DNA of 40,574 nucleotides from positions 1 through 40,574 of the forward strand of contig DATBDI010000456.1 in assembly GCA_036270025.1 (NCBI GenBank), read 5' to 3'. The position numbers and the translations under genes were made by a program. Shown here piece after piece: positions 1-40,574 of this stretch. A model generated the notes under the pieces. It worked only from the letters and a program-made list of their open reading frames with translations. It was not told the DNA's origin and did no database searches. The stretch comes from Candidatus Udaeobacter sp. (GTDB lineage Bacteria; Verrucomicrobiota; Verrucomicrobiia; Chthoniobacterales; UBA10450). Positions within the stretch are counted from its first letter, which is position 1. Each line of letters starts with the position of its first letter.

Positions 1-534
1 CGCCCCCGCCAGCTCGGCTGCACGTGCGTCGGTATGAATGCGAACACCGCTGAAGTCATAGCCGAAACGCGACTCCATAAACTGTCGCGTTGAGGAGTCT
101 AGTGGCCGGCCGACACTCTGGGTCTGCAAGAACATGGGAGGTGTTTGCAGATTTCGGCGACCGGAGTCTGCGCCTGTCCGTTGTAGCTGCGGTTCCGGCG
201 TTCGCATCACTTGTTCTGCAACCCGGTCCGCCTCTTGTTCGTATGTGTCCCCCGGGCTGTTCACCTGAAGATTGGTCTGAAGGGTCGCTGGTGCGCCTGC
301 ATGGACCGTTATCCGACTGAAGTCGTGGGCGAAGCGGGGCGATGCACTGGCAGTGCCCTTGGATTCGAGTTCGTGTTCGTGACTCGGTGGCGGTCGGTCC
401 CTCGCTTGGTTAGCAATCGAGCGCTGTAACGGATTCCAATGGGGGCGGGGGCCAGAGAGTCTGGGACGGCCCATCACCAGAGGCGAAGGATTTGCCGCCA
501 GAGTTGATTTCGGTTTTTGGGCGAAGGTGCGCAA
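1..534 (-). CDS. DUF4157-type (zincin-like) protein, N-terminal 178 codons only; the gene runs off the left edge. Putative eCIS cargo/toxin
   Basis: Hand translation of the minus strand from TTG at 532-534 gives MRTFAQKPKSTLAANPSPLVMGRPRLSGP...EQEADRVAEQVMRTPEPQ...QSVGRPLDSSTRQFMESRFGYDFSGVRIHTDARAAELAGA, open to base 1. It is missing from the ORF track because there is no stop in the window. Paralog of 943..3306. Confidence 0.8.
   Translation of the reverse strand, partial: MRTFAQKPKSTLAANPSPLVMGRPRLSGPRPHWNPLQRSIANQARDRPPPSHEHELESKGTASASPRFAHDFSRITVHAGAPATLQTNLQVNSPGDTYEQEADRVAEQVMRTPEPQLQRTGADSGRRNLQTPPMFLQTQSVGRPLDSSTRQFMESRFGYDFSGVRIHTDARAAELAGA
189..534 (-). repeat. Direct repeat copy A (346 bp) covering the 5' end of a DUF4157 gene; partner at 2961..3306
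   Basis: Ungapped alignment by eye with 2961..3306. I count 3 mismatches in the last 110 bp. Similarity stops exactly at the TTG start codon. Confidence 0.85.
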
Positions 535-565
535 TGGTCGATCTCCTCGGGTTCGCTGTTTGACT

Positions 566-910
566 TCAAAACATGCCTGTCATGTTCTTCGGCGGTAACA
601 CGGGTTGGAATTCCGTTAGGTCACCATCGTCTTCCAGCCCAAGAAGTAGGCTTTTTCTTACGGACCGAAGGACGTTTGCCGGATTCCCTTTCAATATGAA
701 TCCCATGCCCGCAAATCCCGCGAGCAACCAGATGGACGCAAGTCTGCGGTAATCGGTTTCGAGGTTGTTAAGATGGCGTTCGGCGCTCTCAAGCTCCTTC
801 AGAATGTCCCACGACAATTCGGTATCCAATATGGGGTTGCGCTCGTGATTCTCGACAAGCTCTTGGTCCGGCGGAAGGCTCATAGAATTAAAACATACGG
901 CCAAAAACAC
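566..910 (-). CDS. Hypothetical small protein with one predicted hydrophobic helix (LASIWLLAGFAGMGFIL), between two DUF4157 genes; start uncertain (GTG 910 or ATG 883)
   Basis: Track ORF co-oriented with the operon in an otherwise empty gap. A/T-richer than the core genes. No family recognised and no clear RBS. Confidence 0.35.
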   Translation of the reverse strand: MFLAVCFNSMSLPPDQELVENHERNPILDTELSWDILKELESAERHLNNLETDYRRLASIWLLAGFAGMGFILKGNPANVLRSVRKSLLLGLEDDGDLTEFQPVLPPKNMTGMF

Positions 911-942
911 CGCCTTTTTATATCAGGCAAAGATGTAATGAA

Positions 943-3306
943 CTATTTGGTTGGCGGGCTTGCGGCCGGTTCGTTGAGACCCAGTGTTTTGCGAATAATC
1001 GTTTGTTGATCGGCGGGCAGGGCCTTAAATTCGTCACTAGCCACAAGTGCTTCTTTCTTTTTCGTGAGGGCTTCAACGTCAGCCTTCTTAGTAGCTTTGG
1101 TAATGGCGAGTTGGGCGGCTTGCAAGGCGATCAATGGCCGCTTCCCCATCTGCGCTTCATAGCTGTAACCCGTTTCCATTTCCGCCAGCTTCTTCTTGTC
1201 ACCCAACCCCTTCATCGTCTTTAGAATGTCCGCCATAGGCATACCGCTGACCAAGTGCAGGTAATGGTAGTTGGCATCGCCACTCAGCGAAGCATCCACG
1301 GCTTTGCCATTCGGATCAGTCAACGTCGGTAAACTAGGATAAACGTAATAGCCGGGCTTGCCTTTGGCGGCAATGAACATTTTGTCTGCCAGTTGGGTGT
1401 TTTTCTCGTCGTCGAGTTGGGCGGATGAATAGGGTTGAGGAATGGGGCTGACGGCCGAGATGGCATCCCATGCCACCCCACTGCCCCAATTTTTGAAGTT
1501 CGGGTCTATCGTATCCGCGTTAGAGACAACATAGGCTCCATTCCTAGTCTTCTTCCCGGCTTTCGTTGCCCATGCCATCAAAATATCTTTGGCGCTGGTC
1601 TTGCCATCGAACACCTTGCTCAACCAACCTGTAGCCGGCCACCAATGGGAGATGTGTGCCACCAGCGCAATCAGTTTGTCATCCCATGCATGGGCATATT
1701 TGGGCACTTTGCCGGCCCCACTTTCCATCTTCGTCCATTGCGCATCCACCACTTTCTGGCTGGTTCTATCATTTTCCGCAATGGCAATGAAGACGCCTAG
1801 AAGTCTGGCATCGGATTGAATGAGTCCCAGCGCGTTTAACCCTTTTTCGATGGCTCCGGTTTGCGTATTAACCACCTCAAATCCGCCGTCGTAATAGATG
1901 CCATAGGGTTGGAAAGCAGTCACAATTTCTTGGTCTTTGAAAAGTTGGGTCATAATCTCAGGCAGTTGACCGCCATGTTGACCAAAGCCACGTCCCCAAG
2001 TGAGCATCATTGAGTCATAAGCATTAATCGCCGAAGAGCCACCTTCATGTTTCAGTTCGTTCCAAACCACTTTTTTGATCTGGTCCTCTCGGCTATCGCC
2101 AGCTTTGCTGACGGCCGTTGGATCTTTGGGGCTTATTCCAGCATAAGAGTAGCCATAACGCGACTGCTCGTCTTTAGGCCCCTTATATTTAGAGAGTTTC
2201 AACATTGTCGAATCTACATCCGCCCGGTTCTTCTTAATCGCATCCACAATCTTCTTTTGCTCTCCGGTCAGCGTTCCCTTAAAACCTAGTCCCTGATTCT
2301 TAATCGTGGGGGCCGTCTTCGTTTCGCTGAGGGTGACCTGGAGACCTTCCGTAGCCTTCCGCTCAGCGACCGGCAAAGCGGTGCGCCAAGATGACAAATC
2401 GACATCCCCCTCTTTGCGTTGGATAGCACGGCCTTGCCTACGCGTAATCTGGCTTTGCACGGAACCGCGGCCGTGCAAATCGCCCATCCGCGCTGCATTG
2501 AAACCACAGTTAAGCTCCGCGTCAGGTTCGGATTGGCGGACGCCGTTTCCATCGCCTATTTCGGGAGACTGAATTTTAGGTTCGACCGGGCCACCCTGCT
2601 GGATCGTATGAGTCAGTTCGTGCGCTAGAAGTTGCTTACCTGCGCTCGTCTCCGGCGCGTAGCGCCCCTTCTGAAACACCATGTCTTGCCCTAGTGTGTA
2701 GGCAAGCGCATTTAGTTGACGCGCCGTCTCTGCGGCGTGCGCATCGGTATGCACGCGCACATTACTGAAGTCGTGCCCGAAGCGCGGCTCCATGAAAGCG
2801 CGAGTGACTGGATCGAGCGGTTGGCCAGAGGAGCGCAGTACTTCGTGAACAATGGGCGCCGCCACGTCCCTAGAGCAATTTGCCTCGACACGTTTTGTCT
2901 GCAAGGGCGCGCGACTAGCTTGCGCATCCTTGCACCCGGGGCATGCATCGCGGCTTAACTGCGGTTCAGGCATTCGCATCACTTGTTCCCCAGCCCGGTC
3001 CGCCTCTTGTTCGTATGTGTCCCCCGGGGTGTTCACCTGAAGCTTGGTCTGAAGGATCGCAGGTGCGCCAGCATAGACCGACATCCGGCTGAAGTCGTGG
3101 GCGAAGCGGGGCGATGCACTGGCAGTGGCCTCGGATTCGAGTTCGTGTCCGTGACTGGGTGGCGGTCGCTCCCTCGCTTGGTTAGCAATCGAGCGCCGTA
3201 ACGGATTCCAATGGCGGCCGGGGCCAGAGAGTCTGGGACGGCCCATCACCAGAGGCGAAGGATTTGCCGCCAGAGTTGATTTCGGTTTTTGGGCGAAGGT
3301 GCGCAA
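943..3306 (-). CDS. DUF4157-domain protein (787 aa) with a large uncharacterised Lys-rich C-terminal domain; putative eCIS cargo/toxin
   Basis: Motifs RFAHDFSRMSVY, YEQEADRAGEQVMRM, IVHEVLRSSGQPLDPVTRAFMEPRFGHDFSNVRVHTD and LLAHELTHTIQQ (HExxH). TTG start conserved with the paralog at 534. Confidence 0.85.
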   Translation of the reverse strand: MRTFAQKPKSTLAANPSPLVMGRPRLSGPGRHWNPLRRSIANQARERPPPSHGHELESEATASASPRFAHDFSRMSVYAGAPAILQTKLQVNTPGDTYEQEADRAGEQVMRMPEPQLSRDACPGCKDAQASRAPLQTKRVEANCSRDVAAPIVHEVLRSSGQPLDPVTRAFMEPRFGHDFSNVRVHTDAHAAETARQLNALAYTLGQDMVFQKGRYAPETSAGKQLLAHELTHTIQQGGPVEPKIQSPEIGDGNGVRQSEPDAELNCGFNAARMGDLHGRGSVQSQITRRQGRAIQRKEGDVDLSSWRTALPVAERKATEGLQVTLSETKTAPTIKNQGLGFKGTLTGEQKKIVDAIKKNRADVDSTMLKLSKYKGPKDEQSRYGYSYAGISPKDPTAVSKAGDSREDQIKKVVWNELKHEGGSSAINAYDSMMLTWGRGFGQHGGQLPEIMTQLFKDQEIVTAFQPYGIYYDGGFEVVNTQTGAIEKGLNALGLIQSDARLLGVFIAIAENDRTSQKVVDAQWTKMESGAGKVPKYAHAWDDKLIALVAHISHWWPATGWLSKVFDGKTSAKDILMAWATKAGKKTRNGAYVVSNADTIDPNFKNWGSGVAWDAISAVSPIPQPYSSAQLDDEKNTQLADKMFIAAKGKPGYYVYPSLPTLTDPNGKAVDASLSGDANYHYLHLVSGMPMADILKTMKGLGDKKKLAEMETGYSYEAQMGKRPLIALQAAQLAITKATKKADVEALTKKKEALVASDEFKALPADQQTIIRKTLGLNEPAASPPTK
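2961..3306 (-). repeat. Direct repeat copy B (346 bp); partner at 189..534
   Basis: See copy A. Covers codons 1-115 of the 787-aa gene. Confidence 0.85.
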
Positions 3307-3322
3307 CGTGTTTGGGGTCGCG

Positions 3323-4420
3323 TCACGAATACATCACCGACGTTTTGCCCGACTGACCCGGGTAGTACAGACGAATTCGTACGACGTAAGTGCGATTCTT
3401 GAAGAGCTTGTAACCAATGGTTGCATTCCAATCTTCACCGCTATCGTCGTCGCCGACGAGGAATCGCAACTCACCGTTGATATCTTCGAACAATACAAGC
3501 AGCGTATCCGACGCACCCTTCGTCTCGATCTTGTACTTCCGCGACTGCGTGGGCTTGATCGCGAAATCGACTTGCTGGCCGGCAGCGAGGTCGACGACCA
3601 TAGCCTGGAATGGTTGGAGCGTCGGCAGCGTGGCTTGCAACGGCGGGTACCACTTGAGGGCCCATTCCTTGTCAGGACTCGAGAGCGTTCCCGGTGGGAA
3701 GATGCCGTTAATATCGTATTGTTCGGGCTCATCGATGAGGCCTGGCTCGAACTCATATTCCATGATGGAATCGGGATCCCAAGTCGAACCCTGAACCTGC
3801 TGCGACGTCAGCTTCTGCAAGATGTTGTGAAAGGTCGTATCGTGGTCCCAACTGTTGGGAGGTCTACCGAGCGCGTCGTACACCGCCTGTTCGTGCCACT
3901 TGATTCCCGCGAAGGGATTCTGGTGCTCGTGCTCCATGCCGAGCACGTGTCCGAGTTCATGGAGTGCGGTACCACGACCGTAGGAGGTGGTAAGGTTCCA
4001 GCCGTACACAGTCGTCGGCTCATTCAAGGGGACATCGAGTACTTCGCGGCCGACCGCCGAAGCGGAGCTGCCATCGGCCGTCGAGTAGCCTACCCGGACT
4101 TCAGCTTCGCTGAGTTCATTGACCTCTTGAAACACAAGGCCGATCCCGATCTGCTTCCATTTGGCGAACGCATCACGGACCGCATCCGCCTGAACCTTTG
4201 GAACCGAGAAGCGAGAACTCGCTCCAAAAAAGCAATAGTGCAGCACGGTTCCGTTCACCCATTTCGAGCGCGTGGACAGAATAGCCGCCGCTCGACGCGG
4301 GTCAGCCATCACTGTAGGTGAGAGTTGGGGAACGGGTCGCGGCAGATTCCGGCACAGGGGCTTGGCGATCTGCTTCGATGGTTTGGCTTTGGCGGACTGA
4401 GTGCGATGACGGCGCGGCAT
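3323..4420 (-). CDS. Astacin-like (M12A-type metzincin) zinc metalloprotease with a C-terminal pre-peptidase (PPC)-like beta domain and no signal peptide
   Basis: HELGHVLGMEHEH (HExxHxxGxxHE) plus Met-turn DSIMEY. AAAILSTRSKWVNGTVLHY resembles the astacin mature N-terminus. The C-terminus KYKIETKGASDTLLVLFEDINGELRFLVGDDDSGEDWNATIGYKL..YVVRIRLYY is PPC-like. AAGGAG RBS lies 5 nt upstream of the ATG. Confidence 0.8.
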   Translation of the reverse strand: MPRRHRTQSAKAKPSKQIAKPLCRNLPRPVPQLSPTVMADPRRAAAILSTRSKWVNGTVLHYCFFGASSRFSVPKVQADAVRDAFAKWKQIGIGLVFQEVNELSEAEVRVGYSTADGSSASAVGREVLDVPLNEPTTVYGWNLTTSYGRGTALHELGHVLGMEHEHQNPFAGIKWHEQAVYDALGRPPNSWDHDTTFHNILQKLTSQQVQGSTWDPDSIMEYEFEPGLIDEPEQYDINGIFPPGTLSSPDKEWALKWYPPLQATLPTLQPFQAMVVDLAAGQQVDFAIKPTQSRKYKIETKGASDTLLVLFEDINGELRFLVGDDDSGEDWNATIGYKLFKNRTYVVRIRLYYPGQSGKTSVMYS

Positions 4421-4611
4421 ATGAACTCCTTTGCTGGTTGAGGGTCTTTACGTTTTTGATTTTATGTCAAGGAAACTGGTTGGCTTCTAAGTGGAAATTG
4501 CTTCGTTGATCATGATTTTATGAGCTTGGTCGCCGTCATATTCCGTTTCCTGAAGGATAGGCGGGCGTCGTTGGACCAACGTCAGACCATTATACATGGA
4601 AGAAGAAGGGT

Positions 4612-6048
4612 TCATGAAGCAAACGGGCTGAATTTGCGCCGGCAATCGCCCGCGGACGTTAGGGTTTCACCGTCCACGGTGACAATCCAGAGGGGCGCAT
4701 AGTGATGTTGCACGCCGTGCGGCGCGATGGCGTCAGGGAGGCCCACCTCTCCCGGCCACTCGACATCGCCCGTAGCCGTGCGGGCTGGAATCAGCCAGTA
4801 ATCCCTCGTCCGGTATATTCCGCCGTTGGTTGGCTGAAACTGAATTTGCACGCCATCCTCCAACGAGATCCAATCGTCCTGTGTATTGAACTCCACAACC
4901 TTGGTCGCACCGTCCGTGCCGTCCCAGCGCCGCAAGAAAGGATGCTTATCCACGTTGTCTCCCACGGTCGAAGCGCGTGTTCCTCCCAATGTTACCGCTC
5001 CTTCATCCAAATCGACTGAGGTTACTCTTAGTAGTTGCTCGGCACGACCTTGAAGAGCGTAGTCATCATCCACAATTTCAACCCAGTTCCCCTCAGCCAA
5101 ACCAAATCGAGCGTCGCGGCCCAAGCTTTCCAGACTAACCGTGGTAGTGTGCGCGGTGTTGTCCGATGAAATATTAAGGATGCGAAAAATGACCGAAGCG
5201 TTCTCCCGCGACCAGACGAACGTCGCCACGTTCTCTTCACCACCATCGTAAATCTCTACGCGATACAACTGGTTTTCCGTTCCGCGATATCCAACTGTGG
5301 GAGAAACGATGCATGGGTTCTCTTCTGCTGCTTCCGGCATTTTTGCCCTCGCCCTTAATCGCCCCGCTCCCAGCCCAACTGTCCCACCGAGTAACCCTAG
5401 AAATGCGGCATAGTCCTTCTTATAGTCAGGCAGAGGCTCAACCTCAGGAACGGACACCGCTCTAATTTGCCCGACCACTTGCGCGCGCGTCGCCGTGTCC
5501 GGGCCATTTAACGCCACCTCGCGGATGCTGGGATTGGCGCGGTTTTTGTCTTCATCTTCAACGTAAGTTACATGGCGTTCCCAAACGTCGAGATAGAGCA
5601 AGTAAGACGCGCCGTCGTCGAAGGTCAAATCACCGGGAACAGGATATCCCGGCTGCGCATTGTAGGCGATGTAATCATCATTCTCGCACAAGATACCATG
5701 AACGTAATAGTGTCCTCTGCCAATGAGCAGGGCCGGCTTTGCACCGCCCAGTAACTCTTTTAGCTTTTCCTTCGTCTCCGCGTCGGTAGGCAAAGCGTCA
5801 ATGCGCGCCGGGTCGGTGATGATTTCAAATCCGCAATTTACCTCTAACGATTGACCGGCGGGACTGAGGACATCCGCAGGCCCGCCATGCGGACCAATCA
5901 AGTCCGCGCCCAGGCTTCGCAAGTAGTGAAGCAGAATCGCGGTCTGCTCGTTCCAATCGGCATCCAGTTGGACGCGCCCTTGTTGCATCAGAACACGGCT
6001 AAAGTGTTTGAGTGGATTGAATGTGTCGCGGGTGAAGTCGGCTTTCAT
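4612..6048 (-). CDS. Conserved eCIS-associated protein resembling the DUF6519 family; possible fibre/receptor-binding component
   Basis: N-terminus MKADFTRDTFNPLKHFSRVLMQQGRVQLDADWNEQ matches my recollection of DUF6519 openings. AGGAG RBS. Lies directly after the baseplate genes. Confidence 0.6.
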   Translation of the reverse strand: MKADFTRDTFNPLKHFSRVLMQQGRVQLDADWNEQTAILLHYLRSLGADLIGPHGGPADVLSPAGQSLEVNCGFEIITDPARIDALPTDAETKEKLKELLGGAKPALLIGRGHYYVHGILCENDDYIAYNAQPGYPVPGDLTFDDGASYLLYLDVWERHVTYVEDEDKNRANPSIREVALNGPDTATRAQVVGQIRAVSVPEVEPLPDYKKDYAAFLGLLGGTVGLGAGRLRARAKMPEAAEENPCIVSPTVGYRGTENQLYRVEIYDGGEENVATFVWSRENASVIFRILNISSDNTAHTTTVSLESLGRDARFGLAEGNWVEIVDDDYALQGRAEQLLRVTSVDLDEGAVTLGGTRASTVGDNVDKHPFLRRWDGTDGATKVVEFNTQDDWISLEDGVQIQFQPTNGGIYRTRDYWLIPARTATGDVEWPGEVGLPDAIAPHGVQHHYAPLWIVTVDGETLTSAGDCRRKFSPFAS

Positions 6049-6057
6049 TGTTAGCTC

Positions 6058-8259
6058 CTAGGTTGCATAGATAATGCCGGCATCCATGCCGGCAGGTGTG
6101 TAATCGTCGAGGCGGGCGCGCAGGTTGGCCGCGCGTTGCGGTTGATAAAGATCGTGAAACACACCCATTTCCGATTCGTCCTCCGCGCCGCGAGTGATCT
6201 CTTGGGCGCAAGCGGCTGATAACTGGCAGTAAACTGGCTTGCCGTAGCGAAAGGCATTGAACTCGGGCTCAACGCGCAGTTGCGCAGCTTCTCGTTGGCT
6301 GTCTCGTTCCGCCGCCGAAATCTTGTGTTGCGCAAATAGATCGGTAATGACTCTTTCCACCAGGTCGGGCTGGCACTCATAGCGGCGCGGAGTGCGCGAG
6401 CCGGGTGGGACATAACAAAATCGCACGCAGCCCGCCTGCCGATGGGCGACGCCGATATGCCCTTTGAATATGGAGTTCTCGGCCAGGGCTATTTCGTGCG
6501 CGAGGACTATACCAAACACCGTGCTGCGCGCGATCGTTAGTCTTACGTAAGCCATCTCGCCTTGTATTCCACTTAGGGCGTTATGATCCTCACTCGTCGC
6601 ATCCAGGATGCTGTCGCTGATGGTAATGCGGATCGGATCTGTCCTTCCTCGATCGGCCATTACTTGGATTGGTCCCAGGATGCTATGCTCGATCTTGATC
6701 TGGGCGCGTGTGCCAGACAATCTAAGACTTGGCTTGCCGCTATGTTGAGGTTCGCAATCGCAGTCCAGGTCCCAGCCGGGTACGAGTGTGCAATGGCGGA
6801 TGGTTACGTCGCACAAATCACCGCGCTCGTGTAGCTCAGGATGCGCCTTGTCTGCCTTGTAGCCGGAAACCTGGATGCCGCGGCCGGCGATGAGCAACCC
6901 ATCGAGCGTGAAACGGCTGCCACGCCCACCCCGAACGTTAAGAGCATCGGGGAGGGCGAGTCTGGTGTTCGAGATGTTAATGACAGGCCGCTTGCGATTG
7001 GCGGCGCGGAGCTGAAGCGCCTCGTATTCGCGCAAAGTAATATCGAGCCGTTCTTCGTATAGCCCACTATCGTTGATTTCTATAACAGCCTGCCGTGGCC
7101 CCGGTCCGGTTGTGCCATCTTCATCCTGCCGCCATTGCGCCAGGGCGTCATTGATCGTCTTATAAGTCTCCTGTTCCCCAACCCGGTAAAGATCGTAGTT
7201 AGCCGGCTGCGAGAGCGGTCGATTGTACTCGCCGCCGCCAATGTCAGCACTAAAAGCATAGCGGTAAGATACCCAAACAACTTCTTCCGGTGAATGGTCT
7301 GGCGGAAAGACGATCCGTCCCAGCACAGGGTCCACCGCAACCCCGTTCTGCGACCGGTATGTCCAATCGCTTAAGTCCGCCGGGATCACGCGGCTTGCCA
7401 GCACCGCTTGACGCGGCGAGCCAATCGAGATATACAAGCTCTTAGCCTCTCCGTAGTAATCAGTCTTGTGCTTCTCAAAGTGCCGCAATCTGATCGGCGT
7501 AGGTAAGTTTAATTCTCCGGCAATGTGGGTTGGCTCCGCCTCAGCCTGGGGACGGTTATAGAGCTGGGTATCATTGCCGAGCACGCTAAAGGTGTAGCAA
7601 CCCTGACGCTCATCCACACAATAGGCCGGGGTCTGGGTCACGGAATAGGTTTTCAGTCGCCAAACGAAAAGCGCCGCGCTCGGAATGTTATACCGGCCTC
7701 CGGTGCGCAGCGAGTTGGCCCGGCGCACGTCCGCTGTGTGTGCAGCTTCATCGAATGGCCCGTTCAGCAAATCCAAAGCGCCACCGTGCCGCAGGTCAAC
7801 CGTGCGTCCCCGGTTTGGTTGCGGGTAATCGAGCTGCTGAGTCCATCCAAGTTGCTTGTAAAATTCACCGGCACGCACCGGCCAACCTGCCACTTCCCTG
7901 GCTAACTCTTCTAACAATGATAGCGTCCCTTTCCGGCGGCGATTGCCAATCGTATTTGCTACTTCGCTTCGTGGAATGAGAATCTTGTTCCTCTGCCGGC
8001 CCGGCGCCGTGCCCGTGTCACCGGGCTCGCCGGCTTCATGGACGGCCTGGTAACCAATCAGATCGCCGATGTAAGGCACAACCCAGTCTTCACATGTCTC
8101 GATAAACCAGTTTTCGTAGAGCTGGTCGATGTTTCCTTCAACTATCTCAACCTGTTCCGAGATTAGCTGGAGTAACGCGCGCAGCGGATAGCCCTGGTCG
8201 GCGTCGCGCTGCCGGTAAACCACTGGCAATAGCTCATACAAACGATCCCGGTCAATCAT
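6058..8259 (-). CDS. Phage tail protein, P2 gpI-like / TIGR02242-like baseplate wedge (Afp12-like) with a beta-helix-like C-terminal half
   Basis: N-terminus LYELLPVVYRQRDADQGYPLRALLQLISEQVEIVEGNIDQLYENWFIETCEDWVVPYIGDLIGY. The C-terminus has periodic RHCTLVPGW / IEHSILGPI / ISDSILDAT / IARSTVFGI / AENSIFKGH repeats. 4-nt overlap with the upstream gene. Confidence 0.8.
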   Translation of the reverse strand: MIDRDRLYELLPVVYRQRDADQGYPLRALLQLISEQVEIVEGNIDQLYENWFIETCEDWVVPYIGDLIGYQAVHEAGEPGDTGTAPGRQRNKILIPRSEVANTIGNRRRKGTLSLLEELAREVAGWPVRAGEFYKQLGWTQQLDYPQPNRGRTVDLRHGGALDLLNGPFDEAAHTADVRRANSLRTGGRYNIPSAALFVWRLKTYSVTQTPAYCVDERQGCYTFSVLGNDTQLYNRPQAEAEPTHIAGELNLPTPIRLRHFEKHKTDYYGEAKSLYISIGSPRQAVLASRVIPADLSDWTYRSQNGVAVDPVLGRIVFPPDHSPEEVVWVSYRYAFSADIGGGEYNRPLSQPANYDLYRVGEQETYKTINDALAQWRQDEDGTTGPGPRQAVIEINDSGLYEERLDITLREYEALQLRAANRKRPVINISNTRLALPDALNVRGGRGSRFTLDGLLIAGRGIQVSGYKADKAHPELHERGDLCDVTIRHCTLVPGWDLDCDCEPQHSGKPSLRLSGTRAQIKIEHSILGPIQVMADRGRTDPIRITISDSILDATSEDHNALSGIQGEMAYVRLTIARSTVFGIVLAHEIALAENSIFKGHIGVAHRQAGCVRFCYVPPGSRTPRRYECQPDLVERVITDLFAQHKISAAERDSQREAAQLRVEPEFNAFRYGKPVYCQLSAACAQEITRGAEDESEMGVFHDLYQPQRAANLRARLDDYTPAGMDAGIIYAT

Positions 8260-11200
8260 TGTGGCACCTCCTTGAGAATAAGCGTGTCCGGCACGTCAGG
8301 AGTGAGAAATGCAAGTTGTGCGGGAAAGATACCATTCCGAGGCAGGATCTGGTAGCCCGCCATCCGTGGCGGTCCGACCGTTTCCGCCAGGTGCACCAAT
8401 AAGTAAGACTCAGGCGTGGTTGTCGCCGCCAATTGTTCGAGTTTCTTTTCCAAATCGGGTGAGGAGAGTTCCGCTTCCGAGATACTACTAAGCAGATCGA
8501 CATCCACATAAGCGACACCATCGACTTGTTGGATCGCCCTGATAACTTCGCTCAAGAATACGGTCTGACCCAGCTCCCGCCGTTGAAAGCCGAAGACATC
8601 GAGCAGCGTCGTGCGAATCTTCGGTTCGACCGATTCCCATTGGTAGTCGGGTAACACGCTCACGTTGGCGCTGATGATGAGAGCTAGTAACTCGCGCAGC
8701 CCGACTCTTATCGGCAGATAGGGATCGCCAAAGTCACGGAGCGCCTTGCGCAGGTTGCGATATAAGTCGGAAGTCTCATCGATCGGGATATCATTGGTCC
8801 CAGCGATAGTAACATGGACAAGCTGGCGGCGGCCATCGGAGAGCCGGGCGGCGCTCGCCTTACCGATGCCAGCGAAGGTGCGGGCGAAGTCGGCATAGTC
8901 CCGCGTCGAAACCAGCCGGTCGAGCGCGGCCACCGCTAAAGGCGCATTCTGGCGTGCCTGGTCACGACTCTCGCGGTCCGCTCCGCCCGAGGCAAGCAAC
9001 GGGTTAGTAACTGCCTTAACACCGAGTGGACGCGTCACCAGAAGCGTGATCTGGTCGGCCTTCACGTCACCCGGTTCGCCGATGCCGTTGCGATAGATTG
9101 CCTTCACATTTTCCTGGCCGGTAGGTAGCCGCGCGCCGTGCTGGCCGTTGCCAAAGATGACCGTCGTTTTTCCATCGTCATCCGTCTTGGTAATAAAGGA
9201 GCGGTCTGTTGGAAGCAAACCAGCGAGGCTATCGGTCTCGTGCCACTGAATGTCATTGACCCGCACTACCAACGTGCTATCGACCCCGGCGGGATTTGGC
9301 GCGGCGACGAAGGTGAGCGGCGCTTGTTTCAAAGTGAATGCTTGTGCTGCTTTGCTACCATCGCCGTTGCCGAGGACTTCGTTGCGCGTTTCGCCGTGCG
9401 TAGCTTTAACGACGTTGCCGAAGATAACAACCGTGTCGCGCTTGTAATGATACTCTAATTTGTTTTGCAAGGTGATGAACGTGTGGGTCTTATCGCCCGG
9501 CAAGTCCGTATACTTTTGCTCGACCCCGGCGAGCATGACGAGTTCGCCGGCTTTGACGCCACTCGTTCCTGGGATATCGGTCCGTTCGCCAAAAACAATC
9601 AGCCAGCGTCCACTGGACAGACCATCGTATAGTTCACCCAGCTCGATGACGGCATCCTGGATCTCTGCCGTATAAGGCTCTTCCGCCAGCACTAACTCTT
9701 CGCTCTGCGCATAGACGGCTGTCTCGCGCAGCTTGCCCATTAAATCGTTGGCCGGGTCCCACCAGTGCCTGGGCAAGGCCAGCTCGGTGGTCTTGGCACT
9801 CACGTTGTAGGCGGTGCGCGGACGGATGAGCGCCGAATCGACCCGCGCAGCCAGGTAGCCGGCAGATTTGTTTTGTATAACTGCATAACTCTTAGGGCGA
9901 ATCGCGTCGTAAGCCGCATCCAGATAAAGGACGGTCGAGGATTCGTCCCCTGCTTCACTGGGCGTCCAGTCTCCATCCGGCTCCGCGACGAATGGAAACT
10001 CCTGCTTTGTATCACTCGTGTTCGGCGCGAGTGCCATCTTAACCGGGGCGTTGTAGCCGAAGGGCGAGGCCACCAGCCGAAGAACGTGAACCGATTGCAA
10101 CGGTAACAAAGCTGAATCTACGCTAGCGTTCCTCCAGGCCGCGTAGAGTGTTTCACTCAGGCTCGGCTTAAAAGCGACTAATAACTGCGGAAGATTGTCG
10201 GCCGTCCGGGTAAATCCCTGCGCGGCAGTCCGCCCTAACTGCGTGCTGTTCGCCGGGTGTAATGAGGCGTGCTTGGCCAGCGGTTCGATCAGATTAGCCA
10301 GGCTGATGGTTATTGGAGTGGCCGCCTCGCATTGAGCGCTGTCGCCTTTTGGAATCTTCGCTAACCAATCCTGCGCCCGCTTAATGAATTTTGCAGAGTT
10401 CTCGTCAGTTAATGCCAGGAGGTCGGATAGCAGACCATCGATACTATCGTGCAATTCCGCAGCGCTTACCAACTGGCTCAAGTCATTGAGCAACTTAAAG
10501 ACTCCCTTTAGCAGGTCTCCGATGGGCCCCGCTTGTTGCTGTTGCAGTTGGTCCTTGAACTGCTTTTCCAGGCGCGACGTGAGATACCGGTCCAGTAAAC
10601 TCGAGAGAGTTGTTCGGTCGCTGCTGCTAATCGGGCGCAAACCCTCGACTACACTTATGGCAAGACAAGTAAGGTCGTGCCGGAAGGAGGCATCCTTTAG
10701 CATCTCTGTTGCCGCGTCCAGAACACTCTTTGCTACTTCCAACACCTGCGGATCGGTCCAGGGTGTGCCATTCGATTCCTCCGGAGGAGGCGGCGCGACC
10801 GCCGCGGTTTTTCGTCGTTTTGTGCTGGCACGGGCCTTAGTTGCAAATAAAGGCGTAAAGGGACGAATTGTTTTAGCCATGGCTGGCGTCGGGTTTACCA
10901 GCGTCGCCAAAAAACTATAGATGCGCTCATGGCTGAAATACTCTTGATCGATCGGCGGATAATTACCGAGGGCCAGATTCTCGATGCCTTTTAGGACAAA
11001 ATCGTTAACCTCCTCCACCCGTTTTACGACCGCTGATTTTGATTGGTCTTTCTCCAGCAATGGGATTTGAGTATCCAGCGCGGTTTTCCCAACGCGTAAC
11101 AAAGCCAGAGCTGCAATGATAAGGAAAGGCACCGCTTGCAGCGTGACGTCGGTTCGGTTCTCGTCAAATTTCGGCTCGGCTCCTTCGACAACTCGCACTA

Positions 11201-11927
11201 CCTGCGCGCCGATTTCCTCGCCAAAGACGAGCAGTAGATGGTCATTCGCCTTTAGGTTCAAGGCCGCGCCTTCAAAATAGATATTCGCTATCTCCTGCGC
11301 GTTGACGAGGGTTATGTTCTGCGGGCGGGTCAGGCGAGGCTTGAGGTTGTTCCACTCCGAGCGCGCCTCGAGCGGGTCGGAGGTTTCGAATGACTGTGGT
11401 AGTTCTCCCGTCCCCGGCACGCTCTGGACCCGGCTACCGGCAGGGATAACTGTCTTAATCGGCTTAGGCGGCGTTACCGATAGGTCTTCATCAATCGTAT
11501 AGGCCAGATAAACCGTCGCCGCGACTCCGGGCCGCAACGTGTAACCAATCATCCGGGCCAGCTCCAGGATCGAGCGTCGCTCCGTCGCAGTGCGGAGATA
11601 GCCCTCGTTAGCTATGCGCTCCTGATAAAAGGTCAGGACATCGGCCACCATCGCCCAACCATCGAGGAGAGCAATGGAAGGATCGCTCGCTTCGCGGGTC
11701 GTAAGACCAACCAACGGGAGGACAGACTGTGTAACCGGGTTACCTAGAGGATCGTATTCTCCGGTCGAAATGTCGAGGGCAAGGCTCGAGAGCCGCGCTT
11801 TCATTGTCTCCAGAAAAGTAGCGTGCGTGCCCGCGCGATAACTCAGCGCGTCAAGGCCGGGGCGATTGGCCGTTGGCGCCGGTGTTAGGACTTCCGTGCC
11901 CTCGCAGCAGCCACAGGTTGGATTCAT
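8256..11927 (-). CDS. Putative baseplate assembly protein, TIGR02243-like / baseplate-J-like (1223 aa)
   Basis: N-terminus CGCCEGTEVLTPAPTANRPGLDALSYRAGTHATFLETMKARLS and C-terminal gpJ-like block LVSTRDYADFARTFAGIGKASA. 4-nt overlaps on both sides. Confidence 0.85.
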   Translation of the reverse strand: MNPTCGCCEGTEVLTPAPTANRPGLDALSYRAGTHATFLETMKARLSSLALDISTGEYDPLGNPVTQSVLPLVGLTTREASDPSIALLDGWAMVADVLTFYQERIANEGYLRTATERRSILELARMIGYTLRPGVAATVYLAYTIDEDLSVTPPKPIKTVIPAGSRVQSVPGTGELPQSFETSDPLEARSEWNNLKPRLTRPQNITLVNAQEIANIYFEGAALNLKANDHLLLVFGEEIGAQVVRVVEGAEPKFDENRTDVTLQAVPFLIIAALALLRVGKTALDTQIPLLEKDQSKSAVVKRVEEVNDFVLKGIENLALGNYPPIDQEYFSHERIYSFLATLVNPTPAMAKTIRPFTPLFATKARASTKRRKTAAVAPPPPEESNGTPWTDPQVLEVAKSVLDAATEMLKDASFRHDLTCLAISVVEGLRPISSSDRTTLSSLLDRYLTSRLEKQFKDQLQQQQAGPIGDLLKGVFKLLNDLSQLVSAAELHDSIDGLLSDLLALTDENSAKFIKRAQDWLAKIPKGDSAQCEAATPITISLANLIEPLAKHASLHPANSTQLGRTAAQGFTRTADNLPQLLVAFKPSLSETLYAAWRNASVDSALLPLQSVHVLRLVASPFGYNAPVKMALAPNTSDTKQEFPFVAEPDGDWTPSEAGDESSTVLYLDAAYDAIRPKSYAVIQNKSAGYLAARVDSALIRPRTAYNVSAKTTELALPRHWWDPANDLMGKLRETAVYAQSEELVLAEEPYTAEIQDAVIELGELYDGLSSGRWLIVFGERTDIPGTSGVKAGELVMLAGVEQKYTDLPGDKTHTFITLQNKLEYHYKRDTVVIFGNVVKATHGETRNEVLGNGDGSKAAQAFTLKQAPLTFVAAPNPAGVDSTLVVRVNDIQWHETDSLAGLLPTDRSFITKTDDDGKTTVIFGNGQHGARLPTGQENVKAIYRNGIGEPGDVKADQITLLVTRPLGVKAVTNPLLASGGADRESRDQARQNAPLAVAALDRLVSTRDYADFARTFAGIGKASAARLSDGRRQLVHVTIAGTNDIPIDETSDLYRNLRKALRDFGDPYLPIRVGLRELLALIISANVSVLPDYQWESVEPKIRTTLLDVFGFQRRELGQTVFLSEVIRAIQQVDGVAYVDVDLLSSISEAELSSPDLEKKLEQLAATTTPESYLLVHLAETVGPPRMAGYQILPRNGIFPAQLAFLTPDVPDTLILKEVPQ

Positions 11928-14707
11928 CTTCCTCCTCTCATGTCCAGGCCCAGGCTACCGTGCTCCGGGAAACTCGGATCGTTATCGAGTTGGGGGATCT
12001 CCAACGGGCCGAGCAGCAGGATGCCCTTTTCCAGCTCCTGATTGGGTAGCTCATCAAAGCGTTGGAACATTGTTACTTTTACATTCTCGACCCCCGTCAC
12101 CGACTGCGCCGCGGCGATTAGTTTGCTAAGATAAATTCCTTCGCCAAAGGTCAGATTGTCGGGATGGAAAAAACCAAGACGCCCATCCGGCAGGACGCGG
12201 TTACTGAAGACTTCGAGCAAAGCCGCTTCCACCTGGCCCCGCAAATAATGTGGCAATACGCATATCGTCATTCCGATCTGGAGCGGGACATAGGTCGCTG
12301 GCTGCACCGCGAGGTCATAGCCCATCCGGCCATAGGGATAAAGACCGCGTTTGATCGCATGCAACAGTTTTTTGTTAGCTTCCTCGCTGCCGGCTGGATC
12401 AATCGCGACCCGCGCCTCATACCAGCTACCGGTCCAACGCAGGTCCGCCCGAGCCATATTACCCTGGCTTGTCGTAAGGGTGGCGTAGTCCTTGGCGGTG
12501 ATCGCCCGTTCCAACGTGTTACGAAATGCGCCCGGGGCATACAACTTCGCTTCCGCAATCGGCTCAGACGCGGTGCCGCCCTTGGCTGGAAGCGGATTAC
12601 GCGGAGTTAGATTCACGCCGCTTAGCATTGTCTTGCGCAGAACGAGGATGGTAATGGTGTCCGCCCCAACGTTACCAGCCGGGCCGTTTCCTACCCGGTA
12701 ACTCGCGATGAACCTTGTCCCCGCTTCGGGCAGTAACCCCAAATCACCGTCGCCGAAGCGAAGGTGTGCGCGACCTTCGTTATCCATTTCTACGACAAAT
12801 TGAAGATCGTCACTTTGACTGCTAAGCAGATCCCTGCGAGCACTCCATGCTTGAAGGAGGGCATTCAGGTCTGTGGTCAGCGCCGTCAGCAGGTCCAAAG
12901 ACGGCTCCCCTCCAACAACAAACGTGTTAAGCAAGTCGAGGGTTGTTTGTGAAAGCTTAGGACGCAAGGCAGCGCCAATCGGGTCGGCGTTATTTCGAAG
13001 TTTCGCAATGAGCGCGGTTGGGTCTTTTAAGTCGTTGCTCTCAAAGAGTGATACCAGAGCCTCCGGCGCGGCCGGGATGCTTTGCACTTTGATCTGCGGT
13101 TGTGCCGTTCGGGCATCCAGGTTGTTCGCACTAAATACCTCGGAAGCCGACTTATGCTTTGGAAGAGGGTTACTAAATGTAAGTGGCCGTCGCTCTAGAA
13201 TAGGCCGGTAGCGACCTGGCAGATAAGTCATTTCCACGGCGCTTCCTTCGCACTCACAAGTCCCTACCGCCACGATCCGCTCCACCAAGCCTAAGTCCTC
13301 CGGCGGATCAGTCGTCCTTCCGTTGTCCACCAGGACAACGTTGCCTGTAGCAACGCTCACGTTCGAGACAAACCTGCAATCGGGCGCGTCACGTCGCGCG
13401 GAAATACAGAGTGGAAACGGCAAGGCATCCGCAACTGCCCATTCGATCTCGACCACCGGCGTGCCATTCACCGGATCAACGATCGGGCGCACGCTTGTGA
13501 GTTGGACAGCATGACGCCGCTTTGGATCCGCATCAGCCCTCTGACCAGTCTTAGGCCCTAACACTTCTTCAAAGATAAGAACATTGCCGACCTTTAAGTC
13601 GAGTGTCCGTGGTCGCTCAGTCGGCGCCTTAGCGTCTTCCGGGTCATAATGCGTTTCGGCGGCCAAGGCCGGTCCTTCCGCGTTGGCCCAGCCGTCCAGC
13701 AAAGTCGCCCGCGTCGCTCCCCGGGGCAGACAGCATTCCTGGTTGTCCCAGCTATAGAAAAAGATTGTGCTATGCGCCGCGACCAGCTGAATAAGTTCCT
13801 TGTCGGTCGGCTCGAACACATCGTAGCTCGCCCCCGGCACATCTTGAAGGTCTTCCATCTTCGAGAGAGTCTTATTGGCAAAGCGCGCTTCGCCCGGCCT
13901 GGTGATGAAAAAACAATCGCTCAGGTCAAGCTCGGTATTATTATCCGTCGCTATGCTAACCCACGCGCGCGCGTTGCAGCCTTCATGCAGGAAATAATCG
14001 ACCAAACGAACATGGCGCCGCACCGAGATGCGTTCGCGCGCCGTGTCGAGATAGGCCTCGGTCGCGACCGCATCCTGGTAATAACTCAAATAGTCGCCGA
14101 CATAGGCCAGTAACTCGACCAGAGCAATGCCAATGTCCGGCACATGCCGCTCCTGCCAATCCGGCATGATGAGCGCCAGCCGGTCGAGGATAAGCTGGCG
14201 GAAACTGGAGTAGTCTTTCGCCAGGTAATTGATCTCCGGTTCGTCGCGCTTTTCGGGTGGACAAAGCTCCTCCTCCTTACAGTCGAAGTCGCTTGGGCAG
14301 CCCACCTTGAAACTAAACTCTGCATGCGAATAACGCGGATCCAATTTTTGAAACCGCTGGTCGTTTTGGGGCCAGTCTTCACCACCAACCAAGCGCAAGG
14401 TGTAAGTGGAGAAATCGCCCGCCTTATCGACCATCACTCGCAAGCAAGCGTCAAGGTTACTGCCCGTCGCGCGATCATCGCCGTGGTAGTCCACCTTTAC
14501 GACCTGGATGTCTGACACCCGCCTGCCGCCCTCGATCACCACGTCATCTTTCGTAAGTCCCTGCGGAATCAACCCGAAGAAATGAACGCACAACTGGCGC
14601 TGGTCGCCATCATCAATCACCTCGATGTAATCAATCCCGCTCCAACCCTGGCCGCGGTCGCGCTGGCGACGCCGTTCCAGCCTGCAAGTTAAGCTCGGGC
14701 TTTCCAT
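11924..14707 (-). CDS. Baseplate J / gp47 (T4 gp6-like, Afp11-like) family protein (927 aa)
   Basis: LAKDYSSFRQLILDRLALIMPDWQERHVPDIGIALVELLAYVGDYLSYYQDAVATEAYLDTA and C-terminal ITAKDYATLTT..ARADLRWTGSWYEARVAIDP are baseplate-J hallmarks. Confidence 0.85.
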   Translation of the reverse strand: MESPSLTCRLERRRQRDRGQGWSGIDYIEVIDDGDQRQLCVHFFGLIPQGLTKDDVVIEGGRRVSDIQVVKVDYHGDDRATGSNLDACLRVMVDKAGDFSTYTLRLVGGEDWPQNDQRFQKLDPRYSHAEFSFKVGCPSDFDCKEEELCPPEKRDEPEINYLAKDYSSFRQLILDRLALIMPDWQERHVPDIGIALVELLAYVGDYLSYYQDAVATEAYLDTARERISVRRHVRLVDYFLHEGCNARAWVSIATDNNTELDLSDCFFITRPGEARFANKTLSKMEDLQDVPGASYDVFEPTDKELIQLVAAHSTIFFYSWDNQECCLPRGATRATLLDGWANAEGPALAAETHYDPEDAKAPTERPRTLDLKVGNVLIFEEVLGPKTGQRADADPKRRHAVQLTSVRPIVDPVNGTPVVEIEWAVADALPFPLCISARRDAPDCRFVSNVSVATGNVVLVDNGRTTDPPEDLGLVERIVAVGTCECEGSAVEMTYLPGRYRPILERRPLTFSNPLPKHKSASEVFSANNLDARTAQPQIKVQSIPAAPEALVSLFESNDLKDPTALIAKLRNNADPIGAALRPKLSQTTLDLLNTFVVGGEPSLDLLTALTTDLNALLQAWSARRDLLSSQSDDLQFVVEMDNEGRAHLRFGDGDLGLLPEAGTRFIASYRVGNGPAGNVGADTITILVLRKTMLSGVNLTPRNPLPAKGGTASEPIAEAKLYAPGAFRNTLERAITAKDYATLTTSQGNMARADLRWTGSWYEARVAIDPAGSEEANKKLLHAIKRGLYPYGRMGYDLAVQPATYVPLQIGMTICVLPHYLRGQVEAALLEVFSNRVLPDGRLGFFHPDNLTFGEGIYLSKLIAAAQSVTGVENVKVTMFQRFDELPNQELEKGILLLGPLEIPQLDNDPSFPEHGSLGLDMRGGR

Positions 14708-15066
14708 TAGACTCCTGCCTTGGTAAAGGTGTCTATGCGCTGTTCGCCGGTGCGCTTTACCAGGTATTGCACAAGCACGCTTAGGGTCGCGTCCTCGCTT
14801 GTTACTTTTAGCGCACGCACATCGACCAGGTCACTTAGCCAGCGTTGGAGCCCGGCTTTAACTGTAAGTTCAACCGCCGTGGCCAGTTCCGGGCTGTTCG
14901 GCGCAAAGACCAACTGTAAAAGACCAGCGCCAAAATCCGGACGGTTCACGCGCTCCCCGGGATTGGTAAAAAGAAATTGCTCGATCATGTCACGAACGTG
15001 GTCGTCATCATCGGTCACAGCGGTGCGGCCGCGACTATCGAGATGAAAAGGGAAATCGATATTCAT
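14707..15066 (-). CDS. GPW/gp25 family baseplate wedge protein (Afp9-like)
   Basis: FPFHLDSRGRTAVTDDDDHVRDMIEQFLFTNPGERVNRPDFGAGLLQLVF is a typical gp25/GPW sequence. Confidence 0.9.
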   Translation of the reverse strand: MNIDFPFHLDSRGRTAVTDDDDHVRDMIEQFLFTNPGERVNRPDFGAGLLQLVFAPNSPELATAVELTVKAGLQRWLSDLVDVRALKVTSEDATLSVLVQYLVKRTGEQRIDTFTKAGV

Positions 15067-15073
15067 AACTCCA

Positions 15074-15397
15074 TTACATTGCAGTCACGCGCGTTTGAGT
15101 TACAACGATCATGAGCGGCGTGCCGGTAGGCGCGCAGATTGCCTGGCTGCTTTGCACGAGAAGCGGCTGCCCGTTTGATGTAACGCGAGTTGTGCCACTG
15201 AGCCACTGTGCGGTGACACATGGCCCATTCCCGGCCGTGGGAGGAGGAAGCGCGCAACCGGCCACAGCGTAAGGCGTAGTCATTAACACCGTTGGTTGGC
15301 CGCTGACTGTTACCCGCGGATTCGGCGCCGTGGGCTGCGCCTGACCGCCGTGCGCACAAAGCACCTGCGCCCCGACATGAACTAGAAAGCCTGGCAT
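15074..15397 (-). CDS. PAAR-like / DUF4280-like spike-tip protein (Afp10-like)
   Basis: 107 aa, VHVGAQVLCAHGGQA...VTVSGQPTVLMTTPYAVAGC...GPCVTAQW...VTSNGQPLLVQSSQAICAP. Lies between the spike and gp25 genes. Confidence 0.75.
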   Translation of the reverse strand: MPGFLVHVGAQVLCAHGGQAQPTAPNPRVTVSGQPTVLMTTPYAVAGCALPPPTAGNGPCVTAQWLSGTTRVTSNGQPLLVQSSQAICAPTGTPLMIVVTQTRVTAM

Positions 15398-15410
15398 AAT
15401 TGTTCCTTTC

Positions 15411-15950
15411 TCATATCACGACCAGCGCGCCTTTGTTGATTGTTACATTGGGACCGACCATCATAATGGAGGCGCCCTTTCCATTATCGAGATAGATGCC
15501 GCTGTCGTTCACCACGATCATCGCCTTGGTCGTGCTCTGTAGGATAACCCCACCCGTGGCCGGTGTCGGAGGCATATCACTGATCATCACTGAGTGCTGC
15601 AAGAGCGATTGAATAATGATATTCGGATCGGCCGGATTCCCGGCCTTAGCGAGTGTTGGAATATCTGACTGTGAACCCCAGCGGCAACCCACCCAGATAG
15701 GATGATCTGGATCACCGTGCTCAAACTCGACCCAGACCCCCGCACCAATCGGCGGCACCATATAGACTCCCATCGGCGGCCCAGTAGGACCGGCCAACGG
15801 CACACAAGGCTCGGCCCAGCTCGAAGGAATCGCGCCGAGAACGTCCGGGATCGTTAACTGCAATCGCCCGCGCTGCTCCGGGTCAACATTCTGCAGCACG
15901 GTGCCGCGATACTTACCGTAATAGGTGCGATTAGGGCTCGATCCGTTCAT
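15411..15950 (-). CDS. Phage baseplate assembly protein V / gp5 OB-fold spike (VgrG-like, Afp8-like)
   Basis: YYGKYRGTVLQNVDPEQRGRLQLTIPDVLG..WAEPCVPLAGP..GVYMVPPIGAGVWVEFEHGDPDHPIWVGCRW. Confidence 0.9.
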   Translation of the reverse strand: MNGSSPNRTYYGKYRGTVLQNVDPEQRGRLQLTIPDVLGAIPSSWAEPCVPLAGPTGPPMGVYMVPPIGAGVWVEFEHGDPDHPIWVGCRWGSQSDIPTLAKAGNPADPNIIIQSLLQHSVMISDMPPTPATGGVILQSTTKAMIVVNDSGIYLDNGKGASIMMVGPNVTINKGALVVI

Positions 15951-17074
15951 GGTCCGACCACTGGAGTTTGCGTAATCAACCCATCGCGCGACAAGGTGAA
16001 GGACTGCTTGTATTCGCCGCGCTTCAGATTGTGAGTGACGCTGTTGACGTAGTAGAAACCATCGTAAGCCGGTCCTGCCCCCCTTACTCCCACCACCGTG
16101 CGCATTCTCAGAATAGCGCCGTACCGGGTCACATTGAGAGAACCGTTGCCAGTGATCGCGTCCGCATTATTTAGCATCAATCCGAACGCCCGTTTCGCTA
16201 CCTCATCCGGAGCGAGGTTTGCCATATCGTCAGGGAACTCTATCTTCGCGGGTGGCGTTAAGCGCGCACCTAAGGGCGGGTGCAGCAGACTTATATTCGG
16301 GATCGGAATCGGAATCGGAATCTTTCCCGTAATGGGGTCAAGGATTGTAATGACTACAAGTTTCTTTGCCAGGCCGTCCAGGCTGAAGCTAAGTGAGTCC
16401 ACGTTAGTCTCCCAGTCCATATTAATGCTAAGCGCCGGCTGCGGCAGAGGTATCGGAAGATCAGGCCCGAAATAGGCTGTGCTGGTGAGCGGAAATGGCC
16501 CCGGCTCGATGTGGAAGACGTAGCCGGACTGCGCGGCCAGACCTTTGATGTAACTGAGATCGGTGCCGGTCTGAGTGGGAATCTCCTTCGTTGGACTCTT
16601 TACCGTAATGACGGGCGGCGGAATTACGTTTGGTACGATTCCAAACATCGCATACTTGCCGAGGATCATAAGGATACGGGCGGCGTCCGGCATGGCGGGA
16701 TATGGCAGTTTCATTTCCACTACGCCCATCAAGACACTTAGATCTTCGCCGGTAAGAGTTAGCTTTGACTGGCCCGGGTCATTGCTCGGTGAAACTTCGT
16801 GGCGGGTAATAACGCCGTCGGCGATGACTTGCGGGATACCGCGAAAAGTAACGATGATGACAACGCGAGTGATCATCGGGTCAAAGAACCCCGCGGGCAG
16901 CAGCGCTAGCTGGATGAGCGAAGTTTTGCTCACAGTGAGGGTCAATTGAAAACCGGTGCGGTCGCGCTGGCTGGTCACCTGCACGCTTTGGAGCGCTTCC
17001 ACCACCGGCAGCGGCGCGGGCAGAGGCACAGCCAGGGGGCCGATCAACAAAGTAAGATGGATACCATCAAGCAT
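15947..17074 (-). CDS. Baseplate hub protein, P2 gpD / T4 gp27-like (late control D-like)
   Basis: The track ORF extends to 17287, but the ATG at 17072-17074 (MLDGIHLTLLIGPL...) overlaps the upstream stop in AATGCTTGA. DLSYIKGLAAQSGYVFHIEPGP is hub-like. 4-nt overlap with the spike gene. Confidence 0.75.
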   Translation of the reverse strand: MLDGIHLTLLIGPLAVPLPAPLPVVEALQSVQVTSQRDRTGFQLTLTVSKTSLIQLALLPAGFFDPMITRVVIIVTFRGIPQVIADGVITRHEVSPSNDPGQSKLTLTGEDLSVLMGVVEMKLPYPAMPDAARILMILGKYAMFGIVPNVIPPPVITVKSPTKEIPTQTGTDLSYIKGLAAQSGYVFHIEPGPFPLTSTAYFGPDLPIPLPQPALSINMDWETNVDSLSFSLDGLAKKLVVITILDPITGKIPIPIPIPNISLLHPPLGARLTPPAKIEFPDDMANLAPDEVAKRAFGLMLNNADAITGNGSLNVTRYGAILRMRTVVGVRGAGPAYDGFYYVNSVTHNLKRGEYKQSFTLSRDGLITQTPVVGP

Positions 17075-17381
17075 TCGGTACTCCTGGTATTCCTTCTGGC
17101 AGAGTGATGCGCAGCCGCCGGCCAATCGTCTCTGTGAGTTCGTCGGGGCGCATCGCGCGGTTCGAATCACAAACGCGCCAGAACTGTTCTGGATCGCCCA
17201 GGTAACGCGCGGTGATATTGTCCAGACGATCGCCTTGTACCACCACATGCTCCTGCAACAGCGAGAAGCGCTCAGGCGGCGGGACAAAGCGGCGTCTAAT
17301 ATAGATTAGTGTGCGGCCGTCCTTCGTTTCCAGGGTCGCGGTCTGGATATTGTAATACCGGCTGGTCGGTGGGAAAGACAT
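17067..17381 (-). CDS. LysM-like tail protein (P2 gpX-like)
   Basis: VVQGDRLDNITARYLGDPEQFWRVCDSNRAMRPDEL is a LysM-type motif. AAGGA RBS. Confidence 0.7.
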   Translation of the reverse strand: MSFPPTSRYYNIQTATLETKDGRTLIYIRRRFVPPPERFSLLQEHVVVQGDRLDNITARYLGDPEQFWRVCDSNRAMRPDELTETIGRRLRITLPEGIPGVPNA

Positions 17382-17398
17382 GGTTGTCCTTGGGTTCG

Positions 17399-18046
17399 CT
17401 ACAGCTTCAATGCCGCGCCGATGTTCTGCGCGCTGTTAAACACGTTGGTGGTGGCCATGATCTCCTTGGCAATGTGATGGACCAGAAAAAGGGCCTCGCC
17501 GGGGCTGGTTACAGATAGGTCCTGGTAACTAAGAACAGTTAGCGATAACTCAACCTTGGCGCGGATCGGATTGAGTAACGGATCGTGTGCCTCCTCCGTG
17601 ATGCTAAGACTGGTGAGACGCACCGGCAGAACGCGCTGCGGCCCCCAGACGAACAGTGTCATGGGCGCTTCGACTGGAATCACCTCCACGGTGCCAATCA
17701 GGGAAAGGATGGTATTGGCAATCACCACCGCGCTCTTTGGGTATAGGATCATTTCCAGCGCGGCCAGCGTCGGATAAATACCCATCGTTGTGGCTAGCGG
17801 ATTGGCTTCCTCGAGCTGATCGGTTGCATCGATCTCAACACTTAGAGTGATCGTCTCCTTCGGCGCCCCGGTGAGCCGAAAAGCCTCGCCGCGGTCGCCT
17901 TCAGCGCTCACCGCGCGCGGCTCTAACTTTCGTGTCATCGTGTCCGGGTTGTATTGGAACACGACCACACTCGCGAGGGGGTTAAACGGGTCGAGCCCGA
18001 TGATGGCGCCTTTTAACAAGCGTGGTGAACCGGGGAAGCTGCTCAT
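17399..18046 (-). CDS. Contractile-injection-system tube-family protein (tube initiator / inner tube-baseplate adaptor, Afp5/7-like)
   Basis: LLKGAIIGLDPFNP..VVFQYNPDTMTRKLEPR...LFVWGPQRVLPVRLTSLSITEEAHDPLLNPIRAKVELSL matches the CIS-tube N-terminal domain pattern. Confidence 0.75.
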   Translation of the reverse strand: MSSFPGSPRLLKGAIIGLDPFNPLASVVVFQYNPDTMTRKLEPRAVSAEGDRGEAFRLTGAPKETITLSVEIDATDQLEEANPLATTMGIYPTLAALEMILYPKSAVVIANTILSLIGTVEVIPVEAPMTLFVWGPQRVLPVRLTSLSITEEAHDPLLNPIRAKVELSLTVLSYQDLSVTSPGEALFLVHHIAKEIMATTNVFNSAQNIGAALKL

Positions 18047-18103
18047 GGAATGTACAATCTAGTTCCTATCATCTTCATGAACTTCCTGCTGAATTCCATG
18101 CCG

Positions 18104-25813: not shown

Positions 25814-27165
25814 GCGATTGTCACCTTTTGGCTGGCGTCGAACGTCGGCGGCGTCACTGTTCTGTCTACCATGGGAAGATCGACTCCATCAACGCGGAGG
25901 CGAACGAGGTACTCGCCCAGTTCCGCCGCAGAAACCGGGAATAGGAACGTCAACTTATCAGAGCTGGTCGGTGGTTGAGCAGGAATCGCCGGTGGCGGAG
26001 GAGGTGCCTCTGGCGCAATCTGTCGGGCCGTTCCGAGCAAGAGAACCACCTGCTGATCAAAGCGCATGTGCGTGGGGTCGACCACGGCCAGTTTCACCTG
26101 AGGCTGGCAGGTCACCGCGAGCGTCACCTTGCCGCCAGCATCGCGTGGAATCGGATTGGCTGGCTCGATTTTCTGGATGCGTGGCGCCAGGGAGAGAGGA
26201 AGTTCGTTGGAGCTCCACGTTTGTGACGTTCCGTTTAGGGTTCGGTTAACAACGACCGCGACGGTGTAGAAGCCGGCTACCCAGGTGGTCTGAGCGGCAA
26301 CATCGTTAGGTAGAGTGACTTTGATGCCATCCTGGATCACCTGCACCGCGGCGGGCGGCAGCAAAATGGCGGGAGTATCGGCCCGCGAGTTGATTAACGT
26401 GAATCGCACCGCTGATAGGTTATTGAGGTTTTGCCCGGCAATCGTTAACTCGTCGCCCAGGAAGGCGCTGCTCTGCCGATTAGGCGGCAGCACCGACGTT
26501 ATAACAGGCAAGCTGTTCCCAGCTACCGCCGAAGGTCCGCTATCGTCCTTGCCGCGCGTCAACACCGGCAATGGCGCCTGCGAGGGTCGGGAGCTTTCGA
26601 TCAGGACAACTTCTACCCGATACGCCGACGAAATTCGGTATTGGGTCTGAAAGGCAGTCCAGAGTTTCGAGATTTCCTCGATCGACAATGGCTGGGGTGA
26701 GATGCGGACATGCTCCACCTGTTCGTACAGGTCATTTCCCCCAAGCGCAGCCCTGATGGCGGAGTGGTCGAGGACCGCGTTGTCATGAAAGATGCGCATG
26801 GCCTGCCCGAGGAGGATGTGCGCGGCAGTTTCATCATCGTTGTGGCCGTACGCACTGAGCAAATAATGGAGCGTCAACGCCACCGGCGGCTGCGCTATTT
26901 CCCCGGGGCGGGCCTTGCGCGGCATGTCCATGTTGCAAAACGCGGCGTTGGGAGCTGTCTGGTAGAGATAGATATTGACCTGATTAGCGGTCTCGGCGGA
27001 CGGGCGCGCCTTGTCGGGTGTTTTGGTCGTGACCGAGACGCTGCCCAAGCCTAATGAGCTCGGGATATCCGCTGGCAGGTTCGCCGTGAGTCCGCCGCTC
27101 GCGCTGTCCAGCATACTTCTGAGAGTGGAGGTGACTGCTGCTATTGCCAGTGAGTTGCTCATCAT
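25810..27165 (-). CDS. DUF4255-domain protein (Afp16/Pvc16-like tail terminator/cap)
   Basis: N-terminus MMSNSLAIAAVTSTLRSMLDSA...NIYLYQ...LTLHYLLSAYG is typical of DUF4255. 4-nt overlaps on both sides. Confidence 0.8.
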   Translation of the reverse strand: MMSNSLAIAAVTSTLRSMLDSASGGLTANLPADIPSSLGLGSVSVTTKTPDKARPSAETANQVNIYLYQTAPNAAFCNMDMPRKARPGEIAQPPVALTLHYLLSAYGHNDDETAAHILLGQAMRIFHDNAVLDHSAIRAALGGNDLYEQVEHVRISPQPLSIEEISKLWTAFQTQYRISSAYRVEVVLIESSRPSQAPLPVLTRGKDDSGPSAVAGNSLPVITSVLPPNRQSSAFLGDELTIAGQNLNNLSAVRFTLINSRADTPAILLPPAAVQVIQDGIKVTLPNDVAAQTTWVAGFYTVAVVVNRTLNGTSQTWSSNELPLSLAPRIQKIEPANPIPRDAGGKVTLAVTCQPQVKLAVVDPTHMRFDQQVVLLLGTARQIAPEAPPPPPAIPAQPPTSSDKLTFLFPVSAAELGEYLVRLRVDGVDLPMVDRTVTPPTFDASQKVTIA

Positions 27166-28232
27166 CGACCTCCTGCAGCGCGCTGGCGCAGATATTCGTC
27201 TAAGCTCATCCTTGGCACGGGGGCGGTCTGCGGCCGCGCCTGGACCTGCGGCGGCACAATGGCCCGCACCTCCACGCGGCCGATGGTCACATGAATGGAC
27301 TGTGCTTCGGTCGTAATTTGCTTGTTAGGACTTGGCAAGACACGTGGCAAGGCGATGATCGACGCGGGGACAATCGGCGCGGTCGGCGTAGCGAATGCTG
27401 GTTGTAACCGGCCTGTTCGGGCTTCATTCCCCGGAGCAGGTTCGTCGTGCATGTGAGGTTCGCGAACGATCGTCTTAGTAATTTCTTTCTCGATGACGGC
27501 GGGGGGCGCGTCCGAGCGTTTTCCCACCGGCTTCACCGGAGCGGACAAACTCGCGACGGGCGCGGCTGGCAGCGATTCAGGCTGCTCGGTACGGATGTGC
27601 TTAGCGTGCGTCGACGCTAGCGGGGCGGCGCCGATCTCGCGCATGGAATGCTCAGGGTCGCCCAGCGCGACCGACGGCGGCTCCGGTCGAGTCGCCCCGA
27701 CCAAATGCACGGGCGCGCTTTCGTCAAGTCTGTCATTGGCGTTACGCGGTTTTGAACCGGGGACTTCGTCGGCAGTAAGCGGTGCGACTCCCACGAGTTT
27801 TCGTGTCACCGCGCTTGGAAGCGTTTCGGCCGGGGTACTCGGCGACGGTTGGGCATGTGAAAGCTGTTTTACCGCAATCGGGTCGCCTGCGACACGGCCT
27901 TGCGTTTTTTCCGAAGGAGCGCCGTTATCATCAACGACCGGTCGCACTCGGGGTGGCTCGGTGCGGGTTACGGCGGGGCCCTGCGGTAAGAGCGGCTCAA
28001 TGGCCATTACACCCTGCTCTACCTTGCCACGCCAGAGCGACTGCAATTGCCCAAGCCGCTCCGCTGTTCGGTTTTCCACCTCGAGCTTGACTATTGGTAG
28101 CTCCGGCGTAGCGCTGCCACGAAAGATCGCTCCGCCGTTTACGGGCGGCTCGAAAATCGAGTGCACCATGGGACGCACCGCGTCAGTCGCGGAGAGGGAA
28201 CGCTTTACGAGATTGCCGAGGAAATCGCTCAT
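27162..28232 (-). CDS. Pro/Ala-rich hypothetical protein with short ordered termini; candidate tail-length determinant (Afp14 analogue) by position only
   Basis: N-terminus MSDFLGNLVKRSLSATDAVRPMVHSIFEP and C-terminus IHVTIGRVEVRAIVPP...MSLDEYLRQR flank about 280 aa of low-complexity P/A/S/T sequence. Confidence 0.55.
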   Translation of the reverse strand: MSDFLGNLVKRSLSATDAVRPMVHSIFEPPVNGGAIFRGSATPELPIVKLEVENRTAERLGQLQSLWRGKVEQGVMAIEPLLPQGPAVTRTEPPRVRPVVDDNGAPSEKTQGRVAGDPIAVKQLSHAQPSPSTPAETLPSAVTRKLVGVAPLTADEVPGSKPRNANDRLDESAPVHLVGATRPEPPSVALGDPEHSMREIGAAPLASTHAKHIRTEQPESLPAAPVASLSAPVKPVGKRSDAPPAVIEKEITKTIVREPHMHDEPAPGNEARTGRLQPAFATPTAPIVPASIIALPRVLPSPNKQITTEAQSIHVTIGRVEVRAIVPPQVQARPQTAPVPRMSLDEYLRQRAAGGR

Positions 28233-28963
28233 GGCTCGATCATCTCCAGGTACGCTTGACGTCGATACGGAGTGAGCGCGAGAACATCGGCCTCGCTCCA
28301 GCCGTACGCTGACGCAAGCGCATGCACTTCACGTAGGATGCGGCTGGCCCACGCGTGAATTTCCGTCCAAAAATACGAAACGATATCCAGTGGTGTCTGC
28401 CACGCGTGATGGCACTGCGGACAAGCCAACGCGACCTGCACATCGGCCTGCGGGTCGGCCTCGGCCATGCCTTGCGCGATTGCCGCCCCCACGTCAGCCG
28501 GCAATTCAGCGGTCGCAATCTCCTTGTCCGCGCACTGAGCCGTGAGCACACAGCGTTGCAGCAATTGTTGCCTGACCGTCTCGCCATCCATTGCGGGATC
28601 AAGAGTTGCCAGGTCGAGACTATTGGGCAGACGGAATTGCACTATGTAATCCGTGTGCGCAACCTCAAGAATTTGGTCCAGATCTTCCCAAGGTGGGGAA
28701 CGTATATCCGCTGCGTTGACCAAAAGCTCCAAGTGCGCTGCGCAAGCCGGACATGTCGCGATGCTCGCGAGCTGTGATCCAAAAGTTTGTTCCCGTAACG
28801 CCAGCAAAAGCATATCGCGCTGGCCGACGCTGAATTGCGCGAGTCGCTCGATCGGCGTCTCCGCGCAGCCCATGGCCAGGAGCGTGAGCGCGCGTTGCGC
28901 CAGCGACTGGCTGAGGCCGCGCTCCCACGCGGTCAAAAGGTCCGCCGCTGATAACGCGCGCAT
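28229..28963 (-). CDS. Conserved hypothetical eCIS protein with CPAC...CPQC pairs (possible zinc ribbon); assembly factor by position
   Basis: Track ORF directly after the tube gene. C-terminus AYGWSEADVLALTPYRRQAYLEMI. Confidence 0.6.
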   Translation of the reverse strand: MRALSAADLLTAWERGLSQSLAQRALTLLAMGCAETPIERLAQFSVGQRDMLLLALREQTFGSQLASIATCPACAAHLELLVNAADIRSPPWEDLDQILEVAHTDYIVQFRLPNSLDLATLDPAMDGETVRQQLLQRCVLTAQCADKEIATAELPADVGAAIAQGMAEADPQADVQVALACPQCHHAWQTPLDIVSYFWTEIHAWASRILREVHALASAYGWSEADVLALTPYRRQAYLEMIEP

Positions 28964-28972
28964 GGCGGATGG

Positions 28973-29503
28973 CTATGCTGGCTCGGTGAAGGTCGGCTCG
29001 GTCGGTTCGGGCACTTCGTAATCGCGCTCCCAGCCTTCGTTCTCCAGTTTGATGTGCTGGATAGCTACCGCGTTGGCATTGGCATCAAGGTCCGAAAGGG
29101 ACTGAAACTCTGAAACCCAGCAGCGATAAACCGTATATGCGATCACCTTCTGCCCCGCCTCGTTATAGACCTCTATGATGATGTCCTTGCGGAAGTCCTT
29201 GAGCGAGACCTCCTGGCCAAGTGCGTTGCCATAGTTCCAAACTTTGTTGGCCCACTGCTCAAAATCCTTGTCGTGGGTCACGCCCCGGTCGAGTGTGATT
29301 GCGTCGTATTCTGTGCGGCCTGGAGATTTGCGGCTACTGCTGGGGTCGCCGCCCTCGCGGTGCTTCACGACCTCGGTCGTGCGTTTGAGACCACTTACCT
29401 TGCTGATCCCTGCCACTGGGGTCGTGCTACCGACGAAGAAGACTCGAAACTTGAAGTTCTTATACGGATCGAAACGTGTGGTATTGACGGTGAATTGAGC
29501 CAT
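28973..29503 (-). CDS. Contractile tail tube protein (Afp1/Pvc1-like; T4 gp19 / TIGR02241-like)
   Basis: FDPYKNFKFRVFFVGSTTPVAGISKVSGLKRTTEVVKHREGGDPSSSRKSPGRTEYDAITLDRGVTHDKDFEQWANKV. Confidence 0.92.
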   Translation of the reverse strand: MAQFTVNTTRFDPYKNFKFRVFFVGSTTPVAGISKVSGLKRTTEVVKHREGGDPSSSRKSPGRTEYDAITLDRGVTHDKDFEQWANKVWNYGNALGQEVSLKDFRKDIIIEVYNEAGQKVIAYTVYRCWVSEFQSLSDLDANANAVAIQHIKLENEGWERDYEVPEPTEPTFTEPA

Positions 29504-29518
29504 GGAATTTTCCTCGGT

Positions 29519-31207
29519 TTAGGTTTCAATTTGTCCGGCCATTTGCTGGAGCTTGATAATGACGAACTCGGCCGGCTTCAGCGGCGCAAAGCCAACGATG
29601 ATATTGACGATCCCGAGATTAATGTCGTTCTGGGTCGTGCTTTCTTTGTCGCATTTGACGAAGTAGGCATCCTTGGGCGTCTGGCCTTGAAACGCACCCT
29701 GGCGGAAGAGGGTGTGCATAAACGCACCCACGTTGAGGCGAATCTGTGCCCAAAGAGGTTCGTCGTTGGGTTCGAACACAACCCACTGCGTGCCGCGATA
29801 GAGGCTTTCTTCGATGAACAGTGCCGTGCGGCGGACCGGGACGTATTTCCACTCGGAGGCGAGGCGATCGTCGCCTTGGAGGGTACGCGCGCCCCAAACG
29901 ATACGGCCAGCCGGAACCATGGTGCGCAAACAATTAACGCCGAGCGGATTCAGCTCACCGTTTTCGGGATCAGTCAAATCCACGCTCAGAGCGGGGACGT
30001 TGTTCAAGACGGCGTCCAACCCGGCGGGTGCTTTCCACACTCCGCGTTGCGTATCAGTGCGAGCAAAAATACCGGCGACTGCACCACAGGGAGCGAAGTA
30101 TTCAAACTGATTGTCCCGCAAAATATTGCGCTGCCTGAGACGTGGAAAATAGAGGGCTCCATTCTTGCTGGTTGTTCCCACACCCGCTGTGATTCCGGCC
30201 TTCGCGTCATCCTTTGTGGTCCAATCAGCAGGCGAATCAACGAGCAACATGGCTCGGCGTTTCTCGCAATAAGCTGCGGCCGCCGAAGTGAGATCCTGAT
30301 CGATATTCCCGGTCGCGAGATAAGGAGGGATGCAGAGAATGTTGAAGAGGTCGGCTTGCTCAAAAGCGTAGAGACCCTTCTTGTCTTGTTCGGCATTATT
30401 CGGTGCGAAGTCGTCTGCCAGAGTCAGTGCATCTCCGTCCGAAGCAGCGACCGCATCTTGTTTAGTTTTCAGGGTCGCTTTAGCTGCAGTTACAGCTTGG
30501 GTAAGGGTGTCGATCTCGTTTTGGGGCTTGCCGGCCGCAATCGCGTCGTCGAGTGCCTTTTGTTTAATCGCCACGTCCGCTTCGGCCGAGGTGATGTCAT
30601 CCTTAGCTTCGGAAATGGCAGGCGGGTTTGCAGGATCCAGCGTGCCATCCCAACGAACGAGCGTCGATTGGGCCTGCAGGACTTTGTCGATTCTTCGGGG
30701 ACTTTCTTTGACGGAAACATTACGGAAAACCTCGCTGCGTCCGCCCGGCTTTCCTTCAGAGACGGTCAGGTTAAAGAGATCAGCTTTTGCGAGTCCCATG
30801 CTCAGCGCCACTGCCTCGGAAACATCTGTGTCGACCGCGCCGCGCAAGTACTCTCCCCAGGAACCTTCATATGCAGCTTCAAGCTTGACTCCACCAAATG
30901 CTAGCTTGGCCTTGCCGGGCTTGGCGTTGTTTCCCGCCTCAGCGTGATACAGCCGCACGATAACTGCCTGGCTGCCGCCGTTCAGGTAAAAGTCGCGAAC
31001 GGCGTATCCCAGCGTGCTTTCAACCCACAGCCCGCCGAAGATTCGCTCAAAATCTCCGTAGCTGTTGATCGTCGTGGCTTTGTTCACTGGGCCACGCATC
31101 GCGCGTCCAACAAAAGCGGTGATAGAGGTCGCGACGCCGGTGATGGTGCGCACGCCACTGGGGATTTCTTCAATATAGACACCGGGATAGGTCAACGTGG
31201 CAGGCAT
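29519..31207 (-). CDS. Contractile tail sheath protein (Afp2/3-like)
   Basis: MPATLTYPGVYIEEIPSGVRTITGVATSITAFVGRA...GVNCLR..GRIVWGARTL. AAAGGA RBS. Confidence 0.95.
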   Translation of the reverse strand: MPATLTYPGVYIEEIPSGVRTITGVATSITAFVGRAMRGPVNKATTINSYGDFERIFGGLWVESTLGYAVRDFYLNGGSQAVIVRLYHAEAGNNAKPGKAKLAFGGVKLEAAYEGSWGEYLRGAVDTDVSEAVALSMGLAKADLFNLTVSEGKPGGRSEVFRNVSVKESPRRIDKVLQAQSTLVRWDGTLDPANPPAISEAKDDITSAEADVAIKQKALDDAIAAGKPQNEIDTLTQAVTAAKATLKTKQDAVAASDGDALTLADDFAPNNAEQDKKGLYAFEQADLFNILCIPPYLATGNIDQDLTSAAAAYCEKRRAMLLVDSPADWTTKDDAKAGITAGVGTTSKNGALYFPRLRQRNILRDNQFEYFAPCGAVAGIFARTDTQRGVWKAPAGLDAVLNNVPALSVDLTDPENGELNPLGVNCLRTMVPAGRIVWGARTLQGDDRLASEWKYVPVRRTALFIEESLYRGTQWVVFEPNDEPLWAQIRLNVGAFMHTLFRQGAFQGQTPKDAYFVKCDKESTTQNDINLGIVNIIVGFAPLKPAEFVIIKLQQMAGQIET

Positions 31208-31226
31208 GATGGTCCTTTCTTATGAG

Positions 31227-31508
31227 TTAGATGGTCTTACGGGGTTGGGGCGGTTGCTGAAGCGTCGCGAGATATTGCGGGGAGACGTGGTAAAATACTT
31301 TGCCGTCCGCAGATCGCTTTTGTTCGAGAAAACCTTGTTCGACGAGTTGCGAGACGGTCTTCGCAATTTTCGGCGTCCAGTTGCGAATGCAGGCGTCGAG
31401 TACCCACCACTGAAGGATGTCTTCGATCGTGCCCTGCGCACCCGGCCGCTTGGCCAGATAATCGAGAATTTCTGGCGCTGGAGATGGAAGCGAAGGGTCG
31501 ATAAGCAC
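31227..31508 (-). CDS. Hypothetical 93-aa protein, first ORF downstream of the sigma-54 promoter (GTG start)
   Basis: Track ORF, co-oriented, ends 19 nt before the sheath ATG. No family recognised. The RBS is not convincing. Confidence 0.45.
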   Translation of the reverse strand: MLIDPSLPSPAPEILDYLAKRPGAQGTIEDILQWWVLDACIRNWTPKIAKTVSQLVEQGFLEQKRSADGKVFYHVSPQYLATLQQPPQPRKTI

Positions 31509-31537
31509 GCATTAGGGACGTCAGTCGTCCTTTCCTA

Positions 31538-31551
31538 GCAATCGACGTACC
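31538..31551 (-). promoter_or_regulatory. Sigma-54 (-24/-12) promoter for the eCIS operon
   Basis: The minus strand reads AGGTACGTCGATTGCT against consensus TGGCACG-N4-TTGCW, with correct GG..GC spacing. It lies about 30 nt upstream of the first operon ORF, next to a sigma-54 activator gene. Confidence 0.65.
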
Positions 31552-31702
31552 TAAAAATTTCGGCTTCCGTGTACGAACCCGAATTAATGTGCCTCCGGCG
31601 GCTCGCGCGAGTTTCAATTTCTCCTCTGAAAATGGACCGGTCCGAAAGGGTCCCCGTCCGGGCCCGACCGTGAATCGGCATTGAATTCGAGAATCCCAGA
31701 GA

Positions 31703-31716
31703 GGACAATTTTGTCC
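31703..31716. promoter_or_regulatory. Inverted repeat GGACAA-TT-TTGTCC, candidate enhancer (UAS) site
   Basis: Perfect 6-bp arms. Shares the core GACAA-N2-TTGTC with 31774..31785. Lies about 160 bp upstream of the -24 element. Confidence 0.45.
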
Positions 31717-31773
31717 TACCATCTTCGCAAATATTTTCGGCCGAGGTACGCTTACTCTTCGGGCAGCAGCAAT

Positions 31774-31785
31774 GACAAATTTGTC
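31774..31785. promoter_or_regulatory. Perfect palindrome GACAAATTTGTC, candidate enhancer (UAS) site
   Basis: Same core as 31703..31716, with centres 70 bp apart. Lies between the activator gene stop and the sigma-54 promoter. Confidence 0.45.
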
Positions 31786-31867
31786 CACGCACCAGCGTTC
31801 GTTTGCCCGACGAAAGGCGTGGTAGCTGGAAGACGTAGCCGATGCTCTTACTCTGTGGGCGCGAGCC

Positions 31868-33304
31868 TCAATCGCGGCGGGCGCGGGTGAGCAGGCCGTG
31901 CTTACGCAAGAGTTGCCAAAACGCCCGGCGATTTTTCTTCGCCGCGGATGCAGCGCGAGTGATGTTTCCATCGTGCGCACGCAAAACCGTCGCAAGAAAG
32001 TCATGCTCAAATCGCTGAACCGCACGGGACTTCATCGCTTGGAACGACTGCTCTTCCGCAGCAAAGCTGTCGGGAAGGTCAAGATCCGAGGGCTCTATCG
32101 AGTCGTGATCCGAAAAAACGATGGCGCGCGTGAGCACGTTCTGGAGTTCGCGTACATTACCCGGCCACGAATGACTCAGCAGGCGATTAAGAGCAGCGAG
32201 CGAGAGATTTTTTGGTTGCGTCTCGGCGAGCGCGGCCTGCTTCTCCAGGAAGTCGTGGGTGAGCAAGAGGATATCGCCGCGACGTTCGCGCAACGGTGGA
32301 AGCATGAGTGTGAGTACGCTTAGTCGGTAGAACAAATCCTCACGGAATTTTCCCAAGGATAGAATCTGGTTGAAATCGGCGTTCGCTGCCGCAACCACCC
32401 GAATGTTTGCGTGAACGATCTGCTGCGAGCCCACGGAACGGTATTCTCCGTCCTGTAAGAAACGGAGCAGCTTCACTTGCGCTTGGGATGTAAAGCAGTC
32501 GATCTCATCCAAAAACAAAGTACCGCCCTCGGCCTCGCGTATCAGCCCGGCTCGGTCAGATATCGCACCAGTAAATGCTCCCCGTTTATGACCAAAGATC
32601 TCGCTCTCCACGAGGTTTTCTGGAAGCGCACCGCAATTAACCGGGACGAATGGCCGGTCTGCTCGCGGACTTAGATAATGAATCGCGCGCGCGAAGAGTT
32701 CCTTGCCGGTACCGGATTCGCCGGAGATCAGTACCGTCGCGTCACACTGTGCGAATCGCGGTACGCACCGGACTTTCTCGAGAAACGCAGGGCTCTCGCC
32801 AATGATCTGTTTGAGCCCAATATCCTCCTTGAGCTTTTGCACAAGCGCATCGCCGCGGCACGCAACTAGCGCCTGGCGCTTAAGTCGTGGTAACAATTCG
32901 GAACGTCGCAACGGGGGCAGCAGGAAATCTGAGGCGCCCATCTCGAGCACTGGGAAAACATCGAACGAATCCGGATGCGTCGTAGTCACGAGCACCGGGC
33001 GGTGCGGGAAAGTCCCCTGAAGCGACGCAAAAAAAAGTTCCAGTTTCGTTGCTTCAAAAGAATCGAGAGTGGCCACGACGACGTCGGGATTGCCAAAGCC
33101 GGCCGCATGCGGCTTGAGGCTGGATTCGGCGCAATATTCGAGCCGCGCGAACGTGAAGCCCTCCGCTTCCACAAGCAATCTCTCGAGCGAGTCGGCCAGA
33201 ACAGTCGTCTCGGGTTGGGAGACGATCGCCACTCGAATCGCTGGACTAGCCATTCGACCCGCTAGATTCTCTTTCGTCAGATTTGAGAGTTGCGGGGACT
33301 CCAT
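31868..33304 (-). CDS. Sigma-54-dependent transcriptional activator (NtrC-family bEBP) with a degenerate receiver-like N-terminal domain
   Basis: GESGTGKELFARAIH (Walker A), GAFTGA loop (HKRGAFTGA), GTLFLDEID, FREDLFYRL and a C-terminal Fis-type HTH (GNITRAASAAKKNRRAFWQLLRKHGL). ATG 33253 is an alternative start. Confidence 0.9.
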   Translation of the reverse strand: MESPQLSNLTKENLAGRMASPAIRVAIVSQPETTVLADSLERLLVEAEGFTFARLEYCAESSLKPHAAGFGNPDVVVATLDSFEATKLELFFASLQGTFPHRPVLVTTTHPDSFDVFPVLEMGASDFLLPPLRRSELLPRLKRQALVACRGDALVQKLKEDIGLKQIIGESPAFLEKVRCVPRFAQCDATVLISGESGTGKELFARAIHYLSPRADRPFVPVNCGALPENLVESEIFGHKRGAFTGAISDRAGLIREAEGGTLFLDEIDCFTSQAQVKLLRFLQDGEYRSVGSQQIVHANIRVVAAANADFNQILSLGKFREDLFYRLSVLTLMLPPLRERRGDILLLTHDFLEKQAALAETQPKNLSLAALNRLLSHSWPGNVRELQNVLTRAIVFSDHDSIEPSDLDLPDSFAAEEQSFQAMKSRAVQRFEHDFLATVLRAHDGNITRAASAAKKNRRAFWQLLRKHGLLTRARRD

Positions 33305-33695
33305 ACGCGTCGATATCGGAAGAATTGTTGACTACAATCCAGTTCCCCGAAGAGCCGAGAACAGACACTGCTGCAAGACGCTTTACAGTAAGCGACTCAC
33401 ATCGGCTGGCTCTCAGTTCCAGTTGGACCTGGAGATCGCGTTAAGCGGCGGTTCCAGCGAAGGTCCAGCGCCCTCGGGCTTTTCAGCTCGGCCGAAGATG
33501 CGTTGAAACGTCGGGTGACGTAATCAGGAAAATCCCTAAAAAAATCGTTGCACCTTGTCAAGATTTAATATTTTGCCCGGCCTCGGGTGCTCGGCGCCGC
33601 CATCCTGGGCTTTTTGCCGGCGCGGATCGCGATCGGCGAAATTTACGCCGGGCAGCGATTCCCGCAATCCTCACACACGTGGCGATTCTGACGCT

Positions 33696-34211
33696 TTACG
33701 ATTGCTCAGCTTTCATGAAGCTGATGTCACCGCTGCGTTCGATGCGCGCGAATTTGATTTGCGAGAGGTCCTCGGTTTTGGCTTCGAGTCGCATGTCTTC
33801 CTCGAGATCGTGCTGGGAAATCTGGTTCCAGCGCATTGTTTTGTGCTGGATCCTGCCGTTCACGACAAGCACCGCCGGCTTTCCTTTAACAAGGATTCCA
33901 AAGCTGTGTGAGTAGTAAGCCGCCAGCCCGAAGAGCCGGTGCAGCAATACCAGAACGAATCCGCCACCGAGCGTTGCAAAGAACGGTCCAGAACCGTTAA
34001 TTGCGCGTGCCAGCATTGAACCAAGGATAACAATCAGAACGGCGTCGAAGGCCGTCTTCTCCGCAAGAGAACGCTTGCTGGTAAGTCGCACAATGACAAT
34101 CGTCACGACGAAGACAAGTATCCCGCGGATTGAAACCTGCAGGAATGTCAGCTGTTTTGGCTCGATGCCGATGCCAAGTAACGTTTGAAGTAATTGTGAA
34201 AACGTGTTCAT
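33696..34211 (-). CDS. DUF421 (YetF-like) membrane protein
   Basis: N-terminal TM helices (FLQVSIRGILVFVVTIVIVRL, AVLIVILGSMLA) and a C-terminal soluble domain ending ARIERSGDISF, recognised as the DUF421 pattern. Confidence 0.65.
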   Translation of the reverse strand: MNTFSQLLQTLLGIGIEPKQLTFLQVSIRGILVFVVTIVIVRLTSKRSLAEKTAFDAVLIVILGSMLARAINGSGPFFATLGGGFVLVLLHRLFGLAAYYSHSFGILVKGKPAVLVVNGRIQHKTMRWNQISQHDLEEDMRLEAKTEDLSQIKFARIERSGDISFMKAEQS

Positions 34212-34333
34212 AGCTCAACCTTCCATTACCGGAGAAAACTTCCAGACGCGCTCATATCAAGGCAGGCAAGCAGACTTAAATCCAACTGGCGCGCGAAACG
34301 CGTTCTTATGATGAACCTAGACGGAGGTCATCG

Positions 34334-34564
34334 ATGGCAAGAGGAAGCAAAGAGAAATACACATCCAAGCAGAAAAGGAAGGCATCGAAGATTGAGAGAG
34401 GTTACAAAAAGCGTGGCGTCAGCAGTAAGGAAGCCGAGCGCCGGGCGTGGGCGACGGTAAACAAGTCAGATAAAGGTGGAAGAAAAAAAGGCGGCGGAGG
34501 CCGCGGGAAAAAACGCAGCACATCAAGTTCTCGTAAAGGCGGAAGAAAAGGCGGCCGGAAATAA
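34334..34564 (+). CDS. Small basic stress-associated protein (family often annotated 'plasmid stabilization protein')
   Basis: KYTSKQKRKASKIERGYKKRGVSSKEAERRAWATVNK followed by a Gly/Lys/Arg tail. GGAGG RBS. Confidence 0.65.
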   Translation: MARGSKEKYTSKQKRKASKIERGYKKRGVSSKEAERRAWATVNKSDKGGRKKGGGGRGKKRSTSSSRKGGRKGGRK

Positions 34565-34633
34565 GGCTCGCAGGCGCCCTACAACGCGAACATTGCGCCA
34601 ACAGCCCATGGAAGTGCTGGCTAAGCGAACTTA

Positions 34634-34657
34634 ACCCGATCTTTATTTTGATCGGGT
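34634..34657 (+). terminator. Candidate intrinsic terminator hairpin for the 34334..34564 gene
   Basis: ACCCGATC-tttatttt-GATCGGGT (8-bp stem) followed by the T-rich ccgtttcttttggg. It overlaps the 3' end of the convergent minus-strand ORF. Confidence 0.35.
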
Positions 34658-34843
34658 CCGTTTCTTTTGGGCAGCTTTGGCCGCTTGTTTGCCGAGAGCC
34701 GTGCGTGTCTTTTTCGGCAGATGCGCAATCGTTCTCTTTCGTCGTGCAGCTGTAGCCGCTTTTTTGATGTTCCGCTTCGCAGCGGCTCGTTGCTTTTGAG
34801 TTGTCATATGTCTTAAGGAAACCTTGAGCTGGGGGTTAGCCAT
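34643..34843 (-). CDS. Small highly basic hypothetical protein (66 aa; alternative start ATG 34807)
   Basis: QKQRAAAKRNIKKAATAARRKRTIAHLPKKTRTALGKQAAKAAQKKR. The ATG overlaps the SDR stop (AATGGCTAA). Confidence 0.5.
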   Translation of the reverse strand: MANPQLKVSLRHMTTQKQRAAAKRNIKKAATAARRKRTIAHLPKKTRTALGKQAAKAAQKKRTRSK

Positions 34844-35696
34844 TTACTATGGTGCCGCCGTTTGGATGGAACACCTGGCCTGTCATGTAAGAAGAATCGT
34901 CGGATGCGAGAAACACGTAGCTGGGAGCGACTTCTTCAGGCTGCCCCGCGCGACCTAGTGGAACGTCAGAGCCAAATGTCTCGACCGCTTCCGGTGGAAA
35001 GGTCGATGGAATCAACGGCGTCCAGATCGGTCCCGGCGCGACACCATTCACGCGAATGCACTTCTCAGCCAGCGCCTGCGAGAGCGAGCGTGTAAACGCT
35101 ACGATGGCACCTTTAGTCGAAGAGTAGTCGAGCAAATGGTCACTCCCTTTGTACGCCGTGACTGAAGTCGTGTTGATGATTGCAGCGCCTTTCTTCAAAT
35201 GTTTCATAGCTGCTTTCACCATGAAAAACATCGAGAAGATGTTTGTCCGAAAGGTTCGTTCCAATTGCTTCTCACTGATTTTCTCAATTGAATCCTGCGG
35301 ATGTTGTTCGGCCGCATTGTTGATGAGAATGTCGAGCTTCCCGAACTCCTTGACCGTTCGTTTCACCGCTCTTCGGCAAAAGTCTTCCTCTCCGACGTCG
35401 CCTTCAATCAACAGACATTTCTTTCCTTGTTCCTCCACCAAACGCCTGGTTTCGTCAGCGTCCTTTTCTTCTTCGAGATAAACGACTGCTACATCAGCGC
35501 CTTCTTTTGCAAAGGCGATCGCGACTGCGCGACCAATCCCACTGTCGCCCCCGGTAATGAGCGCGATCTTGTGTTGCAACTTCCCGCTGCCGCGTTGTTT
35601 TTCATCGTCGGCTCGCGGCCGCGGCTTCATTTTATGTTCACGGCCAGGCTGGCGTTGCTGATGCTGCGCCGGCTGAAGCTTCTTTCCTTTGGGCAT
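34836..35696 (-). CDS. SDR-family oxidoreductase, YghA/YdaD (general stress protein 39)-like
   Basis: KIALITGGDSGIGRAVAIAFAKEGADV (TGxxxGIG), NNAA, and an N-terminal QPGREHKMKPRP extension like that of E. coli YghA. Confidence 0.85.
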   Translation of the reverse strand: MPKGKKLQPAQHQQRQPGREHKMKPRPRADDEKQRGSGKLQHKIALITGGDSGIGRAVAIAFAKEGADVAVVYLEEEKDADETRRLVEEQGKKCLLIEGDVGEEDFCRRAVKRTVKEFGKLDILINNAAEQHPQDSIEKISEKQLERTFRTNIFSMFFMVKAAMKHLKKGAAIINTTSVTAYKGSDHLLDYSSTKGAIVAFTRSLSQALAEKCIRVNGVAPGPIWTPLIPSTFPPEAVETFGSDVPLGRAGQPEEVAPSYVFLASDDSSYMTGQVFHPNGGTIVNG

Positions 35697-35731
35697 AAAA
35701 GTTCCGTGGGCCGGCGGCCGTCGCTATACAA

Positions 35732-36175
35732 TCAGCGGCGCCTTCGGGTACGCGCTGCTTTCTTTGCGGCAGCGGAGCGCGATCGCGCAGAGCGTTGCCT
35801 TGCCACGCGCTTCGAGTGGCGCGACAAGGCCGACCGTGAGGCTGATCGACGGCTCTCGCGTTTGAGGGCGCGTTTGGTTGCGCGTGAGCGTTTGGCTGAC
35901 GGCTTCTTGCGGCGGGCGGCCCGGTCTTTTGCGAGATCTCGCCGGGCCTGACGTTTCGTTCGTGCTTTGCCGCGCTTCGGAGGCGGCAACTTTACTCCCG
36001 CCCGCCGCGCCTTCGACAGGCCAATAGCGATGGCCTGCTCTGGCGAACGCGCGCCGTGTTCGCCTTCTCGAATATGTTCCATTTCTTCCCGTACAAACTC
36101 GCCCGCCTGCGTGCCGGGCGATTTGCCCTCTCGCGCATCCTCGCGCGCGCGTTCGATGATGTCCTCTTCTGCCAT
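35732..36175 (-). CDS. DUF6496-like small protein with a basic C-terminal tail
   Basis: GKSPGTQAGEFVREEMEHIREGEHGARSPEQAIAIGLSKARRAGVKLP. Confidence 0.65.
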   Translation of the reverse strand: MAEEDIIERAREDAREGKSPGTQAGEFVREEMEHIREGEHGARSPEQAIAIGLSKARRAGVKLPPPKRGKARTKRQARRDLAKDRAARRKKPSAKRSRATKRALKRESRRSASRSALSRHSKRVARQRSARSRSAAAKKAARTRRRR

Positions 36176-36296
36176 AACAAAGATGTTTCGCCGCTAACCA
36201 GAGGTTTGGACGTGAAGAATCCGCCCGACGCCTTCACCATCGCAAGCATGACAAAAAGGTTGCCATTTCGGGCCAGACCAAATTATTCTCCCGGCC

Positions 36297-36449
36297 ATGC
36301 GCACAATCCTTCTCCTGATCCTGCTGCTTCTGCTACTCGGCGCACTGCCAACCTGGCCCTATAGCTCAGGCTGGGGTTACTACCCGAGCGGAGGCTTGGG
36401 GCTGATTCTTGTGATCGTGCTGATCTTGTGGCTGTTAGGACGCCTTTAA
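36297..36449 (+). CDS. DUF3309-family small membrane protein (50 aa), not in the ORF track
   Basis: Hand translation gives MRTILLLILLLLLLGALPTWPYSSGWGYYPSGGLGLILVIVLILWLLGRL*, the characteristic DUF3309 pattern. Confidence 0.75.
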   Translation: MRTILLLILLLLLLGALPTWPYSSGWGYYPSGGLGLILVIVLILWLLGRL

Positions 36450-36478
36450 TCACGAAGAGCCGACGCAGTTCAAACCGA

Positions 36479-36925
36479 TCACGTACCTTTGGTGGCGTCA
36501 CGCAGACTCTTTACGCGGTCGTGCGCCTGTTTCACCTGCGCATACTGACGCGACACAATCTGCTGCACAGGAGCAGATAGACCGTTGTCCAGCGCTTTCT
36601 TGTACTGTTCCACCGCAGAATCTTCGCCGCGCTCGCATTCAGCAAGGATCGCGTGGTCATCACCGCGGGTAAGAGCGGATTTCAAGTTGATCCATCCGCG
36701 GTGCAATGCGCCCGCCGCGCTGCCGCTGGGTTTGGACTCCCGTTCTTCCAAGCTTTGCGCTTGGCTGCGTAGTTCGCTCACAAAGCGCGCCCGCTGCCGC
36801 GAGTATTCGTCAAAGACCGATTTCAATTGCGGGTCTTTGACGCTTTCAGCCGCTTGTTTGAAACCCTCCTGACCGTCTTTCAGCGTTTCGATCAAGTTAT
36901 CGATAATTTTTTCTTGCTCTTTCAT
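36479..36925 (-). CDS. PA2169-family four-helix-bundle (DUF2383, ferritin-like) protein
   Basis: IIDNLIETLKDGQEGFKQAAESVKDPQLKSVFDEYSRQRARFVSEL...ILAECERGEDSAVEQYKKAL. Confidence 0.8.
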   Translation of the reverse strand: MKEQEKIIDNLIETLKDGQEGFKQAAESVKDPQLKSVFDEYSRQRARFVSELRSQAQSLEERESKPSGSAAGALHRGWINLKSALTRGDDHAILAECERGEDSAVEQYKKALDNGLSAPVQQIVSRQYAQVKQAHDRVKSLRDATKGT

Positions 36926-37026
36926 ACAAACTTAGTCGCATCCCGCGCGCTGTGCGCGTGTCTCTTTCATCCCTCTGACAATTGTCCTTTCAGCAGAACG
37001 AGCCTTTATGCACGGCTAAAGTGCAT

Positions 37027-38556
37027 ATGCGCATCGAACAATGGAAGATGAGGAATATTCCTTTTTGGATCGACAGCACACCTATTCGGAGGTTCCCGAA
37101 ACTACAGAAGAACATTAATGTCGACGTTGTTGTCATCGGAGCCGGTGTTACTGGTATCACAACTGCCTGTCTCCTGAAAAAGGCGGGAGTGACAGTCGCG
37201 CTAATCGAGCGCGAGCGTGTGGCCTCAATCGACACCGGCCATACAACCGCTCACCTCACTTATATCACCGACGTCGAGCTGCAGGAATTGGTTCGTAATT
37301 TTGGTGAGGATCACGCGCAAGCTGCGTGGGACGCGGGCGCAGCCGCGATCAATGAGATCGAGAGTATTGTGAGCGAGGAGCGGATCGACTGCGAGTTCGG
37401 CCGCGTTCCGGCTTATTTGCACGTATGTGCGGAAGGCTTTTCCAAAAGGGAGGTGTCAACACTCAGAAAAGAAGCTGATGTCGCTGCGAAGCTCGGATTC
37501 GACGCCGTTTACCTGGAATCGATCCCGTACTTCAATTTGCCAGGCGTGCGTTTTGCCAACCAGGCCAAGTTCCATCCGCGGAAATACCTTCGAGCTTTGG
37601 TTGAAAAGATTCCGGGCGACGGTTCACATGTTTTCGAGAAGAGCGCGGCGACTGAGTTCGATGCGAAGAAGTGCCGCGTCAAGGTGAACCGCAACTGGAT
37701 CAATTTCGATCGCGTGGTAATGGCAACGAACAATCCACTTGTTGGCCTCGCCAGCATCATCAGCGCCACACTTTTCCAGACCAAACTGTCTCTCTATACC
37801 AGCTACGCGTTTGGCGCTCGAGTCCCCTCTGACACGGTGCCGGAAGCACTTTTCTGGGATATGCGGGATCCTTACGATTATCTGCGAGTCGATCGACATC
37901 GCGGCTTCGATTACATCGTGTACGGTGGTGAAGATCACAAGACCGGACAAAAGAAAGCGACCACAAAGGCTTATGCCCGGTTGCTGGCGCGGCTGAAAAA
38001 GATCATTCCGAAGGCGAATATTGATCATCGCTGGTCGGGACAGGTTATTTGTACGCCGGACGGCTTGCCTTACATCGGGGAGAATGCCGAGCACCAGTTT
38101 GTAGCTACCGGTTATTGCGGCAACGGCATCACATTCGGAACAGTAGCGGCAACAATGGCGCGCGACTGGGCTTCAGGGCGAAAGAATCCATGGACTGATC
38201 TCTTTGCCGTGGACCGGAAAAAAATCAAAGGCGGGACGTGGAATTATATCAGGGAAAACAAGGATTATCCCTACTACATGATCAAAGATCGGATCGCTCG
38301 TCCGGAAGCTGATTCCGTTAGCAAGCTAAAACGTGGCCATGGCCTGATTGTTGGTTCGCGCGGGAAAAAAGTTGCTGCGTTCCGTGACCGCAATGGAAAG
38401 ATCCATCGGCTCTCGCCCGTGTGCACGCACCTTGGCTGTCTTGTCAGGTGGAACTCTGCTGAATCGACATGGGATTGCCCTTGTCACGGCTCATGTTTCA
38501 AACCTACCGGTGAAGTGATCGCCGGTCCCGCCGAAGAACCGCTGCCTCCCATTTGA
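37027..38556 (+). CDS. FAD-dependent oxidoreductase fused to a C-terminal Rieske [2Fe-2S] domain
   Basis: VDVVVIGAGVTGITTACLLKKAGVTVALIE (GxGxxG) and CTHLGCLVRW...WDCPCHGSCF (CxH...CxxH). Start uncertain (TTG 36982, ATG 37027 or ATG 37048). Confidence 0.85.
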   Translation: MRIEQWKMRNIPFWIDSTPIRRFPKLQKNINVDVVVIGAGVTGITTACLLKKAGVTVALIERERVASIDTGHTTAHLTYITDVELQELVRNFGEDHAQAAWDAGAAAINEIESIVSEERIDCEFGRVPAYLHVCAEGFSKREVSTLRKEADVAAKLGFDAVYLESIPYFNLPGVRFANQAKFHPRKYLRALVEKIPGDGSHVFEKSAATEFDAKKCRVKVNRNWINFDRVVMATNNPLVGLASIISATLFQTKLSLYTSYAFGARVPSDTVPEALFWDMRDPYDYLRVDRHRGFDYIVYGGEDHKTGQKKATTKAYARLLARLKKIIPKANIDHRWSGQVICTPDGLPYIGENAEHQFVATGYCGNGITFGTVAATMARDWASGRKNPWTDLFAVDRKKIKGGTWNYIRENKDYPYYMIKDRIARPEADSVSKLKRGHGLIVGSRGKKVAAFRDRNGKIHRLSPVCTHLGCLVRWNSAESTWDCPCHGSCFKPTGEVIAGPAEEPLPPI

Positions 38557-38579
38557 ATTCTGCGCATGACATTTACCCA

Positions 38580-39059
38580 ATGAAAGAATTGGACTCATAT
38601 TTAAACGATCATCTTGCCGGATCCGTGGGCGCGCTGGAGGTTACTGCCCACTGGGAGCATGCCCACAAAGGCGCGCCACTTGGCGGTTTCTTTGGGCAAA
38701 TCGAAGCGGAGATCAAAGCCGATCAAGATAGATTGCGCGATGTCATGTGCTCTCTCGGCGTGGGAGAAAGCAAGGTGCGGAAAGCAGGCGCATGGGCGGC
38801 GGAAAAGGTTGGTCGGGCGCGATTAATGATTGCGGGCGATGAGCCGGATGGTCTGGGATTGGTGCTCACATTAGAAGGCTTAATAATGGGAGTGCACGGC
38901 AAAGAACTCTTGTGGCGTGCGTTGGCGACACTGAACCTGCCACAGCTCAAAGACTTTGATTTCGGAGAGCTACAAAACCGCGCGCAACAACAAATGCAGC
39001 GAATGGACGCTGAAAGACTGCGCGCAGCGCAGCGCGTGTTTATGAACGCTCCTCGTTAG
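38580..39059 (+). CDS. Hypothetical protein (about 159 aa)
   Basis: Track ORF 38553..39059. ATG 38580 (MKELDSYLNDHLAGS...) preferred over the TTG that overlaps the upstream stop. No family recognised. Confidence 0.55.
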   Translation: MKELDSYLNDHLAGSVGALEVTAHWEHAHKGAPLGGFFGQIEAEIKADQDRLRDVMCSLGVGESKVRKAGAWAAEKVGRARLMIAGDEPDGLGLVLTLEGLIMGVHGKELLWRALATLNLPQLKDFDFGELQNRAQQQMQRMDAERLRAAQRVFMNAPR

Positions 39060-39065
39060 CGTTGA

Positions 39066-40157
39066 ATGTTTCAAATGGGGCAGCCTGCAACAAAGGCCGG
39101 GGAAAAGAAATCGATCGAAGGCGCGCCTGAGGAGCACGTCGCGGCGGCAGAGGAAGCGGGTCTGCGCTACGTCAACGATGACTCCCCTGGGTATGCCCGG
39201 AAGCCCAATGGCGACAACTTCGAGTACTCCGATGCTGATGGAAAACCAATTCGCGACGAGCAGCGCCTGCTGCGAATCAAACGTCTGGCTATTCCACCGG
39301 CATGGACGGACGTGTGGATTTGTCCCTCGCCAAACGGTCACATTCAGGCCACGGGTCGCGACGCGCGCCGGCGAAAGCAATATCGATATCATGAGCGTTG
39401 GCGCGAAGTACGCGACGAAAACAAGTTCGGGCGTGTTGCCGCCTTTGCGACGGCTCTGCCAAAAATTCGCCGTCGAGTGACTCAGGACGTGAAACTGCCT
39501 GGTCTGCCAAGAGAAAAAGTTCTGGCCACGGTTGTTCGGTTACTGGAACGAACTTTCATCCGCATCGGCAACGAGGAATATGCGCGTGAGAATAAATCGT
39601 TTGGCTTAACCACAATGAAAAACCGGCATGTGAAAGTGAAAGGGACGCAGTTGCGTTTTCGCTTTCGCGGGAAGAGCGGACGCCAGCACGAAGTACAAGT
39701 CAGCGACTCACGGATAGCGAAAATTGTTGCAAAGTGCCAGGACCTGCCGGGCCAGGACTTGTTTCAGTACGTTAGCGATGAGGGCGAGGTGCGAGACGTC
39801 ACATCGCAGGACGTGAATGATTATTTGCGCGAAATAACGAGCGAAGATTTCACGGCAAAAGATTTCCGGACGTGGGCCGGAACGGTACTGGCAGCAGTTG
39901 CACTAAACGAGCAAGGGACGTTCGAAACGAAGAAGCAGGCGAAGGCGAATATCAAAACCGCCATTTGCGCCGTGGCAGAGCTTCTCGGCAATACGCCGGC
40001 CATTTGCCGAAAATGCTACGTCCATCCGGCAATTCTCGAGGCTTACCAGATTCGAAACCAAATTGCCGGACTGAATGGTGCCGGCGCAAGAAGTGGCAAT
40101 GTCGATCTGCCAAGAGCCGAGCGCGCCGTTCTGAAATTTCTCAGCACGCGACAGTGA
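39066..40157 (+). CDS. DNA topoisomerase IB (bacterial poxvirus-like type)
   Basis: GLRYVNDDSPGYARK, IKRLAIPPAWTDVWICPSPNGHIQATGRDARRRKQYRYHERW, FRFRGKSG, FRTWAGT, and the catalytic-Tyr context ICRKCYVHPAI. Confidence 0.9.
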   Translation: MFQMGQPATKAGEKKSIEGAPEEHVAAAEEAGLRYVNDDSPGYARKPNGDNFEYSDADGKPIRDEQRLLRIKRLAIPPAWTDVWICPSPNGHIQATGRDARRRKQYRYHERWREVRDENKFGRVAAFATALPKIRRRVTQDVKLPGLPREKVLATVVRLLERTFIRIGNEEYARENKSFGLTTMKNRHVKVKGTQLRFRFRGKSGRQHEVQVSDSRIAKIVAKCQDLPGQDLFQYVSDEGEVRDVTSQDVNDYLREITSEDFTAKDFRTWAGTVLAAVALNEQGTFETKKQAKANIKTAICAVAELLGNTPAICRKCYVHPAILEAYQIRNQIAGLNGAGARSGNVDLPRAERAVLKFLSTRQ

Positions 40158-40233
40158 GTAGGATGGAACCCAATCCTCAAGCGTTACCAACTCATGAGCT
40201 CGATTAGCCCGCGCGCGTCGACGTTCCCAGTGC

Positions 40234-40574
40234 TTAACGCTGCAAGAGCGCGAGCGATTTGCCTTCGCGATGCTCGACCTGATCCATCGTGCACTGGCGC
40301 GGGTCTTTATCCGAACGCCAGCGCAAAATTTTTGTGCCATGTCGGAACCGGCCACCGGTAAAATGATCGTAGGCAACTTCCACGACAACCTTCGGAGCCA
40401 CTGCCTCCCATTCGCCGGTGCGATCGGTGCTCCAACGGCTCGGGCCGCCAGGCGCGTTGCCAGTGAATCCTGGTGGTTTTCTTAGCGCTTCGAATTTTTT
40501 CGTCAGCTCGCGGCGTTGTTCTCTCGTGAAAGCGGACGTGAATCCGACGTGATGAAGTAACCCGTCGTCTCCAT
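40234..40574 (-). CDS. ATP-dependent DNA ligase, C-terminal (OB-fold) part; the gene starts beyond the right edge
   Basis: Hand translation of the minus strand gives GDDGLLHHVGFTSAFTREQRRELTKKFEALRKPPGFTGNAPGGPSRWSTDRTGEWEAVAPKVVVEVAYDHFTGGRFRHGTKILRWRSDKDPRQCTMDQV...*, with TAA at 40234-40236. Confidence 0.75.
   Translation of the reverse strand, partial: GDDGLLHHVGFTSAFTREQRRELTKKFEALRKPPGFTGNAPGGPSRWSTDRTGEWEAVAPKVVVEVAYDHFTGGRFRHGTKILRWRSDKDPRQCTMDQVEHREGKSLALLQR

What the first reader, a model, noticed from the sequence alone, without database searches (positions are those of the whole stretch)
1..31551. Complete phage-tail-like extracellular contractile injection system (eCIS) operon with non-archetypal gene order
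At least 27 co-oriented genes, many with 1-8 nt overlaps, encode the full set of particle parts. These are sheath, tube, DUF4255 terminator-like protein, AAA+ ATPase, tube initiator, LysM/gpX-like protein, gpD-like hub, gpV-like spike, PAAR-like tip, gp25 and two baseplate-J-like proteins. A gpI-like protein is also present. No capsid, portal, terminase, integrase or lysis genes are visible, and there are no TssB/C, TssM/L/J or ClpV genes. The DUF4255 plus dedicated ATPase pairing is the established eCIS hallmark. Unlike Afp/PVC, where these two genes and the cargo sit at the 3' end, they follow the tube here. Cargo genes are also inserted in the middle of the structural operon as well as at its end.
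Basis: partly seen in the sequence, partly recalled or inferred. Interest (0 to 1): 0.8.

Follow-up and report, generated by a model that had tools for sequence, protein, structure and literature searches.

The report
Ordinary lineage-II contractile injection system cluster
This is a real and complete gene cluster for a phage-tail-like protein-injection machine, but its layout is the standard one of a very large, already catalogued family found in soil and water microbes, so it is a new member and not a new kind.

Summary
Twenty-seven co-oriented minus-strand genes (31508 to 1) encode sheath, tube, DUF4255 cap, AAA+ ATPase, Afp7-like tube initiator, LysM/gpX-like protein, gp27-like hub, gpV spike, PAAR-like tip, gp25 and two Afp11/baseplate-J paralogues. 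A DUF6519 fibre-anchor protein and five DUF4157 cargo genes complete the set. No head, terminase, lysis or T6SS membrane-complex genes are present.

The order sheath, tube, gp26-like, Pro-rich protein, cap, ATPase, [DUF4157 cargo slot], baseplate differs from Afp/PVC. However, it is conserved in about 50 genome loci from more than 10 phyla and in 31 metagenome loci. Published surveys already describe subtype-specific gene orders, split afp8, duplicated afp11 and mid-cluster DUF4157 cargo.

It is best filed as a dbeCIS lineage II (IIa/IIc-like) cluster, probably from a Verrucomicrobiota genome. Whether particles act outside the cell is untested, because its closest solved relatives act from inside the cell.

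Additions:
- A sigma-54 activator sits upstream, with two palindromic sites and a -24/-12 promoter.
- A T4 gp26-like assembly protein follows the tube.
- Two cargo islands carry distinct N-terminal leaders.

Interest is low to moderate.

The parts
31868..33304 (-). Sigma-54 enhancer-binding protein (NtrC-type AAA+ activator), candidate regulator of the operon
   Evidence: PF00158 at 1.8e-63, AAA_lid_14 at 1.5e-21 and a weak receiver-domain hit. Homologues lie next to the sheath in 13 related genome loci.
31773..31786 (.). Upstream palindrome 1 (TGACAAATTTGTCC), candidate activator-binding site
   Evidence: The pattern GGACAANNTTGTCC with up to 1 mismatch occurs only twice in the window, against 0.10 expected. 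Both copies lie in this intergenic region. It is conserved in L007.
31703..31716 (.). Upstream palindrome 2 (GGACAATTTTGTCC), candidate activator-binding site
   Evidence: Exact palindrome. Conserved in L007, which has two copies, and in L047.
31537..31552 (-). Sigma-54 type -24/-12 promoter-like element AGGTACGTCGATTGCT, 29 nt before the first gene
   Evidence: It is an island of conservation in the alignment with L007, which reads AGGCACGTCGATTGCT. No sigma-70-like site lies on this strand.
31227..31508 (-). Small conserved protein (93 aa) preceding the sheath; function unknown
   Evidence: Called as a gene on an independent contig (L001). It is 80% identical in L007. No family hit.
29519..31207 (-). 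Contractile sheath (Afp2/Cis2-like), 562 aa
   Evidence: PF04984 and PF17482. PDB sequence hits: Streptomyces Cis2 8BKY at 1.2e-72, haloarchaeal Cis2 9EZM at 4.4e-71, Pvc2/Afp3 near 1e-44, R-pyocin at 7e-8 and T4 gp18 at 5e-5.
28973..29503 (-). Inner tube (Afp1/Cis1-like), 176 aa
   Evidence: PF06841 at 2.5e-44. Best PDB hits are the tCIS All3324 and the AlgoCIS tube.
28229..28963 (-). T4 gp26-like baseplate-hub assembly protein, 244 aa, with four invariant Cys (C71, C74, C181, C184)
   Evidence: PF12322 at 2.7e-13 and phrog_150 'baseplate hub' at 9e-10. AF2 pLDDT is 88.7. There are 48 BFVD matches at E<=1e-3 to T4-like gp26/hub-assembly proteins, with TM about 0.55-0.62. No PDB fold match. 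Present after the tube in 59 loci. The four invariant Cys were read from an alignment of 29 of them.
27162..28232 (-). Pro/Ala-rich protein (356 aa) with conserved N- and C-terminal motifs and a variable centre; candidate length ruler or tape-measure substitute (inference)
   Evidence: No family hit. Homologues occupy the same position in 17 loci, of which 16 of 253-526 aa were aligned. Conserved ends are MSDFL..NL..R and VTIGRVEVRA...MSLDDYL.
25810..27165 (-). Cap/terminator (Afp16/Pvc16-like DUF4255) with C-terminal Ig-like (TIG) extension, 451 aa
   Evidence: Pvc16_N at 2.2e-48 and TIG at 7e-5. The family profile hits DUF4255 chain 9r9n_B at 4.8e-5 and Afp16 at 0.053.
23630..25813 (-). AAA+ ATPase (Afp15/Alg15-like), 727 aa; inferred cargo loader
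   Evidence: AAA at 1.1e-24 and WHD at 2.4e-20. 69% identical in Verrucomicrobiae MAGs. The role is inferred from Alg15 work (bioRxiv 10.64898/2026.05.27.728243).
23325..23633 (-). Small conserved protein (102 aa) that follows the ATPase in most relatives; function unknown
   Evidence: tblastn matches in 43 loci at the same position. No family hit.
22859..23341 (-). 160-aa protein with CxxC...CxxC zinc-ribbon-like motifs; accessory, not conserved in relatives
   Evidence: Only faint DZR hits. No match in related loci.
21960..22862 (-). Cargo-like protein (300 aa): type A leader, truncated DUF4157 and a Cys-rich C-terminal domain
   Evidence: eCIS_core partial hit at 7.3e-4, residues 84-111. 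Its leader is 65% identical to that of 18651-20795.
20728..21840 (-). Cargo protein (370 aa): type A leader, DUF4157 and DUF6973
   Evidence: eCIS_core at 6.6e-31 and DUF6973 at 1.3e-18. HExxH at residue 168.
18651..20795 (-). Cargo protein (up to 714 aa; the true start is probably the ATG at 20723): type A leader, DUF4157 and an unknown C-terminal domain with a second HExxH
   Evidence: eCIS_core at 8.8e-31. HExxH at residues 169 and 608. The C-terminal domain has no family hit.
18104..18643 (-). 179-aa protein after the large cargo gene; possible immunity or accessory protein (speculative)
   Evidence: No family hit. Not found in related loci.
17399..18046 (-). Tube initiator / tube-baseplate adaptor (Afp7/Cis7-like), 215 aa
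   Evidence: CIS_tube PF19266 at 1.4e-5. The family profile hits the Afp7-type chain 9rce_H at 1.9e-5, All3321 at 0.078 and Afp7 at 0.39. Found in 52 loci.
17067..17381 (-). LysM/gpX-like small baseplate protein, 104 aa
   Evidence: Phage_tail_X at 0.013 and phrog_46 'baseplate hub' at 8e-6. It is 50-78% identical in 53 loci. PGAP names the homologue 'tail protein X' in L165.
15947..17074 (-). gp27/gpD-like hub (N-terminal half of a split Afp8/VgrG), 375 aa. The longest ORF, reaching 17287, is over-extended
   Evidence: The profile hits VgrG 9rce_F at 5.9e-12, Alg8 7aef_q at 4.5e-6 and Cis8 All3320 at 1.8e-3. The homologue in L163 is called at 376 aa.
15411..15950 (-). gp5/gpV-like OB-fold spike, 179 aa
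   Evidence: Phage_base_V at 2.9e-20.
15074..15397 (-). PAAR-like spike tip (DUF4280-like)
   Evidence: DUF4280 at 3.3e-5, below cutoff. Up to 89% identical in relatives.
14707..15066 (-). gp25/Afp9-like sheath initiator
   Evidence: GPW_gp25 at 2.5e-15. Best PDB hit is Streptomyces 9GTP_V at 5.5e-9.
11924..14707 (-). Afp11/gp6-like baseplate wedge protein, copy 1 (927 aa)
   Evidence: TIGR02243 at 325.7 bits against a cutoff of 155.8. phrog_219 at 1e-18. 9GTP_1K at 1.3e-9.
8256..11927 (-). Afp11/gp6-like baseplate wedge protein, copy 2 (1223 aa)
   Evidence: Baseplate_J at 6.9e-10. TIGR02243 at 268.4 bits.
6058..8259 (-). Conserved 733-aa baseplate-periphery protein with a central beta-helix. 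It occupies the position of the Afp12/gpI-type fibre adaptor; homology is not shown
   Evidence: 7543 homologues, none with a Pfam domain. 7 of 22 give weak Phage_Mu_Gp48 hits. AF2 pLDDT is 56 overall, but residues 260-600 are confident. Pectin-methylesterase-like beta-helix matches at 2e-4.
4612..6048 (-). DUF6519 protein (478 aa), the published eBAP5 fibre/baseplate-attachment domain; last structural gene
   Evidence: PF20129 at 2.2e-90. eBAP5 is defined in PMC12923769. It ends the conserved module in 31 metagenome loci.
3323..4420 (-). Metzincin-type metalloprotease (365 aa) without DUF4157; candidate cargo in the variable 3' island
   Evidence: Peptidase_M10 at 1.4e-7 and Astacin at 5.5e-5. 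HELGHVLGMEH motif. Absent at this position in the close relative L163.
943..3306 (-). Cargo protein (787 aa): type B leader, DUF4157 and an unknown C-terminal domain
   Evidence: eCIS_core at 9.7e-33. The C-terminal domain has no significant family hit.
566..910 (-). 114-aa protein after the cargo gene; possible immunity or accessory protein (speculative)
   Evidence: No family hit.
1..534 (-). 5' part of a further DUF4157 cargo gene with a type B leader, cut by the contig end
   Evidence: eCIS_core at 3.3e-13. 69% identical over 195 aa to the N-terminus of 943-3306. The window is the whole contig.

Best explanation
The window carries a complete operon for a phage-tail-derived contractile injection system of the Afp/PVC-related superfamily. 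It belongs to dbeCIS lineage II and has the features published for subtypes IIa/IIc. The contig is probably from a soil Verrucomicrobiota genome.

The cluster has two conserved structural modules with a cargo slot between them.
- Module 1: sheath, tube, a T4 gp26-like hub-assembly protein, a Pro-rich protein with conserved ends (possibly the length ruler), the DUF4255 cap and the AAA+ ATPase.
- Module 2: an Afp7-like tube initiator, a LysM/gpX-like protein, a gp27-like hub, a gpV spike, a PAAR-like tip, gp25, two Afp11 paralogues, a 733-aa beta-helix protein and a DUF6519 fibre-anchor protein.

Three DUF4157 proteins sit between the modules. A second, variable island after DUF6519 holds two more DUF4157 proteins and a metzincin. 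By analogy with AlgoCIS Cgo1/Cgo2, these are cargo. Their disordered N-terminal leaders would direct them into the tube lumen with the help of the ATPase, and sheath contraction would expel them.

Transcription is probably driven by a sigma-54 promoter activated by the adjacent enhancer-binding protein.

Shown here: gene content, homologies, synteny and the conserved promoter elements. Inferred: cargo loading, the ruler role, regulation, and release of free particles that act outside the cell.
For: - Family and structure-sequence matches exist for every core part.
- The sheath scores far better against CIS sheaths (1e-72 to 1e-36) than against R-pyocin (7e-8) or T4 (5e-5).
- The best phage sheath is 32% identical over 75% of the query. 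Relatives in CIS loci are 65-88% identical.
- Both modules are syntenic in about 50 genome loci and 31 metagenome loci.
- Two TIGR02243 paralogues and a split gp27/gp5 spike match Chen 2019's description of subtypes IIa/IIc.
- DUF4157 proteins are demonstrated tube-lumen cargo in AlgoCIS (PMC8894135). Their N-terminal leader and Alg15 are needed for loading.
- The gp26-like fold is predicted with high confidence.
- The sigma-54 elements are conserved islands in otherwise diverged intergenic DNA. Such motifs are enriched in loci with the activator gene: 7 of 13 against 8 of 44, Fisher p=0.016.
- No TM-anchor candidate was found, and a DUF6519 fibre-anchor gene is present.
Against: - No experimental data exist for this locus.
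- The subtype was not fixed by phylogeny, because no reference set was at hand.
- The solved systems with the most similar sheaths are not extracellular. Streptomyces CIS is cytoplasmic (PMC10066040) and the H. borinquense CIS is membrane-bound (PMC11566945).
- DUF6519 is related to the crown domain of the thylakoid-anchored tCIS, so its presence does not prove target binding outside the cell.
- The DUF6519 protein here is short (478 aa) and has no obvious receptor-binding extension.
- No lysis or release genes are present.
- The CIS_tube and PAAR-like Pfam hits fall just under the curated cutoffs.
- The ruler role of the Pro-rich protein rests on position and architecture only.
Confidence: 0.85

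Rival explanations
1. The same machine works from inside the producer and is not released. It would be either anchored to the cytoplasmic membrane and firing outward on cell contact (T6SS-like, as in Halogeometricum borinquense), or free or envelope-attached in the cytoplasm and mediating self-lysis, development or eDNA release (as in Streptomyces coelicolor and S. davawensis).
For: - The two best solved sheath matches are exactly these systems: 8BKY at 1.2e-72 and 9EZM at 4.4e-71.
- The gp25 and Afp11 copies also match the Streptomyces 9GTP chains best.
- The S. davawensis group is described as spread across distant phyla, with a DUF4157 effector immediately upstream of the baseplate genes. 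That is the slot used here.
- No lysis cassette is present in the window.
- DUF6519 is related to the tCIS crown domain.
Against: - No homologue or analogue of a membrane anchor was seen. No protein in the cluster has a convincing TM helix. This contrasts with the 6-TM Hbor_38620 and the TM-bearing Streptomyces effectors.
- The gene order differs from pHBOR03.
- Afp8 is split and Afp11 is duplicated, unlike IId Streptomyces clusters.
- A DUF6519 gene is present, which the published catalogue treats as a tail-fibre marker.
- An anchor could still be encoded elsewhere in the genome.
Confidence: 0.3
2. The gene order is a novel, non-archetypal architecture that marks a new kind of eCIS.
For: The order does differ from Afp/PVC, where afp15, afp16 and the toxins are 3'-terminal (established knowledge; Geller 2021). 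No structure of a particle from a cluster with exactly this co-linear order was found among PDB sequence hits.
Against: - The same order occurs in 51 of 52 informative genome loci, with DUF4157 genes in the same slot in 38 of 51.
- The baseplate module is identical in 31 metagenome loci.
- More than 8000 sheath homologues exist at E<=1e-30.
- Carriers include cultured strains sequenced years ago, such as Calothrix PCC 7103, Leptolyngbya PCC 7375 and Nitrosospira briensis.
- Subtype-specific orders and the variable ATPase/DUF4255 position are already published.
- A toxin from a Udaeobacter cluster, flanked by DUF4157 genes, was tested in 2021. A Udaeobacter sheath is 68% identical to this one (P0118), although that locus was not shown to be the same cluster.
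Confidence: 0.03
3. It is a defective myophage tail region or an R-type tailocin and not a CIS of the Afp/PVC superfamily.
For: The parts are phage-tail homologues. The gp26-like protein and the sheath have distant relatives in Bacillus phages BCD7 and SP-15.
Against: - The DUF4255 cap, dedicated AAA+ ATPase and DUF4157 cargo are present, none of which is typical of tailocins or phages.
- No head, terminase, portal, integrase, holin or endolysin family was found in the window or in the flank of the close relative L163.
- Sheath similarity to pyocin and T4 is marginal.
- No phage record covers 80% or more of the sheath.
- No tRNA or integrase marks an island edge.
Confidence: 0.02

Closest known systems
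dbeCIS lineage II eCIS-like loci, subtypes IIa/IIc (Chen et al. 2019, PMC6899500; also the PLTS of Sarris et al. 2014 and eCIStem of Geller et al. 2021)
   Same: It has the core backbone Afp1/5, 2, 7, 8, 9, 11, 15 and 16. It also has two afp11 copies, afp8 split into gp27-like and gp5-like ORFs, a PAAR-like gene, no recognisable afp14, extra subtype-specific genes and DUF4157-tagged toxins. [quoted passage not shown]
   Different: Nothing essential. Which of IIa or IIc applies was not settled, because the paper's figures and supplements were not available and no Afp11 tree was built. Sigma-54 control is not among the regulators listed by Geller.
Streptomyces davawensis CIS group with the Tme effector (Nagakubo et al. 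2024, PMC11126660), and the S. europaeiscabiei plasmid cluster NZ_CP109155.1 seen here
   Same: The group is described as shared by distant phyla, with conserved synteny and a DUF4157-N-terminal effector immediately upstream of the baseplate genes. The S. europaeiscabiei plasmid has the same two modules gene for gene, including the 244-aa gp26-like gene, tail protein X and DUF6519. Its sheath is 47% identical.
   Different: Membership of the S. davawensis group was not tested, because no sequence was at hand. In the plasmid the two modules are convergent, not co-linear. Tme is a protein of about 2000 aa with TM helices and a nuclease domain. The cargo here is smaller, has no TM helices and has unknown C-terminal domains. 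The S. davawensis system acts on the producer's own envelope.
Halogeometricum borinquense CIS / archaeal T6SS (clade IIa; PMC11566945; sheath 9EZM)
   Same: [quoted passage not shown] Sheath hit at 4.4e-71.
   Different: The order is baseplate, cargo, sheath/tube, with the cap and ATPase on the opposite strand. The sheath is only 38% identical. It has a 6-TM anchor gene that has no counterpart here. No gp26-like or DUF6519 gene is annotated there.
Streptomyces coelicolor CIS-Sc (subtype IId; PMC10066040; 8BKY, 9GTP)
   Same: It gives the best solved-structure sequence matches for sheath, gp25 and Afp11. It also lacks a typical Afp14.
   Different: IId has a single contiguous afp8 and a single afp11, TM-bearing effectors and a cytoplasmic cell-death role. 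It has no conventional fibre gene.
AlgoCIS of Algoriphagus machipongonensis (subtype Ib; PMC8894135 and bioRxiv 10.64898/2026.05.27.728243)
   Same: It provides the mechanistic model for the cargo. Cgo1 and Cgo2 have a disordered N-terminal leader, DUF4157 and a variable C-terminal domain, fill the tube lumen and need the AAA+ Alg15 for loading. Its tube is among the best PDB matches.
   Different: It belongs to a different lineage (Ib), has a long single Afp11, an Alg14 tape measure, a cap adaptor Alg16B and a different fibre. Sheath similarity is limited to the C-terminal domains (5.8e-38).
Afp (Serratia entomophila) and PVC (Photorhabdus), subtype Ia archetypes
   Same: They use the same machine principle and the same core parts. 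The DUF4255 plus ATPase pairing is a shared hallmark.
   Different: They have three sheath paralogues, contiguous Afp8, a single Afp11, Afp12/13 fibres and an Afp14 tape measure. Afp15/16 and the toxins are at the 3' end, and their cargo lacks DUF4157.

Membership tests
Afp/PVC-related CIS superfamily (eCIS sensu Chen 2019 / Geller 2021) | Sheath (Afp2/3/4) and tube (Afp1/5) homologues | tested here: met
   PF04984 and PF17482 for the sheath; PF06841 at 2.5e-44 for the tube. PDB hits go to CIS sheaths and tubes.
Afp/PVC-related CIS superfamily (eCIS sensu Chen 2019 / Geller 2021) | DUF4255 cap (Afp16) adjacent to a dedicated AAA+ ATPase (Afp15) | tested here: met
   Pvc16_N at 2.2e-48 and AAA at 1.1e-24 in adjacent genes with a 4-nt overlap. 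The cap profile hits DUF4255 and Afp16 chains.
Afp/PVC-related CIS superfamily (eCIS sensu Chen 2019 / Geller 2021) | Baseplate core: Afp7-like initiator, Afp8 spike, gp25 (Afp9) and baseplate J (Afp11) | tested here: met
   The Afp7-like assignment is the weakest (CIS_tube at 25.3 bits against a cutoff of 27; profile hit at 1.9e-5).
Afp/PVC-related CIS superfamily (eCIS sensu Chen 2019 / Geller 2021) | No capsid, portal or terminase genes and no T6SS membrane complex, TssB/C or ClpV nearby | tested here: met
   No such family was found in any ORF of the 40.6-kb contig or in the 10-kb downstream flank of the close relative L163. The left edge is cut by the contig end.
Afp/PVC-related CIS superfamily (eCIS sensu Chen 2019 / Geller 2021) | Particles are released and act extracellularly on target cells via fibres | not testable with these tools
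   Only indirect evidence exists: a DUF6519/eBAP5 gene is present, no TM anchor was found and no lysis genes are present. The closest solved relatives are not extracellular.
dbeCIS lineage II, subtype IIa or IIc | Two afp11 copies | tested here: met
   Both 11924-14707 and 8256-11927 pass TIGR02243.
dbeCIS lineage II, subtype IIa or IIc | afp8 split into separate gp27-like and gp5-like ORFs; PAAR-like afp10 present; afp14 not recognisable | tested here: met
   The gp27-like ORF is supported by profile hits and the gpV OB ORF and DUF4280-like ORF. No tape-measure family hit was found anywhere.
dbeCIS lineage II, subtype IIa or IIc | Placement in the IIa or IIc clade of the Afp11 tree | not tested
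   No reference Afp11 set was available, because the supplements of PMC6899500 are not held. The sheath is 38% identical to the clade IIa H. borinquense Cis2.
Archaeal/T6SS-mode CIS (H. borinquense type) | Conserved multi-TM membrane-anchor gene (Hbor_38620-like) linked to the cluster | tested here: not met
   The hydropathy scan found no convincing TM protein in the cluster. Only the window was searched, so an unlinked anchor cannot be excluded.
Streptomyces CIS-Sc type (subtype IId) | Single contiguous afp8 and single afp11; TM-bearing effectors | tested here: not met
   Afp8 is split and afp11 is duplicated. The cargo has no TM segments.
R-type tailocin / myophage tail | Sheath and tube nest with phage or pyocin proteins; no DUF4255 plus ATPase pair; lysis cassette present | tested here: not met
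   Pyocin sheath at 7e-8 and T4 at 5e-5, against 1e-72 for CIS. The best phage is 32% identical. The cap and ATPase are present, and no lysis genes were found.

The most novel reading that the evidence does not exclude
This cluster may represent a super-abundant but experimentally almost untouched CIS clade with three features not yet described for eCIS.
- Transcription would depend on sigma-54, through a dedicated enhancer-binding protein with two palindromic upstream sites.
- The missing Afp14 tape measure would be replaced by a T4 gp26-like zinc-binding assembly protein plus a Pro-rich ruler with conserved ends.
- Two cargo islands would use two unrelated N-terminal leader families: a CxCGG...CxxC knuckle leader mid-operon, and a leader of about 140 aa in the 3' island. 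That would imply two loading routes or two loading sites in one particle.
Probability: 0.3. Interest if true: 0.45.

Novelty: new member of a known kind. Interest (0 to 1): 0.27.

Why it matters
As a locus it adds little. It is one more metagenomic member of a lineage that public surveys already hold in the thousands.

Its value is as a clean, intact, single-operon example of the commonest environmental CIS architecture, for which no particle structure or mode of action is known. It carries at least six candidate effectors, and most of their C-terminal domains match no known family.

If the side observations hold, they would give testable handles on how lineage II systems are switched on, sized and loaded. 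These are the sigma-54 control, the gp26-like plus Pro-rich protein pair in place of a tape measure, and the two leader families. That is relevant to efforts to engineer such particles for protein delivery.

Tried and rejected
- Concatenating several proteins into one PDB sequence query lost sensitivity. It gave nothing for the cap, the gp26-like protein or the tube initiator. Family profiles worked better.
- The supplements of Chen 2019 are not held, so the IIa versus IIc call could not be made from published locus lists.
- One literature search with generic terms returned only mitochondrial-genome papers.
- The eCIS metagenome-landscape paper had nothing on lineage II gene order.
It was redone with database homologues.
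- The 733-aa protein model was poor outside residues 260-600 (pLDDT 56). Fold search showed only a generic beta-helix, the profile against PDB gave chance hits and Pfam on 22 homologues gave no Tail_P2_I. 'gpI-like' therefore stays unproven.
- tblastn of the gp26-like protein against 50,697 phage records found nothing. Only fold comparison linked it to T4 gp26-type proteins.
- Pfam on the isolated cargo C-terminal domains and on the small ORFs after them gave nothing significant.
- Exact look-up of the 787-aa cargo protein found no other contig. The window is the whole contig, so the sequence left of base 1 cannot be read. The close relative L163 shows a different 3' island.
- The prophage/tailocin reading and the novel-architecture reading were considered and rejected (see rivals).
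- A generic sigma-54 consensus scan of the whole window was not enriched overall (26 hits against 21 expected). The promoter call rests on position, conservation and the adjacent activator, not on the scan.

Full report
**What is there**

The window is a whole metagenome contig of 40,574 bp. All genes of interest lie on the minus strand. From 31508 down to base 1 there are 27 co-oriented ORFs, and ten junctions overlap by 1-8 nt.

Pfam, PHROG and NCBIfam scans identify the following:
- a sheath (29519-31207);
- a gp19-type tube (28973-29503);
- a Pvc16_N/DUF4255 cap with Ig-like extension (25810-27165);
- an AAA+ ATPase (23630-25813);
- a CIS_tube protein (17399-18046);
- a gpV OB spike (15411-15950);
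- a DUF4280/PAAR-like protein (15074-15397);
- gp25 (14707-15066);
- two large TIGR02243/baseplate-J proteins (11924-14707 and 8256-11927);
- a DUF6519 protein (4612-6048);
- five eCIS_core/DUF4157 proteins (21960-22862 partial, 20728-21840, 18651-20795, 943-3306, and 1-534 cut by the contig end).

A 104-aa ORF at 17067-17381 is hidden under an over-extended neighbouring ORF. It is 50-78% identical in 53 related loci and has weak Phage_tail_X and baseplate-hub hits, so the LysM/gpX-like gene is real. The following gene really starts near 17074 and encodes 375 aa. Its family profile matches the gp27-like part of VgrG/Alg8/Cis8 chains at 5.9e-12 to 1.8e-3, which confirms the gpD-like hub. The CIS_tube protein's profile hits Afp7-type chains, and the cap profile hits DUF4255 and Afp16 chains.

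The 'gpI-like' label for 6058-8259 could not be confirmed. None of 7543 homologues carries a Pfam domain. Only weak Mu Gp48 hits appear, in 7 of 22 homologues. The model shows just a central beta-helix.

**Not a phage, tailocin or canonical T6SS**

No head, portal, terminase, integrase, lysis, TssB/C, TssJLM or ClpV family occurs anywhere on the contig. The right flank encodes ordinary cellular proteins: a sigma-54 activator, YetF, an SDR, DUF2383, a FAD/Rieske oxidoreductase and topoisomerase IB.

The sheath matches CIS sheaths far better than R-pyocin or T4:

| Solved sheath | E-value |
|---|---|
| Streptomyces Cis2 (8BKY) | 1e-72 |
| H. borinquense Cis2 (9EZM) | 4e-71 |
| Pvc2 / Afp3 | about 1e-44 |
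| R-pyocin | 7e-8 |
| T4 gp18 | 5e-5 |

The best phage sheath among 50,697 records is 32% identical and covers 75% of the query.

**Is the gene order unusual?**

It is unusual relative to Afp/PVC. In absolute terms it is not.

I fetched 80 genome loci through the ATPase and mapped all window proteins onto them. The order sheath, tube, 244-aa protein, (356-aa protein), cap, ATPase, (102-aa protein), DUF4157 genes, tube initiator, gpX-like, gp27-like, spike, PAAR, gp25, J, J, 733-aa protein recurs across many groups. These are Verrucomicrobiota, Deltaproteobacteria, Nitrosospira/Nitrosomonas, Xanthomonadales, Acidobacteriota, Nitrospirota, Nostoc/Calothrix/Leptolyngbya, Planctomycetota, Chloroflexota, Bacteroidota, Actinomycetota, and methanogen and Bathyarchaeia MAGs.

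Of 52 loci spanning both the ATPase and the tube initiator, 51 have them co-oriented in this order. In 38 of those 51, one to five DUF4157 genes lie between them. A second set of 80 metagenome loci, fetched through DUF6519, shows the baseplate module unchanged in all 31 loci of 9 kb or more.

Each conserved protein has thousands of homologues. The sheath has more than 8000 at E<=1e-30, 65-71% identical across phyla. The 733-aa protein has 7543 and the 244-aa protein has 3601.

The literature already covers this:
- Sarris 2014 noted that the ATPase/DUF4255 pair sits at variable positions.
- Chen 2019 defined lineage II subtypes with subtype-specific gene order, split afp8, two afp11 copies in IIa and IIc, no recognisable afp14 and extra conserved genes of unknown function.
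- Geller 2021 established DUF4157 as a toxin marker and tested a toxin from a Udaeobacter cluster flanked by DUF4157 genes.
- Nagakubo 2024 described a CIS group shared by distant phyla, with a DUF4157 effector immediately upstream of the baseplate genes.

**Comparison with annotated relatives**

pHBOR03 of H. borinquense has the same part types in a different arrangement, with the cap and ATPase on the other strand. A Streptomyces europaeiscabiei plasmid (sheath 47% identical) has exactly the two modules seen here, gene for gene, but convergent. The unit of conservation is therefore two modules. Most members, including this one, have them co-linear with a cargo slot between.

Downstream of DUF6519 the relatives usually end. 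The closest relative has a 94% identical 733-aa protein on a 369-kb contig. There, a PLD-like protein and then cellular genes replace the metzincin and DUF4157 genes found here. A few other loci also carry DUF4157 genes there (L094, L150 and L152). The 3' island is thus a variable second cargo site.

**How it most likely works**

By homology, gp25, the two Afp11 paralogues, the hub, the spike, the PAAR-like tip and the Afp7-like initiator form a baseplate. From it the tube and sheath polymerise until capped by the DUF4255 protein.

The 244-aa protein after the tube folds with high confidence (pLDDT 88.7). It matches predicted T4-type gp26 hub-assembly proteins, with 48 hits at E<=1e-3 and TM about 0.55-0.62. 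It matches no solved structure. It has four invariant cysteines. I infer that it is an assembly factor.

The next protein has conserved termini and a variable-length Pro-rich centre. From its position, and from the absence of any Afp14 homologue, I suggest it is the length ruler. This is an inference only.

The DUF4157 proteins have the AlgoCIS Cgo architecture of leader, DUF4157 and variable C-terminal domain. In AlgoCIS these proteins fill the tube lumen, and loading needs the leader and the AAA+ Alg15. I adopt that model here.

The leaders fall into two families:
- Type A is a CxCGG...CxxC knuckle leader shared by the three mid-operon genes (65% identity).
- Type B is a leader of about 140 aa shared by the two 3' genes.

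Both motif types recur in other loci. Apart from the DUF6973 domain of the 370-aa cargo, the cargo C-terminal domains match no family.

**Regulation**

The gene upstream (31868-33304) is a sigma-54 enhancer-binding protein. The 360-bp intergenic region holds the only two copies in the window of the palindrome GGACAA-N2-TTGTCC, against 0.10 expected. It also holds a -24/-12-like element, AGGTACGTCGATTGCT, 29 nt before the first gene. No sigma-70-like site lies on that strand.

In the alignment with the nearest genome relative, a Verrucomicrobiae MAG (L007), these three elements are islands of identity in diverged DNA. Similar -24/-12 motifs occur upstream of the sheath in 7 of 13 loci that have the activator gene and in 8 of 44 that lack it (p=0.016). 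I found no paper linking eCIS with sigma-54 among the hits examined.

**What remains open**

- Extracellular action is unproven. For it: a DUF6519 gene, which is the published eBAP5 fibre-anchor domain, and no TM-anchor candidate in the cluster. Against it: the most similar solved systems work from inside the cell, DUF6519 is related to the crown of the thylakoid-anchored tCIS, the protein here is short, and no release genes are present.
- The subtype (IIa versus IIc) was not fixed by phylogeny.
- The host is inferred only from the best matches: uncultured Verrucomicrobiae MAGs and named Chthoniobacterales and Opitutaceae proteins.

**Verdict**

It is a new member of a known kind. Modest extra interest comes from the sigma-54 control region, the gp26-like plus Pro-rich pair, and the uncharacterised cargo.

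Noticed in passing
window 31509-33304: A classic sigma-54 control region precedes the operon. An enhancer-binding protein gene is followed by two GGACAA-N2-TTGTCC palindromes (31703-31716 and 31773-31786) and a -24/-12-like element (31537-31552, minus strand). All three are conserved in the Verrucomicrobiae locus L007 while the surrounding DNA has diverged. This type of regulator is not listed among known eCIS regulators in Geller 2021.
   Followed up: yes
window 17067-17381 (minus) and 15947-17287: A conserved 104-aa LysM/gpX-like gene is hidden because the longest-ORF rule extends the downstream hub gene by 71 junk codons across it. The true hub start is near 17074, giving 375 aa and an 8-nt overlap.
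   Followed up: yes
window 28229-28963 (minus): The gene after the tube is a T4 gp26-type baseplate-hub assembly protein with four invariant cysteines. The predicted fold is confident, has many phage relatives in BFVD and matches no solved structure. Bacillus phage BCD7 supplies both the best phage sheath match and a good match to this protein.
   Followed up: partly
window 27162-28232 (minus): A Pro/Ala-rich protein has conserved termini (MSDFL..NL..R and VTIGRVEVRA..MSLDDYL) and a centre that varies from 253 to 526 aa among relatives. It is a possible length ruler in a lineage that lacks Afp14. The region also has the highest GC content of the window (0.60-0.62 against about 0.56).
   Followed up: partly
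window 18651-22862 and 1-3306 (minus): There are two families of cargo N-terminal leaders. A Cys-knuckle leader (LQRKCACGGTPGPTGECxxCRKKRLQR) is shared by the three mid-operon DUF4157 genes. A leader of about 140 aa (MRTFAQKPKSTLAANPSPL...) is shared by the two 3' genes and contains a duplicated DUF4157-like PRFAHDFS motif.
   Followed up: partly
window 21960-22862 (minus): One cargo-like gene has only the first third of DUF4157, without the HExxH motif, fused to a C-terminal domain very rich in Cys, Glu and Asp with no family match.
   Followed up: no
window 1-4420; locus L163 12212-19160: The region after DUF6519 is a variable island. This window has a metzincin and two DUF4157 genes. The closest relative (94% identical neighbouring gene) has a PLD-like protein and a DUF6519 fragment there instead. 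Most relatives have nothing.
   Followed up: partly
loci L110, L112, L117, L151: In several related metagenome loci a sigma-54 activator gene sits on the opposite strand directly after DUF6519, not before the sheath. The activator is thus linked to the cluster at either end.
   Followed up: no
window 18104-18643 and 566-910 (minus): Small ORFs with no family match and no homologue in related loci follow the two largest cargo genes. Their position is that of immunity genes in the haloarchaeal system, which would hint at antibacterial cargo.
   Followed up: no
sheath homologues P0002-P0120: The sheath is 65-71% identical between Verrucomicrobiota, Acidobacteriota and Planctomycetota. This is far more conserved than expected for vertical descent and is consistent with the horizontal spread already proposed in the literature.
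   Followed up: no

Follow-up and report, generated by a model that had tools for sequence, protein, structure and literature searches.

A predicted sigma-54 switch with its own activator gene in front of the eCIS operon of a Candidatus Udaeobacter

In Candidatus Udaeobacter sp. a gap of 359 bp separates the gene of an enhancer-binding protein (bEBP) from an eCIS operon, and this gap is probably the control region of that operon, which, judging from the window and from related loci, would work as a dedicated sigma-54 switch. The gap lies in the stretch of 40,574 nucleotides analysed here (contig DATBDI010000456.1 of assembly GCA_036270025.1; hereafter the window) and contains, in the order in which they are met on the minus strand, a distal palindrome, a proximal palindrome, the conserved block CATTTTCAGAGGAGAAATTGAAAC and a -24/-12 element. 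These elements share a clear pattern of conservation and a fixed geometry, and activator gene, promoter, small first gene and eCIS genes are invariably linked in the related loci.

The eCIS operon itself, i.e., its structural and toxin genes, occupies positions 943..31207 on the minus strand, with short gaps between the genes, as determined by Pfam scans. Going away from the gap, it encodes, all on this strand, the sheath (29519-31207), a gp19-type tube protein (28973-29503), a T4_baseplate protein (28229-28963), a Pvc16_N protein (25810-27165) and an AAA ATPase (23630-25813), followed by eCIS_core (DUF4157) proteins at 21960-22862 (a sub-threshold match), 20728-21840 and 18651-20795. Further along are a CIS_tube-like protein (17399-18046, sub-threshold), the spike (15411-15950), a DUF4280 protein (15074-15397, sub-threshold), gp25 (14707-15066), Baseplate_J (8256-11927), a DUF6519 protein (4612-6048) and a metallopeptidase (3323-4420), and the last gene of the operon encodes another eCIS_core protein (943-3306). 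By the component genes that are present, from which the class is read, the operon encodes an eCIS of the Afp/PVC type. Earlier work (Geller et al., 2021; PMC8213781) included a test of an eCIS toxin of “Ca. Udaeobacter copiosus”.

The activator gene (31868..33304, minus strand) encodes a protein of 478 amino acids with a receiver-like N-terminal domain, an AAA+ domain with the GAFTGA motif, an AAA lid and, at the C-terminus, a putative, divergent HTH of the Fis type. The Pfam models PF00158 (Sigma54_activat) and PF25601 (AAA_lid_14) scored 1.8e-63 and 1.5e-21, respectively, and the translation contains GESGTGKE, LFLDEID and HKRGAFTGA, all of which are invariant in 13 family members. Judging from its translation, none of the catalytic motifs of a bEBP is missing from the activator, and its AAA+ core aligns with the solved structures of NifA, NtrC1, ZraR, LuxO, FleQ, PspF and DctD. 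The C-terminal 60 residues give a partial, sub-threshold match to HTH_8 (E 7e-4; 19.7 bits vs. a cut-off of 22 bits), while the full-length NCBIfam models of NtrC-family regulators (GlrR, AtoC and the PEP-CTERM regulator) align as far as residue 470-471 of the bEBP. Toward the C-terminus, GNITRAA..KKNRRAFWQLLRKH is nearly invariant, and the recognition helix, KKNRRAFWQLLRKHGL in the window, has the form [GK]K[DNE]RR.F..LL[KR]K[HY].L across eCIS-linked loci. No identical copy of the bEBP of the window was found by exact look-up among the contigs on record; relatives with 78-89% identity are many in soil metagenomes.

The N-terminal domain of this activator has the fold of a receiver. A model of residues 1-166 (pLDDT 64) matched receiver domains with E values of 7e-6 to 1e-3, the fold matches comprising WspR, HemR, VicR, DctD, FleR and the receiver-like domains of CpaE-type proteins, which we take to be non-phosphorylated receiver-like domains. 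Throughout the bEBP family, the residues needed for phosphorylation, i.e., the acidic pair, a phospho-acceptor Asp that is invariant and the Lys usually conserved, are missing: the expected DD of a receiver is replaced by S-Q, C-G or C-E, the only Asp nearby (in ATLDS) is a Ser or Gly in P0107 and P0119, and the DFLLPPL segment contains no Lys. The residue test for NtrC-type response regulators was, accordingly, negative for this receiver fold, and no histidine kinase was found among the ORFs scanned with Pfam, a scan that left aside several smaller ORFs. Since the receiver-like domain is devoid of the phosphorylation residues, the signal that activates the protein is probably not phosphotransfer from a histidine kinase but a ligand or a protein partner.

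The loci with which the window was compared derive from metagenome assemblies and belong mostly to one clade (Ca. Udaeobacter / Chthoniobacterales) with bEBPs that are 71-89% identical. An exact-protein look-up provided six contigs with the order bEBP, gap, small ORF and eCIS, and a metagenome scan with an alignment of the small protein added 80 loci to the earlier ones. Wherever at least 700 nt of upstream sequence was available (63 loci), the bEBP gene is directly upstream and on the same strand (63/63), and the gap measures 308-422 nt. Farther upstream, beyond the bEBP gene, the genes vary from contig to contig, and the same cassette precedes eCIS operons of differing gene order. Identity to the window ranges from 48 to 84% among 58 unique gap sequences, and their mean column conservation is 0.73, with the motif columns reaching 0.93-1.0. 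It should be kept in mind that the 74 loci are related and that part of this conservation is, therefore, due to shared ancestry.

An earlier note on this DNA, made from the letters of the window, reported a gap of ca. 360 bp after a bEBP gene with GAFTGA and, on the minus strand, the element AGGTACG-TCGA-TTGCT with -24/-12 spacing at ca. 30 nt before the first operon ORF. All of this is confirmed by our measurements. The stop codon of the bEBP gene ends at 31868 and the GTG of the first gene is at 31508, leaving 359 bp on the minus strand, and HKRGAFTGA is indeed encoded. The element, AGGTACGTCGATTGCT, was located at 31552-31537; its GG (31551-31550) and GC (31539-31538) are separated by exactly 10 nt, and it agrees with TGGCACG-N4-TTGCW at 10 of the 12 specified positions. 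It is on the same strand as the operon, with the C of the -12 GC (31538) 30 nt before the GTG at 31508. This GTG is in frame and is found within the conserved AATGNGTGC in nearly all loci; it fixes the start of the first gene and, consequently, the figure of ca. 30 nt is right if counted from the -12 element.

By itself, the promoter match is not significant in a window of 40 kb: GGNAC-N5-TTGC was found once vs. 1.69 times expected by chance, and, at up to 2 mismatches, there are 8 matches to the 16-mer consensus vs. 7.7 expected. What makes the promoter significant is where it lies and how well related loci have conserved it. GG-N10-GC occurs at the same distance from the codons of a conserved EILDYL in 73 of the 74 distinct related loci, and in all 73 the GG, the GC, a pyrimidine at -23 and a T or A at -11 are retained; the A at -22 and the T at -14 are each present in 72 and the G at -20 in 68, and the four spacer bases vary. 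This column profile tracks the published consensus TGGCACG-N4-TTGCW by position, which is the pattern expected of a sigma-54 promoter, and we infer from it that sigma-54 is used here. At the level of the phylum, RpoN is present in 7 out of 7 Verrucomicrobia genomes tabulated (PMC3372290, Table 1, as read). From the usual geometry of sigma-54 promoters, transcription would be predicted to start on the minus strand at 31526 (±2 nt), i.e., ca. 12 nt after the C of the -12 element and ca. 18 nt before the GTG.

Upstream of this promoter are two palindromes of 14 bp and of the form GGACAAAWTTGTCC, both putative upstream activator sites on the minus strand. The proximal one, GGACAAAATTGTCC (31703..31716), is a perfect 14-mer with its centre at about -183, and the distal one, GGACAAATTTGTCA (31773..31786), has one mismatch and its centre at about -253. 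The earlier note had listed two GACAA-N2-TTGTC sites, 70 bp apart and 160-230 bp upstream, and this description holds: the centres are 70 bp apart, a spacing that does not correspond to an integral number of helical turns, and are situated ca. 158 and ca. 228 bp upstream of the -24 GG, within the span of roughly 100-250 bp expected of bEBP enhancer sites. The pair is far beyond chance: the core GACAANNTTGTC is present exactly twice in the window (31704-31715 and 31774-31785), where 0.03 are expected by chance, none of 100 shuffles gave two, and no further sites within 2 mismatches of the 14-mer palindrome were found elsewhere in the window. No other 14-nt window of the gap is as conserved as the proximal palindrome (0.93), and the distal palindrome, with a mean column conservation of 0.93, ranks 4 or better of 346 gap windows. 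With up to 2 mismatches allowed, 56 out of 66 related loci contain both palindromes, 9 contain one and 1 contains none, and they start 161-166 nt (proximal) and 232-238 nt (distal) from the GG. A divergent subclade has GGAYAAAA..TGTCCT at the proximal position and half-sites farther upstream. Sites at about -183 and -253 are farther upstream than in many textbook cases. We nevertheless infer, from their setting, that both palindromes are bound by the HTH of the adjacent bEBP.

The block CATTTTCAGAGGAGAAATTGAAAC (31611..31634, minus strand; about -85 to -108), which separates the palindromes from the promoter, has a mean conservation of 0.86, rank 10 of 336 windows in the gap, and is retained by the divergent subclade as TTCTCCGAGGAGRAA. 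An IHF site between enhancer and promoter is frequent but not obligatory; the IHF consensus WATCAANNNNTTR had no match within 1 mismatch in the gap. Neither was a sigma-70-like promoter found on the minus strand in the gap but, as the scan was a simple one, this absence of a competing promoter is weak evidence. A terminator scan of the gap on the relevant strand revealed no terminator-like structure after the bEBP gene and, therefore, read-through from the activator's own promoter could also feed the operon. No RNA family was matched in an Rfam search of the gap. Two open frames were considered and rejected. An ORF of 262 amino acids (31237-32025, minus strand) spans the whole gap and is not a gene, with 1-nt indels between related loci and protein conservation limited to a frame of 93 amino acids. 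A TTG-initiated frame after a GAGGAG block was ruled out on the same grounds.

This 93-aa frame is the first gene of the operon (31227..31508, minus strand; GTG start). It encodes a conserved protein, possibly winged-helix-like, with homologues that are 64-73% identical in related loci; there are 217 homologues in all, one of them labelled Chthoniobacterales. Its model has a pLDDT of 77 and gives weak fold matches, mostly to winged-helix proteins, with a best E value of 0.08. Because these matches are just weak ones of the winged-helix type, the protein was not called a regulator.

More distant loci were obtained by a scan of viral-labelled contigs with an alignment of the bEBP, which resulted in 80 bEBP loci. 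In the most similar of these (L100, L101, L102 and L164), the bEBPs are 43-50% identical and adjoin eCIS genes; the bEBP genes of L116, L126 and L128 also adjoin eCIS genes. L101, L102, L128 and L164, with bEBPs 37-50% identical, possess TGGC[AC][CTA]-N5-TTGC right behind the activator gene, the types being TGGCAT-N5-TTGC, TGGCCC-N5-TTGC and TGGCCA-N5-TTGC. These promoter-like elements (TGGCATAGGACTTGC in L101, TGGCATGGGCCTTGC in L102, TGGCCATGCGGTTGC in L164 and TGGCCCGCCATTTGC in L128) are all within ca. 100 nt of the first ORF on the eCIS side; the background of the pattern is 13 matches in 1.59 Mb of strand sequence of this set. L100 has a weaker TGGCGT-N5-GTGC. A homologue of the 93-aa protein comes first after the promoter in L100, L101, L102 and L164. 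The repeated palindromes upstream in the distant loci are their own: TGCGGC-N8-GCCGCAGC occurs three times in L100, with spacings of 22 and 70 bp, and TGGGTC-N7-AGCCCAC twice in L102, and the recognition helices of the L100 and L102 bEBPs differ from that of the window. The architecture is thus conserved and the sequences are not, and common descent by itself does not account for this. Four divergent eCIS loci were obtained, in addition, from viral contigs scanned with the sheath; those of them with upstream sequence have neither a bEBP nor a promoter of this type, which means that not every eCIS has the cassette.

Our results thus favor, as the likely reading, a gate on eCIS production that consists of a dedicated activator and sigma-54. 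The earlier note had recognized the classical layout of an enhancer and a -24/-12 promoter with an adjacent bEBP, and had predicted that a dedicated sigma-54 activator gates particle production. The former is upheld by the comparison (promoter in 73/74, palindromes in 56/66 and bEBP in 63/63 loci), and the latter receives support from it and from the distant loci with promoters of their own. In the proposed mechanism, sigma-54 RNA polymerase would bind the -24 GG (31551-31550) and the -12 GC (31539-31538) and be held there as a closed complex, while dimers of the activator would occupy the two GGACAAAWTTGTCC palindromes at about -183 and -253 via their C-terminal HTH. The activator would assemble into a ring, contact the polymerase by DNA looping and open the promoter by ATP hydrolysis, and transcription would then proceed from near 31526 through the 93-aa gene into the sheath, tube, baseplate and toxin genes.

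Other explanations have to be weighed against this gate. The sigma-54 promoter may be real and the palindromes may be operators of another protein, either the 93-aa product, which would then exert feedback, or an unlinked repressor, with the bEBP acting from other sites or from solution. We regard this as unlikely. The fact that the 93-aa gene is always first after the promoter, also in the distant loci, would suit such an operator, as would the weak winged-helix-type matches of its model, but with a best E value of 0.08 these matches fall short of significance. The palindromes are farther upstream than many activator sites and the HTH of the bEBP is a sub-threshold HTH_8 match; however, two dyad sites upstream of a -24/-12 element, beside a bEBP with a conserved HTH, represent the standard activator arrangement, and both the HTH and the sites are nearly invariant in the clade. 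In the distant loci, sites and HTH helix change together, which is indirect support for the bEBP as the binder, but the small protein changes along with them and, hence, the pairing does not discriminate between the two proteins.

It is very improbable, in our view, that the operon is fed mainly by read-through from a sigma-70-type promoter upstream of the bEBP gene and that GG-N10-GC and the blocks in the gap are RNA-level or other signals. The conserved TTGACA and the long conserved leader upstream of the bEBP gene (see below), the lack of a terminator-like structure behind it and a -24/-12 match that by itself is not significant in the window would all be compatible with this. Yet, from one position to the next, conservation mirrors the sigma-54 consensus and the spacer varies, the distant loci have TGGC..-N5-TTGC at the same place amid unrelated flanks, and no Rfam family was recognized in the gap. 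Moreover, the bEBP gene is kept beside the operon in 63 out of 63 loci, where it would be purposeless without such a promoter. Hardly any weight can be given to the idea that the motifs are without function and that their conservation merely reflects the shared ancestry of close loci. Most comparison loci do come from one clade, with bEBPs that are 71-89% identical, but the gap has diverged enough for footprints to emerge (mean 0.73, the least similar sequence at 48%, vs. 0.93-1.0 for the motif columns), and loci with bEBPs of only 37-50% identity repeat the architecture in different sequences, by which this idea is largely refuted.

The region upstream of the bEBP gene (33305..33561, minus strand) is itself conserved. 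It starts with a conserved TTGACA (33561-33556), upstream of which the conservation ends (alignment A7), and continues as a highly conserved non-coding leader of ca. 250 nt; in an alignment of 21 unique sequences, many columns of the leader are conserved at ≥97%. An Rfam scan of the leader returned just a chance-level match to RT-6 (14.7 bits vs. a gathering score of 46.7; E 0.96). A structured RNA was rejected, with no covariation (covariation term +2.05) and a folding z-score of -1.18; the leader contains no ORF, and its substitutions show no clear periodicity of 3 nt. With regard to autoregulation, a search upstream of the bEBP gene that allowed 3 mismatches revealed no palindrome-like site.

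A wider and much more tentative proposal is that the cassette of activator, sigma-54 promoter and 93-aa gene is specific to a subset of eCIS that is broad and spans several lineages, that its first product may feed back on the phosphorylation-dead receiver domain of the activator and that the leader of ca. 250 nt may set the expression of the activator; we see this as a possibility on the doubtful side. If true, the feedback by the first-gene product would make particle production depend on a signal of assembly or stress. PspA acting on PspF and HrpV acting on HrpS are likenesses for such feedback. A further likeness is Hcp acting on VasH (PMC13584744).

Known systems offer both likenesses and differences. 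The pairing of sigma-54 with a bEBP from the cluster itself is established for T6SS: VasH of Vibrio cholerae and Sfa2 of the Pseudomonas aeruginosa H2-T6SS have their genes in T6SS clusters and activate T6SS promoters that depend on RpoN (PMC13584744; PMC8855297). As in these cases, the bEBP gene of the window lies in or beside a contractile injection cluster and would act with sigma-54 on the genes of the machine. However, the target here is an extracellular system of the Afp/PVC type (Pvc16_N, DUF4157, AAA ATPase) and not a T6SS, and it is the shared AAA+ core by which the activators are likened. The input domains also differ: Sfa2 has a GAF domain and the regulatory domain of VasH senses Hcp (PMC13584744), whereas the activator studied here has a receiver fold. 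Enhancers of the NtrC/DctD class likewise have two dyad sites upstream of a -24/-12 promoter, and the looping mechanism that we propose is the same as theirs. In contrast to that class, the receiver of our bEBP has no acidic pocket, phospho-Asp or Lys, which makes activation by a histidine kinase unlikely, the sites are at about -183 and -253 and 70 bp apart, and the recognition helix differs from the canonical HTH_8. FleQ is a sigma-54 activator with an N-terminal receiver fold that has no phosphorylation residues, and such a domain implies a partner protein or a small ligand. Unlike for FleQ, the target genes are unrelated here, and c-di-GMP or a FleN-like partner form no part of our evidence.

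The earlier note was not aware of a characterized equivalent for an eCIS. This stands insofar as, in the literature searched, we found no paper that links sigma-54, RpoN or an enhancer-binding protein to eCIS; Chen et al. (2019) make no reference to sigma factors, and the paper on the Geobacter RpoN regulon does not mention phage-tail genes. It needs to be amended in one respect, since Sigma54_activat is listed among the domains that neighbor eCIS, without comment or discussion, in the supplementary table of Geller et al. (2021; PMC8213781) with 49 genes, an odds ratio of 1.59, 4 phyla and the label ‘Shell’ (columns as read). Two examples of Sigma54_activat there, Ppro_0378 and Lcho_3032 (the latter from Leptothrix), both have a small ORF behind them, with afp16 following Lcho_3033 (PMC8213781); the gaps in Ppro_0378-0379 and Lcho_3032-3034 measure 403 and 220 bp, respectively, and these neighborhoods have the same gene order as the locus in the window. 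The association of sigma-54 activators with eCIS is, therefore, already in public tables, and what is newly described is the promoter, the sites and the cassette, with a classical mechanism.

What can be read from the sequence is a complete, conserved cis/trans module: an activator gene, two putative sites for its product, a sigma-54 promoter and a first gene. As sigma-54 promoters are silent without an activator, the module predicts that eCIS production is tight and gated by a signal. Besides T6SS, eCIS would be a further kind of contractile injection machine with a tie to sigma-54. Some of the most abundant bacteria in soil are Ca. Udaeobacter and related Chthoniobacterales. The module would thus provide a testable on-switch for the eCIS of abundant, uncultured soil bacteria, and its parts (the promoter and the activator minus its receiver domain) could be rebuilt in a heterologous host for forced eCIS expression and for a search for the natural signal.

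Regulators of other types have been named at eCIS loci, i.e., GerE/LuxR-type and BTAD regulators and the RfaH/AnfA1 anti-terminators (Geller et al., 2021; PMC8213781). The present case resembles these in that a regulator gene is found beside the eCIS operon but differs from them, as they are sigma-70-type activators or elongation factors. One of the related loci (L008) contains, inside the operon, a paralogue of the NusG family, the family that includes RfaH.

The first gene of the eCIS operon, which encodes a protein of 93 amino acids (window 31227-31508, minus strand), is conserved, with 217 homologues. Its position directly after the sigma-54 promoter is constant and this includes the distant eCIS-linked loci, where the homologues are 27-41% identical (L100, 6010-6300; L101, 2616-2882; L102, 3769-4104; L164, 6801-7115). 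The predicted structure of the protein (pLDDT 77) produced only weak fold matches of the winged-helix type, and one homologue carries the JGI name Fur-like regulator. The same cassette of sigma-54 activator (bEBP) gene, promoter and small ORF was encountered upstream of differently ordered eCIS operons in two related loci, i.e., L026, with a divergent sheath that is preceded by a 281-aa gene of no assigned identity (2839-5643), and L044, where Pvc16_N comes first (1305-2893). The cassette appears to be common to several eCIS subtypes of this clade. In one related locus (L008), the small ORF is separated from the sheath gene by a paralogue of the NusG family (PF02357, 5e-13; 8113-8634), to which RfaH also belongs. 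The sigma-54 cassette is thereby supplemented with a factor of the anti-termination type.

The genomic contexts of the cassette are varied. Past the bEBP gene, the window (33696-35696) and the related locus L006 (4240-5473) share a syntenic flank of DUF2383, a DAO-Rieske oxidoreductase and topoisomerase IB, from which the bEBP gene is separated in the window by two additional genes (YetF/DUF421 and SDR); the flanks in the other loci are unrelated to it.

Repeated palindromes upstream of a -24/-12 element also occur in two of the distant loci, each with its own motif: three copies of TGCGGC-N8-GCCGCAGC in L100 (5802-5913), with spacings of 22 and 70 bp, and two copies of TGGGTC-N7-AGCCCAC in L102 (3523-3635), 94 bp apart. 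The 70-bp spacing is common to the palindromes of L100 and those of the window. Between the palindromes and the promoter of the window lies a conserved block, CATTTTCAGAGGAGAAATTGAAAC (31611-31634, minus strand), which is retained as TTCTCCGAGGAGRAA in the divergent subclade. This block does not match the consensus of an IHF site, nor does a conserved ORF start there. A 262-aa ORF (31237-32025, minus strand) that is open through the whole control gap and into both adjoining genes was rejected as an artefact of base composition because 1-nt indels disrupt its frame in related loci. A second GG-N10-GC match, TGGACCGTTCTTTGCA (33975-33990, minus strand), is located within the YetF-like gene; as the expected number of such matches in the window is 7.7, it is probably fortuitous.

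The bEBP gene itself is preceded by a non-coding leader of ca. 250 nt (33305-33561, minus strand). This leader surpasses the eCIS control gap in conservation: many of its columns reach ≥97% among 21 unique sequences. The conserved stretch begins with a conserved TTGACA (33561-33556) and conservation ends sharply just upstream of it. A search against Rfam yielded no credible match to the leader, neither covariation nor an ORF was found in it, and its folding z-score is -1.18. Expression of the activator may be set by this conserved leader.

Four proteins in the window contain eCIS_core (DUF4157), one of them as a sub-threshold match, and one of the four additionally possesses DUF6973; a matrixin/astacin-like metallopeptidase is encoded nearby (943-3306, 3323-4420, 18651-20795, 20728-21840 and 21960-22862, all on the minus strand). 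The C-terminal parts of these proteins had no match in Pfam. The eCIS_core proteins and the metallopeptidase are candidate toxins or toxin-loading proteins.
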